Shown here one piece after another: positions 1 through 64,000 of a DNA stretch of 64,000 bases. Position 1 is the first letter of the stretch, and each line of letters opens with the position of its first letter. The stretch lies in NCBI GenBank assembly GCA_047495785.1, contig JBLDXI010000016.1, positions 62,001 to 126,000 on the forward strand. The letters are read 5' to 3'. The translations under genes were made by a program, and so were the position numbers. Under the pieces are notes generated by a model. That model was not told the DNA's origin and made no database searches. It saw only the letters and a program-made list of their open reading frames with translations. The stretch comes from Lepidodermella squamata. Its lineage: Eukaryota > Animalia > Gastrotricha.

Positions 1-560
1 CTTCCTCAAAACCCGAAAGGGTACAGACGTTTAGTCGCGGGGAAGAGAAACAAATAAATCATTTTCATTTTCATGGCGGAATTAGTTATCTGCGGTAGAA
101 AAAATATTTGACGGCAGTTTTAGGAGTTTTCGAAGGCCCTGATCACGATTTTGAAATCCGTTTGTCTTTATCTATCACCGTTAAGGCTATAAAAAACTGG
201 CCGAAATCGTCCTATCCGCCCAGCTGATTTCAGGCGATTTTTCGAGCACCCTAATTTCTGTTTTACGTTCAGGTGCCTTCAGTTTTTGAATTTTCGATTC
301 TAAATTACTCCCATGAATGTCCCTAAGATTCTCCCTCACTTAAATCGCCGAAAAAATTCAGTTTGAAAGAGTTTCATGGGCTCAGCATTCAGATCTGAAT
401 TCAGCTTTTCCAGTTTTTGCTCGCGAAAGTTTTTGCAGAACAAAAATCACGCACTCCGCCGGTATAAGTCCTGGCGGATAGGACGAATTCGGCCGGTTTG
501 ATTGAAGTTCAAAAGCGTCGACAAATTTTACACAGAGGTAAATGAGACTATGGCGGACAC

Positions 561-1984
561 CAGGGCTGCAAAATCTGTTTTCCTGCCCACGAGCATGATT
601 TTTAGCGGTCCACCTGCCCACACGACCCTACTTTTTTCACCATTCTGTTTTTCACTAGGAGCTGTCAGTTTGTGGACGAATAGGTCCTTCATCCGGCAAT
701 TATTGATTTAGAGCCACAAAACTTAGTGACATGTTAAGGGGTCCAATTCGCGAGCGGGCAATACTGCCGCGCAGCGAAATTTTTGTGGGATATTTGGAAA
801 ACATTTTGTGAAAATGAGAGTTATTCGGGTAGGGAAAATAAGCCTAAAACTGCTTTGAATGATACTAAATTTGTTAGAGAATGCGACATTTCTCTCATGA
901 ATTTCCATCTATTGATGAGGGGGAATTTGAAATTTGTACAATTATTTTGTTTTTTTCGAAAAATCAAGTTTTCAACGGTGAGGAATTTCAAAAAAGAAAT
1001 TAGATTTTCGGATTCAGCGCAAAAAGTTGGGCTAGTGCGCAAATATGCGCGTGATTATCGTTAAAATTGGGAGAGAATGGAATAAACCGCGCTCACTAGC
1101 AAATGCGTGGACGTTTTGTTTCTGCCCGCAAAATGCGCGCAGCCGAGAGCGCGCTCGCGCACACTCACACGCACACACACGCGCGCTCCGATACGATTAA
1201 ACTTTTTCGAGTCAAATCTTCCTCAATTTTGACAACAGCCATGCGCAAACTTGCATCCTAGCCTAACTTTTTGCGCTGAATCCGAATATCTATTTTGTTT
1301 TTTGAAATTCATCACCGTTGAAAACTTGGGTGTTACGTGTTACTCATAATTACGCTGAATGAGAATTTTTAATTCAAATAATTGAATAACTAATGTTGAA
1401 TAAAACAATGTGAGCATCATCAGTTAGTGGGCAGCGCTGAAAATAGTTTGATGGTGCGCGGGAAGTTTCGCTTGTTACACAGTACTGCTTTGAAACGAGC
1501 AAAGTTTGTAGTTAATTGATTTATTAAAATTTTTATAGAAATTTGTTCGTATAGGCAATATAGAAATATCTTCCCACTCAATTCGCCTTTGACCAGGCGA
1601 TCTATAAATAAGTTTTCAAGCTGAGTACAGCTATCTGGTCGAAATTCGATGCGGGCAGGGCTGCCCACGATCTTATGCCCACGACTGCCACGAATTATGA
1701 AGATTTTCCCTTGGTTTGCCCACGAAGACCTATGGAATTCGCTCTAGGCAAAGCCGATGAATTACTCGGCGTAAACAAAGCTAACTGTAACAAGAAAGAC
1801 ACTAGTTGTATGTAAAATTTCCGAGCTTTTGAATCAGCGGAAGGTAAAAAGCGGAAACCTGCCAACATCGTGGTGAGGCACGAAAATGCATGCCTTTTCC
1901 GGACCTGCCCACGAAATCAGGGTTCAGCCCCCTCGACCTGCCCAGGAGCATTACTCGCTTGCTCGGACAGGTTTTGCAGCCCTG
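561..1984. mobile_element. Non-autonomous hAT-superfamily DNA transposon
   Basis: Left end CAGGGCTGCAAAATCTGT (561-578) matches the reverse complement of the right end ACAGGTTTTGCAGCCCTG (1967-1984) at 17/18. Perfect 8-bp TSD GCGGACAC at 553-560 and 1985-1992. Repeated subterminal (C)TGCCCACGA motifs near both ends. No transposase ORF. Confidence 0.88.
965..1328. mobile_element. Nested MITE-like element (about 70-bp inverted repeats) inside the hAT element
   Basis: 965-1035 (CAAGTTTTCAACGGTGAGGAATTTCAAAAAA...GGATTCAGCGCAAAAAGTTGGGCTAG) is the imperfect reverse complement of 1258-1328. Confidence 0.7.
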
Positions 1985-2763
1985 GCGGACACGTTGGTAT
2001 TTTTTGTTTGATCAAAAAATGATTAGAAACCTATGAAATTTCAAGTTGAAAAAAGCGAAATTTCCATCTCAGGTTGACTATTTTCAAATTGCTGGTATGT
2101 CCTGACCATGCAAGATAACGGTGTCCTGGTCTCAAACCCTTGTAGGCAACATCGAAGAGCAAACTTCCTCAAAAGGGCGATCACGAATTCATCAAATTCA
2201 ATTTTCTGCGATTTTTCAAAGTCGAAATTCCGAAATCGTCCTTCCCGCCGTGAAAGTGTTAAGTCATAAGGGCTTTATAGGTAGTTATTTCTGTCAGGGA
2301 GCGAGTCCCTAGGGTTTCCATGTGTGTGGGATCGCTCGCCGATTTTAAGGAAGCGGCTTTTTATCTTATGTGAAGTTTCCACATTTTTTAAACTTACCTA
2401 ACTAGGCCTGCAGAAAAATTTGTCGACTTTTTTCAGCAAATTTATCACTCCCTAACTCTAACCATTCACCGTCATCCAGCTGGGTTATCTTACAATCTTT
2501 CAAGAGAACATTCCCTGCTACTATAATACCGGGCTATATTTGTATGGTATGACATGAGTACGGAGCCGAACGATAATTACGAGTCGGAACGCACCGGAGG
2601 CGAGTTGCGATGAGTAAATCGAATTCGGCGAGTTCAGATTTCAGATATGAACAATTTACGAATGTTATACAGTAAAACCTGCTATTTCGAACTCTGGTAA
2701 GGTCGAAAATCTGTCATGTCGAACACTTTTGTAGAACCGTCTATAGTTCACATAATCTAAATT

Positions 2764-2824
<61 letters not shown>
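2764..2824. repeat. Compound (TC)n(AT)n microsatellite
   Basis: Directly visible dinucleotide run. Confidence 0.95.
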
Positions 2825-2827
<3 letters not shown>

Positions 2828-2913
2828 CTCAAATATAAAAACTTCACTTACATTATTTAATAAGTAAAATTTTTAATTTTCAACTGCATTCTTCTCAAAT
2901 TATCTTCAAATAG

Positions 2914-5814
2914 TAAGATCCAGAGGTTCAAAAAATTCGATGAGTTCACCAAAAATGAACGATTGGGCAGCGGCGCTTTCGGATCGGTTTGGCACTGCAG
3001 AGCTAAGAAAGATTACGCTGACTATGCTGTCAAAGTGGTAAATCTTAGCGCGATTCAACGGAACTATGAAAAGAATCAGGATATGGCTGGGATACTAGTC
3101 GAATTAACCCGTAATGAGGTTCACCATTCACATTATAACATGAAAACAACGCAAACTCTGATATCATTGATTTTCTACCAGCATGTCAAGCTTCAAAATC
3201 TAAATCACCCTAATATAGTCGCGGTGTACGGCGCGTTTGAAGGTCAGTGAGTTGAAGCCAACTCCGAGCATTAGGGAATCGCCGATTTTTATATTCAAAA
3301 TAACTCCAGAAAGTTTGTTGCAAATCGATGCTACAAACCAAGTGAAGGATAGATGGTACCTGGATGATAAAATGTACTATCTCGTCATGGAGTTTTGTCC
3401 TGGCGGAGATTTGGAAAACTACATTAAACAAACCGAACAAAACAATAGAACCATTGGAGAACTAACGCTACTGCATTGGGCTCGCCAATTAGTATCGGCC
3501 ATAAGCTGCCTGCATGATCGCGGAGCGCTTCATCGGGATATCAAGCCAAAAAACATCTTGCTATGTGACGATGGGAGGACTGTCAAGTTGGGTGATTTCG
3601 GATTAACAAAAATCTATGATGGGTGAAACTTCTCACATTGCGCCAGCAATGACTGCTTAAACTTTTCGTTTTCAGGACTTCCAACAGTACAACATTAGGA
3701 CTCGGAACGCCGAATTATGCCGCGCCTGAGATTTTTAACAGAGAGCAACATTCAAAAGTCAGTGATTGGTGGTCTCTTGGTGTAACGCTGTTCGAATTAG
3801 CTCATCTTCGCCGACCTGTAAGCTACTTTTTTTTCTGGGATGGTTCTTGATTATGATTCTTATAGTTCGAAACAACTGCCGATATTATCAAGTAAGTTTC
3901 AAGACATCACGCTCCTTCGGTATTTTCCACCGACTGCTGCGAATCGGAGAAAGGTTCAACTCGTCGTATATATATTTTATCTCTCTCGATTCCAGGGACT
4001 CGATACAACCGAATTTCGACAATATCCGATGCTCACAGGAGTTTCAGTACTTCGTGTCATCTATGCTACAAAAAGAGCCATCGAAAAGAGCCAAGGTTGA
4101 AGACTTACTGGCGAGCTCTTTCTTGACGCAAAACCATCATACCACTAAAAGAAATGTATCCCAAACAACGGCTGACAATACTGCAGTCAATTCTGAAGCA
4201 GCTTTGAAGGCAAGCCGATTTAATCTGTAGTATCATTCTGAAATATTCATTATGTATTGTCCCTCACAGATGTTGTTTAAATATTCGAGGCAAGGTAACA
4301 TGCTCCCGGAGATTGAGAAATTGCTGAACGACAGCCGATTGAATTTGAACGTGAATAGTAGGAACGACGACGGGTTCACGCCATTGATGATTGCAGCGCA
4401 AGAGGGATTCGATGAATTTATGAAACCGTTAGTACAAAAGTATGGGGCAAACGTTGAATCAGTAGACGTTCAAGGCAGAACAGCAGTGTACTTGGCCGCT
4501 AAAAACGGACACTTCAAAGTTGTGCAAGTCCTCGCCAAAGATTTGAAGGCGAATGTCGAAACAGCTGAGAACGGCGGCGCGATGTCTTTATACGTCGCTG
4601 CTCAGAATGGTCACCTGGAAATCGTGAAGCTTCTCGCTGGAGACGTCAACGCCGATGTGAATGCGGCGACGGATACTGGTGCTACGCCGTTGTACATCGC
4701 TGCTCAAAATGGTCACTTGGAAATCGTGAAGCTTCTCGCTGGAGACTTCAACGCCGATGTGAATGCGGCGATGAATGATGGTGCTACGCCGTTGTTCATC
4801 GCTGCTCAGGAGGGTCACTTGGAAATCGTGAAGCTTCTCGCTGGAGACTTCAACGCCGATGTGAATGCGGCGAGGAATGATGGTGCTACGCCGTTGTTCA
4901 TCGCTGCTCAGGAGGGTCACTTGGAAATCGTGAAGCTTCTCGCTGGAGACTTCAACGCCGATGTGAATGCGGCGAGGAATACTGGTGCTACGCCGTTGTT
5001 CATCGCTGCTCAGGAGGGTCACTTGGAAATCGAGAAGCTTCTCGCTGGAGACTTCAACGCCGATGTGAATGCGGCGAGGAATACTGGTGCTACGCCGTTG
5101 TTCATCGCTGCTCAGGAGGGTCACTTGGAAATCGTGAAGCTTCTCGCTGGAGAATTCAGCGCCGATGTGAATGCGGCGAGGAATGATGGTGTTACGCCGT
5201 TATACATCGCTGCTCTGAATGGTCACTTGGAAATCGTGAAGCTTCTCGCTGGAGAATTCAACGCCGATGTGAATGCAGCGGTGAATGATGGTGCTACTCC
5301 GTTGTTCATCGCTGCTCTGAATGGTCACTTGGAAATCGTGAAGCTTCTCGCTGGAGAATTCAATGCCGATGTGAATGCAGCGGTGAATGATGGTGCTACG
5401 CCGTTGTACATCGCTGCTCAAAATGGTCACTTGGAAATCGTGAAGCTTCTCGCTGGAGACTTCAACGGCGATGTGAATGCGGCGAGGAATGATGGTGTTA
5501 TGCCGTTGTACATCGCTGCTCAAAATGGTCACTTGGAAATCGTGAAGCTTCTCGCTGGAGACTTCAACGCCGATGTGAATGCGGCGAGGAATGATGGTTT
5601 TACGCCTTTAATGATCGCTGCGTACAACGGTCACTCCTGTGTTTTAGATTTTTTATTGCAGTCGCCTGGTATAAACGTAAACGCTCGAATGCCGTCAAAC
5701 GGATGGACGGCTCTATCTGCAGCCACGAACTGCAAGGCAGATGTAGCGCCTGATGACAAGCAGAGATGCATCGAGCTATTGCGGGCGGCTGGAGCTGTGC
5801 ATCCTGGAAGGTAG
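2914..5814 (+). CDS. Ser/Thr protein kinase (NEK-like catalytic domain) fused to a C-terminal ankyrin-repeat array; multi-exon, first exon not resolved
   Basis: Motifs [51 protein letters not shown] and [13 protein letters not shown] are spread over short exons (about 2914-3118, 3182-3242, ~3354-3622, 3677-3817, ~3994-4210). The last exon, ~4270-5814, encodes about 13-14 ankyrin repeats. Confidence 0.88.
4576..5595 (+). repeat. Ten tandem, nearly identical 102-bp (34-aa) ankyrin-coding repeats
   Basis: The unit GGTGCTACGCCGTTGTTCATCGCTGCTCAGGAGGGTCACTTGGAAATCGTGAAGCTTCTCGCTGGAGACTTCAACGCCGATGTGAATGCGGCGAGGAATGAT recurs with few substitutions. Confidence 0.95.
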
Positions 5815-6263
5815 ACGAGATATCCCAATGTCACATAATTTGTATTATAATTACGATAAGCAAGCGTCTCCAATTTTACTCGGCTGCTGTTTCGCACCTA
5901 TTGGCAAACGCAATTGCTTGTCACGCTCATCTTTTTGCGGCTGCTTTGCAAAATATTTTAGCAAATTATCTAAATCTTCAATCTTGCTGCACGTGTGCTG
6001 ACAAAAACGTATCAGTTTAGTGTTTAGATCGCGTGAGCGCGTGTGACCTTTGACCTGCAAAAAGAAGTATAATGTTAATACCCCCTAGTTAGAGGGTCCT
6101 ACTTCGCGCACTGCTGAGTAGTTATTAGCCCCAATTATATTATAGTAAATAATATAATTTAATATAATTTATAATATAATATAAATATAAATAAAAGCGA
6201 TAGTGCAACTCTTGGACTTGTTACGTTTGATACCTTATTGTGGCGCTACATACATTACGTCTT

Positions 6264-6593
6264 CTAGCGTACGTGGTCAAAGCCGGGAACTTTTTCTGGG
6301 GATTTTCCTGGTCGTCCAAGGTGTCTAAGGTACTTTTTCATGAAATTGTCACAGCTACCTAGCGTCTTGAATTTTCGATTTTCCTGATGATAAGTGACAT
6401 TTATCACTCTTTCACGGTAACGGTGAGTTTCGAGCTGTGCCTTGGTAACACCCACCCAATGTCGGGTCCAAGAAGCGTCCCCGGATCCGACCCGGGTAAA
6501 ACCCGAATCGAGGTCAACTTTGTTCATCACGCCATACAAGAACTCACGCAGCTTAGTTTCCAAAGAATCGTATGAAATAAAAAGTTTGGCCAT
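6264..6593 (-). CDS. Possible small hypothetical protein (109 aa)
   Basis: ATG-started ORF with coding-like composition lying between two genes; no recognisable family. Confidence 0.3.
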   Translation of the reverse strand: MAKLFISYDSLETKLREFLYGVMNKVDLDSGFTRVGSGDASWTRHWVGVTKAQLETHRYRERVINVTYHQENRKFKTLGSCDNFMKKYLRHLGRPGKSPEKVPGFDHVR

Positions 6594-7221
6594 CGCGAGC
6601 CTGTTTATGAACTTCTGAAATGATTATATCCTTTTCGATATCAAACGATCGCTGAAAATGCGTGGCACATTTATTATTAAACGAGTTCTTTTTCATGACT
6701 TTAGATCCAGATTCATTGAAAATTCAGCGTTTATTCACTTCACCGCGACAAAAACTGATGAAAGTATATAAATGGAAAAAGGGATTGAAAAGAGGAATTC
6801 TAACGCTGTTATCGGACGTACAGAGCGCAAGGCCTATCATCGCAGCCTCCTCTCACGGTGATAATGCTATCGCACGAAGGAACATTGGCGCTGGTGGAAC
6901 GTAGAAACAGGTTATAATGGCCAACTTCCTGACATAAGATATAAACGACAGCAAAGGCAGATAGAGAGTGAATTCATGCTGAAATGCTATTTAGTTGCTT
7001 CAACAATACCAGCCGTAATGGTCCTATAATACATCACTTTTCGGTTGCGGAGCTAAAATAGTTTCCAAGTTTGTAAAGCTTGACAAGCTACTTTTTCGCG
7101 ATTAACAACATCAGCTATGCAGATTTCCCCCGCTTTTTTACTCGTCACTTTGACTTTACAACAATGGTATTGATAGTCAACGCGGTTATATCGAAAGAAG
7201 CCCGTGACTGTCACAACTTCA

Positions 7222-10200
7222 ATGTACCAAGCTGCACTTTTGAAATTAGTTATCGACGCGGGCATTACCAATCCCGATCATCAATCTCACCTGTGCGATG
7301 TTTTCGCTGGTAATTTGCTATTGTTATCGTCATGCCATGAGTCTTAATTTTCGCATTGGTTTTACAGCTAATGAGTTGGATGAACTCGGCATATCACTCT
7401 TAACAAAGGACGAAATCAAGGACTTATTTCCATCGAAATTGGGGCACAGAAAGGCGTGTGAGGCAGTTTCTGTCTTTGCGCAAGCTCGTAAAACAGCACC
7501 CGCCAAGCTAGTTGAATCAGCCGAAAGTCAATTGAAGGTTCAATACAATCTTTATGAACCATTCTTAAACAAAAACTCTAATTTAGCAGCAGGCCGATTC
7601 TTCAAATGATGAGTCTGCTGATGCGACCAAAAAGGCTCGTGTATTCGTCAGCTATTCTTGGAGCTTTCGTGAGGATGACGTCCGCAGGGTCGCTGATGAA
7701 TATCTCAGCAAGCAGCCGGACTTTGATGTTTTCCTTGATGTACACAAAATCTGCGGTGATCTTGATCAAGCGATGATCGAGGTAGGTTTCATGCCCCTCA
7801 GTACCTCCTCGAGATGCCTTTTCATAAAAACAGAAAGTCGACTGGGCTGATATCGTTGTTTGCTTTCTTTGTCAACCCTACCTTCGCGAAGGTTCCAATT
7901 CGGCTGAGGAGTTCGACTATGCTATTTTTAAGAAAAAGAAAGTTCTCCTCGTCAATTTGGAAGACAGCTTTGTCCAGCTTGGAGAATCTCGAAACCTGGG
8001 CAATCTGCTTCGAATTTTTTTGCGCACGGAGGCCATGCACTTCCACGACGATGCGAATGATATTTGCCAGCAAATCCGGCTGATACTGAAAATGCCAGCT
8101 CAGAAAGCCGTTGTTCTGAATCGATTTTACGCCCCGAGCATACCTATCAGCATTGCGAACTATTTCGAGCGGAATGAACTGGAAGCTAAAATGATGAAAC
8201 ATCTTATTGATATCTGCAACCAGCCAGCCAAAGGTATGTTTGCTCAACAGTTGAGACCGTCCACCGTCGGCAGGAAAATCTACAGTGGAAATCAAACGTT
8301 ACTTGAATTAGGTAACGCGCCCAAACTATTTTTAGCTCCAAGCTTGGGTTGAAATCAGCTAAAAATAAAACTTGTAACTCGGACAGACTAATACGTTTCA
8401 ATAGTTGTACAAATATGAATATTCATTAGCTGCTAATTAATATTCCGAAACCCTCGAAATTGATAATTATGTCAGAAAAATTCCGGAAAAAATATTTTAA
8501 ATTTGTCGTAATCATTTCCCAACTGCTCGAATTTTTCTGCGTTTTATTGGGCACGTTACTCGGAATGTACTAGTTTCAAGACATCTCATGAATTATATTC
8601 ATTTTCTTGAACTATTCCACTTTCACAGGAGCTATTTTTAGAGCTCGTACAAACGGCGTTCTGCACGAGATAAAGATGAACAGCCGTATTTCAACTAGTG
8701 TCGCCTCAATTCCACAGTGCGGTTATTTTCATTGTCACTTCATAAAATCTGGAATAATGGTATAATGATTCTCCATGGAAAAACCGAAAGTATGAGGAGG
8801 GGGAGTTGGAGGGTATCATGCCCCCCCCCCCTGCCAGTTCGCAAGGCCAAAGTGAAAACCCCCAAAAACCCTTTAGAACCCTTTGGACCCTTTGGGTACA
8901 ATTAGGACCGAAAATACCTCCTAGTTCGGGAATCCTACTTCGCACACTGGTTGAAATATTGCAGCGTAGACCTGTTATAGATTTAATTGGGGCAAGTATT
9001 TGAACGAATAAGAATAAGCGGATATACCTAAGCCCTAAACGCCTATAGAACCAAGATTCTTAATGGTCTTATCGTTAATATAGGTTTCGCCAGTCTGCTG
9101 GTTGTTGCTGGCGAGGGAGGTGTTGGCAAGTCCGTGTTGATCGCGAAATTACTTTGCAGCGAAAATATACCCAGAGGACTGCAATCGCCAACAGTTGTTC
9201 TATGGCTTCAGTGTTTCAAATGGCAAGGAACCACTTTTGACGACTCAGCCAAGAAAGAATTCCGCGAGAGCCTGATAGCCGTAGCAAAAAAGGCCGCAGC
9301 GGAATTCACCGGATCGGAGTTATCTCACATCAGCGAGTATTTCCGAGACAAAAAACGGCATCGGGTTCTGGTCGTTCTTGACGACATGTTCAACGTGGAA
9401 TTGCTTCGCTTCTTTGTGCAAGAGCAATCAGAAATGTCCTGCTGTGTCATCACGCGTGACCCCTATCCGATTTTAATGCAACAGCGACAGCTCATCTACA
9501 AGTTGGAGAAAATTGATAGCCTCGAAAATGAAGCCATTGAACGTTATCTGGAAAAAACATGCGGATTGGAGGAAAAATTCAAGACGAATGCCAAGGGTAA
9601 GATTGCTAACCTTGCTAAAATGTGCTGTGGTTTGCCTTTGATCATGTCTCTCGTTGCTAACCGATTTCTCTTCGGAAATTTCGATTGGGACGAGGAGTAT
9701 GAAGAGTTGCTAGCCAAAAGACCAACGACTTTGATACTGCTATAGCCGGAGGCGATCCGCGCTTCAAAGAGCAAACCGTTGATTGCCTGTTACAGTTTAC
9801 TCTGGAGCGATTGGGGGAGACATACAGGCTTTGCTTCTATGCTTTCTTACTTTTCGCTCCAAACACTCTAATTCCTGGCGAATATCTAACGATGTTGTGG
9901 CGACAGCTGGCAACCAACCTCAGGGCAAAGGATGTGTTCAATGCATTTGATCAGCGGGCTGTTATACGAACAGTTGGCGGAGAATATGAACTCTCCTCCG
10001 TCCATCAGCTGCTTTGGGAAGCTGGTTTTCGACGAGCTGCTCAAGAATTTGAGATAGCCGCCTCAAATGACGCCGATCTGTATGACAAAGTCCGATTGAG
10101 CTTTCTTCATAGAAGGAATGTTTCTAACGCCGAGATGCTGCTGTTCGAGGTTTTTAAGGGCGAAAATGGTCAAAAGCACAAATCAGTCCATCGGCAGCTG

Positions 10201-11757
10201 CTGCGTGATATCCTGGAGAGTTTGAGTTGCGATGCATTGTTGGATGTTTGCAAGTCTATGAGCGTAAGCGAGGCCAAGTCTTTTATCCATTTCCTATATG
10301 GCTTGGAGTGGGAAGATAATATCGGACCACCGGAAGACCATACTTTAATAGCCTATGGAACTCACAATTCTTATCGCCTGATCTCATGGATACTTTCAAG
10401 GCTGCTTGGGAATCAAGATCTCGGTCAAAACTACATAAAATGCATAGCAGAACACAATGATTTGGCGTTTCTGATGCAAATTTTTGACGACGATAAAATA
10501 TTGATGCTGAAAAACGAGAGGGACAAAATCGTGAACTTTTACGGGCACTTTTGGAAATGCCAAGCAAGAACGGCTTTGAATAACCACGGAAGCTGCAAAG
10601 AAACATCCGAGTTTATTAGATCTGTTTTAAAGCGTGATTTAACATCAGTGAAACGCCATTTCAACCCAGCTGAGGCAATCGTGGCTATGGAAATCGCAGC
10701 GATACAGGGTGACTTGGAGATAGTAAGATTATTGGCCGAAAAATCCCCCGGTGAGAACAACAGCAGAATCCCGCTTAGCATAGCCGCTCAAAATGGACAC
10801 TTAGATGTTGTTAAATTCCTAGCTGGGAAAGCACCGGAATTAGTTTCAATGGCTGACAAGGCCGGCACAACCCCGCTTTGGAGGGCAGCTCAAAACGGCC
10901 ACATCGAAAGTGTTCGTTTTCTAGCAGAGAAAGCACCAGCGACGGTTTCTGCGGGTGATAACAAGGGCAGAGCCGCAATCTGCATAGCCGCGAAAAATGG
11001 TCACATTGAAGTAGTTCGATTCCTGGCGAGAGAAGCACCAAACACGGCTTCGACAGTTGACAACGCCGGTAAAACGCCCCTATGGAGGGCCGCTCAGAAT
11101 GGTAACATCGAAGTTGTTCGATTCTTGGCAAAGGAAGCGCCAACCACGATGTTCACGGCTGATAGCAAGGGCAGAACCCCGATCTGCATTGCCGCTAAAA
11201 ATAGCCACATCGTAGTTGTTCGATTCCTAGCTGAGGAAGCACCTGAAACGGTTTCCACGGCTGATAAGGTCGGTAGAGCTCCGATATGGGGAGCCGCTGA
11301 AAATGGCCACATTGAAGTTGTTCGATTCCTGGGGAGAGTAGCACCAGCCATAATGTCCAAGGCTGATAATTTCGGCAGAACCCCGATTTGGGCAGCCGCT
11401 ACAAATGGCCAAATTGAAGTAGTTCGATTCCTGGGAAAAGAAGCACCAGCCACGGTTTATATGGCTGATGAAAACGGCAGAACCCCGATGTGGGAAGCCG
11501 CTGGCGATGGCCACGCCGAAGTGGTTCGATTCTTGGCAAAAGAAGCACCAGCCACGGTTTTTATCCTGGATAAGTCCGGCAGAACTGCGCTATGGGAAGC
11601 CGCCTACCTAGGCCACGTCGAAATTGTTCGATTCCTCGCAGAAGAAGCACCGTCGTTGGTTTCTGCGGGTGATAACAAGGGCACTACTCCTCTCGAGATA
11701 GCTCAGGTCTATGGCCGACACGAAGTTGTGCGATTCCTGTCAGATTTCAAGCTTTGA
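7222..11757 (+). CDS. SAM-TIR-NB-ARC-ankyrin protein (NLR/STAND-like receptor); contains an apparent frameshift at about 9703-9742
   Basis: Phase-consistent exons 7222-7309, 7368-7537, ~7587-7781, 7834-8233, 9084-11757. SAM-like segment LCDVFAANELDELGISLLTKDEIKDLFPSKLGHRK. TIR segments RVFVSYSW...DVFLDV...GDLDQAMIE / WADIVVCFLCQPYLREGSNSAEEFDYA. Walker A GEGGVGKS, Walker B VLVVLDDM, CCGLPL, winged-helix LERLGETYRLCFYAFLLF...LW, then about ten 34-aa ankyrin repeats. Confidence 0.85.
8715..8949. mobile_element. Short CAGTG...CACTG MITE-like repeat in the NLR-like gene intron; related remnants near 6081-6113, 17120-17167, 18964-19050 and 47700-48001
   Basis: Begins CAGTGCG and ends CCTAGTTCGGGAATCCTACTTCGCACACTG, with internal G/C runs. 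A similar terminal motif (CCTACTTCGCGCACTG, GGATCCTACTTAACGCACTG) recurs elsewhere in the window. Confidence 0.5.
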
Positions 11758-12174
11758 GAGTTGATAAACATCACGTGTTGAAGTTCATGAAGGGTTTCCC
11801 GCGTAATCAGTATAAGCAATCAAGAGCAATGAAGGTTGGTTGGTTAATGCAAAGCAGTCACCTGTCACCTGATAAGTCCAGGTGGAAATCGGTTAATCTT
11901 GGACTGGGTTGAATTGCTCTCACCAGTGCATTTATCACTTTGCGAAACTGGTCATGAGCCATTTGTTCATACTTTTTTCCTATCCTATCCCAATATCCAA
12001 GAGCTATCCAATATTTTCGAGTTTTTTCAAATAAATCAGCGGATAAATCTGGAAGCTTCAAGAACATATTTTAACAAGCTATCATTGATGTCTAAATTAA
12101 GGTATTTAATCCTCGAAAAGACGATTTTTTTCCAAAATTATCCGCAACAATCTATTTTCAAATGTTATCGCTTT

Positions 12175-14351
12175 TCAGAAAGATAGTTCATCCGACGGGT
12201 TGCATTGATTACGAGACGGCGTGTGGAGTAGAATGCTGATAAATATGCTAACAGCGACGAGAAAAACCCAGAACAGCAATTGATCCAAATAGTGCGCAAC
12301 CAACTGCCAATCAGCCACAGTTTTCTGAAAAATATAAAAAATTTCGAAAAAATACTAAAAATTGAATAACTGATTTCTGATAGAAAACAAAAAATCCGAC
12401 ATCAATTTCGATAATTGACCTTGGACATTGATGCGCGTGACCTAATATAAATTATTAAGGAGGAAACTCACGTGCGTCTCGCTTTCTTCGCGCATCTTTT
12501 TCATGAGCGAGTCGAGCGCCGACACCATAACCGTCCGCTGCCCGGCTGTTTTCGCTAAATCGCTGATATTCAACGCATTCGCTAGGTTTTTCGTCGCATT
12601 GTGCGACTTCTGCTTTTTAAACCGCTGATGCTGTTCGCGATTTTTGCCAGCGCAAACGTTGAAATACGACGAGCAGAGAAACAAAAATTGAACAGCAATA
12701 GGTGGGATTTTCGCAGATCGGCGCTTCAAATGCAGATTCATGACGAGGGTTGAGGCGACTGTTGTTAGAAACATTGTCGCCAGCATGAAGTTGAGGTAAA
12801 TCGATAAAAGTGGGATAGTTTCGCTTGATTTCGGCAGCTTTTTGCCGATTGAGAACATGTAGAGCACGGCGGTTAGCATGACGGTGATGCTGAACGAGCA
12901 TTTAACATTCGACTCGGGGGTTAAATGGAAGACTATCAGGGCTAAAACTGATACGATTAATATTGGCAATAATAGGCTGTAGTAGAAGTAAAGTGGACGT
13001 CGTTGTAGGGTGAGCTAGAAAAAATGCAAATTTATTAACAAATTCATTATAATTTGAAGTAAAAAAATACTCACGGAGAATATGACGACTGAAAATGTCT
13101 CATTCTCGCTGTAGATGTGGTTACCCATTTTGAGGCTCTGAAAATTTTTGAAATATTTAATCAATTTTGTTTAAATTTGAAAAATCTAAATTTAATACAA
13201 ACCGTTCCAGTGCCGAGTATTTCCCATTCTTCGTTTGAAACGTACATGTTCAAATTTGTCCGACTCTTGAGAGATATCATACTACCTGTAAAATTCAATC
13301 GATTATCGATTATTGATTTGTTCTTATTAAAATTCGATTTTATTTAATTATTCGTTGGAATTTTGCGTATTTTTTTAGAATTACAAACAATGATTCTGCT
13401 TAATTTTTTGAAATTTTCGGAAATTTATTCAATATTTTTGAAATGTTAAACATAATTACTGTTATACGCCCAAGAGCTGAAATAAATGTGGCACGTTTGG
13501 CAGTCCATCGGGAACCAGGTCAAATCGATTTTGCAGTGGCTAATAAATTTTCAGAAAATATTTGCAATTATGAAACATTTATAAAGTTACCTTTCGAGTT
13601 TAGCTGGGGACGAATAGAAAACTTCGCCTGTATAACTGACCATGGCTCTCGTGTCAAAAATTGGCAGCTTGAAGTCAGTTGCCCTGAAAAAGGATGAAAA
13701 TTCACATTTTTCAGAATTTTCTCTTTATTTAATTGGACCCAAAACCTCACAATTCTTTCGCGTAATTCTTTTTCAATTTAATTTTGTTTTTAATATTTTC
13801 GAAATTATCAAAAACTTGTTTGTCAATACTAAGATTTTTATTTCACAACAATTTAATTTTTAGACTTACGTATTATGAACTAAAATATCCGGTTTCCAAA
13901 TGAATTTAGAAGCGACTCGAAAAATTTCAATGCCACTGAAATTGTTCGGATTCCACCTGATTTGCTGGTCAATCCACGTCGCATCGATCCAAGTCGCGCT
14001 CACTAAAGTCTGTTGCCGTTCTTTCACCTCGAAAATGCGGCTCAGCGTGAGGCCAATGCTGATGTTTGTTCGAATTGAGATGTCAAGAACGGGGCGAGTT
14101 TGATTCCTTGGTTCACCATTTGGAAACAACAAGTCCATCAATCGCTGCTCGTCAGTTCTCGGTCGCATATCTGGAAAATTTGAGGAGAATATTATTCGAG
14201 ATTTTCCGTAATTTTGGAATAATTATTTACGAGGCAGGATTGTTGCTAAACGATTTTGATCTTCCGTGAAATGAGTTTCATGTTTCATCTGCTGGGTAAC
14301 TGATCGATGAGCGAAACTCAAAATCAGAAAAACTGCTGAAAAATGCATCAT
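12175..14351 (-). CDS. Nicotinic acetylcholine receptor-like Cys-loop subunit, non-alpha type; multi-exon
   Basis: Motifs EQRLMDLLF...TRPV, WIDQQIRWNP, IWKPDILVHN, Cys-loop CKIDLTWFPMDCQTC, SWAY, LQRRPLYFYY, M2-M3 KLPKSSETIPLL and M4 DWQLVAHYLDQLLFW. No vicinal CC in loop C. Several GT-AG introns. Confidence 0.88.
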
Positions 14352-14838
14352 TTTTTGGTCGAAAATATATGAGAAATTATTTTTTTAGGGAGGCGTAAAA
14401 TCTGTCTGGTAAGATAATTCAATTGTAATCCCGCCGAACAATGGCGCATATTATTTATTGTCTGTTGTGGGTAGGGCGATTTATGACTGTGTGTATTAAA
14501 TTACTCCCTATTTGAATTATTAGGGTGTGGCTATTGATGGATAGAATTTCGACACGACTCGGGACAATAATATCGGTTCAATAATCGTCAACAAAACATA
14601 TTTTTCGCGAAGCCAGAAAAATGTAAACAAAAATGAGGAAAATTTGGTAAATTTCTTGCGTCAAAAGACTTGCTCATTGTTCAATTTTATTAAATTTCAA
14701 TTCAAGCAGGGTGTTTCATGATTTACACACAGGTTTCAAAATTCAATTATAGACTTCAGATAAATTATTAGCAATCATGGATGTAACATTGCGTTATTCA
14801 AGTTTTTTCATTTCGATTGAAGCGATTCAAATGAGAAT

Positions 14839-16553
14839 TTACTCGCGAATGGCACCCTGGTTGCCAGGCTGGGGACGAGGACCAGTTTGCGGGCGGCGGG
14901 TGGTGGTCGGGCGGGCCTGCGGACGAGGACGAGTCGTCGGCTGAGCGATGGGGCGGCGGGTAGTGCGACCTCCTTGAACAGGGGCAGTAGTTGTCTCTTC
15001 AGCCGGCGGAGCTTCTGTCGCAGCAGTAGTGGTCGGCTGGGTCGGCTGCTGGCCTCCAGGGATGAGACCGGCCGTCTGCAGCGCACCAATGTTGCCCTGA
15101 GCCAGGGCGGCGACTTCCTCGGTGGTGAGCACGGTGTTGCAGACGAGGACGTTGTCGATGTTGCCGGTGAAGGCGCCGAGGGCCTGGTCGTCGCCGACGA
15201 CGTACGGGCAGTGGGCGAGGGCGAGCGGGCCGGCGGCGGGCGCGCTGCCGACGAGGGCGCCGTTGACGAAGAGCTCGGCGAGCTGCGCGGTCGCGTTGAA
15301 CACGACGCAGACGGCCGTCCAGCCGCCGTTGGTCGACGGCGCCGGGGCGGTGAGGTTGGCGGAGGCGCCCGAGTCGGAGCGCAGGCTCGCGAACACGTTG
15401 TCGGTGGGCGTGACGCCGGCGATGAGCGTGTACAGCGTCGCCGCGGCGTTGTTGTTGTTCGACAGCACGCCGGCCGACTGCGTGCACTGGAACGGGGCGG
15501 CGACGTTGCAACTGTGAAGACAAGGCTAAGGTCATAGACATGGTAATTCATGTAATAGTCTTACCGGTATTCGAAGCACCACGAAGCACCCTCGCCTGTG
15601 CCGAGCTCGAACGTCTTGAGGCCGGGGATCTCGAGGCGGCCGGTGTTGACCTGCAGCGAGCCACCAGTGGTGCCAGTCGCCGAGGCGGTCACGTCGAGCT
15701 GGGCGTTGCCGTAGGCGAAGGTCGGGAAGCGGTTGACGGACTGGTCCTCGAGGGAGGTGTCGAAAGGCAGCCAGAGGGCGCACTGGCGGGCATTCGAGCC
15801 AGTGAGCGGCGGCTCGGGCGTCGTCAGCACGACGGAGCAGGCGCACTCGGCGAGGCTGAAGGCGGTGCCGGGCGCGCAGGGCAGCGTCGAGTCGCCGAGT
15901 TGGAACGCGTCTTCGCGGTCGGGCAGCGCCACCAGGGTGTTGCCGAAGGCGTCCGAGCACGCGCTCGCGTTCAGACTCGCTGGGGCGGCCGTGGTCTGGG
16001 GCAGGGCGAGGCAGAAGCCGGTGCAGGTCTCGTCCGGCACGCACGTGCAAGTTGCGACGTCGATGCGCTCGCCAGACGGGCAGCAGTTGACAGTCTCCTG
16101 GCCGGTGGCGCCACACGTGAAGTACTGGCGGCAGCCTTGGCCGGGCAGTTGGTAGCAGCCGGCAGCGGCGATGGTCGGGTTCGAGCACGGCGAAGGCTGG
16201 CACGGCACTGGGCCCTCGGCGCGGCACGTCAGGCGAGCTTCGTCCCAGAAGGTGCCCGGCTGGCACACCTGGAAGATGGCCGTCGCCGTCGTCTCGTTCA
16301 GGTACAGGCACTGGAAGTACGAGTGGCAGTCGAGCGGGTTCGCGAAGAAGTCCTTCTGGGCAGTTCGAGACAGGCAGTCGAAGCAGTACGTGTTCGCGTC
16401 GAACCCAGGCGCAGGCGCAGGGTTAGGGTTATTCGGCGGTGGAGCTGGTGGGCCGGCAACTGGGGCGCGGCGCGTTGTAGTGCGATCGCGGGCAAACGCC
16501 GCATCAAGACAACCGGCGATCAGGAAAGCTACTACAATTGAATATTTGAGCAT
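14839..16553 (-). CDS. Secreted chitin-binding (CBM14/peritrophin-A) + LamG/ConA-like protein, Pif/BMSP-like, copy A
   Basis: Signal peptide; FFANPLDCHSYFQC...CQPGTFWDEARLTC; further Cys-rich modules; CALWLPFD...LamG-like domain; Thr/Pro/Arg-rich tail. One intron at 15512-15564. Confidence 0.85.
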
Positions 16554-17639
16554 TTCTCAAAATGAATCGAATCAAATCGAAAAGATGAATAAAAAAGGAA
16601 TAAACAGTGATTGATGATTGAATGGTGGATTAGGGGGAATTTTATAGTAGAAAATTCTTGTTGGCATTGCGAAGCTCTAATTGGAGCGCTTGTTTTTTCG
16701 GTCGTAATTATTCCCAGCCAACACAACTGATCAGCTGACTGCACTACGCAGAATGACTCATTTGGTAGTTTTGATTTTAATTGGGAGGCCAATAGCGGGA
16801 TCGGTTCAGTGCGCTATTGCTTTGCCAAAATATCTAATTCACTGATCACTGATCACGCCTTGTTCTGCTTGAATAAAAAATGGACTGAACGATTGTGCGT
16901 TACGTTTGGTTAGAAGTTCATGTAGCTTGGAAGGCCAACTCAGCAGAAGCGTTTGTGTATTTCTAATGATTTGATTCATAACATAATTTATCCAAGAATT
17001 CATTGTTGATGTTGTTGACAGGCTAAGCGAGGTCAGCTCAGTTTCTTTTGGTATCAGCGATTAAAATACTTTTATATATATTCTCAATTCAGTCGATTGG
17101 AAAGGATCCATATTCAAATCCAGTGCTGTGAGTTATCCTAGGTTTAACATCAAGGTACTTCGCACTAATGACGAATTTTCATTCGTTTCTCACAATTCTC
17201 GCAATTCATACGGCCCAATTTTCGACTATAACGTACTGGCAAACATAAAATGCCTGTCTCGTGCAAGGCAAATAGCATAAATTTCATAAGCATAAAATGA
17301 ACTTCAGAATTCTCTTGCCACCTTTTCATTATCCGGGTCTGACGCCAATTGTGGGCTGAAATCTATCACCGTGCGTGGCATTTGACGCAAATGTCAAAAA
17401 CCAGTCAGACTGGTTTATCAATATTGAGTGGCGAAAACGGAGTTATGAGACACGCGAAATGTTGACGTGGTTGGGTTTTATTCGCAATTAAACTCGGACA
17501 GATAATTAAACGCGGACAGTTAATAAATAATGCGCTCAACCAGACTCGATTGTACCTATATTAAACGGCAAATCAATATCCGCCAGATCATTTTTGAAGT
17601 CAAATGCTGGGAATTGCATAGGCTAATCGTATTTAGAAA

Positions 17640-18674
17640 ATGGGAGCATTACTTGTGGCCTTTCTAATGGTGATGACTGGCGGCACAGCTCAGTACGTCG
17701 GTCAAGAAATGATCGAAGCATGCAGCCACTTGTTACCTGGGGTCTATGCGGCATTGACAGGCGCTTTGGGTGTCGAATACTTAGCGCCCTGCAAGAACTT
17801 CACAGGTCGGCCTCCGCTCAAGTCTTACATCGAACGAGATAAAGTATGGTTGCCTCATTTTCACCACAAAAACGCGATTTCAGATTTTGCTATGTCTGAT
17901 GGATTCACTGAAAGGAATTTTCTCTACCGCGACTCAATAGCCAATGATTCGATCGGGGTCTATTGGCAGAAGGTTGGCGTTTTCACCTCACTATGCCCGA
18001 TGGAGTTCGAACTATTCCCCTTCGACACCCAGTCTTGCACGGTATCATTCGTCCTTCAGGAGAATAGCAACGCCGTAGTTTTCGTCCCGAGCTCTGCTTC
18101 ATCGGTAGATGCTGATTTCATGAGCCCAGGGTTGCAATGGACCTTCCTCGGATGGAACAAAAGTGTCAGCTTCATCAATGTGTTCGGCAATCGCAGCGCC
18201 GCCCATTTTACCTTCAATTTTCGTAGAAAGCCAGACTTTTACATCAATAACCTCATGATTCCTTGTTTCATCCTGTCGAGCCTTGAGATCGCCTCGTTCT
18301 TTCTACTGCCAGATATACCTGACAGGCCGGTGTTCACGGTTACCATCCTACTGGCTATGACGTTTTTACAGGGCAGCATTTTAAGCCGAATTCCGCCGAA
18401 ACCACAGCGCATTTTCCTGAGCAACTACACAGATCTGTGCTCGCTGTTCGCTTGGGCTTGTACCATTTACTCACTAGCCTCGTGTGGCTTCACCAGAGCT
18501 TACAAATCGTTTTTCAAGAGACCGGTGGGGTTCTGCCTGTTGCCTTGTGGCGGTAAAACTGGAATGACCTTGGGTAGATTTATCGATTCGTTCGCACTCG
18601 GAGTGGCCATTGCTATGTTTGTCTCAATCAATGGCTACGCCCTATCGGTAGCTATCAGCGTCGGTCACATATAA
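17640..18674 (+). CDS. Divergent intronless Cys-loop ligand-gated ion channel subunit
   Basis: Signal peptide, VWLP, Cys-loop CPMEFELFPFDTQSC, FRRKPDFYINNLMIPC and four TM helices with a short M3-M4 loop. Confidence 0.88.
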   Translation: MGALLVAFLMVMTGGTAQYVGQEMIEACSHLLPGVYAALTGALGVEYLAPCKNFTGRPPLKSYIERDKVWLPHFHHKNAISDFAMSDGFTERNFLYRDSIANDSIGVYWQKVGVFTSLCPMEFELFPFDTQSCTVSFVLQENSNAVVFVPSSASSVDADFMSPGLQWTFLGWNKSVSFINVFGNRSAAHFTFNFRRKPDFYINNLMIPCFILSSLEIASFFLLPDIPDRPVFTVTILLAMTFLQGSILSRIPPKPQRIFLSNYTDLCSLFAWACTIYSLASCGFTRAYKSFFKRPVGFCLLPCGGKTGMTLGRFIDSFALGVAIAMFVSINGYALSVAISVGHI

Positions 18675-19660
18675 GCCAGGCTTAATGGAAGAATAACCAT
18701 GATGATTTGATCTATCACTGACTCGTACCATCCGTCCATCAACTTAAATTAGTTCTAGGTAGCTAGTTCTAGTTCTAGGTGCACGCCGATCTCTACCGAT
18801 GGTGAATATGTTATCTATCACTTCAATGTAAATATTGTTGCATGATTTATTAAAATTCGGATAGTTACTCCATCGTCTTGTGTAATTCCTAGAGCAAAAA
18901 GCGATTCAGCTTGGTATTCTGGACCTTTCATCCCTTCAGGGGAAAATCGGTGTGCATATTGCGTAGTGTGTGCGATGAACTATAGGATCCTCTAGCTTGG
19001 GGTACTTTTTGGAATTTTGGTCCCGATTTTATCGGACCAAGGGTTCCTCCCCAGTCAAAAGTCTGTAGGCCTAGACTAGGCTCCTGGGCCTATTATCGGC
19101 CCAATTGAACCGAGCCTAGGTCAGGTCTTGGCCTAGGCTAGGCCTAACAACAAAGCTTTGAACATGGCCCGAGAATGCTGGGCCTGGTCTAGGCCTAGCC
19201 AATTTTCTTGAGCTCTGGAGGTTCAGTACCTCACGTTGGTTTTATATTGATTCAATGACTCATCTATCTTCACGGTGTAACTTCGTTCAAAATGTCCCTA
19301 GAATCGATAATTAGAATAAGTGCTGTGTTCATCAGCCATTAAAAACTTTACTTGGGTTACCTTTTACCTTTGGCAAAAAAACAATAAATTGCAAACAATA
19401 TTTACGGTTTGCCCTAAAAAATTGGGTTCGCCCTCGAAAACCTGTCAATCCGATAATTCTTAATTTATGAAAATAGTTGTGGCCAATTTAGCAATTAATC
19501 GGCGCAACACGAAACAAAACGAAACGTCGAGTATATTTGAAGGTCAAACAATTTGGAAAATAACTAACTTGTATCGATCGCAAAGTGGTATCCATCTGAG
19601 GCTTTGCAATTGACTAATTTTAAAAGGTTTTCATAATTATTTAAATAGTTTTTGAACAGT

Positions 19661-20969
19661 TTATTCTGCTGATGTCATTTTACTGACGTAAACAGTAATT
19701 ACGATGAAACCGAAGAGAAATGCCGATAAACCGGCGAATAGATCAATTATTCTGATCACTCTAATACCACATTTGAATACATTATTTCGGAGCACTAAAC
19801 GCTTCATCGATGCTATTTTCGCTACAGAACAAGTAGCCATCGTGTAAATCGTGATCACAACACAAATTATCATCAGATAAATGACAATGTTGATCAAATA
19901 AACTTCCTCGGCAGTTCGAGGTATCAACGTGAACACAAGAGTCAGTACAACTGCCATAGCTAGGTTAACAGTTACGCAAAACGTCGGCCGATCCGGGTGT
20001 TTAGGATCCATTAGTAAGCCGGCAACTTGCAGTAAGAACAAGGTCAAAGTTGGCAGGAAGACGTTGCCAACATAGTACTGATACTTTCTATCGAGAATTA
20101 GTTTCAAAGTCACGTGATCCGAGCCACCAGCATTGAAAACAGTTCCGCTGTAGTTAACATAACTCCAGATATCATCAGATCGAAGCGGAGGGTATGAACT
20201 TTGAATGGAAATTTCTCCGAGATTGATCGCAACTTCGTTCCTTGCGTTTTCATTCTCAAACTCGTAATTGCACCATGCTGTATCGAATGGGAACTTCGTG
20301 TACTTGAAACCAAAACACATCGAGGTGAATGGCCGAACGCAGTAGATAAGAAATTTGGGATCAGGCCCACGGAACGGCCTGATTTTCACCGTACTTTCTC
20401 TAGAACAAGGCATACGCTGAAATAGTTCAACTTCGCGTAATCGTTTACTTACTCTCTTAGAGGTCTCGAGTTCCCGATCGCATTGATATGCTGCATATCT
20501 GGCCACCATACGTCCTCTTTTGGTACCTCGAATTGTATGCGGTCCAACAGTGCCTGCCGAATATTTTTGTAACCGGGAAGCAGATCAGATCGAATATCAC
20601 GGCCGCATGGCACGTCCCAAAAAATGCGGAATGTCATCGCAACTGTCATGCTTTAATTGAAGCCGCTAGGATTCATGAAATTGTAAAATGGCTATCATAC
20701 CTCATAGTTGCATCATTGACTTCGGTTATTTGTAGAATTCTCGAAATTAGGTAACTTTGAATAGGGCTCGAAAAGTTGCTTGTCTGCAAATGGTTTGCAG
20801 CTGGTAAATTGCTAACCTTGGCCATAGGACACAGCTGGAAAAATCGGTCTTGCATCTCTTTCAATTTGATTGGGTCGCCGAGCAGTTGTACCATGTCGCC
20901 GTTACTTTGTGCTTGGGTCAAAGCAAACAGCAGAACGAATTTTGCGAATTTCATTATCAAAGGCATCAT
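19661..20969 (-). CDS. Divergent Cys-loop ligand-gated ion channel subunit with two small introns
   Basis: Three ORFs are joined in frame by GT-AG introns at 20651-20700 and 20400-20452. Motifs VWWPD, Cys-loop-like CFGFKYTKFPFDTAWC, LDRKYQYYVGNVFLP and four TMs. Confidence 0.87.
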
Positions 20970-22127
20970 TGTAGAAAATTAGTAATGCAAATGTTCTACT
21001 GTAAACACAAGTGTATTAACAAGTGTATTAACAAGTGATAATGGAATTCAGTGACAGTTACGGCTCAGGGATTTGCTTCAAACTTCAAAATTTACCAGTA
21101 AAAGTAAATTCAGAAAGTTCGCCTTTTCAAAGCTGTTAATTTTTTGTTTGCATCAGATAATTCGTCACGCTATGGATTTTCGCAATTTTTCCTCAACTCT
21201 CTGGTCTAGAGGTGTTCTGAGATGTGGTGAGGTTTTGCTAGTTGCTGGATATTCAGAAATTCAGCGTTAAAATGAAGCTAACGTTTGCAATTCAGCCTGA
21301 AAGTAGGAAACTGGAAGGGCGGTTTCCCATGTTTTAAGATTTAATTGACAGTAATATGGAGGTCTGATGCATGAAAAGACGCGAACAAACGAAAAAACCA
21401 GTTCTGAGGAGTATAACAATTTACTCTTGCCCCCTGAATTTCTTGAGCTGTACTGAGAACTCGGCACAACAGAAGTTTTCAATTATAAACGGACATGCGT
21501 TTTATAAACAAAGATTATCAAAAATTGATGGCAGTGAGCGTTTAATGTTAGAGATCAGCTGACTTTTAACTTGCCGATGCATCACTGAAGGCACTCATCA
21601 CTCGCATACCTCATACATATTTTATAAATAAAAGATAATTCGCGGCGCACTCTTTGATTATCTGAGCGCGTTGTTAGCATGAAAAACACTTTGAAGCTGA
21701 CATTTCAAATCTGTTGGGAGTCTTTGCAGTTGCTGTAGCACAAAATTGCTCGATGAGTTTTATTTTTAAACTTCAAAAGAAATAAATAAGGACAATGCGC
21801 AGGATCGATGAACTGTGTTTAGTCATTATTTTTTAAGGCCGAAATACTTTGATAACTGTAACTTTTTGTGATGGAATCTTTAATCTTGACTGCGAAATTT
21901 CTCATTATTGCATGGAATTGTACTTCAGGGTCGAATAAGTCAATTGCAGGAGCGTACGAGAATAAATAAAGAAATATGATGAAACCTAAATCATATCATG
22001 GTTCTTAGCGCATGCCGAATTAGCCTCGTCCGCGGTGCCCACGTCATGCCGACCTGTGCTTTTCCTCACATTCGTAGCGTCAATTTTTGACCTGACTTTG
22101 AAGTATTTCGAAATTGAAGCTTTCAAA

Positions 22128-24738
22128 ATGACATCCGTATTCTACGCGCTCATACTGCTCTGTACTATCAAAGTAATTTTATCGCAAAAACCGAATCGAA
22201 TGTCAATCCTGCTGCTGAACCCTATCACAGGCAATCCACCATCAACAGGCCTTGGCTGCTATATCGGGGCCAAAATCGCTGTAGACACAGCTAACAATCG
22301 ATCCGACTTCCTACCCGATTATCACATTGAAATCCAACACGAAGACGAAGCTGCTGGGAGCCAAGCAACCCGTCAAGCTGTCAACTACTTCCGAAGCTTC
22401 GAAAATGGCAATAGATCCAATGAGATTCAGTCACCCATTATTATGGGTCCGATATTTTCAGGTGGCTGCAAAGCCATGGCACCAGCTTTGCATCACTTCA
22501 ACACTCTAACTTTTTCCATATGTTCATCCCCATTTCTAGCGGATCGGACGAAATACCCGAATCTGTACTTGATGAGATCGACAAGTCGTGTCCTAACAAT
22601 GGCACAGGTTATGTTTATCAAAAATATCGGACGCTGGCAGAAGTTCGGTATTATAACAAATCCTGGGTCAGTTTTTGACTACACAACAGCCGCGATTTTA
22701 CAAGACATTGCGTTGTACTCGGCCAATCTAACGATTGGATATTTCGACATAGTCATGGACATGGATGATGAGTACATAATGGCGTTGAAGATGAGTGACG
22801 TCAGGATTGTCTCGGTTGTAACTTCGATTGCGAGGCTGGTCTTTCGGTTTCTGTGTCAAGCTCATAAATTCGGGCTAACTGGGCCGAGATACGTTTTTCT
22901 AATGATTGGGAGCACGTATTCCGACCCTTTGACCATGGCGGATCCTGTACTACCAGGGTGCTTGAAAGCAACTTTTATCGAACAAATGAAAGTGAGTGAC
23001 AAGCGGTCTTTTTGAGCGGGAAAATATGGGCAGTGTTTTTGATAGATTTTTCACATTTAAATTTATTATTTTCTGAAATTTTGAAATCTCAACTGAACAA
23101 GTTTTAAGTTATATTTTGAAAATTTGAAAATTTATTAGTTTCACAATTATTGTCGGTTAACAAAAGCTTCTTCTTTTTCAGTATTCTTACTGGATTGCTC
23201 CGATCATGTCTACCCTTGATGCTGATATCGTGTCTCCGTTGAACCATACGCTGGCTAATTTCGATCAAATCTACGATCGATATTCAAACTACGCACCTCG
23301 CACGTTCGACTACGAGTGGCGCTTTTTGTGCTACGACAACATGATGCAAACCCTCCTGGCGCTCGATAAATCCGAGAATCAGCTGAAGAACCTGAATCTC
23401 AGCCTTAAAAACACGAAAACTCACGCAGAACTAATCAGCCATCTCGTCAACCAAACTGCGGTGAACATCGAATACTTCGGGCTGAGAGGCGGGAAGTTCA
23501 GCTATAATAAGCAGGGTGAGGTCGATGCTGACGTCCAAACCATTAGCTACTGGACCCCTCAGAACAAACTCCAATCCCTCTACACAGTTCAACAATTCTC
23601 AAACGCGTCAGGTTACACTCTGAATAGCTATTGGTTGAGGAAAAATCAAGGCATAAATTGGCTGACTAATGACGGCAAACCTCCAAAAGATCGGGTTGGG
23701 TTTATTCAGATCTTGGACATAATTCCAACTTCAGTTCTATACGTGGTCATATCTATATCCATCGCCCTTAATTTGGCCATTCTCGCTGGAATCGCGAGGG
23801 CTCTTTTAGCCAAAAACGAAGTTCAACCAACGGAGAATTTGCGGGTAAACTATTTAGGGCTGATCGGATGTATTACAACGAGCTTGGCTGCCATCACTTT
23901 TTCAATAGATCAGCTTCAAGTTTCCGTATTAATTTGGTATCTTCGTCGCATTCTTCTAGCTTTGGGATTGTCGCTGATCTTCGCAGCTGTGTCTATTCGG
24001 CCTATCACGCTGTCGGTCAATATGAAAGTTAAATGGGTTCAGATACTAGGGCTTCATAGTACGACGTCATTCCGAGAAGAAAGTAACTCTCAGCGAAAAA
24101 ATAGTAACTCTCAGCGGAAGCTTTCAACGACAAGAAGCCGCATAATTCAGGTCAGGCCGTTTCAGGAATCTCGATCCTCTCAGCTGGAAAGTGTCTCTCA
24201 GATACGACCGGCTTCGTCAATACCCACCAATCCTAAACAAACCATTGAAAACATGTTGGTAATTGAAAAATTAAGCTTCAACTTAGCTGGCATCGTTGTT
24301 CTGCTTGACTCAATTCTAGTTGCGATCTGGCTTGGGCTTTCCAATGTGTCTTGCGACCTTGCTAAGTTGTCATCTGTGCTTCAAGAAATGGCGGACATAG
24401 TTGTAGAAACTCGTCATATCAAATGCGAGTCTTCAACTGATGAAACAGCTTGGATATACGCGTTGTGCGGCGTGAATGCGTTCTTATTGGTTTGTGGAGC
24501 AGTTGCATTGGTGAAATTGCGCCACATTGCAAAGGCTAGAAAGGTAGACATTCCTCAGCTGCTCTTCACATCAGTCGCTGTTGTAAATTCAGTTTTGATT
24601 TTTCTGGCCGTTTTGCTTGTTACTGCGATTTTGCAGAACCTTGTGAATAGGCATGTCGCAATAGCTTTTTTCGGACTTATCTTGTCAGCTACAGCGGCTC
24701 TGACCTGGTTAGTGCCAACTTTTCAATTCAAAGAATGA
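22128..24738 (+). CDS. Class C GPCR, GABA-B-receptor-like (Venus-flytrap/ANF-receptor domain + 7TM)
   Basis: Signal peptide; AKIAVDTANNRSDFLPDY; IMGP; SSPFLADRTKYPNLY; FLCQAHKFGLTGPRYVF; WLTNDGKPPKD; about 7 hydrophobic helices. One intron at 22992-23181. Confidence 0.82.
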
Positions 24739-25387
24739 GTTTGTTCATTCCAAAATGAATTCAATAGGTCATTCATAACTGGTTTTTTTTCAAACAAAGG
24801 TCGACAGGTCCGCAATATCAGAATTTTAATTCAGCATATCGGTCATGTAATGTGTGAGCTTATCGTATAAAATTATCGTAAAAGTTATGAACAAAACTTT
24901 TTATCAAAACAGTATACTCTTCAAAGAGTTATAACTCCTTCGATTAAAACCCCAGCAAACAACGATTGCTGGGCTTTTGGTGAAAGGACCTTAACCTGCA
25001 ATGATATTTAAAAACGGATATTAACTTGGGGCAAAGCAAGCATTTCAAAATTCATTCCGAAGCCAGACTGCTGACTGATGAACTGCTTTTCCTCTGAATT
25101 CGAAATTCAACTGATGACTGATTACATAATATGTCATGTTTTGAAATCTAATACAAGCTGTGGAACTGGATCATTCAAATTGAATTGGTTCCGTTATTCC
25201 GATTGTAGATGGTTGACCCAATTTGCGCCAGACGCAGCCGACCAACAAATAATTAGCACGCATAACAAAGTTCATCCCAAATAAATAGGCCGGAAAATGG
25301 GATGTAGATCATCTCCAATCGATAATCAATCTCTCTGTATAAGCCTCTAGCGAACAAGCTGCTTAATAAGCTTCGGCAAATATCATC

Positions 25388-27108
25388 ATGAAAACCGTTT
25401 TAGTAGCTTTTCTACTTGCTGGCTGCCTCAGCGCAGCTTTCGGCCGCGATCGCACTACAACGCGTCGTGCCCCTGTCGCTGGGCCACCCGCCCCTAGCAA
25501 CCCGAACCCGCCGCCTGCGCCTGGGTTCGACGCGAACACGTACTGCTTCGACTGCCTGTCTCGAACTGCCCAGAAGGACTTCTTCGCGAACCCGCTCGAC
25601 TGCCACTCGTACTTCCAGTGCCTGTACCTGAACGAGACGACGGCGACGGCCATCTTCCAGGTGTGCCAGCCGGGCACCTTCTGGGACGAAGCTCGCCTGA
25701 CGTGCCGCGCCGAGGGCCCAGTGCCGTGCCAGCCTTCGCCGTGCTCGAACCCGACCATCGCCGCTGCCGGCTGCTACCAACTGCCCGGCCAAGGCTGCCG
25801 CCAGTACTTCACGTGTGGCGCCACCGGCCAGGAGACTGTCAACTGCTGCCCGTCTGGCGAGCGCATCGACGTCGCAACTTGCACGTGCGTGCCGGACGAG
25901 ACCTGCACCGGCTTCTGCCTCGCCCTGCCCCAGACCACGGCCGCCCCAGCGAGTCTGAACGCGAGCGCGTGCTCGGACGCCTTCGGCAACACCCTGGTGG
26001 CGCTGCCCGACCGCGAAGACGCGTTCCAACTCGGCGACTCGACGCTGCCCTGCGCGCCCGGCACCGCCTTCAGCCTCGCCGAGTGCGCCTGCTCCGTCGT
26101 GCTGACGACGCCCGAGCCGCCGCTCACTGGCTCGAATGCCCGCCAGTGCGCCCTCTGGCTGCCTTTCGACACCTCCCTCGAGGACCAGTCCGTCAACCGC
26201 TTCCCGACCTTCGCCTACGGCAACGCCCAGCTCGACGTGACCGCCTCGGCGACTGGCACCACTGGTGGCTCGCTGCAGGTCAACACCGGCCGCCTCGAGA
26301 TCCCCGGCCTCAAGACGTTCGAGCTCGGCACAGGCGAGGGTGCTTCGTGGTGCTTCGAATACCGGTAAGACTATTACATGACCGATGGACTCTACTGAGA
26401 CCTTGGTTTACTTTTCAAAGTTGCAACGTCGCCGCCCCGTTCCAGTGCACGCAGTCGGCCGGCGTGCTGTCGAACAACAACAACGCCGCGGCGACGCTGT
26501 ACACGCTCATCGCCGGCGTCACGCCCACCGACAACGTGTTCGCGAGCCTGCGCTCCGACTCGGGCGCCTCCGCCAACCTCACCGCCCCGGCGCCGTCCAC
26601 CAACGGCGGCTGGACGGCCGTCTGCGTCGTGTTCAATGCGACCGCGCAGCTCGCCGAGCTCTTCGTCAACGGCGCCCTCGTCGGCAGCGCGCCCGCCGCC
26701 GGCCCGCTCGCCCTCGCCCACTGCCCGTACGTCGTCGGCGACGACCAGGCCCTCGGCGCCTTCACCGGCAACATCGACAACGTCCTCGTCTGCAACACCG
26801 TGCTGACGACCGAGGAAGTCGCTGCCCTGGCTCAAGGCAACATTGGTGCGCTGCAGACGGCTGGTCTCATCCCTGGTGGCCAGCAGCCGCCTCAGCAGAC
26901 CACTACTGCTGCGACCGAAGCTCCGCCGGCTGAAGAGACCACCACTGCCCCTGTTCAAGGAGGTCGCACTACTCGCCGCCCCATCGCCCAGCCGACGACT
27001 CGTCCTCGTCCGCAAGCCCGCCCGACCACCACCCGCCGCCCGCAAACTGGTCCTCGTCCTCAGCCTGGCAACCAGGGCGCCTTTCGTGTATACGGCGGAT
27101 TCATTTGA
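25388..27108 (+). CDS. Pif-like CBM14 + LamG protein, copy B
   Basis: Same protein as copy A; intron at 26365-26420. Confidence 0.87.
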
Positions 27109-27800
27109 ATGAAAGATTTGAAAGAACTTTCAAATAACATTTATGATAATTTATTTCCACATGATATGATTGATATGCTGAAATAAAATTATGATGTTGA
27201 TAAATCGAAGTCATTTTTCCTAAATCAGGCCAAACCTGTCATTTAGCCAAGACTTTGTTGAAATCATTGATATAGTTTGTCATATGACTCGCTGTATCCT
27301 CATAGCGATTATTCAAGCAGGGGAGAAAATGAATATTACGCTTGCCAGATAATAAACTCTTGCATTTTTCTCGAATTCGAAAAATTCTCTAGGAATGATG
27401 TGTGATCTATGCTAACAAACAAGTAGCGTGCGTCGCATGAATTAGTTTTTGTATTTCAATTGTCCAATCGTCTTTATTCCTCTCGTCCAATGCTGCTGAA
27501 GATGGTTGCTGGTCATACGCTCTTAGTGAACCGGGTAACACTTTCCAACACAAATAAAATGATAAAATGATAATCCTGGAACCTGAACTCTGAAACAATA
27601 CCGAACCGGGAATGTATGTAATATTCGGTTTCGCTAATCGCACGCTCTTGGCAGGCTATTTATGCTGTACTTCAATTTTAAAAGAAAATCGTCAACAGAA
27701 AAATAAAAGCTTTAATCATGTCTTTGTTATAATTTTAAAATTCGGCGAATGTTTAATGTTTAATTTCCAAACACTTGTTTTTCAATTTAAATTGCATGTT

Positions 27801-28982
27801 TCAGTAACGAACTTTCGACAGAACGTAGGTAGCATACGCTTGGAGACCAACCAACCAGATCACAAACACGAAAAAAGCTCCAGTGTCGACAAGTCGGCAA
27901 AACCTAACGTATTTAGGCTGGCCATGGCGGGTGTACACCAGAATTTGTCGACGAGCCTCATCGCCGAAAATATCGATAACACCAGCCATTACCACGGAGT
28001 AAAGCGACACGAAAAGCGCCAACACGATTTCATTCATGATGTAGCTCGTCATGAAAACACTTTGCGACGAACGGGGGGTAATTTCCAGCACGTGGTCGTG
28101 TTGCATGATGAACGCTAGCAGGATAGTTACGGCGTACTGCGCTCGTTTAGTCGAATCTAGCGGAATCAGTGAAGCAATACTAATCAGCAGCGACAGTATG
28201 GCGTTGATAAAAATAATGCTTGTTGTGTAGTACCATGGCGATCTGTGGAGCTTAATGTAAAACGTGACTTCATCATAGCTGTGAGGCCCAAAGAAGTCGC
28301 GAATTGTTTTCGCCTTGAAGCCTCTGAAATTCCAGCTCGATGAGGCTGGAAAAACTATGCCTTCCATTTGCATAATCTGACTTTCGTTGCTGATTTCGAG
28401 ATATTTCGAAGTAACAAAAGACGTAATCGTGATGGGGCAAGACTGCGAATCGAACGGGAAGTCGGCCAGATCAAGTTCGCAGCTAGTTAGCATATCCCCG
28501 ACTATCAAATACTCGAACATTCCGGTCTCAGGCTGCAGCATCATCATTCTCGTCGTTTTCTCAGTCATCCCCGTACTAAGAAATGAGTTTCGATTGACGA
28601 GCTGTGGCTTCCAGTATTGCGTCTCATTAAGCATTATCGGCACCCCCTCCGTAGTGTAATTTAGTTCCCGAGCGATCTGCCGAACGCAAGGCACGAAGTA
28701 ATTCATTGACACCCCTGCTGTAATACTCATCGCTCCCTTCACATCGTCAATATCGCGAAACCGGTCGACTGTGACGACGACCTTGACTTGGGTTGCAACT
28801 TGTTCATCTTCTTGCGGGCTCATGGCCTCGGTTGATAGGAGACATCTAGCTCGAATTTCGCGGCGGAAAATTGTTGAAATTGGCGGGTTGGTCTCCTCAT
28901 CACTCTTGTTGCTGAACTCACATACTTGTCCCAAGCTAGTCCATAGAATAGCGATTAAAAAAGAAATAGATAAAAGCCGCAT
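27801..28982 (-). CDS. Divergent intronless Cys-loop ligand-gated ion channel subunit
   Basis: Signal peptide, YWKPQL, Cys-loop CELDLADFPFDSQSC, KLHRSPWYY and four TMs. Confidence 0.88.
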   Translation of the reverse strand: MRLLSISFLIAILWTSLGQVCEFSNKSDEETNPPISTIFRREIRARCLLSTEAMSPQEDEQVATQVKVVVTVDRFRDIDDVKGAMSITAGVSMNYFVPCVRQIARELNYTTEGVPIMLNETQYWKPQLVNRNSFLSTGMTEKTTRMMMLQPETGMFEYLIVGDMLTSCELDLADFPFDSQSCPITITSFVTSKYLEISNESQIMQMEGIVFPASSSWNFRGFKAKTIRDFFGPHSYDEVTFYIKLHRSPWYYTTSIIFINAILSLLISIASLIPLDSTKRAQYAVTILLAFIMQHDHVLEITPRSSQSVFMTSYIMNEIVLALFVSLYSVVMAGVIDIFGDEARRQILVYTRHGQPKYVRFCRLVDTGAFFVFVIWLVGLQAYATYVLSKVRY

Positions 28983-29672
28983 TAGGAATTTAATAATAAA
29001 TGACCATATATTTTTTCATTTTGAAGGGCTAAAGATCGATGTTAGTCGCAGTGGGTCACATAAAACAGTAAATTATTTACGTTTATCGCATTTCGGCTCT
29101 GAGTTTAACGCAGAATTTTCGAACTTTCCAATGAATTTGTGCCGTAATTTCATAAAAGGCTCTTATCATCGAACTCGAGGTGAAGTTCGCGAATTATAAG
29201 GCAATCGATTGTGCACTCATCGACAGTTGGCTTCGCTCCCAATCCATCTATCCCAGCTATCATACGTGACATTTAATGTGTCGTAGCAATTTGTGTAATA
29301 GCCTTTATTCTATGAATCACCCTTTCTCGTTGACTCCTAAAAGATTCCGAACAGTACCAAAACCATAGCCAAAACCCTATCCCAATAGTATTCCATGAAA
29401 GCAAACGAGACTTTTCGATGCAAAATAATGGACAATGTTTCGGTGTCGTTAGCATGACGTCAGTTCCGCCTCGTTCAAGCATTTCAAAATTCAGGTTTCA
29501 GGAGGATAACTGCTACGAAAACGTTCATTTTTCGGGTAAATTCCATCCGTTGAACTGGCTGAGTACTATCATCAGCCACGATCGCCATGAGTGGACGAAA
29601 GGAATAAAGTAAAAATAAATATTATACAATTAATAACAGCTAATTCCTGTTATACTCGCCCAATTGATCACA

Positions 29673-29860
29673 TCGCTAGCGTCGTTAAATAACTCGGATT
29701 TAGGCTTGTTTACATCTATTTCAAGGTGATAGGTGACAAGTAAAAAAGCTTTTGTTTTTTGCCTAATCATTCACGTTAAATAGCCGCTTTTTCTTGTCAC
29801 ACGTGATCTTGAAAAGTATGTAAACAAGCCTAAATCCGAGTTATTCAACGACGCCAACGA
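29673..29860. mobile_element. MITE (about 43-bp terminal inverted repeats)
   Basis: TCGCTAGCGTCGTTAAATAACTCGGATTTAGGCTTGTTTACAT (29673-29715) versus ATGTAAACAAGCCTAAATCCGAGTTATTCAACGACGCCAACGA (29818-29860). Confidence 0.8.
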
Positions 29861-30240
29861 CATGCATAAACGCAAAAGATCAACACGGAAACCCATTCCA
29901 AGAAAGTTGTTTAAAAAAAAACAAGATCTCAGCTAGTAAATACATTGCAGCTTTATTTCTCAACTCCCTAATTTGCAGAATTCGAGGAATTCTTCGGAAA
30001 TTTCACCAGATAAGAGCACAAAACAACATATCTTCTGCATTAGCCTTTCGTAAAAATTAAAATGGTAGGTCTCGTATATCATTAAGAACAGGCTGACAGA
30101 TCATCGATATCATTATTTTATTTCAACATATCAATCATATCATTGTAGGCAAGCCGCTTATCAAAGCTGTTCATAGAATCATGTGGGAATAAATTATCAT
30201 AGAAGTTATTCAAAAGTTCTTTCAAATGTATCGACAATTT

Positions 30241-31955
30241 TTAGTCGCGAATTGCGCCCTGGTTGCCAGGCTGGGGACGAGGGCCAGTTTGCGGGCGGCG
30301 GGTGGTGGTCGGGCGGGCCTGCGGACGAGGACGAGTCGTCGGCTGAGCGATGGGACGACGAGTAGTGCGACCTCCTTGAACAGGGGCAGTGGTGGTCTCT
30401 TCAGCCGGCGGAGCTTCGGTCGCAGCAGTAGTGGTCTGCTGGGCTGGCTGCTGGCCACCAGGGATGAGACCGGCCGTTTGCAGCGCACCAATGTTGCCTT
30501 GAGCTAGAGCGGCGACTTCCTCGGTGGTGAGCACGGTGTTGCAGACGAGGACGTTGTCGATGTTGCCGGTGAAGGCGCCGAGGGCCTGGTCGTCGCCGAC
30601 GACGTACGGGCAGTGGGCGAGGGCGAGCGGGCCGGCGGCGGGCGCGCTGCCGACGAGGGCGCCGTTGACGAAGAGCTCGGCGAGCTGCGCGGTCGCATTG
30701 AACACGACGCAGACGGCCGTCCAGCCGCCGTTGGTGGACGGCGCCGGGGCGGTGAGGTTGGCGGAGGCGCCCGAGTCGGAGCGCAGGCTCGCGAACACGT
30801 TGTCGGTGGGCGTGACGCCGGCGATGAGCGTGTACAGCGTCGCCGCGGCGTTGTTGTTGTTCGACAGCACGCCGGCCGACTGCGTGCACTGGAACGGGGC
30901 GGCGACGTTGCAACTTTGAAAAGTAAACCAAGGTCTTAGTAGAGTCCATCGGTCATGTAATAGTCTTACCGGTATTCGAAGCACCACGAAGCACCCTCGC
31001 CTGTGCCGAGCTCGAACGTCTTGAGGCCGGGGATCTCGAGGCGGCCGGTGTTGACCTGCAGCGAGCCACCAGTGGTGCCAGTCGCCGAGGCGGTCACGTC
31101 GAGCTGGGCGTTGCCGTAGGCGAAGGTCGGGAAGCGGTTGACGGACTGGTCCTCGAGGGAGGTGTCGAAAGGCAGCCAGAGGGCGCACTGGCGGGCATTC
31201 GAGCCAGTGAGCGGCGGCTCGGGCGTCGTCAGCACGACGGAGCAGGCGCACTCGGCGAGGCTGAAGGCGGTGCCGGGCGCGCAGGGCAGCGTCGAGTCGC
31301 CGAGTTGGAACGCGTCTTCGCGGTCGGGCAGCGCCACCAGGGTGTTGCCGAAGGCGTCCGAGCACGCGCTCGCGTTCAGACTCGCTGGGGCGGCCGTGGT
31401 CTGGGGCAGGGCGAGGCAGAAGCCGGTGCAGGTCTCGTCCGGCACGCACGTGCAAGTTGCGACGTCGATGCGCTCGCCAGACGGGCAGCAGTTGACAGTC
31501 TCCTGGCCGGTGGCGCCACACGTGAAGTACTGGCGGCAGCCTTGGCCGGGCAGTTGGTAGCAGCCGGCAGCGGCGATGGTCGGGTTCGAGCACGGCGAAG
31601 GCTGGCACGGCACTGGGCCCTCGGCGCGGCACGTCAGGCGAGCTTCGTCCCAGAAGGTGCCCGGCTGGCACACCTGGAAGATGGCCGTCGCCGTCGTCTC
31701 GTTCAGGTACAGGCACTGGAAGTACGAGTGGCAGTCGAGCGGGTTCGCGAAGAAGTCCTTCTGGGCAGTTCGAGACAGGCAGTCGAAGCAGTACGTGTTC
31801 GCGTCGAACCCAGGCGCAGGCGGCGCAGGGTTCGGGTTCGAAGGAGGAGCGGCGGGTGGGCCGGCAACTGGGGCGCGGCGCGTTGTAGTGCGATCTCGGC
31901 CGAAAGCTGCGCTTAGGCAGCCAGCAAGTAGGAAAGCTACTAAAACACTTTTCAT
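30241..31955 (-). CDS. Pif-like CBM14 + LamG protein, copy C
   Basis: Same protein; intron at 30914-30969. Flanks are homologous, in inverted orientation, to those of copy B. Confidence 0.87.
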
Positions 31956-32323
31956 GATGATATTTGCCGAAGCTTATTAAGCAGCTTGTTCGCTAGGGGC
32001 TAATAATTAGATATTGATTGCTGATTGGAGATGATTTCACATTCGATTTTCCGGCCTTTTTATTAGGGGTCTCATTTGGGATGAACTTTGTTATGCGTGC
32101 TAATTATTTGATTGTCAGCTGCGTCTGGAGCAAATTAGGTCAACTGTCCACAATCGCAATATATCGAAACAAGTTTCATTTTAGATAACCAAGTTCAGCA
32201 GTCTACAGTCTACAGCTTGTATTGGATTGTAGAACATGGCATATTAAGTAATCAGTTGAATTTCGAATTCAAAGCAAAAGCTGGTCACTCCTGGCTTCGA
32301 AATGATCTCAGCATGTATATAGG

Positions 32324-32499
32324 ATATCGTTAGCGTCGTTGAATAACTGAAATTTAGGCTTCTTTATGTCAGTTCCAAATCGAAAAGCGACGATTAAATC
32401 GTCAATTGTTTTCACGCTCTTTACAACACTTTTCAAATTGGAACTGACGTAAACAAGCCTTAAGTTATCCAACGAGTTATCCAACGACGCTACCGATAT
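32324..32499. mobile_element. MITE, same family as 29673-29860
   Basis: ATATCGTTAGCGTCGTTGAATAACT...TTTAGGCTT...TCAGTTCCAA pairs with TTGGAACTGACGTAAACAAGCCT...GAGTTATCCAACGACGCTACCGATAT. Confidence 0.78.
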
Positions 32500-33086
32500 G
32501 TCGACGTTTGTCTTGTGGCTTGGAATTGAGTTGAAATTTCATTCATAAAAATCGATGACAATCGATAGAACTAGCCAATGTACATCAACGTCAAAATTGT
32601 GCAGCACCCCAAGTGCCATGATTTTTCAGCCATTAGTCAAATAATTCTATAATTAAATTTCAACTTATTTCTTATATTTTTAGTAGGTTTTCTTGCTCGG
32701 TGCGATTGGAAATTTCAAGTGGAACTTATGTGATTTGATCAATTCGCTCGGATGTGTTTTTCATTAAATTCAGAGGAAGCTGGCCGTAAAACGTAAAAAT
32801 TTAGCACATCGATTTACAGCTTGCCAAAATACTAGCTCCGTTATCACTCCATGTTAGGAAGTTCGGACTAAGAAGATCATAGCAACGCCAAATTTAAATA
32901 ATTATTATTTAACACTGGAAGCGTATAACATTCGCGCGATTTGCATAATATCGATATCAACAGACGTTCGTTTAACCTCTTCACCAACAAATTTTGAAAA
33001 AATAACTCAATGTAGAATAATTTATTTCATCATAATTTTCAAATTCAGATTTTTCGATCAATGGAAAAATTGTTGCTCAGATGTTT

Positions 33087-36000
33087 TCAAGTACGGATAA
33101 TGCCTTGGTTGCCCTGAGGCCGTTGCGGCCGGCCGCCTGGGGGCTCGGTTGGAGGCGCAGCCGGCGTCGTAGTCTCAGGTAGCGGCGGCGCCGCGCCACG
33201 CGACGGAATCAAGCCCTCCGACTGCAGCAGTGCCAAATTGCCAGCAGCCAACGCAGCGACCTCACCAGTCGTCAACGGCAGGTTGCAAATCAGCACGTTA
33301 TCGATATTGCCGACAAACGCGCCCAGCACTTGGTCATCGCCGACGACGTACGGGCAGTGGGCGACTGCGGGCGGGCCGTTCAGGGTGTCGCTCGCCAACA
33401 ATACGCCGTTGACGTAGAGCTCAAGTACGGAGATTTGCTGGTCGTAGACAACGCAGGCTGACTGCCAGCCGTTTGCGACCGGGGCGTTGATCATCATGGC
33501 GGATTGGTTGGTGCGCACGTTGCCTTGCAGGTTGTTCGTGCCGTTGATGCCGGCGATGATTGTGTACAGCGTTGCGGCGGCGCTGTTGCTGTTCGACAGG
33601 ACACCGCCGTTTGTGTTGCACGAGTACGGAGCCGTTGTGCCACAGCTACACGTTGAAAAGAAAAAGAAATAAAATTATAGTGGGGCAAATATTTTTCTTA
33701 AATTTTCTTAATTTGGTCGATCCCATTGCCAAGTGAAATTACTTGATTGATATTATTTTTGCATTTTGAATTTTTGACCATGAGTTATAATTTCGCCTCT
33801 CATTTTAGGGTTTTATGATTCCTTTTCTGTGTATTTTGTTTCTTTACGTTACTTCTATGGGACATGCGAAAAATGTCACAATCGGAGTTTTTCGCACGAA
33901 ACCATTGCTTGTTGTGGAGTAATATCTGATTGAAACTCGACCAGCTTTTAAAACTTGAAAAATATGGGCGAATTCGGTTTCTCCAAGTCAAGAGACGCTG
34001 TTAACTTATGCTGCCGAAGGTTGATGGTTGCTCATGAAATTCCTATAAATTACAAAAGTTGCCCTTCGGGAGATGTCGATTATTAATTCCACTAAAAAAT
34101 AGGAATGCAATTTTCTGTGATAAATTAAACAAAAATACCGGATACCAGAATTCAACATTTTCGGCCCGAATATTCGGTCTTAGATTACTGAAAAAATTCG
34201 GAAACTTCTGGCGTACGTGGGAAAATACCGAAATTTACCGAACAAGTTACCATCTCAGGGTTTTCGGGTTTCCCCCGTTAAATGTCTGATATCTTCGGGA
34301 TTAAATGGAAGATTCTCCCAACAAGTTTAATTTCGAAAAATTAATTAAATTTACTTTAAGGAGGTAAAATTAACAAACGTTTGCCCAAGTTCTGGGACAC
34401 TCTGTTTTAACACGTCTCAATTTGTAGGTAAATTTTTAATCCAATTTTAGGTGGTACTAATTTGAACAACTCGAGCGTGATTCCGGGTTCGCTTTTCGAA
34501 TCTACTCGCGGTGAAAATTCCGAACTTTCAGAAAGCTCTGTGGAAACCAAAAATATTATAAAATCTTCAATTTAATAATTTGAAGTTTTTCTAAAATTTC
34601 GCGTAAATCAGAAAAAAATTGGAAATTTCAATTTAGGTTTCCCAAACTATATCGTATGCAATTGGTGTAGTATTATTGAACTTGATAATTGCTCGGGAAG
34701 CTTCTCCTCTTCAAGAATCAGATCTGCCGATAGCAAGCCTGAAGCAGAAAAATGCTACAAATTCTAAGGAAGTTTTATATCCGAATTTGCGATAAAAATA
34801 GTATCACTAGTACCACTAATACCTACGTTCTGTAATTTCTCATAGTACTTATAATTGAGATCTTACCGGAAAGAGAAGCACCACGAAGCACCTTGAGGGT
34901 TGCTCAGCTGGAAGCTCTTCAAGCCCGGAATTTCCAGCCGGCCATCATTGACGAACAACGACCCGCCAGGGCTATTAACCGTATTAGCCGGGTCGAACTG
35001 AGCATTGCCGTAGGCGAAGGTCGACAGCTGGTTGATAGACTGATCGGCTAGGCTGGTGTCGAACGGCATCCAGAGCGAGCACTGGCGCCCTGAGGAGGCG
35101 ACGACGTCGGGCGCCGGCGGCAGGACCACTGAACAAGCGCACTCGATTAGGCTGAAGGTGGTACCAGGGGCACAGGGCAGGTCGTAGTCGCCCAGGCGGA
35201 ACGCATCCGGGCGGTCTGGGTTAGCGACCAGGATGTTTCCGAAAGAATCTGTGCAAGCCGTAGCGTTGCTCGTAGGCGCTTGGGTGACCTAAATTTGAAA
35301 CACGAAAAAGGGGATTCATTTTTATGACCGACCAAATTTGATTGAAAATTTTGAAATTGAAATTGAAAATTGAAATTTGAAAATTAAATTTGAAAATTGA
35401 AAATTGAAATTTCGATTCTGAATTTTATAGGTACTAATTTTGAAATTACAGGGTTTTTTATTTTTAATTCAATTAAAAGAACTTATCGAAAATTTCAGTT
35501 TTTCAATGTCAATTTTCTTCATTTTCAGAAAGATTTCAATTTTCATTAAAATTATAAATTATTTGTACATTTAATTAAAATATCAAAAGACAGGATTTAT
35601 CAATTTTTAATTCAAATTCAGATTTTCTTTTAATTTTAAAATTTTAGAGAATTATAAGGCTTGTTTAACCTGAGGTAAAGCGAGGCAGAAATCTCGGCAC
35701 GACAAATCAGCGACGCAATCGCAAGTATTTGGCTGATAGCGGTAGCCAGTCGGGCAGCAGCGAGTTTCATTGAAGGCGCAGGTGAAGAATTGGCGGCACG
35801 ATTGGCCGGGAATTTGGTAGCACCCGACAGCGGCGATGGCCGGGGTTTCGCAGGGTGACGGCTGGCAACGCACCGGGCCCTCGACTTGGCACGCCAGGAT
35901 CGATTCGTCGAAAAATGTACCCGGCGGGCAGAATTTCAACGTTGCTGAAGCGTTGTTAGCATCCAGATATTGACACTGAAAAAAATGGAAAATTTCACAT

Positions 36001-36631
36001 GAAAAAAAATGAAAAAGAGGAAAATTGAAATCAAGTCATCTCACATCAAAAAAATGGAATAGGTAATTATTTTTCGTTGGAATTTTCGAATTTTCAATAG
36101 ATTGGAATTTCGATTCCAAAATTTTCAATTTTACGAAATTTCTAAAATTCGAGCAATTTAACGAAACTTGCGAGTCACTTTTCTAAGATGACCTTGAAAA
36201 GTAAGCTGAAGAAAATACGGAATATCTTCAGTTGCTGGAATAAGTTCTAAATTCTGGATTAATAATCTCGAACATTGAGAGAAAAAATTAAAACCTTTAA
36301 AATTTAAAAAATCAATTTAAAAATTAAATCTGTCTAATAAAGTTAAATTTATATGAGAGTTTGGATGACCTTAGAAATTATGATTTTTGGAATATTTCAT
36401 GAGCTTTCTTGCCTGAAAATAGCTGTGGCAGTCGAGGGGATTGATGAACAAGTCCTTGACGTTGGTTCGCATCAAGCAGTCGAAGCAGTAGTCATTCGCG
36501 TTGAACCCAACGTCATTTATCGGGACAGGAACAGGCGGACCGGCCGTGGTCGTTCGTGGCCGGCCAAGCGAGACGCCAACCAAGCATGACGACGCAACTA
36601 GAAAAACCGCTAATGAAAATAAATTCTTCAT
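33087..36631 (-). CDS. Diverged Pif-like CBM14 + LamG paralog (4 exons)
   Basis: Exons at about 36631-36413, 35978-35670, 35289-34867 and 33645-33087. Motifs FNANDYCFDC...NPLDCHSYFQ, CPPGTFFDES, CSLWMPFD and VAHCPYVVGDDQVLGAFVGNIDN. The last intron is at the same codon position as in copies A-D. Confidence 0.85.
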
Positions 36632-37182
36632 TTTGAAAGAATCAAATGCGACCAATTTCGCAATTTTTGTAAGATAAAAGCAAATTTTATGAGCTTTATA
36701 TCAATTTTTGGGTCTAATTGGCTAAGGCTCAGTAGCAATTAGAGTCGGGAATTTCTATGGCGTAATAATTTTGAATGAAAATTTTGACATCGCCAAGCTC
36801 ATATAAGGCATGATTTCGACTTTACAAATTAATGAAAATCTGAATTAAATATTTTTGCTAAATTTTACACAATTTGAATAAAAATTTCTGAAATTTTTTA
36901 CTATTTTCCGAATGATTGAATTCATTTACATTTTTTATTTATAGACGCCCGAGCAGCACCGCCTTGTCCATAACCAGTTCGCCGATGAATTCAAAATATA
37001 TTATTCCACTCATCCGCTGGTAAATGAAAGTCTATACCATAAAATGAGCCCAAACAAAACACAGGAAATACATGAATAACAATTGAGCAACTCCTAAACA
37101 CATCGTCGCGGCTATTTTGAGGCAGCAACTGGGACATTATATCTGAATTAACGGCTAAATAGTTTTCAGACAAATTTCAACT

Positions 37183-38574
37183 ATGGGTGGAACTCATTTT
37201 CACTCGACTTTCGTTCTTGTAATTTTTCTATTCGGCGCTGTGAATGTTTCGAATTCTTTACGAATAAGGCGAGAGCATTTCAGCCACTTCAATACCGATG
37301 ACCGAGCGGCGGTACCTGTGCAACCCATGGGGCCCTCAATGGGGGACGAGAATTTCCCGTTTCCGTGCAATAACAAGGACGCCATGCCGAAACACATCGA
37401 GGAGGTATTCCATTTGACGAGCGATCCGCGAAATGGCGTTGTTTGCTGGCACAAGCAAAAGTTGAGCGCTGACCAGATCGAAGTCCGCCTGTACCAGACC
37501 TACGCTGGCTATCGCATCATAGGCGAAGAGCGTAAATTTCGTTTTTAAATTTTCAAATATTCGTGAAACTGCGCTCCTGTGCGCTGATTGGTGCGGAATT
37601 AGTGCGTGCGCAATAATTGCGTCGCGCGCTCAGTGGCCAGATTCGAAACACCATTTATTGCGCGCGCACTAATGCCAGGTGAAAAATGCGCGCACACTGG
37701 GTTATCGTTTCACCACGCGTTTGTCAAAGGTCAAATTTCGAATACCTTGGCGGTTTTCGTACCGAAATTGAGATCACAAAAGTTCTCATTGGATGAAATA
37801 TTTTTTCATCTTTTTCATCTTTTTTCATCTTTTCATTTGATGCGACCTGAAAATTTCGGACTTCAAAAACAAATTATCCTAATTTTGAATCCTTACTCCC
37901 TTACACGAGCCAATATTCGAGATATTAATTTTTTTATTTGTTATTCACAGCGTTGGTGGCGTATTACAATCCGAGAACAGGTGCGTGGTGGCATACAGCT
38001 GGAAGCCGAGCTGTCGATATTGAAAATGACGCGCGTCGGCTGATTAGCGCCTCTATACCGCCTCTTCAGCCCTCAATCGATGCATGTCGCGCCGCCTTGA
38101 ACATTCCTCAAAACGTAAATAAGTTGCTAATTCAGTAAATTTAGAAAATTTTGATGTAGCTGGACTGAAAATCATAACAGTTCCAAATTTCAAATTTTGA
38201 ATGAATGTTTGCACTTCGAAAAAAGGAAAAATAATTGGTTATTTAGGTTATGACAGGAATTTCCAATTTATTTCATTTAAATTTTTTTGAAAAAAGGATG
38301 AAGTTGAAATTGATGTGAGTCGGGCAATTCGCTTAGTTAGCCGTAACGAGCATCAGTACAACGATGGAACGCCAATGTCGACCATTTTCGCCGATATCGT
38401 CACGCTTCACCGGCGCGGTCGTCACATAGCCGGGCGTCAGTGCACGTTCGATGCAACTCGAGGAAAGGTGATTTCATTTTAATTTCAATGACTAAAAATT
38501 ACTCTTAAAATTGACATTTCGCCAATTTTTAGATGCTTCAATACCGGATTCAACCGCGTTCGATCGAGGAATAA
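37183..38574 (+). CDS. Secreted protein resembling an M4/M36 metallopeptidase propeptide (FTP + PepSY-like), with no catalytic domain
   Basis: Phase-consistent exons 37183-37531, 37951-38114, 38297-38468 and 38533-38574. Signal peptide followed by RIRR; VRLYQTYAGYRIIGEEPLVA (FTP-like); C-terminal CTFDATRGKMLQY (PepSY-like). The gene model is firmer than the family call. Confidence 0.6.
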
Positions 38575-38888
38575 CAGTTTAATAATGCATTAACGATTTG
38601 CATTAAAGTTGACTGGATTGACTGTAACAGATCCAGCTTCGATTTGTTCCTGTTTTTAATCAAATAATAAAATTTAATTACGAAATAGCAAGATTTTGCA
38701 AATATAGGAAGAATTGGGTTATGCGAACAATCTGTTATTAGGGCTATGTGAGCGCGGACCAATTAGCCTGATAACGCATCAAGAAATGTGATTCTTGACT
38801 ATAAAAGCGAAGAAATGAAACCGATAGAATCATCAACAGCTTAATAAGCATTTCTTCTCCATTTGATAATCAAGAAACGATTTCGATA

Positions 38889-40669
38889 ATGATCCGATCA
38901 TCGATTGTAGTAGCTTTTGTGATCGCCGGTTGTCTTGATGCGGCGTTTGCCCGCGATCGCACTACAACGCGTCGCGCCCCTGTCGCTGGGCCACCCGCCC
39001 CTAGCAACCCGAACCCTCCGCCGCCTGCGCCTGGGTTCGACGCCAACACGTACTGCTTCGACTGCTTGTCTCGAACTGCCCAGAAGGACTTCTTCGCGAA
39101 CCCGCTCGACTGCCACTCGTACTTCCAGTGCCTGTACCTGAACGAGACGACGGCGACGGCCATCTTCCAGGTGTGCCAGCCGGGCACCTTCTGGGACGAA
39201 GCTCGCCTGACGTGCCGCGCCGAGGGCCCAGTGCCGTGCCAGCCTTCGCCGTGCTCGAACCCGACCATCGCCGCTGCCGGCTGCTACCAACTGCCCGGCC
39301 AAGGCTGCCGCCAGTACTTCACGTGTGGCGCCACCGGCCAGGAGACTGTCAACTGCTGCCCGTCTGGCGAGCGCATCGACGTCGCAACTTGCACGTGCGT
39401 GCCGGACGAGACCTGCACCGGCTTCTGCCTCGCCCTGCCCCAGACCACGGCCGCCCCAGCGAGTCTGAACGCGAGCGCGTGCTCGGACGCCTTCGGCAAC
39501 ACCCTGGTGGCGCTGCCCGACCGCGAAGACGCGTTCCAACTCGGCGACTCGACGCTGCCCTGCGCGCCCGGCACCGCCTTCAGCCTCGCCGAGTGCGCCT
39601 GCTCCGTCGTGCTGACGACGCCCGAGCCGCCGCTCACTGGCTCGAATGCCCGCCAGTGCGCCCTCTGGCTGCCTTTCGACACCTCCCTCGAGGACCAGTC
39701 CGTCAACCGCTTCCCGACCTTCGCCTACGGCAACGCCCAGCTCGACGTGACCGCCTCGGCGACTGGCACCACTGGTGGCTCGCTGCAGGTCAACACCGGC
39801 CGCCTCGAGATCCCCGGCCTCAAGACGTTCGAGCTCGGCACAGGCGAGGGTGCTTCGTGGTGCTTCGAATACCGGTAAGACTATTACATGACCGATGGAC
39901 TCTACTAAGACCTTGGTTTACTTTTCAAAGTTGCAACGTCGCCGCCCCGTTCCAGTGCACGCAGTCGGCCGGCGTGCTGTCGAACAACAACAACGCCGCG
40001 GCGACGCTGTACACGCTCATCGCCGGCGTCACGCCCACCGACAACGTGTTCGCGAGCCTGCGCTCCGACTCGGGCGCCTCCGCCAACCTCACCGCCCCGG
40101 CGCCGTCCACCAACGGCGGCTGGACGGCCGTCTGCGTCGTGTTCAACGCGACCGCGCAGCTCGCCGAGCTCTTCGTCAACGGCGCCCTCGTCGGCAGCGC
40201 GCCCGCCGCCGGCCCGCTCGCCCTCGCCCACTGCCCGTACGTCGTCGGCGACGACCAGGCCCTCGGCGCCTTCACCGGCAACATCGACAACGTCCTCGTC
40301 TGCAACACCGTGCTCACCAGCGAGGAAGTCGCCGCCCTGGCTCAAGGCAACATTGGTGCCCTCCAGTCTGCTGGTCTCATTCCAGGTGGCCAGCAGCCGC
40401 CTCAGCCGACAACTACCCAGGCTGCGACTGAAGCTCCGCCGGCTGAGGAGACCACCACTGCCCCTGTTCAAGGAGGTCGCACTACCCGCCGCCCCATCGC
40501 CCAACCGACTCGACGTGGCCCTATGACTCTGCCCACTCGATCTCCGCCTCAAACTGGACCCCGCACTACCACCCGCCGCCCGCAAGCCGCCAATCCCACC
40601 ACCCGCAACCCCCATGCTGGTCATGGCCCGCGTCCTCAGCCTGGCACCCAGGGTGTCGTCCGCGAGTAA
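38889..40669 (+). CDS. Pif-like CBM14 + LamG protein, copy D (longer C-terminal tail)
   Basis: Same protein; intron at 39875-39930. Confidence 0.87.
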
Positions 40670-41085
40670 AGATGTCAACTCGCAATATGGAAACCGAGAA
40701 CTTATGATAAACTAACTGTTGGTCCTTGAATTGATAATTTATGAAGTATTCTTTCAATCTAAGTGATTTTCACCCATCGCTTTCCAAATTCTTGAAATAA
40801 ATATGAAATTCCACAAGTTTTTCGGACTTGTTTGGCCATCAAAAAATGGGGCATATAAATTTCTGCTGATGTCGTCGTAAAATTGATAATAACCCCTGTA
40901 CTATCTGCGGTGTATCCGCAGTGTAGTACACTTTTTTTGAACACGAGTAGATAAAATAACCGAGTCATTACTGCGTGCATTCATTTAGTTATGGGCGTAA
41001 TAGCAAGATAAGGAAAATTTCAAAACATTTCTTATTTCTTTGAAAGACATTCACCATCATTCAACCAAACCTGTGCCAGAAATCA

Positions 41086-43682
41086 ATGTCCTGGAAACTG
41101 GGTCAAACCAAGGCCTCGATTCTTTTGATTTTCATCGCGATTTTCATTGAATTCGCAGTAGCTGCCTCGAATTCTCATCATCTGGGAGCGAGAATAATTT
41201 GGGCCGATGCCAATAACAACACGAATGCATCTTGCGGCCTCAATAATATCGACATTATAGCCCCGGCCGAAGTCAAATATTCGGAGAATACGTTGAGCTT
41301 CTTCCGATTTCAATCCCACGTAATCAGTTACGTGTTTATTGCTGACAATTCCTCGGATTCGAAGGGCGATGATCCGCCGCCTTGTGTCCGAGCTGCTTTC
41401 GAGATTAACGTCGATAAGGAAAGGTGTAAAGGAATCCTACAATTCAAGGATGGCGATCCTTACTACAGGTAAATTCCTGACTAAACATTTCTCAAAAAAG
41501 GACAAATTAGGAATTTCCCAAAAAAAATCAAAGTAAATTTTTCAATGAAAATATAAATTGCTGAAATTATTTAATTTAATTTATGAATTTTAATTAACAA
41601 CCCTAATGCTTGGAAAACCCTAATGATTGGAAAATATTCTGTTTTTCCAACAATTTAAAAAATTAAAATTAATTTTCTCTCAATTTATTATTTTTCTCAT
41701 TTCAGATATTTTGAGCTAAATGCGGTGAATACAACGTATAACGTTACCATCGAAGCTCTTCAAATCGGTTCCTGCCTCTTGGACGCCAATATAACAGGTG
41801 AAGACGGCGATGGTGATATTGAAATTATTACCGAACGAGACGTGCTAATTCACGTCTTGCGGAAACCAACCGTGCTCGATCAGCTGTTTCAACTGCTAAT
41901 GATGACGCTGATCATTTTCGGCAATGTGGCTATGGGCCTGAAAACTGATATTCGAGTGGTTATTGACACACTGAAGCGGCCTGTTGGACCGGCTATTGCG
42001 CTCGGAATTCAATTCGCCATACAACCAGCGGTAAAGTTTTTAATTTTTTTTCCATGCGTGACCTAAAAAATTGTATGCGCTTAAAAATATAATAAACGTC
42101 ATGCTCATAAAAAATGAAAATTTGAAAAGGGACATTTCATAAAAAAAATAATGTTATAAATTTCATAAAACTAATTTTTATAGGTATTTATTGAAAAATT
42201 CTCGAGAGCCAAAAATAAATTCCAAACTTTTAATTCATAAATTTCAAAAGTTTAAGGTAAATTAGGAATATTATTGAAAAAATTGAAATTTAATTGAAAT
42301 TTGAAAAAAAACTGGGAGCGTTGGGTGGAAACACTCATTTTTAAGAGTTCATGAACTTTTCATTTCTGTAATTTCTTTCTGAAAAATTTCTAAATTAATT
42401 TTAGGTCATATACCTCTGATTAATTCCTAAATGTGTCCCATTCTATTTCCCAATTATCATTTTTTTGCATTATTTTGGAATTTTCTTTGATTTATTTAAA
42501 AAAATTTAACTAACCCATTTTATTTTTTTCTGAATAATCTATCAGAAAAATTCATTTTTTTGAATATTTGAATTTTCTTCGATTGATTTTTTCAATTATT
42601 CAAATCGTTCTTAGTGTTGTAAACATTTTTGAATTTTTTTTCCGATTTGTTTACAGATAGCTTTCGGCCTCATCAAAGCGTTGTCAATTTACCCTGAAAT
42701 TGTCGCATTCGGCTTTTTCGTCGTCGGCTGCTCGCCAAGTGGAACCGCCTCAAATTTCCACACATTCCTACTCGGCGGCGACGTATCAATGGCAGTTGCA
42801 GTCACCCTGTGCTCAACCGTCCTATCACTCGGCTTCTACCCACTTTGGATCTACACATTAGGCCGGTACATATTGGCCGACTCGCCTAACCAGGCCGAGA
42901 TACCCTTCGAAAACATCATCATGACCCTGATGGAAGTTGTCGTACCCGTTTTTATCGGAATTATTTTAAAAGCCGTAAAACCGAAATTAGCCGCGTTTTT
43001 GTTGAAATGGTTCGTCCAGCCGTTTTTAGCCCTTGTCATCCTGTATTTACTAACCGCTGGAATCTACTCAAATTTCTACCTATTCGAAGTTGTTTCATGG
43101 CAAGTCATCTTCGCCGGGTGCGCGTTACCGTATTTCGGGTTTTTCCTCGGTTTCATCGCCGCGACTCTACTGAAACTACCGAAAGACAGCCGAATCGCTG
43201 TTATGGTCGAAGCTGGTCTTCAAAATTGCTACATCCCAGTTTTCATGCTAAGGGCGACCTTCGAAAAACCTGACTCGGACCTTGCAGCTGTCGGCCCGAT
43301 CGGGTCGCTGCTTCTAGGCCCAGTTCCGTTCTACTTCATCGAAGTTTTCCTGTTATTCCGATCAATCTACCGAAAACGGCCTCGCTTCCAGAAATTTGTC
43401 GATAAAATTTGCTGCTGCTGTTGCCCAGCTGCAGTGCTGCGTTGTTGTTGCCCGCCAGCCGACGACGAGCCAGATGATGAAGTTCCGATTGTGATAGACG
43501 ACGAGGGCAACACTGATGAGGTGTCGATGAAAATCGACCCGATCGGTGCGAAGATTCAGGCCAGCTTCCGCTCGACTGTCAACTACGAGGCGTTCGATCA
43601 AAATCGACGCCGCTCGCAGTCGGCGCGGCCTCGCCCGCCTGACGAGCGGACGAAAGTTCTGTTTGCCAGCATTGGGGAGTGA
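41086..43682 (+). CDS. SLC10-family sodium/bile-acid cotransporter-like protein with an N-terminal extracellular extension
   Basis: Exons at about 41086-41468, 41706-42030 and 42657-43682. Motifs AMGL...LKRPVGPAIALGIQF, GCSPSGTASN, LLGGDVSMAV, LPYFGFFLG and EAGLQN. Confidence 0.9.
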
Positions 43683-44819
43683 AATCAACATCATCAACTA
43701 CTGTATATATGGCTAATTTATTATGCTTATAATCAACGATTTGTTTTGAATAAAAAAATATCGAAAAATTCGAAGATTGACAATATTTTTCTCACAAATT
43801 AGTCGATGCGTATTTGGGAGGAAGGTTTTGTTTTTGCTCGTTCAAGCTTTTTTTCGCATGAAAAATTAACGCAATTCTGTCTTGAAAGAGGGACAATTGG
43901 CTTGTTAATTGTCTGAAAAAATGAATTTGAAGCTGTTCAGCGGCTGCTTCACGCCTTGGATTTTGCAGCTGATAGTCGATTTGGCAGATGGATATCGTTA
44001 GTCAATAATTTTCTACGATTTCCAACATAATTCAATTATTTCCCACAATTTGAGGTGTAAAAATGAATTTGTAAATATTTTAAGGTGGATTTTTCAAAAT
44101 TGTTTTGAAAATTCACGCATTTTGCTTTGAGATCTATTTATGCTCGAGGTTTTTGTTTCCAAAATTGAGGTCAAATTGGGCTACGCTGTGACCTTTCCTA
44201 ATATCTTCTGCTCGCTACATGTAATAAAAATTAGAAGCTGCTCACTTTTTGCGGCACACTAATGTGGCGAAATCGGGTCACAACACGTAATACAGGCGAT
44301 TACATTTGACCTCAAAATTCCAACCACTTTATTCTGAACTTTTATGCTAGAAATTAAGCTGTGCGTTGATATGTCGTGATAACGCTTTTACTTGGAAATT
44401 TGAAATTTTTAGCAATTTCTCAAACGTCCTGATACACTTTTCACTGATAAGAAAATACCTCTCCTGGTTGCTATTAGTGATTTGGGAATTTGGGGTGGAA
44501 TTCAAACATAATCAAAAAACATTAAAGCGAAAGAAAAAGGATTTTTAGCTGAGCTATTGGAATGGTCGAATACCTGGTTAGATGAAAAAAGATATTTTGC
44601 GAATTACACGAAAATTTCCTGAATTATAACTTTTTAGGACATGATTATGGTTAGTGGTTAGATGAAAAAACCTAGAAAAAAGACACAGCCAATTATTGAT
44701 TCCTTATTTTTTTATTACCTATTTCTATTCTCTATTATTATTGAATTCTCATGGCAACAATAAGGATCTACATCTCCAGATCCCTATCTTGAAAGTTTTC
44801 ATGAAATTTACATGAAATA

Positions 44820-45260
44820 TACCGTAGTTACCGAAATACTAACCCGGGCTTATACAAAAATGATACCTCGAAAAATGGGGAAAAGTAGGCTTCTATTCAA
44901 GACTAGGCTTCTATTTGAGATAGGCTTATGCAATGGAGACCTGACTTTACTTTCTGTCTTTCAATCTCAAAACTCACCAAAGTTTTCATTATTAGTTATT
45001 AGCTAGGTCCTCTAATAGCTGAAAATTAGGAATAATAAGGAATGCGCTTCAACTAAAATCATCGTAAATCGCATATTATTGCATATCTGCACAAATTTTT
45101 CGTTTTTAAATACCGTTCAGCGCAGCAGAGCACACGCGCCGTAGTAGCCTAGGCTACTATTCGAGAGAGGACTATGCATCGTCGAATTTCAATTTACCTA
45201 GGCTTCTAATCGAGACAGGCTTCTAAACGAGTGGGGGCTTATATTTCGGTAACTACGGTA
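44820..45260. mobile_element. Tc1/mariner-superfamily MITE with TA target duplication
   Basis: Perfect 19-bp inverted repeat TACCGTAGTTACCGAAATA (44820-44838) / TATTTCGGTAACTACGGTA (45242-45260), including the flanking TA. Internal repeated TAGGCTTCTA motifs near both ends. Confidence 0.85.
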
Positions 45261-45614
45261 GGTATTGCGATTTGACGCTTCTCCAACCTCCAAATTTTCC
45301 CAAATTATGGTTTTTTGAGTTTTCCGTTTCCCTTTTGGGGGCACACGCTTTTATAACATGGCTCATGGCTAAGCCATAGCTCTCCTTATTACATGTAATT
45401 TGCACTCTGATCCCTATATTTTTTCAACATCAGTGGCCTAGGAAGCCAACATGGAAAATTGGGCTACTTACTATTGGGCTATTAAAATGCAACATCCTTG
45501 AGCCAGAGAGGATTGTGAGTACACATTGTTAGGAAGGAAAAAGTAAAAAATCGCAAAATATCGGCAAAAATTTGGAGCTGGAATTCCTAACAAGTTTCAA
45601 TTTTGTATCTTCAG

Positions 45615-48600
45615 GATACTGCCCAGCTGGGTGGGTGGAGGTGAACAAAGCCTGCTTCACCGTCAACGAAACACCACTGACCTGGGCCAATGCGAACACA
45701 GCTTGCGCAAAATTAGCCCCGGGCGCTCAATTGGCGATCCACTACAACATCGCCCCGCCTCTCCTCAATCCCGACATCCCCGTCAAATGGATGGGCTGGC
45801 GATGGAACGGAACCAATTGGTTGAGCTACGACAACTTCCTCCTGCCATACTACAACATAGGTACATACTTGTCATAAAATTGTAGTCGCAAAGTTTCGAA
45901 TTCTGTTTATCTAGCTGCTTTGGTTGGCTCAGCGGGAATGTGTGCTGTTTACGATACTTCACTGCCAGGCTATTCGACCGCTCCGTGTTCTTCAACGCTG
46001 CCAAGCTACTGCCGTTTCATTCTTCACGTTTCAGACGCGACTGGTACCGTTCACAAGGGAAACGTGCTGAATTTGCCTCTGACTCGAATGTACGGTTTCC
46101 GCGATCTGTCGTACCTTGAACCGGGCTTTCTACCCCTGAGTCCCAATTCGCTTGCCACTTTCGACGTCAGCGATATGCTGTTCAATTCGGCGAACACTAA
46201 TACTTACGGAATCTGTGCTTGGCTCAAGGGTACTAGAATACGCATCCTTAACGTCGATGGCCGCTACGACTCAAAATTTACATTTACGAATCGGGTCAGC
46301 TACACCTTCGGGTTATGGATGGCGGGAAGCGTAAGTTGCTATAAAAACTTCAACATTTTGCAGTTTTTTGCACGAGCCCCGTTAATACTTGCTGTATTTG
46401 TTCCAATAGTAGCCCATTCAATTATAATTGCCAGTCGCTAATGAGTAGCCCAGGGTTGAGCGGTCAAGTCGGTTCGAAAACATCAAAACCGAACGATTGA
46501 CTAAAAATTATTTTTCACAATTTCGAGGTTTAAATATTAGGAGCCCGGGCTGCTATAGGAACAAATAGGGCATTTCCTTTAAAGATTCCTGACTTCCTGT
46601 GAAACTTCATTGATTAATCGACATTTTAGCTTGGATAAATTTAGTTTCAGCATTGTCTCTCGTCTGTCAAGAAGAGGAAAATTATAAAAATGTGAATGTC
46701 TGTTTCAATAAAGCGACGTATCAGGTCTAAAAGGGTATAAGAAAATAAGTAAGAAATTATAATTAAACAAAAACTATTTTGTTCATAAGCGATAGGTCAG
46801 AAAAATCAAATGTTTGCCCCTCCGGCGCCTATTAGATTACCCCCTCAGGGAGATCTTGGGTCATCTTAGTGATATCTCTGAATCTCTAACTGTAACACGT
46901 GGAAGCTTCTAATGTTGATTTTCAAATTCTCCGCACTTGATTTCAGATTCGTTGATCTTTCAGAGAAATTGTCTTCAACGAGTGAATCTCAAAAGCTCTT
47001 CCTCAGTCAACTTGAGTTAGGGTGGGTTAGAGTGTCATCTTGACCTACAACCGAATTTCATTGAATGACTTAGGGCGGTCAAGATCTCTCTAAAAGATCA
47101 GTTCATTACAAATCAAGTCATTTATAAACAAGACTAATCCTAGAAGAACTTATTTCTATAGGGAAGCGCTCCGGTTTTCAACCATTACATCGACAAACTG
47201 GACAATGGGAGCGTGGCAGTAGACACGAACGGCGTCGGATTATCGTTCATCACAGAAAACAAAACATTTAATATAAACCTGCGATACTCGAATGAAACAT
47301 CACCGAGATCTGCCCTGTCAGTTCCTAACTGTTTCACTGGAGGACAAACGACGCGTTACGCCATTTACATCGATTCTACTTCGGTTGTTATGCGAAGCAG
47401 CGTGCATGGCCTTTGCTTGAACCAAAGTATTGCCGTGGATGTTGCCAAGCTAGCCCTGCGGAAGGGTATCCTTATCGGCCAGAGTGGCTTTGTCTGTAAT
47501 TTCATTATCAGCAAATCAGCGTCAGCGGTGTCTCACTTCGAGTGGGAGGCCGAACAACTGTGGAAGACATTTGCAGCTGAGCAAGCTTCCGCTGCAGCGG
47601 ACATTGGTTATGACCTTAGCACTACGGTCGCGTTTTGGCCACTCACCGAATACAGTCGGGGTAATGCCGACTTTCCATTATCTCCATTATCTAGTGGCCC
47701 GAGTACGGCGTTCGAAATTTTTTTATTTTTGCGTAAACGTAAGGGATACAAGTTTTGGGCACAAAGGCTCCCCCTCCCCTGAGAGTTGGACCGCGATCCG
47801 GACCATTTCGCGAAGTACGGGGAAGGGGGCAATGGGGGTATCGTAACCCTGGCTCTTATGGGCAAGGTGGAAAACCCTAAAAAAGGACAAAAAAGGAAAA
47901 GAGGCGGTGGGTAGAGGTGGAGGGGGTTGTAGGGTGGACCTTTGTTCATAAAGTTCTACCTCAAAAATCCCCCTAAATCGAGGATCCTACTTAACGCACT
48001 GATTCGGACCAATGACATGAGAGGAAGTTCGCTTTCGAGATAAGATTTTGGTCCAAAACTCCTAAAGTCCGTTGATGCTAACATTCCTCTCCATTTTCTA
48101 TTCCAGCTACGGCATATTACTGGGAATCAATGGAAGACCCTCTACCGCCGCCGACCCAGGCTCTTAATTTCGAGTACAATACTTTCATCGGGCAACGTGT
48201 TCTTTCGTCGAAACCAGGTGCCCAGATTGGCGTGACCATATCTGGCGCCGCTGAAAGCGCAATACTTGCCCGCGGCACGACGCCGTATCGCTACTCTTTC
48301 TTTATCACGCGAGATACTTCGGGTCCTCTGATCGAGTTTTACCAAAAAAACAACGGCTACGCATCATTCACGATTTGGCGAATTGCTTCTAATAACTCGT
48401 TTGTAATAACTGTGTTGTCACCTTATGTTGACGTTGACTATCGCATTCTCGAGTTTGACGCGTGCAAACTGCCGAACGTTTCTTCTTATTCTGGAACACG
48501 TGTAGCTTATCGAGTTATGCTGTATTACGCGTACTCACCGAGCCAATACCAGTGCTTCGTTGATGGTGTCCTTATGCAAACCATGAACTTCTCTACACTG

Positions 48601-51600
48601 AACCCAACATCATTATATGGCATGAGAATCGGCCAATCTGTTCTCAGCTCGCCCTATGGCTCATTTGTTTCCAGTCAAACAAACTTGAAGTCATTTTTTC
48701 AAGGCCAGCTGTTTTGCGTTCATCTCACAGACGTCTCTGTAAATCCGCATGCGAATTTTTGCAAGAATGTGACATCGAAAACGCCTTTGTATGGAGGTCC
48801 GAACAATATCCTATACAAGCCTGGAGTGCTGCGAGCATTTTGGCCACTTGGGAGAGATTTACGTAAGGTTTTTGACCCGTTTGCCCCGTTTGACCTAAGT
48901 TTGACCCTTTGAAATTCGAAATATATTCAATTGAAAAAATTCTTTCACAAAACAGCCATTTCGAATCGATTATAATCCAGTGATCTCCCAATTGCTGAAT
49001 TTCATGAATTTTTAAAAAATTCCTCTGACCTAAGCATTATTCATTCTTTTTTCAAAGAGGCAACCGATGTATCGGGTAATCGAATGGATGGCGTTGACAT
49101 AATGATGGCGTCACGAACCGGCCCGACGAATCTACCGTATTCTGCTTCTCGATTTTACGCTGGTACGATAGGCAATCACATTGATTTTCTTCGGCCTGAT
49201 TATTCCTATACTCTCGGCTCGAACGGCTCTGTGACCTATTCGTTCTGGATGTATGCCTACTCGACTTATGACAGATTGATACTTGCTAATCGTGCAATTT
49301 TCGCCCACGTTTTGCCTTACAATCCGACTGTAAATGAAATGCCGGTTCTTAAAACTAGTTATGACATTTGTTTCACCCATCCAAGGCTGAAACGACTGGA
49401 TTTCGGATGACTGCTATCGACAAATTTGAGTTCCGCCTTTTCACAGGAACGACCCTTGTCCAAACGCTGCAAGTCACCGCAGTGACGCAATTTCAATTCA
49501 TCAACAGATGGCTGTGGGTCGTAATTCAGTACGACATGTGGAAAAGTCAGGTCAAACTCGTTGTCGATGGGGTAACTGATGTCGAAACAGTCGAACCGCG
49601 AAGTTTGACCACAACAGGCTGGCTTCAGATGGGCTTTCAAAATGGCCTGGTAATTCGATAATTTGTTTGGAAAATTAAAGCTTGTTTCTTTTTATGTACG
49701 AATCAGTCGTTTGACGGTGCATTGAGCTGCTTTTCAATCTACAGCTACGCCGTACCTGAGTGGGAACTCGCAAACGTTCAGAAAATGTGCAATGATACCT
49801 TGGATTATTTTTACGGAAAATGTAATCCTTTGGTGGTTGAATCATCTGAATTCAACCATTTTCTTACAGATAGCACTTTGTTTTCCTTTCCAAGCCGGCT
49901 TGTTGGCATTTGGCCTCTTAACAGAAAGTTCTTGGCAATGGACGTTGGTGGACACAAGATTCATTTTTCAGTACAATTTTGGAGAATTTTAATATATTCT
50001 AATAATTTTATCCTTTTATTCAGATGACTTACGGTTCGAATGTAAACCAACTCGCAAGGTGGGTCACTGGACCGAATGGAAAGCGCGAAACTGCCGTTTC
50101 TGTCGGTGGAAATATTTCGGGAAATGCTCTTGAAATGAGTTATTTGAGTGTATGCAGCCTCTCTTATTCGATTTCTGTTGCAATATTTTTTTTCATCAAG
50201 AATATGAACAGCAATTGCAACCCGGCGTTTACTTACGAGTTCATTTACAAGTTCGGAATGGTGAACGGTGACCATGGATTGACCGTTTCCTTCTACTTCC
50301 GATTTGTGTAAGTCCTAATACCTAAGCTATATTCCAATCAATTTCGAAATCTGTACCATAGAAACACGAATGAGGATTTCACGTACATGCGAAACACTGG
50401 CAATATTTACGTCCGAACTCGGAATAACGTCCTTTCCTTTTCATTCGGAACGCCCGAAGGCGCACTGGGTCCCCACGCAACGGCGTCATGTGTCATGCCG
50501 TGAGTTGAGCCAATATCTAGGTATTTAAAAGCTTAGAGTTCTATTTACGTTTTTCAGAGTTGATAAATATGCCTCCCCATCTTGGATCTTTTTCACGGCA
50601 AACATCTACAACGCAAATGTCTCTGGTAACGCTTATATTGCCGCGAGCGTGTTCTTAAACGGCCAACCTCTCTGTAACAACACTGCGTCTTCTAGAGCCA
50701 CAGCTAACCTCTACGTCAACTCACCGTATCTTTACGACAACATTTATCTTGGAAATTACGCTACTCCAAGCGGTAATACGACTATGGCCTGTGAGTTTTG
50801 AAACTTGGCTATTCGTCAATACCAATATTTTCCTTTAGGTTTTTCGATTTTCGCCGAAATTCTGACAGATTTCTCGGCTCTGAAGGCTGATTGTGATAGA
50901 ATCATTTCTGGGCAAGTGGACCATTTGCTTGCCCCTGTTGTTAAACCAGCCGTGTTATTGCCTCTCTCTGCCCACACCCAGGGCGAAAATACAGCCCCCG
51001 ATGGCATTCCGTTGAATGGCCGGTTTTCGGGTGTTACCTTCACGAAAGGTCCTACCGGGCTACCGTACGGGGCAATGAAGTTCTCAGGCGACATCTACCA
51101 GTATTTTCTGGTGAATACATCGCTTGATGGCGGCATGGACTTTCAATCCCAATCTCGAAGCGCGGCTTTTCTTTACCAGATCAATCATGACCCTTCCTAC
51201 AGCAACTACGAGTTAGCATTTGCTTATACGATAAAAACTGGGCTCACGAGCGCCTTTGCGCCGCAGCTTAATGGCACATTGTATTTTCCGACGAAAGATG
51301 GGATAACAAAGGCCCCTAATACCGTGGTTCACGGTAATAATCTTGTTAACGCAAAGACTGGTGTCTGGCACACGCATAGCTTCAGTTACGAAATCGGCGG
51401 TGATATGAGTTTGGTGACGTGGGACGGCAGAGTGTTCAATGTTATTGGAGAGAGGAAAACTTGCAACTCAGCGACACTCAAAGCATCCGATGGTCACTTT
51501 TTACTGGGAAGCTCCCCAGCGGCCCCAGGTAACTACTTCGCGTTGGAAATTCTTTTCATTTACCTTTACCATTTATGAAGTTGGATTCTCGGATGACAAC

Positions 51601-54600
51601 TTTGGACTTGTTGGTTCAATGTCGTGTTTCCAGTACTACGGCCGAGGATTAGGACCGTATGAAATCTCTCAAGCCTCGAAATGGTGCAATCATCCGGATT
51701 ACATCGGCTGTTACTCGAACATAACTCAAATTCCGATGAAACGAATGATTGTCGATAGGTCTGGTATGACAGCCACCAAATGCAGACAGTTTTGCGGTAA
51801 GATTTTGTGCTATCTTGAAATTGACTCGAATCGTTTTAATAACAGGAAAGGGCGGCAATAAATACGCCGGCATTGAGGGTGGGAATATCTGCAAGTGCTT
51901 CGACGCTATTTCATTCGCGAGGTTCAAACTGGTCCAAAACAGCCTTTGCAGCATGCCTGTGTCAGGAAATGCAGTAGAACTCGGAGGTGGGGCGGAATCT
52001 AGTGGTTACACTGCGCTTTACACATCTAGCTATACCCGAAATGTCTCCCGAGATCTTGCGATTGCTGCGACTAGGAATATTTGTATGATGATTTAATTTG
52101 AGAGGCCTTGTTTCCATTTAGAGAAACTATTTCAGACTGCCCGCCGGGTTACTACAGCATACCTCCTAATCATTACCATTGCTATGCTCTGCTTCAACCT
52201 GATACCTTTTTAGAATACAGCGTTTCAGAGGCAGCTTGTGAGGCTTCATATGGTCCTGCAGCACTAATTTACCCGGAAAGTGAGGAGGAAAACACGCTTC
52301 TCGACTCGATCAATACTTGGCGAATGTGGATCGGCTGCTCCGGTATCACGATGAATGCTGATGTTGGGGTCTGTCAGCGAGAGGATGGGAAACGGCTGCC
52401 GGCATATTACAAGTAATTTCACCTTCAAAATAGATAATCTTTAATTTTAGCTGTCTTTCTCCTTCAGTTATCGAAGTAATTTAGTTGGAACAGCGGCCAA
52501 CCCCCTTGAGGCTTATACGAACGATGTAATGGTAAACTGGGCGGTTGTAGCGACGTACACCGCAAAAACGGTATGCAAAGCCCCACCACCTCAAACTTCT
52601 CGTAAGTTTTCCCGCAATCCGTAATCCGAAAAATGAGGTAGGAGAGAAAACTGAAACAGCCGAATAGCTCTTCCCTCCGCCAATCTTTTATTTCTTTCTT
52701 GGTGCCCCTTTCTGAAGTGGCCAATTTTCTGATTTGTCGATTTTGACTAGTCTGCCCTCGGTTTACAACGCGAGCTTTTGGCAACTGCTATTTATTTGTT
52801 TACGAGCCGAAATCTTTCGACGACGCGGACGCTTATTGCGCTCGCTATGCTGCCGGTGGGCGCCTGACACCAGCAACAGTTCCGGCTAAATTCTACCTTA
52901 ACACACTCATACCGTTCAGCGCTAGTTCGTTCTGGATGGGTTTACGCTACACTAATCCGAGCACGGTGTCGCGCACTGACGGCACTGTCTGGGTGGCAGA
53001 CTCCACGTTTTTTGCCATTGACCAGCCTACAAGTGGCATCGACATGCGAGCGCCTTGTGTATATGCCGATGTTCGATCCAACTTTCAATTTCGAACAGCG
53101 CCATGTGAAGAACTGAAAACTTTCATGTGCGCTTTCCCACCAGTCCTCTCGCAATATGCTCTCAATGCTTCAGTCTATGGCGTTCCTCCATATGCGATTA
53201 GGACGTCTGCTACTGGGGTTTCGAACGCTCATCAAGGCGTGATTGGATCTTCGAGCTCGATTTGTACCACATCAACATCTGACTACGTCCAGGTCGACTA
53301 CTCCTGGTCGGTCAGAATCCTATCTGTCACTATAGAGTGCATCCCCCAAGCCACGTTATGCCCTAATAGCTATCAGCTGAAGTACAGTACTGATGGAAAG
53401 GTTTGGACAACTTACCTCTGGCAAACTGCAACTTACTACTACGGTGTGAGTGGCACAAAACAGAGTATCACAGCTCCGTCAGCAAATTACTCAACATTGC
53501 TACCCCTCCTCGACAATACAAACAAAGTGATGACCCACATTTTCTCAACATTTTTGCAAGCCCGATACATTCGATTGGCATCGCTGAGTACCACTGTTAA
53601 TAACTGTTTTCGCTTCAACTTTGCTGCGACGATAAGGGAAACAAGCACAGTGGCGGATTACGGCGTAGCTCGTCATTTCGGCCCTGTTGCACTCATCGTT
53701 CGGGTCAATGCCGGCCGATTTGCCGATATTCGGCTCATGGTCCATCAATTTGGGTTTTCGCCCGTGCCTAGAATGACACTACCACCATCGCCCATTTCCT
53801 TATTCGACGACCCTGTTTACGTTCCGAGGATCGTTGGTACCCAGAAAATTACCATCATCGCAACGGACGCTGAGGGTTTCGAAGCTGTCACATCAGCGAT
53901 GTTACCCCTTGAGACGAGGACTAGAGATTTGTTCATCACCACCTGCCCTTCGACGGCAGATGCTGGAACTACGATCAAATGCTTCGTTAGGGCGGTTGGC
54001 GGGTCGAATTTTACGATGACTACAACGTATGGAACTCTACTTCAAGGCCAACGCCAATATACCTCTCAAGTGTTGGGTTAGTTCCTGAATACCTATTTCT
54101 TTCTATTAAATTTAAGAACTTTGGAAAAAATTAACAAATGTATACAGAGTTTATTAATTTTAACGAATTTTCAATCCAAAATTTAAGAGTTTTCAAAAAA
54201 TTCCAGGAAATGTTGGAAACCTCAGAGTTTGCTGTGCTATGTGCTATTGACTTTTGTTATTGCAGCTACTCGGCGGGAGTATGGAGTTATTGAGATGGCC
54301 GAAACACTGAAGATGCCATTTCCGTCTTGGGGCGCTGTAATTGCCCTCAACGTGAATTTTCCCTTCGACAAACACGCAACAGTTTATGCGATCGAAGCTA
54401 GGTTTGTGTTAGGTATCCCCGTTAAAACTATAAAACCACCTGTTTTTAGCTTGGACTATCTCGGAAATGTCACGTTCTTCTTTATGGTACCTGATTGCCC
54501 AGTTGGAACTACGTTCTGCATGCAGAGCTTCAGTTGCCTCAACAACACTTTGATTTGCAAGAACCAGCGACCGTCCCGGTTTTCCTTCAAATGCCAATCT

Positions 54601-57600
54601 GGCTACAAACCATGTGAAGATGGGAAGTCGTGCTGTTCCTACACCCTAAACCCTCCAACAGTCCCTCCCTACAAGAACTACTACAACCTTACGAACGCTC
54701 CAAACAGCTATAAAGTTGTTGCGAAGCATGATGTGATATTTCAATCAACGGGCCGGCAAATTTACTACATACCAGCTGATGCGATTCAAGAGTACCCGCC
54801 TGGAACAATCCTAGCCGCTGCCGTTCCAGTTGCTAACGCTTATGGAATGGCAAGGTTGAAGTTTTATAACATCACCGATATCCCAGTTTATACAGTCGCT
54901 GGTGCGACTGCAACAGTAAACACTTCATACCCGGCTACAGGAACGACTAGGAGAATCGGTCTACCTATGATTCGAGCGATAACTGTCGACTCTACTACCT
55001 TTGGCCTTCATATATCATGGCAAGGGAATTGCGGTCCTGTACCTTTCACGGCTTCTACTGTCGATTCAAATTGGCCTGATAACGTTTTGATTGCTACGAC
55101 AAACATCACAATCAATTCAGACTGTTCTAGGCCTGATCTGGTTTCTCAGGGTTTCATTTACGCCCAAACTGTTGCAAAGTTCAATTTGACTCGCGTTTTC
55201 AACTGCTATTGCCGTTACGAGATCAAATGGAGCGATTCAGCGGCTGGTTACGTTCCTCTGACTTGGTCGGACCTGGACAATTTTGTTGAAATGCAGCGAG
55301 TGTTCCCTGATGCTGGGAAATACATCCTCTACCTTAGAGTTTACAATTTTCTCAACGAGTCCTTTTTCAACGTGAGAATATTTTATCGTCAAGGGCTATC
55401 TACGTCTACTCATTTTTATACTAGATCACGATAAGTGTTCTAAATTCGATATCTGAAATCGATGTCAGAACACCAAACTTCCCTGCTTCATCCGTAGATA
55501 TTCCAGTTGCCGTTGAGGTTGTCGCATATACTGGAAGTTCTTTCGACGATGGTATGTTCTTTATTGTACATGAGGGGCCATTTGTTCAATGGTTTTTAAA
55601 AGGAATGGTGAGAAATTGGTCGATTTTTTATGGGGATAATTCTGTTTACGACCGATTTGACATGCCGCGTGATATTGCTGAAAATGGGACATGCAAACCT
55701 GGCTGGACCTTGATCAGGTCGACTGGGCTTTGCTTGATGTTCGTTAACGTTTCACTAGCCTATGGAGATGCAGAGAACTATTGCGCCTCTATGGGCGCAA
55801 CTTTGCCTTACCTTCCAGCGTCATTCGGCTTGGGGATATCTGATGTTAAAGCTTTAATGACAGCGCTCGGAGACACTGCTACTGTAATGTGGGACGGTGC
55901 TAGTAAGATGCGCAGCAAACCGGGGTTCACGATTACTGCTTCGAACGATGTTGCTAGGATCACCAACGCATATTTCTCATCAGCGCAGCTTTGCTACTCT
56001 TGGACGCCCTATACTGCCACTATGTATGGGACTCAAGACTGCTCTGATAAATTCCGATTCTTCTGCCAACAGCCTATTCAAAGTAAGTTTGTCTTGCAAT
56101 CGAAATAATTTGATCCATTTCAATCAAATTGTCCCAGATTTCAAGCTATGTGGTCCAGACGGCGAGCTGTGGTCAATTTACGGTGGTAGTTGTTACAGGG
56201 CTTTTACGGACAAAGCTGAAACGTGGTCAAACTCGGCTGACCGCTGCAGAGATATGGGAGGGCAATTGATGAGTCTCAGAGGCCCTGCAAGCGACGTCAA
56301 AGCTTTCGGAGATTACATTAAACAATTTGTAAATTCCAGTTTTCAATACAGCGTAAACTGCGCTCGCGGTTTCAATTATTCAAGAATTTGTTCCGATTTT
56401 TTCGGCAATGTCTATCGTTATGATGGAACCCTGAGTCCATTAACCCGGTTCACTTTTAATCTGAACACCAGCCAGTTGACTCCAACATCGGCATCAGCGT
56501 ATGCGATCTGCGAGCGGCCCTTCATGTCCCAAGCAAAACCCCGGCTCTACTTCAATCGATTGGCTAATCGGCGACTTATTCCATCAACGGATCCCGTCAT
56601 CAACTGCCCACAGGGTATGGCACAGGCCGGTTCGACTTGCTTCGGCCTGGTGAAAGACCCGGAAACCTTGGAAAATGCTGCTTCGAAGTGCAAAGGTCTA
56701 TTCGATGGATATTTGGCCCGATTAAGTAATTCGAGTGATAACTCCTTTGCAACACAACTCATTTCTGCCGGGGGTATTGCCGAAGCTTGGATTGGGTTAA
56801 CCACTGGAGGGGTGTCAAATTCTTGGCTATGGTTAGATGGAACTGGACTACTCGCAGAACAGCCCTATCTTAATTGGGCTGGCCAGTCGAATCCCCTAAC
56901 TTCGCCAAAGGTTAGTGGAACTTCAATTTTAGCTTCAACTGGTAAATGGAGCGTTCAAGATTCTGCGGTGGCTAAACCTTACGTTTGCATGAGGAAGCCG
57001 TTACAGCAACGAGTTTTCTCAGGAAGTTGCGACAGTTACGCCAACAATCTGAGCCATCGAAACGGGCTGTGTTTGATGAGTCCAATGTTAAACAGCCCAG
57101 CAGCTGCTTCTGCGGCTAATAAGTCATGCTTGAACCTAATCGGCGGAAAATTGTTAGAGCCAATCACTGGGGATCAATGGCAACAAGCTGTTCGCTTTAT
57201 CTTCGAAACTGTTCAATGGAACGGGCCTACCGAACCTATTTGGACGGGACTGATTTACAACCAAATGGGAATAGTCAGCCCCATTGCTGATCAGGCTGTT
57301 TATGTGAAATGGCCGCTTGGTTACCAGCCCAATTTAGCTCTAGGCGGCTGTGTGGCTTTGTATCCTGAAGGTTACGCGAAACTTGCGCCTTGTAGCAACA
57401 GCTATCGTTACGCCTGCCAGGTGGCAGCTGTGAAATGCCCAATGGGTTGGCAAAGTTGGGGAGGAATGTGCTACAAGAGCTCAGAGGACGATACAACGCT
57501 GCAATCTTACACCGTGCCAGATGTTACAGGCAGTACCTGTCGGCTTTTGTTGGACTCTTATCCAACTTCGTTGGCTAGTGCCGCTGAAATCATTGGAATT

Positions 57601-60600
57601 CGCTCGATTCCTTACGCAGGCTTGCCGTCCCGAATAGCAACAGGTCAAACACTACCGAGTAATAATAATCTTATAAAATCGGATAGTGGAAGGCCGATAT
57701 ATTCGCCTAATAAGCCGGTGAATGTAACAAGATACCGCCTCTACATCAACGAAACTAACCAAGTGGCTTATATCATTGATACGGACACTCCGCTTCCAAT
57801 GCAAGTGGTATGCCAACGCCCTACAACGATCAACCCAGATGACTGTGCTCTAGCTTGCCTGACCTCGAGAGTCGAACCCTGCAGCACATTTGAGTATAGG
57901 GGCGAAAGCTGTCTGCTATTCAGCGAAGCTATAACGACCAATACTTATGGTATTCGCAACTCTAACGGCTACTCAGACCTATATTCATTGGATGAAGGAG
58001 CTAATCGATGCTCTGATTCTGTGTTAGCCTCGATCCAAGGAATTCAGTACTCAGGGCGGGACAATGAGTCAAACCCTAGCAACGCACGTTACAGATCGGG
58101 AGGTAAAGGATTCGTCCCAGTTTCCTCTTCAGATTACCTCGAGGTAGAACTTCACTGTCAATTTTCATTAATATCCCTGATTTTTTATTTGAATTTAGAT
58201 TCTGTTCCCTCATCTGGTATCGCTGTATAGCTTTACAATTGCGACGGTTACATCCAGTTTCGTGACTTCAATTCGATTCGAATGTGGTTATAGCTTGAAC
58301 GACCCCTACGCACCTTGTTTCCTAACTGAAGACAATAACTATCAAGTATTTCAAGTTCAACCGAAAGCGGACCCAACGATCATCGACTTCCCGAAATTCA
58401 TCACAATCCGCCGCATTCGAGTCGTCCCAGTTGCCTTCGCCGGCTGGCCGAATTACCAAATCGAGTTCTCAGGCTGCCAAACGATTCTAGGGGTAACAAG
58501 AAGGATTCACAAATACTCTAAAGTTGGGACATATCAGGCCGAGTTGACCGCATCTTCAGGTCAGAGTTCTACAAGTTTTCTTGTGGCGGACGCTGTTGGT
58601 TTGCTAGACGTCAAATTGCCAGCTGCTTTACGGGTTGGCTCGGGTTACCAAATTCCTTTCAACTTCAGTTTGACGTCATTTGCTAGCGCCAATGCTTCGT
58701 TCTCTGGTCAAGCGATTTCAACAACTGTTTTCGCTAATAAGTCCGGGATTATCACTGTACCGAAAGAGCTAGTTGGCGCTTATGGGCTTGATGGAAATGT
58801 TACCTTGAACGTATCATTGGATAACCCCATATCAGACCCAGTGACTTTCGACTTTATGACATGCGTCGAATTCCCAATAACTTGGCTGAATGTCACGTCA
58901 AATCAAACTGCTGAATACGGAGCGTATCGCGCTGAGCCTGTCCGCTTCTATCTCAGCGGGTCGAATTGTTCGAGATGTAGCCTGAACATAACTTTCCAAA
59001 CTCCATCTGGTTACACTAGTCGCGTGATTTATTTCCCCCTATTTTCCGACGCGAAAGTCTTCTCCGATGTCCTTTTCGCTTGGGATTCGGTTGGGCTATA
59101 CTCGGTAAATTTTGTGATGAAGAATTTGGTCAGCTCTGCCTCGACTTCGATAACAGTAGCTGTGGAAAGCCCGGCGAGAAATTTCTATTTTGAAACCACC
59201 CTAATCAATGCCTTGCCGAAGTTCGGAGCTATTCCTCTTTCATGCGCTGTAGGCTATAGAGGAGATGCTATCGACTACCCGAAATGGCCGAGGCAGCCGG
59301 ATTACTCAATCACAATGTGGGACGGGACTGTTATAGCAGGCAGATTCAGCGTTAACAACATCCCGAACTCAGGGTTTCTGAACTTCAACATCTTTACCTT
59401 TCAACACATTTGGGGTGAAATCGGAAACTACCCCGTCGTAGTCACGTTTTCAAACGCGAATTCTAACTTCACAAAGATTTACTACGTCGAGTTTCAGCAG
59501 ACCATTGCAGAGGTCCAACTCGCGCCGGTAACTCCTGAATTGGTTGGAACTGGTGGTTCGGCAAACATCTCAATCCAAGTAGTTTGGGGTGCGCCCTATC
59601 AATACATGATTAAATACGATGGCTATGAATCGCCCTGGTCTGAAATGCTGAATGATACAGAAGTCATAGCTTCAATTCCATTCCCCGACCCTGGAGACTA
59701 TAGACCATCAGTTACCCTGAGGAACTTGGTCAGCACGTATGGACCGATTCCTTTAAATGTGATGTATAAGGTCGCTATACCAATCAGCGACCAACTGTTT
59801 GTGGTGAAGGCTGATCCCAAGTTCGGCCAACTTGGACGAAACGCAAACGGAGTAATGTCGTCCTCCTTAATCAATATTGGCGTATGGCGTAATAAGACTG
59901 AACCTTTTGCTGATGGCATGCGGGCCGTTGTCTATTACGGGGATGGTGAGATGTTGGACTTTGGCATGTTCTACTGCGATCCTGCCTATGAAGGAAATGT
60001 TAATGGCGAGCTGATGCAATGCTCAAATTTCCGTCATACTTACAAGTCATCAGGGAATTTTGAGCCGAAAGTAGTGGTGAAAAACGCTGTTTCAACTGCT
60101 GAATACTCTACAATCGTCCCAATTTACTTCGAAATTCCTAACGATCTTGCCATTTCGATTTATTACCGCCTTGATAGCTCTTCGCCTTGGATGAGAGGGC
60201 TCGGACAGGATCGGAACTACGTAATTGCTGGGAGTGAAGTTCTCTTCTCGTCAAACGCACCGATCGGTGCTCTGTTTCAAGTTTGTTGGGTTTTCGGCGA
60301 TGGTTACTCATCGGCTTGCCCGTCTGAGTTCACCCCAACGTCATTTGAGGCCAGTCATACCTTCAAAAACGAAACAGCATGTGGAGCTTACAAGGAATTG
60401 TGTAGCTTAACGGCTGTAATGAACCTCAGTAGTCCATTTCAGTGGACCGAAGCTAAATTGGACTTTTACATCCAGAAATCGTCGAAAAACGTCAAGATAC
60501 AAGTTCCGTACACTGATGCGATCAAACATGAGACATTCCTCAAGATCACTTTCGACGAACTCGGAACTGATGGTAGGTGGCCTTAATTAGGTTAAATCAA

Positions 60601-63600
60601 ATTATTTCAACTCTGATTCCAGCTTGTGTTTTCGTCGATTTTGGCTCTGATTACGTGGTTGATTCGCGCCGCATCCTCCGAGGCTCTGAGTACATGTGTG
60701 CGAATTTTTATAACGACCTTGAATTACTCCGCACCTTGAGGCCCCTCTCAAAGACTGAACGCCTAACGAGAAAAATTACTCTTCCTGTTACATTTACCAG
60801 GAAGGGTGCTTATACGGTAAAGGCTAGCGTTCGAAACATGGTTGATACCTACGATTGGGTCAGCTATCCTCTGGACATGCAGAAAGCAATTGTTATCACG
60901 AATGGGCCATGCTCGAAACCTATAGTGAACGTTCAAAAGGTTCCCTTCTCACTTCGAAGCCAAGATTTACCGATTCAAGCATCCTTGCGGCGAAACTGCT
61001 CAACGACATTGAGAATCTCGCAAAACTGGAAGATGGAATTTTCAGAAGACCAGGTTTCATGGGAAAATGTTACTACAACTCTCATCCCATCATCGCTGCG
61101 TAGCAATGTTTTCACCGATAAGGAAGGTATCAGCCAAATCAGAGACCTATCACTGTACTTCGAAAAGGGCAAACTTCTAATCGGGTTCTATCGCTTTACT
61201 CTGGAAGTCGATATGCCAGAAGAACCATTTTTCACCGAAAATATCCAGTTTGTCACGGAAATTCAACGGTCCTTAATCATGGCTCAGTTCAAGCCTAATG
61301 TGGCTTTTATAGACGTAGTATCTGGGGAAGGGAAAAGCCACATAATCGACTTCAAATCATCAATTTTCGACCCAGATTCTCCAGGACAGAATAATCTCAA
61401 CATTTCGCTCTACTGCAGGCGCGTTTGCGAAGGGCCCTGGCCTGAGATTGAAGATTATGCTTCCGCATCGGCCTTTGTCAAAAATCCCCAGGCCTATTTC
61501 AAGCCGAAGAAATGCGCCACGACGAGTGCTGCGGATTTCAAACTTAAAGCGGACCTACCAGGGTGTTTTATCTATGGTTGGCATGCTAATCAAGATGCGA
61601 AAACAGGATTAGTACCTGATACTGATCTATCTCCGTCTGTGAACCTACCAGCCCTTGTTCGATCGTTCAATGACCAGAATTCGCGGACTTCCAATGTGAC
61701 AGCCTATAAATATGATGGGAAATCGCTTAGTCTAAGCACAGAATTCATGTTCACGAATCAAAGCTACAACGTTTTAGCAGTGATTTTGGACGAAGCTACA
61801 GAACGATTCGCTGTCGTTAGCCAGTCGTTCGCCTTGAGTACCGAAAGGCCTATCTCAGGCTTAGTAACGTGAGTTTGTCATTCAAAAACTTCTTTTCATA
61901 AGTTTCGCGTATTGCCTAATAGAAACTTGGCCAACTGCGGGAGTAAATACAAACTGGGGTGTCTCGCTAATCCGAATGCGAGAATTTCATTTCGACGGAC
62001 TGTCGAAAACCCAGTATCGGGACAAGTTTATTCTTACAACTGGTATTTCATTCCCATTCCAATCGACCGGTTTTCCGAGTTCGAAGACACCTTAGCAACG
62101 GCCATGGACTCGCAAACCAATCTCCTAGGTTTGGAAACCTTGAAAAACTGGTCTTCGCTAACTTCTACAGGAAGATACGGGCCCGATATTTCATTCAACG
62201 CAAATTCGATTGGTGAAGAGACTAATGTGACGTTGTTTGCGTTGATCTCAGAGGTTAGTTTGGGAAGCAGCTTGCGCCCTGGTAGATCAGCGGTCTTCTT
62301 GTACATTGACCAACCGCCGAATGTAACATCAGCCTCGTGCAGTTACGAGCCAGCGACTGGCATAGCACTGAAGACTCTATTTTCGATTTATTGCCACGGA
62401 TTTTCAGACTCGGACGATGCGGTTTTGAAGAAATTCATTTTCGCGGCGTATAATTGCGAAAATTGCGATCCTATCTTCATTACACCGATAGCTCAAGTCT
62501 ATCCTGAGTTGAAAATGGTCCAATTACCTGTTGGAGATCAGAACAACAACTACAGCGTTACAATACGAGTTTTTGCTTATGATTCTGTGGATGCGATGGC
62601 TTACGTCGATATCACTGGTATCAGGGTTGAGCCACTACACGACTTGCTGTTTATCCAAAGCCAGTTGAATCAGTTGACTACCATGGCTCCTAACTTGACT
62701 GCTGAGCTCCTTGTCAGCCAGCTGTTGCCTCTGATCGACGCTTTGAACTCTTTCTCAGTTACTGAACCTTATGAAGGAAATTGGACTATGCTAAGTAATT
62801 ATACTTCTTTCCTGAGATGATTATTACAATTTCTTCCTTAGATGACCCGAACAACCCTGAATATCAGTCTGAAGCGGATGAAGTCAATGCGGATTTCAGA
62901 CGGTACCAATATGAGATGAACTTCGTAACCAAGGTAGGATAGCTCGATTTAGTGTCTATTTGTCTCACAGTTGAATTTGATTAGGCTCGGGAAGCTGCGA
63001 TCCAGATGCTCCAAGAAGTCGACTCTTCAAAGCTGAACATTCAAGCGTTGAAATCACTATTCTCGTTGACTTCTCTGATCGCTAATGTCCCGGAACAAAT
63101 CACAAGTATCACCGCTCAGCTATCTCTCATCAATTTGATACAGCCGGCAATAGTGAGGGTGTCGAACATATCAAGTGATAGAAGTATTGACCCAAATGAG
63201 CTGGAAATGGTCTCCAGTGCTGGTGTTGCGGCTATGGGAATGCTGTACGAAGCTATCGAGAAAAGGGCGACGTATTCAACGCCATCAAATCCTCTCGGCA
63301 ACCTTTATACTACTACAACTCTTGTTCCTACAACTAGTGACGATTTCTTCACGGATCCCCCGACGACTCAGTCACCTGCTCTGTCTCGACTCATCAGCTC
63401 GATGTTGAAGTTAAAGGATCAGGCGATGAATTTGGTTCTAATTAACAAGGGGGTTAGTGAAAAGCGGACAGTGATTGGCGGTGAGACTTCGAAAATGTCC
63501 CTATCAGCTGATTATATTCGAAATTTGGATGAAGGTTAGTTTAATTTGTATCTTTTCATTGAACATTTTCATTGAATGTTATTCTAGCTGAGATTCTCGT

Positions 63601-64000
63601 TGGTGACGATGATGATTGCGGAAGGTTCAAACTTGGCAATAATACCGAAATATTCGGGCCATCATTCGGGTCCATGAGCAATAGTGCATTTGATGATGTC
63701 AAAATACGGATCAAAGCCTCAATGGATTCTGGAAACATGTATTCTACAGTTCAGAAGAGCCCAACCAAAATCAACTCCCTGATTCAATCTCTTTCTTTGA
63801 CCGATGAGAATGGCAAGGAGATTGTAGTGAAAAATCTCAAACAACCAATTGAAGTCGTGATTGAATCTAAGAATAACGGAACCCCACACAAGATTCTGAC
63901 TGGAGCTTTGAGTTTCGCGACCTCGAGAACGATGAAGTTTTTCAACCTCCCTGTTGTCAAAAACGCTGCTGTTTTCGTGTCTATTGATCAAATTTTCGAT
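45615..64000 (+). CDS. Giant polycystin-1/REJ-like multidomain receptor (partial; 5' start unresolved, continues past the window)
   Basis: Many short introns. In order: C-type lectin (CPAGW...WMG); repeated LamG-like modules (AFWPL, GIWPL, TGP); WSC (YIGCY...MTATKCRQFC...YAGIEGGNICKC); more CTLs; F5/8C (YQLKYSTDGKVW...ARYIRL); PKD repeats (YGDG/FGDG...HTYKSSGNF); REJ-like region (CSKPIV, SIFDPD, PPNVTSASCSYEP..GIALKTLFSIYCHGFSD, VQLPVGD); GAIN-like start (EIVVKNLKQPIEV). Confidence 0.82.

Follow-up and report, generated by a model that had tools for sequence, protein, structure and literature searches.

Two ankyrin-ending genes on one strand

The window, the whole stretch of 64,000 nucleotides analysed here, contains two coding units on the + strand, gene 1 at about 2924–5814 and gene 2 at 7222–11757 (Table 1). 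They are arranged head to tail with a gap of 1.4 kb. An earlier note on this DNA had described two adjacent same-strand genes, each ending in an array of 34-residue ankyrin repeats with an AAQNGH core, with a kinase in the first gene and a STAND ATPase in the second; the analyses below bear out each of these points. In the exon models of both genes the phases agree, and the introns are short and of the GT-AG or GC-AG type. Read-contig evidence came from two runs, X1 and X2, of which X1 was taken as RNA by guess only. Only two introns, both in the kinase gene, were seen as contig joints, and these in run X1 alone. The spliced X1 contigs are 90–95% alike to the locus and so probably derive from a paralogue or allele, making transcription of these exact genes only putative.

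Table 1. Features of the two genes and the spacer between them, in positions of the window
Feature	Positions	Strand	Description
Gene 1, first recognisable exon	2924–3118	+	N-lobe; glycine loop GSGAFGS, AVK lysine; Pkinase 29.7 bits on 2963–3250
Gene 1, exon 2	3182–3242	+	Kinase subdomain IV; preceded by a GT-AG intron of 63 nt; placed by splice sites and phases only, absent from reads
Gene 1, exon 3	3310–3622	+	Hinge, catalytic loop HRDIKPKN, DFG; Pfam Pkinase 75.8 bits
Gene 1, exon 4	3676–3817	+	Activation segment with GTPNYAAPE
Gene 1, exon 5	3866–3891	+	26-nt micro-exon, donor GTAAGT
Gene 1, exon 6	3996–4209	+	End of kinase C-lobe and linker; Pkinase profile 228–262; ends at GC-AG intron 4210–4269
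Gene 1, exon 7	4270–5814	+	515 codons; lead-in of 33 residues, then 14 ankyrin repeats, each of 34 residues; stop 5812–5814
Spacer	5815–7221		Probable gene 1 3' UTR, AT-rich microsatellite, high-copy repeat fragment 6077–6205
Gene 2, exon 1	7222–7309	+	First ATG after in-frame stop; 29 residues, possibly first helices of SAM-like head; no family match
Gene 2, exon 2	7368–7537	+	SAM-like segment (LLTKDEIKDL..KLGHRK)
Gene 2, exon 3	7587–7781	+	First TIR part, RVFVSYSW strand A through BB-loop region; TIR_2 profile 1–41, 13.4 bits
Gene 2, exon 4	7834–8311	+	Remaining TIR and linker to P-loop; TIR_2 profile 46–112, 13.9 bits; alternative donor 8233
Gene 2, intron	8312–9083	+	772 nt, high-copy repeat sequence inside; phase-consistent donor and acceptor
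Gene 2, NB-ARC exon	9084–9742	+	P-loop GEGGVGKS, Walker B VLVVLDD, VITRD, CGLPL
Gene 2, frame change (frame 2 to frame 1)	9703–9795	+	Open frames overlap 9703–9742; weak GC-AG intron 9713–9771 or one-base break
Gene 2, winged helix and linker	9796–10659	+	Motif RLCFYAFLLFAP..LTMLW, VHQ at MHD place, about 230 further helical linker residues
Gene 2, ankyrin array	10660–11757	+	11 repeats of 34 residues, two-repeat (204-nt) super-period; stop 11755–11757

Gene 1 encodes a kinase followed by ankyrin repeats

The seven recognisable exons of gene 1 encode a complete Ser/Thr kinase and 14 ankyrin repeats. Within the kinase region (2924–4209), Pfam Pkinase matched the exon with HRD and DFG at 75.8 bits and the flanking exons more weakly. 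The glycine loop, the VAIK lysine, HRD, DFG, and APE (as AAPE) could all be read from the exons. With every catalytic motif intact, the product looks like an active, soluble Ser/Thr kinase. The nearest solved kinases for one exon were NEK1 (57.0 bits), RAD53 (56.6), and NEK7 (55.3), with no clear separation among them, and RIPK4 was absent from the best 60 solved-structure matches of the gene 1 kinase. A search for a kinase-bearing relative with the N-terminal part of the gene 1 array found none.

The 3' junction of exon 4 (3817>3866, GT..AG, 48 nt) is a joint in one X1 contig, and an X1 loose end at 3817 continues into the micro-exon 3866–3891 with 2 mismatches in 27. The joint between exons 6 and 7 (4207>4268, shiftable by 2) is found in two X1 contigs that are 90–95% alike. 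At the 5' end, the first recognisable exon contains no in-frame ATG, and possible acceptors for it lie at 2913/2914 and 2923/2924. Position 2914, at which the earlier note let the region begin, is no start codon but could serve as a splice acceptor. A mini-exon with an ATG at 2716–2730 is a speculative candidate for the start.

Sequence comparison of the two ankyrin arrays

Pfam Ank_2 matched the ankyrin exon of gene 1 (4270–5814) at 341.6 bits and that of gene 2, ending at 11757, at 217.4 bits. In both arrays the motifs recur at exact intervals of 34 residues, and the consensus unit of either contains IAAQNGH. Tandem Repeats Finder reported a period of 102 nt in both, with 10.2 copies at 93% in gene 1 versus 8 copies at 71% in gene 2. 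The ten internal repeats of the gene 1 array are 84.5% alike at the amino acid level and 91% alike at the nucleotide level, and the differences fall mostly at binding-face positions of designed ankyrin proteins. For the nine internal repeats of gene 2, the corresponding values are 57% and 69%. For the highly conserved repeat arrays of fungal NLRs, the definition asks for repeats that are identical at about 85% of positions or more, over a length of 100 residues or above (PMC4986451); by amino acid identity, the gene 1 array falls just within this definition, at its border, and the gene 2 array falls outside it.

Compared with each other, the two arrays share 40% amino acid and 47% nucleotide identity, and 38% of third codon positions are alike at identical residues. 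With only these fractions of residues and third positions in common, the arrays have not recently exchanged sequence. Among about 60 generic ankyrin hits, 12 share the 34-residue spacing, as do the arrays of relatives. Judged from these sequences, the two arrays are separate repeat families, without specific relatedness.

Gene 2 combines TIR, NB-ARC, and ankyrin regions

The TIR domain of gene 2 is interrupted by a 52-nt intron. Searched exon by exon, the two parts scored 13.4 and 13.9 bits against TIR_2, each below the cut-off of 28, at complementary profile positions and in the correct order. TIR_2 is above threshold (29.9 bits) in the relative P0005, at the same position relative to the NB-ARC, and exon 4 aligned with the P0005 TIR (BLASTP E 0.004), with Glu aligned to the conserved Glu. 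This glutamate at the catalytic position in helix C (GAG at 7906–7908) also aligns ungapped to the Glu of P0002 and P0008 and is conserved in four relatives. Of the SAM-TIR effector proposed for this gene, the TIR part is probably right. The SAM part, searched as intron-split pieces, found no match in Pfam (silent at E ≤ 1), in a PDB sequence search (no relevant match), or by fold. The closest clusters to exon 2 in language-model (atlas) features are SAM_NCD1, SAM_1/2, and SAM_TNK (0.78–0.85), all below the lead mark of 0.9. The predicted fold of the 56-residue exon 2 piece (pLDDT 77) has three helices and showed no SAM or significant structural match.

With 38.8 bits, the Pfam NB-ARC match on 9032–9745 clears the cut-off of 23.5. 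Walker A, Walker B, the sensor-I arginine (TR), and GLPL are all present and align with eight relatives. A single-sequence phmmer search with this region reached no solved structure, identity being too low. A family profile reached Apaf-1 (1.7e-9), NRC2 (1.8e-8), CED-4 (1e-5), and Roq1 (4e-4), and also ADR1. By its motifs and profile matches, the gene 2 ATPase is an NB-ARC (AP-ATPase) STAND NTPase of the Apaf-1/plant-R type, not a member of the NACHT or another P-loop class. Following it, the winged-helix region was found by tblastn in relatives L001 and L008 at 1e-15 and in L002 and L004 at 1e-6, and P0004 has Dark_WHD at the matching place. VHQ stands where MHD would be expected, a position assigned by eye only. 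Within the long intron, over 8400–8800, X2 contig depth rises to 2721, with X1 depth near 0.

The frame change at 9703–9742 is either a weak GC-AG intron or a one-base break (an assembly error or a pseudogene), because of which gene 2 may not be intact in this assembly. It could be a decaying copy from birth-and-death turnover of the receptor family, leaving the locus without receptor function. In keeping with decay, only one short intron at the frame change keeps the phase, and its GC donor is poor; the winged-helix motif lies 77 codons away unspliced vs 57 spliced, and the 70–74 of relatives is slightly nearer the unspliced value; and a repeat has inserted within the 772-nt intron. However, the other exons are all open, the NB-ARC motifs and the TIR glutamate are intact, the locus uses a GC-AG intron at another place too, and X1 contig depth is low over the TIR exons with none over introns. 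The break also adjoins a short homopolymer run, and assemblies often err at such runs. On balance, we regard a pseudogene as possible but doubtful.

Relatives of gene 2 and the question of linkage

At E ≤ 0.001, the NB-ARC exon retrieved no more than 10 proteins from 1.84 billion representatives, and its identity to the best of them was 31%. Unnamed proteins encoded on ENA metagenome contigs account for eight of the 10, and animal-type genes are present on all the contigs examined; the remaining two, P0009 and P0010, have other origins (Logan; NCBI and ENA). Architectures among these relatives include NB-ARC with ANK and TIR_2 with NB-ARC, and P0009 has a plant-type NB-ARC-LRR architecture. 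No close relative of the gene 2 family was detectable among named proteins.

In five distinct relative loci, all on short metagenome contigs (4–18 kb), no kinase-ankyrin neighbour was seen. Given that these contigs are few and short, the absence of linkage speaks only weakly against pairing. In one relative locus, L006, an ORF recognised by its terminal ankyrin array lies on the same strand upstream of the NB-ARC-ANK gene.

Pto-Prf and RKS1-ZAR1 are plant kinase/NLR pairs. In a functional sensor/executor pair of this manner, the kinase-ankyrin protein would bind a foreign factor or be modified by one, and it would be guarded by the TIR-NB-ARC-ankyrin protein or would activate it. The two genes are adjacent on the same strand and 1.4 kb apart, both carry 34-residue ankyrin arrays, and the L006 ORF precedes an NB-ARC relative, all of which would fit such a pair. 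Against it stand the lack of specific relatedness between the arrays and the five relative loci with no kinase-ankyrin neighbour, two findings that together also count against the clustered two-gene immune module put forward earlier. Moreover, paired plant NLR genes are typically head-to-head, whereas the genes here are in tandem, and a 1.4-kb tandem spacing is ordinary for this compact genome. Pairing of gene 1 and gene 2 is unproven, and we consider a functional pair unlikely.

Comparison with known systems

Gene 2 resembles plant TIR-NB-ARC-LRR proteins (Roq1, RPP1) in its order of parts: an N-terminal TIR with the catalytic-position glutamate, then an NB-ARC, a winged helix, and repeats as the C-terminal sensor. 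The likeness extends to the P-loop, Walker B, RNBS-B-like TR, and GLPL of the NB-ARC, the profile of which reaches Roq1, NRC2, and ADR1. In contrast to the plant proteins, gene 2 is an animal gene with ankyrin repeats rather than LRRs, VHQ for MHD, a possible SAM-like head, and no C-JID. With Apaf-1, CED-4, and Dark it shares an animal NB-ARC; Apaf-1 is the best solved profile match, and P0004 matches Dark_WHD. It differs from them in having TIR for CARD and ankyrin for WD40, and in belonging to a lineage-specific multi-copy family rather than being a single conserved orthologue. A possible SAM-like segment directly before a TIR with the catalytic-position glutamate recalls SARM1 (ARM-SAM-SAM-TIR), but in gene 2 the segment is single, short, and only putatively SAM, ARM is missing, and the TIR leads on to a STAND module. 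Animal NOD proteins with ankyrin repeats (11 in Acropora) and with TIR (Hydra viridissima) are on record (PMC7642931, PMC4083563), although the three-part TIR-NB-ARC-ankyrin build of gene 2 is absent from those papers on cnidarian NACHT/NB-ARC repertoires.

The gene 1 array is comparable to those of fungal NLRs with conserved ANK, TPR, or WD repeats (PMC4986451), with about 85% amino acid conservation between repeats, a 33–34-residue unit, and variation at few positions. The earlier note had likened this locus to effector-NOD-repeat architectures with homogenised repeats. Gene 2 does have that build (TIR, NB-ARC, ankyrin), but it is the kinase gene, lacking any NOD module, that carries the homogenised array, and the array of the STAND protein has diverged (57% amino acid identity). 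A kinase domain followed by ankyrin repeats is also found in the Nek-ankyrin kinases of Giardia (PMC3218828) and in vertebrate RIPK4 and ANKK1. The Giardia family is further alike in being expanded in one lineage. NEK1 and NEK7 are among the nearest solved kinases of gene 1, with RAD53 scoring between them. Gene 1 differs from this group as an animal gene with intact kinase motifs and near-identical repeats.

Interpretation

The reading that we favour, with a probability of about 0.72 for the whole, is that two separate genes stand in tandem on the + strand of the locus, that they come from different families, both lineage-specific and fast-evolving and both with the C-terminal 34-residue ankyrin subtype, and that their adjacency is most simply that of neighbours from two families in a compact genome, not of a dedicated pair. 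Only the shared strand and close spacing favour a single gene or transcript (kinase-ANK-SAM-TIR-NB-ARC-ANK), which is highly improbable: the separateness of the genes follows from the stop at 5812–5814, at the natural end of the C-terminal capping repeat that closes the gene 1 array, from contigs that run collinear past this stop over 5810–6132 (the probable 3' UTR of gene 1), and from a fresh ATG at 7222 after an in-frame stop, while the 1.4-kb spacer is AT-rich with a repeat fragment and none of the joints listed leads from the first array to 7222 onward.

The array of gene 1 would probably bind a target and bring the kinase to it. The gene 2 protein would begin with a short, putative SAM-like head, continue through TIR and NB-ARC to a winged helix with helical linker, and close with 11 diverged ankyrin repeats. 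If it works as plant TIR-NLRs and Apaf-1 do, a ligand on its ankyrin array may release a nucleotide-dependent lock and lead to oligomerisation. Oligomerisation could in turn assemble the TIR domains, which retain the catalytic-position glutamate, for signalling or for cleaving NAD.

Gene 1 and gene 2 are real members of two lineage-specific families, and the receptor is a variant of the NLR-like class. That they form a dedicated sensor/executor pair, an independently built animal counterpart of the plant kinase-guarding NLR systems, is likewise unlikely. If it were so, the hypervariable array of the kinase would recognise, and the TIR-STAND protein would execute the response.

Domain architecture of the two genes

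Across window positions 2900-11800 the coding signal lies entirely on the plus strand, in a kinase-ankyrin gene (gene 1) and a TIR-NB-ARC-ankyrin gene (gene 2). Profile searches were made exon by exon for both, and folds for single exons of gene 2. The predicted domains of the two genes are genuine, a SAM domain excepted, and the predicted gene 2 receptor is a new build within the known NLR-like class.

Coordinates of gene 1, gene 2 and the CBM_14 gene copies in the window
Feature	Position	Strand	Content or basis
Gene 1 glycine loop and AVK lysine	2924-3118	+	open-frame reading
Gene 1 HPNIV	3182-3242	+	open-frame reading
Gene 1 hinge, HRDIKPKN, DFG	3310-3622	+	Pfam Pkinase 75.8 bits (catalytic exon)
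Gene 1 GTPNYAAPE	3676-3817	+	open-frame reading
Gene 1 micro-exon, 26 nt	3866-3891	+	open-frame reading
Gene 1 C-lobe end and linker	3996-4209	+	open-frame reading
Gene 1 ankyrin exon, 515 codons, 14 repeats	4270-5814	+	Pfam Ank_2 341.6 bits
Gene 2 exon 1	7222-7309	+	helical head, part 1
Gene 2 exon 2	7368-7537	+	helical head, part 2
Gene 2 exon 3	7587-7781	+	TIR part 1, TIR_2 13.4 bits
Gene 2 exon 4	7834-8311	+	TIR part 2, TIR_2 13.9 bits
Gene 2 NB-ARC exon	starts 9084	+	Pfam NB-ARC 38.8 bits
Gene 2 last open frame	stop at 11755-11757	+	winged helix, linker, ankyrin array
CBM_14 secreted gene, near-identical copy 1	14808-16553	-	
CBM_14 secreted gene, near-identical copy 2	25388-27108	+	
CBM_14 secreted gene, near-identical copy 3	30241-31955	-	
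CBM_14 secreted gene, near-identical copy 4	38889-40669	+	

The NB-ARC match in gene 2 exceeds its Pfam cut-off (23.5 bits), and the motifs GEGGVGKS, VLVVLDD, VITRD and CGLPL align with those of relatives, confirming the STAND ATPase proposed in the earlier note. A family profile matched Apaf-1 (1.7e-9), NRC2, CED-4 and Roq1; phmmer searches of the PDB with the NB-ARC and TIR exons returned nothing relevant. The NB-ARC is followed by a winged-helix motif, by VHQ where MHD is expected, as placed by eye, by about 230 more helical residues homologous to relatives, and by 11 ankyrin repeats. A word-index search with the linker (last exon residues 1-290) gave no match within the length range allowed.

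A 52-nt intron cuts the TIR domain in two. Both TIR_2 matches are below the cut-off; they cover profile positions 1-41 and then 46-112, complementary and in the right order, and the second appears far beyond chance for one family already suggested by the first exon. P0005, a relative of the gene 2 NB-ARC, carries an above-threshold TIR_2 immediately before its homologous NB-ARC. The second TIR exon aligns with P0005 without gaps (BLASTP, E 0.004), and in this alignment GAG 7906-7908 is the counterpart of the conserved glutamate. In a MAFFT alignment of the TIR halves a gap shifted this glutamate; the gapless register, which also aligns strand D, was preferred. A single-sequence fold of this exon (pLDDT 47, all-helical) was meaningless and was dropped.

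The first ATG of gene 2 following an in-frame stop opens a 70-residue helical head (exons 1 and 2) that looks SAM-like by eye. The SAM domain claimed for it failed all tests on the separate exons: Pfam; phmmer against the PDB, which found nothing relevant; language-model neighbours, which were SAM clusters at 0.78-0.85, rated as a lead only; and a fold of the SAM-like exon piece (pLDDT 77), which had no significant match in Foldseek/PDB or a wide VIA search and a best Z of 4.1, on unrelated helical proteins. SAM in gene 2 is unproven.

The 772-nt intron between the TIR and NB-ARC exons is packed with a high-copy repeat. Pieces of this repeat lie at 6077-6205, in the intergenic spacer, and at about 8400-8950, in the large intron; they share 37-nt ends (6077-6113 and 8913-8949, 84% alike), and the contig depth of the repeat in a genomic run is 2700-3100, compared to about 100 nearby.

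Further downstream, the NB-ARC frame stops at 9743-9745 and the next frame opens at 9703. Intron enumeration gave a sole short phase-consistent intron there, 9713-9771, with a weak GC donor. From CGLPL to the LLF.P motif there are about 77 codons unspliced and 57 spliced, compared to 70-74 in three relatives. Taken together, the frame change, donor and motif spacing point either to an unusual intron or to a one-base frame break, from assembly error or decay, beside a short homopolymer.

Relatives of the receptor

In a search of 1.84 billion representatives, the NB-ARC exon retrieved only 10 proteins at E <= 0.001, the top match sharing 31% identity. ENA metagenome contigs account for eight of these, all unnamed; P0009, whose architecture is plant-type NB-ARC-LRR, and P0010 were drawn from elsewhere. 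Genes of animal type (7tm_1 receptors, DNA ligase III with BRCT, Band_7, CBM_14) are present on those ENA contigs that were fetched. The relatives are built as NB-ARC plus ANK, as TIR_2 plus NB-ARC followed by an ankyrin ORF, or as a half-TIR plus NB-ARC followed by an ankyrin ORF, suggesting that the three-part TIR-NB-ARC-ankyrin design is a family trait. A JGI metagenome scan with a second NB-ARC alignment returned one 1.1-kb fragment.

The fetched contigs represent five distinct loci. The linkage of the two genes did not recur among them: a kinase-ankyrin gene stood beside the receptor in 0 of 5, one of which (L006) has an upstream ankyrin ORF cut by the contig end. On a second contig (L001) a plain kinase follows the receptor at a distance of 5.6 kb, past several other called ORFs.

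The L006 ORF (positions 2-988) is an ankyrin array with a truncated N-terminus, upstream of an NB-ARC-ANK gene (1821-3851) on the same strand and about 830 nt from it; this layout is as in the window.

Gene 1 joins a kinase to ankyrin repeats

The gene 1 exons are spread over three frames with the kinase motifs in order, and their joined phases give a single frame of 832 codons. All introns are 48-104 nt long, five GT-AG and one GC-AG. Kinase exons other than the catalytic one gave weaker, collinear Pkinase matches. With the glycine loop, AVK lysine, HRD and DFG all read, the kinase that had been named as the gene 1 effector is upheld. By PDB sequence comparison the closest solved kinases are NEK1, RAD53 and NEK7, none clearly best.

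Two contig runs were compared with the window: X2, which behaves as a genomic run, and X1, which is RNA by guess only. The joints of two gene 1 introns (3818-3865 and 4210-4269) are present in X1 contigs and absent from X2. Because the joint-bearing contigs are just 90-95% alike to the window, and may originate from a paralogue or allele, they support the kinase-ankyrin fusion as the structure of gene 1's family and do not prove that this copy itself is transcribed. The second joint removes the GC-AG intron (donor AAG|GCAAGC) and is backed by two spliced contigs, indicating that non-canonical donors are used in the L. squamata genome, which bears on the 9713-9771 junction of gene 2.

No in-frame ATG was found in the first gene 1 exon, which is preceded by good splice acceptors at 2913/2914 and 2923/2924. 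The start must therefore come from a small 5' exon or a trans-spliced leader, and position 2914, previously given as the start, is a candidate acceptor. Directly 5' of this exon lies a (CT)n(TA)22 microsatellite (2759-2824), which would fall within intron 1 were an ATG at 2716 the start.

Two distinct ankyrin arrays

As the earlier note had described, both arrays consist of 34-residue repeats with AAQNGH cores: Tandem Repeats Finder gave an exact 102-nt period for each, and IAAQNGH occurs in both consensus units. A specific relationship between the arrays of gene 1 (array 1) and gene 2 (array 2) was not borne out. Amino-acid identity is 84.5% within array 1, 57% within array 2 and 40% between them; the corresponding values are 91%, 69% and 47% for nucleotides and 94%, 66% and 38% for third positions at identical residues, and the repeat finder placed the arrays in separate families. 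Since 34-residue spacing is not rare, being dominant in 12 of about 60 generic ankyrin matches and found also in the arrays of gene 2 relatives, the period shared by the predicted repeats marks an ankyrin subtype and does not show that the arrays arose together recently or exchanged sequence.

Differences within array 1 fall mostly at unit positions 1, 3, 4, 7, 11, 12 and 33. At these seven variable positions pN/pS is about 1.1, compared to 0.37 in the framework, a descriptive value only as the positions were picked partly post hoc. By its repeat identity array 1 is a borderline member of the "highly conserved repeat" class that was set up for fungal NLRs; the paper that did so placed just 0.8% of metazoan repeats in this class (PMC4986451). 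Searches with its N-terminal 140 residues found generic ankyrin proteins only (26-48% identity), none with a kinase.

Within array 2, TPLW.AAQNGH units alternate with ICIAAKNGH units over 10752-11556 in a 204-nt super-period, suggesting growth via duplication of repeat pairs.

Genomic setting

The window is animal in character, with short introns. Outside the two genes it encodes cys-loop channels, a class C GPCR, an SBF transporter, C-type lectin/PKD proteins and the four CBM_14 copies. These copies, each a chitin-binding domain with a Pro/Thr-rich tail, have a GC content of 55-63% (compared to about 42%) and are interleaved on alternating strands with cys-loop channel genes; they look like a recent segmental duplication. 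The last part of the window (45900-64000, plus strand) is occupied by a polycystin-1/REJ-like gene, very large and with many exons, which carries C-type lectin, F5/8 type C and PKD domains and continues past the window end.

Discussion

The usual picture of NLR-like proteins in animals is NACHT-LRR, and NB-ARC is usually assigned to Apaf-1 alone. Published animal NOD proteins include some with ankyrin repeats, in Acropora, and some with TIR, in Hydra viridissima (PMC7642931, PMC4083563). The NB-ARC proteins of placozoans lack LRRs (PMC6321704), and Nek-ankyrin expansions are known in Giardia (PMC3218828). The literature searched yielded neither a bilaterian TIR-NB-ARC-ankyrin family nor an animal kinase/NLR pair.

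The earlier note had joined the two genes into a non-self recognition module. Adjacency is the only link between them: the motifs that they share upstream are just short repeats, no more than expected by chance, and the end of a repeat element, and the array and relative-locus comparisons speak against a module, which as a predicted unit is not supported. Joint action of the two genes would be important if true.

Array 1 resembles fungal NLRs in repeat homogenisation, although it sits on a kinase gene, and gene 1 with its near-identical array joins the few metazoan examples of such homogenisation. The gene 2 family repeats the design of plant TIR-NLRs, but with a different sensor, ankyrin repeats. 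The glutamate kept at the catalytic position predicts an animal TIR that would cleave NAD once activated by a STAND module. A bilaterian TIR, NB-ARC and ankyrin family adds a further case for how often this architecture arose independently.

Follow-up and report, generated by a model that had tools for sequence, protein, structure and literature searches.

How do four genes that lie apart and in alternating orientation come to have a virtually identical core between ends that differ? This question is raised by a 64,000-nt window of the Lepidodermella squamata genome, the whole stretch of DNA analyzed here, which lies on contig JBLDXI010000016.1 (C16). The four genes, copies A to D, are old paralogs of a single gene for a predicted secreted chitin-binding matrix protein, and we consider it highly likely that their cores have been overwritten by non-allelic gene conversion. 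To our knowledge, there is almost no genome biology of Gastrotricha; the array is a clear-cut case of gene conversion still under way in this group, as ordinary concerted evolution with no new mechanism.

Gene copies, protein, and surroundings

The features of the array are listed in Table 1. An earlier note on this DNA had described four dispersed copies in alternating orientation, which the coordinates and strands bear out (-, +, -, + along the window). Each copy is an intact two-exon gene with one intron of 53-56 nt (GT..AG) that had been overlooked; the intron of copy B interrupts a codon after its second base and also interrupts the laminin-G domain. The copy sequences are those of the assembly alone, and the exons were analyzed one by one rather than as a joined protein. 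The two-exon gene model is supported by a 494-aa relative (P0001) that aligns collinearly with both exons. Two subtypes are defined by the 5' end, A/D and B/C: copies A and D have a type I signal peptide in common, and copies B and C a type II signal peptide. In copy B, the usual stop codon is altered, which lengthens the protein by a few residues. The tail of copy D has two additional insertions, found both on C16 and on a second contig, C103. Copies B and C form a duplicated pair in inverted orientation. Self-comparison of the window gives a B/C inverted repeat of 1578 nt at 99%, and the upstream regions of the two copies have ~190-300 nt in common at 85-96%, a similarity missed earlier.

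Table 1. Window coordinates of the gene copies, their cores and introns, and the intervening features
Feature	Positions	Strand	Description
Copy A	14839..16553	-	Two-exon gene, CBM14 + Laminin_G_3; from ORFs (ATG and stop checked) and alignments
Copy B	25388..27108	+	Two-exon gene, CBM14 + Laminin_G_3; CBM_14 E=2e-5, Laminin_G_3 E=9e-15
Copy C	30241..31955	-	Two-exon gene, CBM14 + Laminin_G_3; tail-to-tail with B
Copy D	38889..40669	+	Two-exon gene, CBM14 + Laminin_G_3; from ORFs and alignments
Core of A	15127..16406	-	Start of CBM14 region to end of laminin-G domain, intron included
Core of B	25523..26805	+	Homogenized core
Core of C	30529..31811	-	Homogenized core
Core of D	39033..40315	+	Homogenized core
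Intron of A	15512..15564	-	53 nt
Intron of B	26365..26420	+	56 nt, GT..AG, 39% GC
Intron of C	30914..30969	-	56 nt
Intron of D	39875..39930	+	56 nt
B upstream region and 5' end	25308..25495	+	Homologous to C 31848-32035, 89%
A-B interval	16554..25387		Two Cys-loop channel gene pieces and a class-C GPCR gene
B-C interval	27109..30240		One Cys-loop channel gene, 27801-28982 (-)
Paralog E	about 33087..36655	-	Between C and D; diverged, multi-intron

The proteins encoded by A to D consist of a signal peptide, a CBM14 region directly following it at the protein start, a Cys-rich region, a Laminin_G_3 domain, and a Pro/Thr tail. A Pfam search returned only CBM_14 (25 bits, cut-off 22.1) and Laminin_G_3, with no VWA domain, and identity to the nearest proteins in the databases is no higher than 46-51%. 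The gastrotrich pharyngeal cuticle is reported to be chitinous, and the domains suggest that the protein binds chitin, perhaps in this cuticle. The genes had been called Pif-like, which is apt as far as the succession of CBM14 and laminin-G modules goes. Like the Pif/BMSP shell-matrix proteins of molluscs, the predicted proteins are secreted, carry CBM_14 followed by Laminin_G_3, and contain low-complexity regions (PMC11291548, PMC7747718). However, Pif/BMSP is defined by a VWA domain N-terminal to the chitin-binding domain (PMC11291548), and A to D have neither this domain nor an acidic crystal-binding insert, nor is the animal biomineralizing. Judged by their predicted domains, the A to D genes have a module in common with Pif/BMSP and are not members of that family.

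Unrelated receptor genes, which had been described between all the copies, do occupy the A-B and B-C intervals, whereas between C and D lies a fifth member of the family that had been overlooked, paralog E. Its architecture is that of A to D, with about 46-65% amino-acid identity, but it has two additional introns in the part matching exon 1; it is not homogenized and was used as an internal control. The flanks of A to D are unalignable in nucleotides, and at the protein level only a distant Cys-loop match and the B/C upstream region are found. Palindromic duplication of the A-B block into C-D was considered and rejected, the intervals having nothing in common even at the protein level. The exceptions in the interval comparison are the same two features, the Cys-loop match being at 27% amino-acid identity.

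The homogenized core

The core is 1283 nt long (1280 in A), intron counted, and is 99.5-100% identical across A to D, with a run of 825 nt that is fully identical in all four copies. Sliding-window identity in all six pairs is 0.99-1.00 from approximately B 25536 to 26800. Over the tail and the 5' coding end it drops to 0.6-0.9, and the flanks, at ~0.25-0.45, do not align. These profiles agree with the earlier description of a virtually identical ~1.3-kb core and of diverged signal peptides, tails, and flanks. The note had also held that equal divergence of flanks and core would speak against its reading; the two are not equal, the flanks being unalignable. The longest identical run per pair is 825-1080 nt, with 47-88 differences per pair, and such runs were never reached in 10,000 random placements (run-length permutation, P<1e-4 for each of the six pairs). 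This permutation was used in place of a Sawyer-type test on condensed polymorphic sites because the core has hardly any polymorphic sites. A 140-aa antisense ORF (MTDWSS), said to match in all four copies, is indeed identical in A to D; it is no independent evidence, since it lies wholly within identical DNA whose GC content of 68% makes stop codons rare.

Four-fold sites make the same distinction. Between paralogs in the window, 0/167 differ in core exon 1 and 0-2/87 in core exon 2, compared with 6-17 of about 30 (20-59%) in the 5' end and 12-21 of about 65 (17-34%) in the tail. Protein-level selection is excluded as the cause of core identity because silent and noncoding sites are homogeneous too. 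The intron of copy A opens with 17 nt that are the same as in the other copies, and its interior is 68% identical to theirs. This interior escaped conversion on C16 only; on C103, it is identical to the intron of B, and over both contigs, 7/8 copies have an identical or nearly identical intron. Conversion mediated by cDNA is ruled out: because identity enters the intron of A, by 17 nt, and the intron itself is homogenized in those seven copies, the template was DNA.

Near-identity of the core could also be ascribed to youth, the copies having been duplicated too recently for the core to diverge while their ends were changed fast by positive selection or replication slippage. The ends are in fact low-complexity, Pro/Thr-rich, and full of indels, and similarity is restricted to the transcribed unit. 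However, this account is already contradicted by the four-fold sites, of which 17-59% differ in the ends and 0% in the core, and the intron interior of A is 32% diverged between identical exons. Furthermore, the copies group in one way by their 5' ends, in another by the intron, and in yet another by the tails. Orthologous copies have conserved flanks on the two contigs, differing by 3-15%, so the loci predate the contig split. We therefore regard recent duplication as hardly credible.

Comparison with a second contig

Contig C103 bears the same array, collinear with and 86-97% identical to that of C16. It is probably the other haplotype, the alternative being a segmental duplication, and the claim of exchange between homologs hangs on which it is. 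An exact look-up of the exon-1 ORF product for independent assemblies returned no record. Seven core sites (B 25561/64/65/67/70, 26596, and 26809) carry contig-fixed differences common to all four paralogs of each contig, although five of the seven form one 10-nt cluster, so the sites may amount to only about three events. The reverse pattern, locus-specific variants common to both contigs, was not found at exonic core sites. In core exon 1, paralogs are 100% identical within a contig and 99.4% identical between contigs (four-fold differences, 0/167 vs 3/166), and B 25571-26371 is identical in 8/8 copies over both contigs. Outside the core, the tails of A, B, and C are 98-100% identical on C103 and 90-93% on C16, the 5' coding ends of B and C are 98.9% and 88.4% identical, respectively, and the 5' part of copy D is B-like on C16 and A-like on C103. 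The contig-specific core sites common to all paralogs, together with tracts that differ between contigs, argue for recent, ongoing conversion. The two contigs capture tracts differing between chromosomes of one animal.

Between contigs, paralog E differs at 25/249 four-fold sites and the array core at only 3-4/252 (Fisher P=3e-5). Dispersed copies on contigs C7 and C26 have the same codon-biased core as the array, and their exon 1 differs from it at 12% and 23% of four-fold sites, respectively, so codon bias is not enough by itself to freeze such sites. Codon bias does reduce synonymous divergence, by about two-fold as the dispersed copies suggest, and the low divergence between contigs could be partly constraint. 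The dispersed copies were also considered as the source of the odd intron of copy A and rejected, their introns being 263 and 883 nt long and unrelated. The only exception is that the C7 copy intron has its 3' end in common with that of A.

Consensus collapse in the assembly, or template switching during multiple displacement amplification (MDA), could in principle create chimeric false cores and inverted copies. The probable source assembly was made from MDA DNA (PMC11660948), MDA forms inverted chimeras (PMC13265396), and identity is most perfect in the middle of the repeat. On the other hand, each copy sits between unique flanks, carries a 5' end and a tail of its own, and has kept its reading frame intact; the four-copy layout was assembled twice, on contigs 3-15% apart in their flanks; and variants specific to one copy or contig persist inside the core. 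Even collapse would need copies already about 98-99% alike. The published L. squamata assembly used HiFi reads averaging 13 kb from one animal, with no short-read polishing described (PMC11660948); if it is the source, such reads cover each copy (1.7 kb) together with the unique flanks, making an artefact very unlikely.

Gene conversion among old duplicates, as the earlier note had proposed, is thus favored by core silent sites that are unchanged against ends at 17-59%, by unalignable flanks, by contig-specific variants common to paralogs, and by contig-differing tracts. Four hallmarks of concerted evolution are found: paralogs closer within a contig, homogeneous silent sites, mosaic tracts, and old duplicates. 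In the proposed mechanism, the part coding for the folded domains would be repeatedly overwritten among the four copies by repair that uses a DNA template and involves no crossover, with synthesis-dependent strand annealing as the likeliest route, and there would probably also be exchange with copies on the homologous chromosome. Tract length would vary between a few hundred and about 1,600 nt, and the tracts, without fixed ends, would tend to halt where homology is broken, at the indel-rich Pro/Thr-coding ends and at the intron interior of copy A on C16. The outcome would be a uniform core beneath four different promoters, signal peptides, and tails. General theory for non-allelic gene conversion in clustered duplicates is available (PMC3924837, PMC2720389). 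Gene trees based on the core, and duplication dates drawn from them for the CBM14-laminin-G family, would mislead.

The inverted cores had also been put forward as substrates for inversion of the intervening receptor genes. Such inversion would act as a switch or amount to a structural polymorphism. The perfect inverted repeats, 0.8-1.6 kb long and 3-9 kb apart, are potential crossover substrates. However, none of the A-B, B-C, and C-D intervals is inverted between the collinear C16 and C103, with only two chromosomes sampled. No interval thus occurs in both orientations, as an invertible segment would, and the upstream and downstream flanks of each copy match those of its ortholog. This part of the earlier proposal gained no support, and inversion driven by the cores appears very improbable.

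The inverted Amy and Hsp70 pairs of Drosophila undergo concerted evolution by non-allelic gene conversion. As in those pairs, homogenization of the core here reaches synonymous sites, the flanks have diverged, the tracts form a mosaic, paralogs resemble each other more within a chromosome than between chromosomes, and inverted orientation permits conversion without sequence loss. In contrast to them, the array has four copies alternating in orientation and a fifth that escaped, its tracts respect the folded-domain part in most copies, and the evidence was drawn from a pair of contigs in a single animal, not from a comparison of two species. Human Y ampliconic genes undergo arm-to-arm conversion in large palindromes, and the host animal here is mostly parthenogenetic. 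Like the Y palindromes, the array has inverted copies that conversion within the chromosome keeps nearly identical, and gene function may be preserved in this way where recombination is scarce. Unlike them, it is homogenized over a gene body of only about 1.3 kb, not over whole arms; its spacers hold unrelated genes; and its flanks are nonpalindromic except for ~300 nt upstream of B and C. A related theme is treated in bioRxiv 10.64898/2026.03.09.710536. By analogy, the array might be a self-repair and dose-keeping device under selection for an abundant cuticle protein, with conversion within and between homologs, although we think this unlikely. If it were so, the core would be held fixed over eight copies while nearby neutral sites differ by about 10%, and promoters, signal peptides, and tails would be free to diverge for separate deployment.

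Base composition of the core

Core GC3 is 0.90-1.00, whereas these genes have 0.44-0.61 in their 5' end and tail; paralog E has 0.60-0.79, and neighboring genes have 0.44-0.57. GC-biased gene conversion occurs in multigene families such as the mammalian histones and Hsp70, where, as here, extreme GC3 coincides with the converted part. For composition, the alternative to codon selection would be that such biased conversion gave the core its GC richness, and the rise of GC3 precisely in the homogenized part, above the ends, paralog E, and the neighbors, fits it. In this genome, however, high GC3 is a normal mark of high expression, as seen in the single-copy ribosomal protein genes RPS3A (0.94) and RPL15 (0.81) and in the best actin match (0.74). 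Moreover, the intron inside the tract is AT-rich (39% GC), the B/C upstream region, which is partly homogenized, sits in a 500-nt stretch of 38% GC, and the recently homogenized tails on C103 are not GC-enriched (GC3 0.50-0.52). Enrichment of all tract sites in GC beyond expression-linked codon usage, the signature of biased conversion, was not found in the array; polarized substitutions (AT-to-GC test) gave too few sites and are confounded by base composition.

With ribosomal protein GC3 at 0.81-0.94 and an AT-rich intron within the tract, biased repair is not needed to account for the composition, in which respect the array differs from the histone and Hsp70 case. The simplest reading of the core GC3 is codon usage as in genes of high expression. 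A high dose of one uniform matrix protein, which the earlier note had seen as the effect of conversion, may also be indicated, though only indirectly, by a core GC3 in the ribosomal protein range. GC-biased conversion may have contributed; that it, rather than codon selection, produced the GC-rich core is doubtful but a real possibility. High GC3 in this genome is therefore not readable as biased gene conversion unless expression is controlled for.

Gene array and its near-identical cores

The window has a background of ~42% GC, interrupted by four islands of 53-63% GC, each corresponding to one gene (A, B, C, and D). Cys-loop channel, class-C GPCR, TIR/NB-ARC-ankyrin, and polycystin-like lectin-PKD-REJ genes identify the DNA as animal. 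Near the window's end lie four long consecutive ORFs that appear to form a single polycystin-1/egg-jelly-receptor-like gene; three of them contain C-type lectin, PKD, and REJ domains.

Genes of the array, related copies, and other features discussed
Feature	Location	Strand	Remark
Copy A	window 14839-16553	-	GC island, two-exon gene
Copy B	window 25388-27108	+	GC island, two-exon gene
Copy C	window 30241-31955	-	GC island, two-exon gene
Copy D	window 38889-40669	+	GC island, two-exon gene
Paralog E	window 33087-36655	-	between C and D; same domain order as A-D
Dispersed intact copy	C7:1104644-1106522		intron 263 nt
Dispersed intact copy	C26:919722-922226		intron 883 nt
Polycystin-1-like ORFs	window 55897-62820	+	four ORFs
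Tandem actin genes	C9:1441079-1444647		2.4 kb apart

The intron of A-D (53-56 nt, GT..AG) interrupts a codon. Exon 1 codes for a signal peptide, a short linker rich in Pro, a chitin-binding CBM_14 domain (Pfam, E = 2e-5), and more Cys-rich modules, and exon 2 encodes the remainder of a Laminin_G_3 domain (Pfam, E = 9e-15), followed by a Pro/Thr/Arg-rich tail. The gene model is supported by a database protein of 494 aa that contains both of these Pfam domains and aligns collinearly across both exons (residues 53-323, then 339-478) when these are compared with it one by one, not as a joined protein. The earlier description of the genes as Pif-like holds for the CBM14 plus laminin-G module, which is common to molluscan Pif/BMSP; however, the defining VWA domain is absent. 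A chitinous pharyngeal cuticle has been reported for gastrotrichs (PMC5431905), and we infer that it is a plausible destination of the array protein.

Sliding-window comparison gives an identity of 0.99-1.00 in all six pairs of A-D from ~25536 to 26800 (B coordinates); the 5' coding end and tail drop to 0.6-0.9 and the flanks to background level. The core spans 1283 nt, with an 825-nt run identical across all four copies and pairwise identical runs of up to 1080 nt. When each pair's 47-88 differences were placed at random, runs this long occurred in 0 of 10,000 trials. These data bear out the earlier note's account of virtually identical ~1.3-kb cores with diverged ends and flanks. Its 140-aa antisense ORF is likewise the same in all four copies, but this match follows from identical GC-rich DNA and thus adds no evidence.

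Evidence for gene conversion among old paralogs

The contrast between core and ends extends to four-fold synonymous sites. In core exon 1, A, B, and C differ at 0 of 167 sites, with one difference in D, and core exon 2 shows 0-2 differences at 87 sites; the 5' end shows 6-17 of ~30, and the tail 12-21 of ~65. No alignable flanks were found among A-D, and protein-level comparison of the intervals returned almost nothing. The segments also group differently. In the 5' ends, A pairs with D and B with C, whereas the tails place A, B, and C together against D. In the intron, A alone stands apart, with an interior of 68% identity to the other copies lying between two identical exons. These conflicting groupings, together with the synonymous contrast, rule out young duplicates, and protein-level selection cannot generate them. 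Gene conversion can produce both patterns. Conversion among old paralogs, as previously proposed, is therefore well supported as the cause of the identical cores by four-fold sites, flanks, groupings, and the two-contig comparison below.

The published L. squamata assembly (122 Mb, 157 contigs, 43% GC, heterozygosity 2.99%) was built with hifiasm from HiFi reads averaging 13 kb, using MDA-amplified DNA of one animal (PMC11660948). If the assembly used here (121.2 Mb, 151 contigs) is the same one, polishing collapse of the cores is unlikely, since such reads would extend through each copy into the unique sequence on both sides. MDA chimeras, another potential source of the array layout, would not reproduce it on two diverged contigs.

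A second array on contig C103

The 230-kb contig C103 carries the same four genes and paralog E. Positions 115590-177897 are collinear with window 2919-64000 at 86-97% identity, and from the coordinate offset C103 is expected to reach ~50 kb beyond the start of C16, the contig containing the window. C103 is probably, and most simply, the other haplotype, left unpurged, of a region with very high local divergence. Alternatively, it may represent a segmental duplication, in which case exchange would have occurred between paralogous regions rather than homologs.

Identity between the flanks of orthologous copies is 85-99%, yet in the array core just 3-4 of 252 four-fold sites differ between contigs, as compared to 25 of 249 (10%) in paralog E (P = 3e-5), which is unhomogenised. 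All eight copies share an identical segment at B 25571-26371. Seven core sites are fixed between contigs and common to all four paralogs within each: 26596, 26809 (B coordinates), and a 10-nt cluster at window 25561-25570, at the same place in A, C, and D, comprising five substitutions (four silent, one Thr/Ala). Among exonic core sites, no locus-specific site is common to both contigs. The few core differences between contigs are thus of the concerted type. Dispersed copies on contigs C7 and C26 show intermediate states of the 10-nt cluster.

Other tracts differ between the contigs. The A intron is diverged in C16, whereas in C103 it equals that of B. Identity among the A/B/C tails is 98-100% in C103 versus 90-93% in C16, and between the B/C 5' coding ends 98.9% versus 88.4%. 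The 5' part of D resembles B in C16 and A in C103. These differences are conversion events later than the split of both contigs. Copy B on C16 has lost its usual stop codon and gained a few codons (27084-27108), whereas its C103 counterpart ends normally.

The inverted cores could serve as substrates for crossover. However, the proposed inversion of the intervals is unsupported: A-B, B-C, and C-D have equal orientation in C16 and C103 (two chromosomes sampled), and upstream and downstream flanks of every copy match those of its ortholog.

Wider family and codon usage

The C7 and C26 copies are single, carry a B/C-type signal peptide, and have only ~150 nt of upstream sequence in common. Relative to the array, their cores show 93-98% identity and their ends only ~50-90%. 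Four-fold differences from the array reach 12% and 23%, respectively, in exon 1 and 6-7% in exon 2, indicating that the codon-biased core drifts when unconverted. Paralog E carries two additional introns in the region corresponding to exon 1, and its last intron position is the same as in the array genes; introns were therefore either lost in the array lineage or gained in E. The tandem actin genes are just 83% identical in DNA, so that proximity does not by itself entail homogenisation in this genome.

GC3 is 0.90 in core exon 1 and 0.99-1.00 in core exon 2, as compared to 0.44-0.61 in the 5' ends and tails, 0.60-0.79 in paralog E, and 0.44-0.57 in neighbouring genes. This pattern resembles GC-biased conversion, which is possible but unnecessary as the source of the GC-rich core. 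Single-copy, highly expressed genes of this genome are equally GC3-rich (RPS3A on C46, 0.94; RPL15 on C9, 0.81), the best actin match has 0.74, the intron within the converted tract has only 39% GC, and the tails recently homogenised in C103 lack GC enrichment. High GC3 is thus read as the codon usage typical of strongly expressed genes in this genome, which indirectly supports the high dose of the protein proposed in the earlier note. Values of 0.81-0.94 in ribosomal protein genes of a 43% GC genome call for caution in any gBGC claim here. Codon selection is weaker in disordered, poorly conserved segments, which fits the lower codon bias of the linkers.
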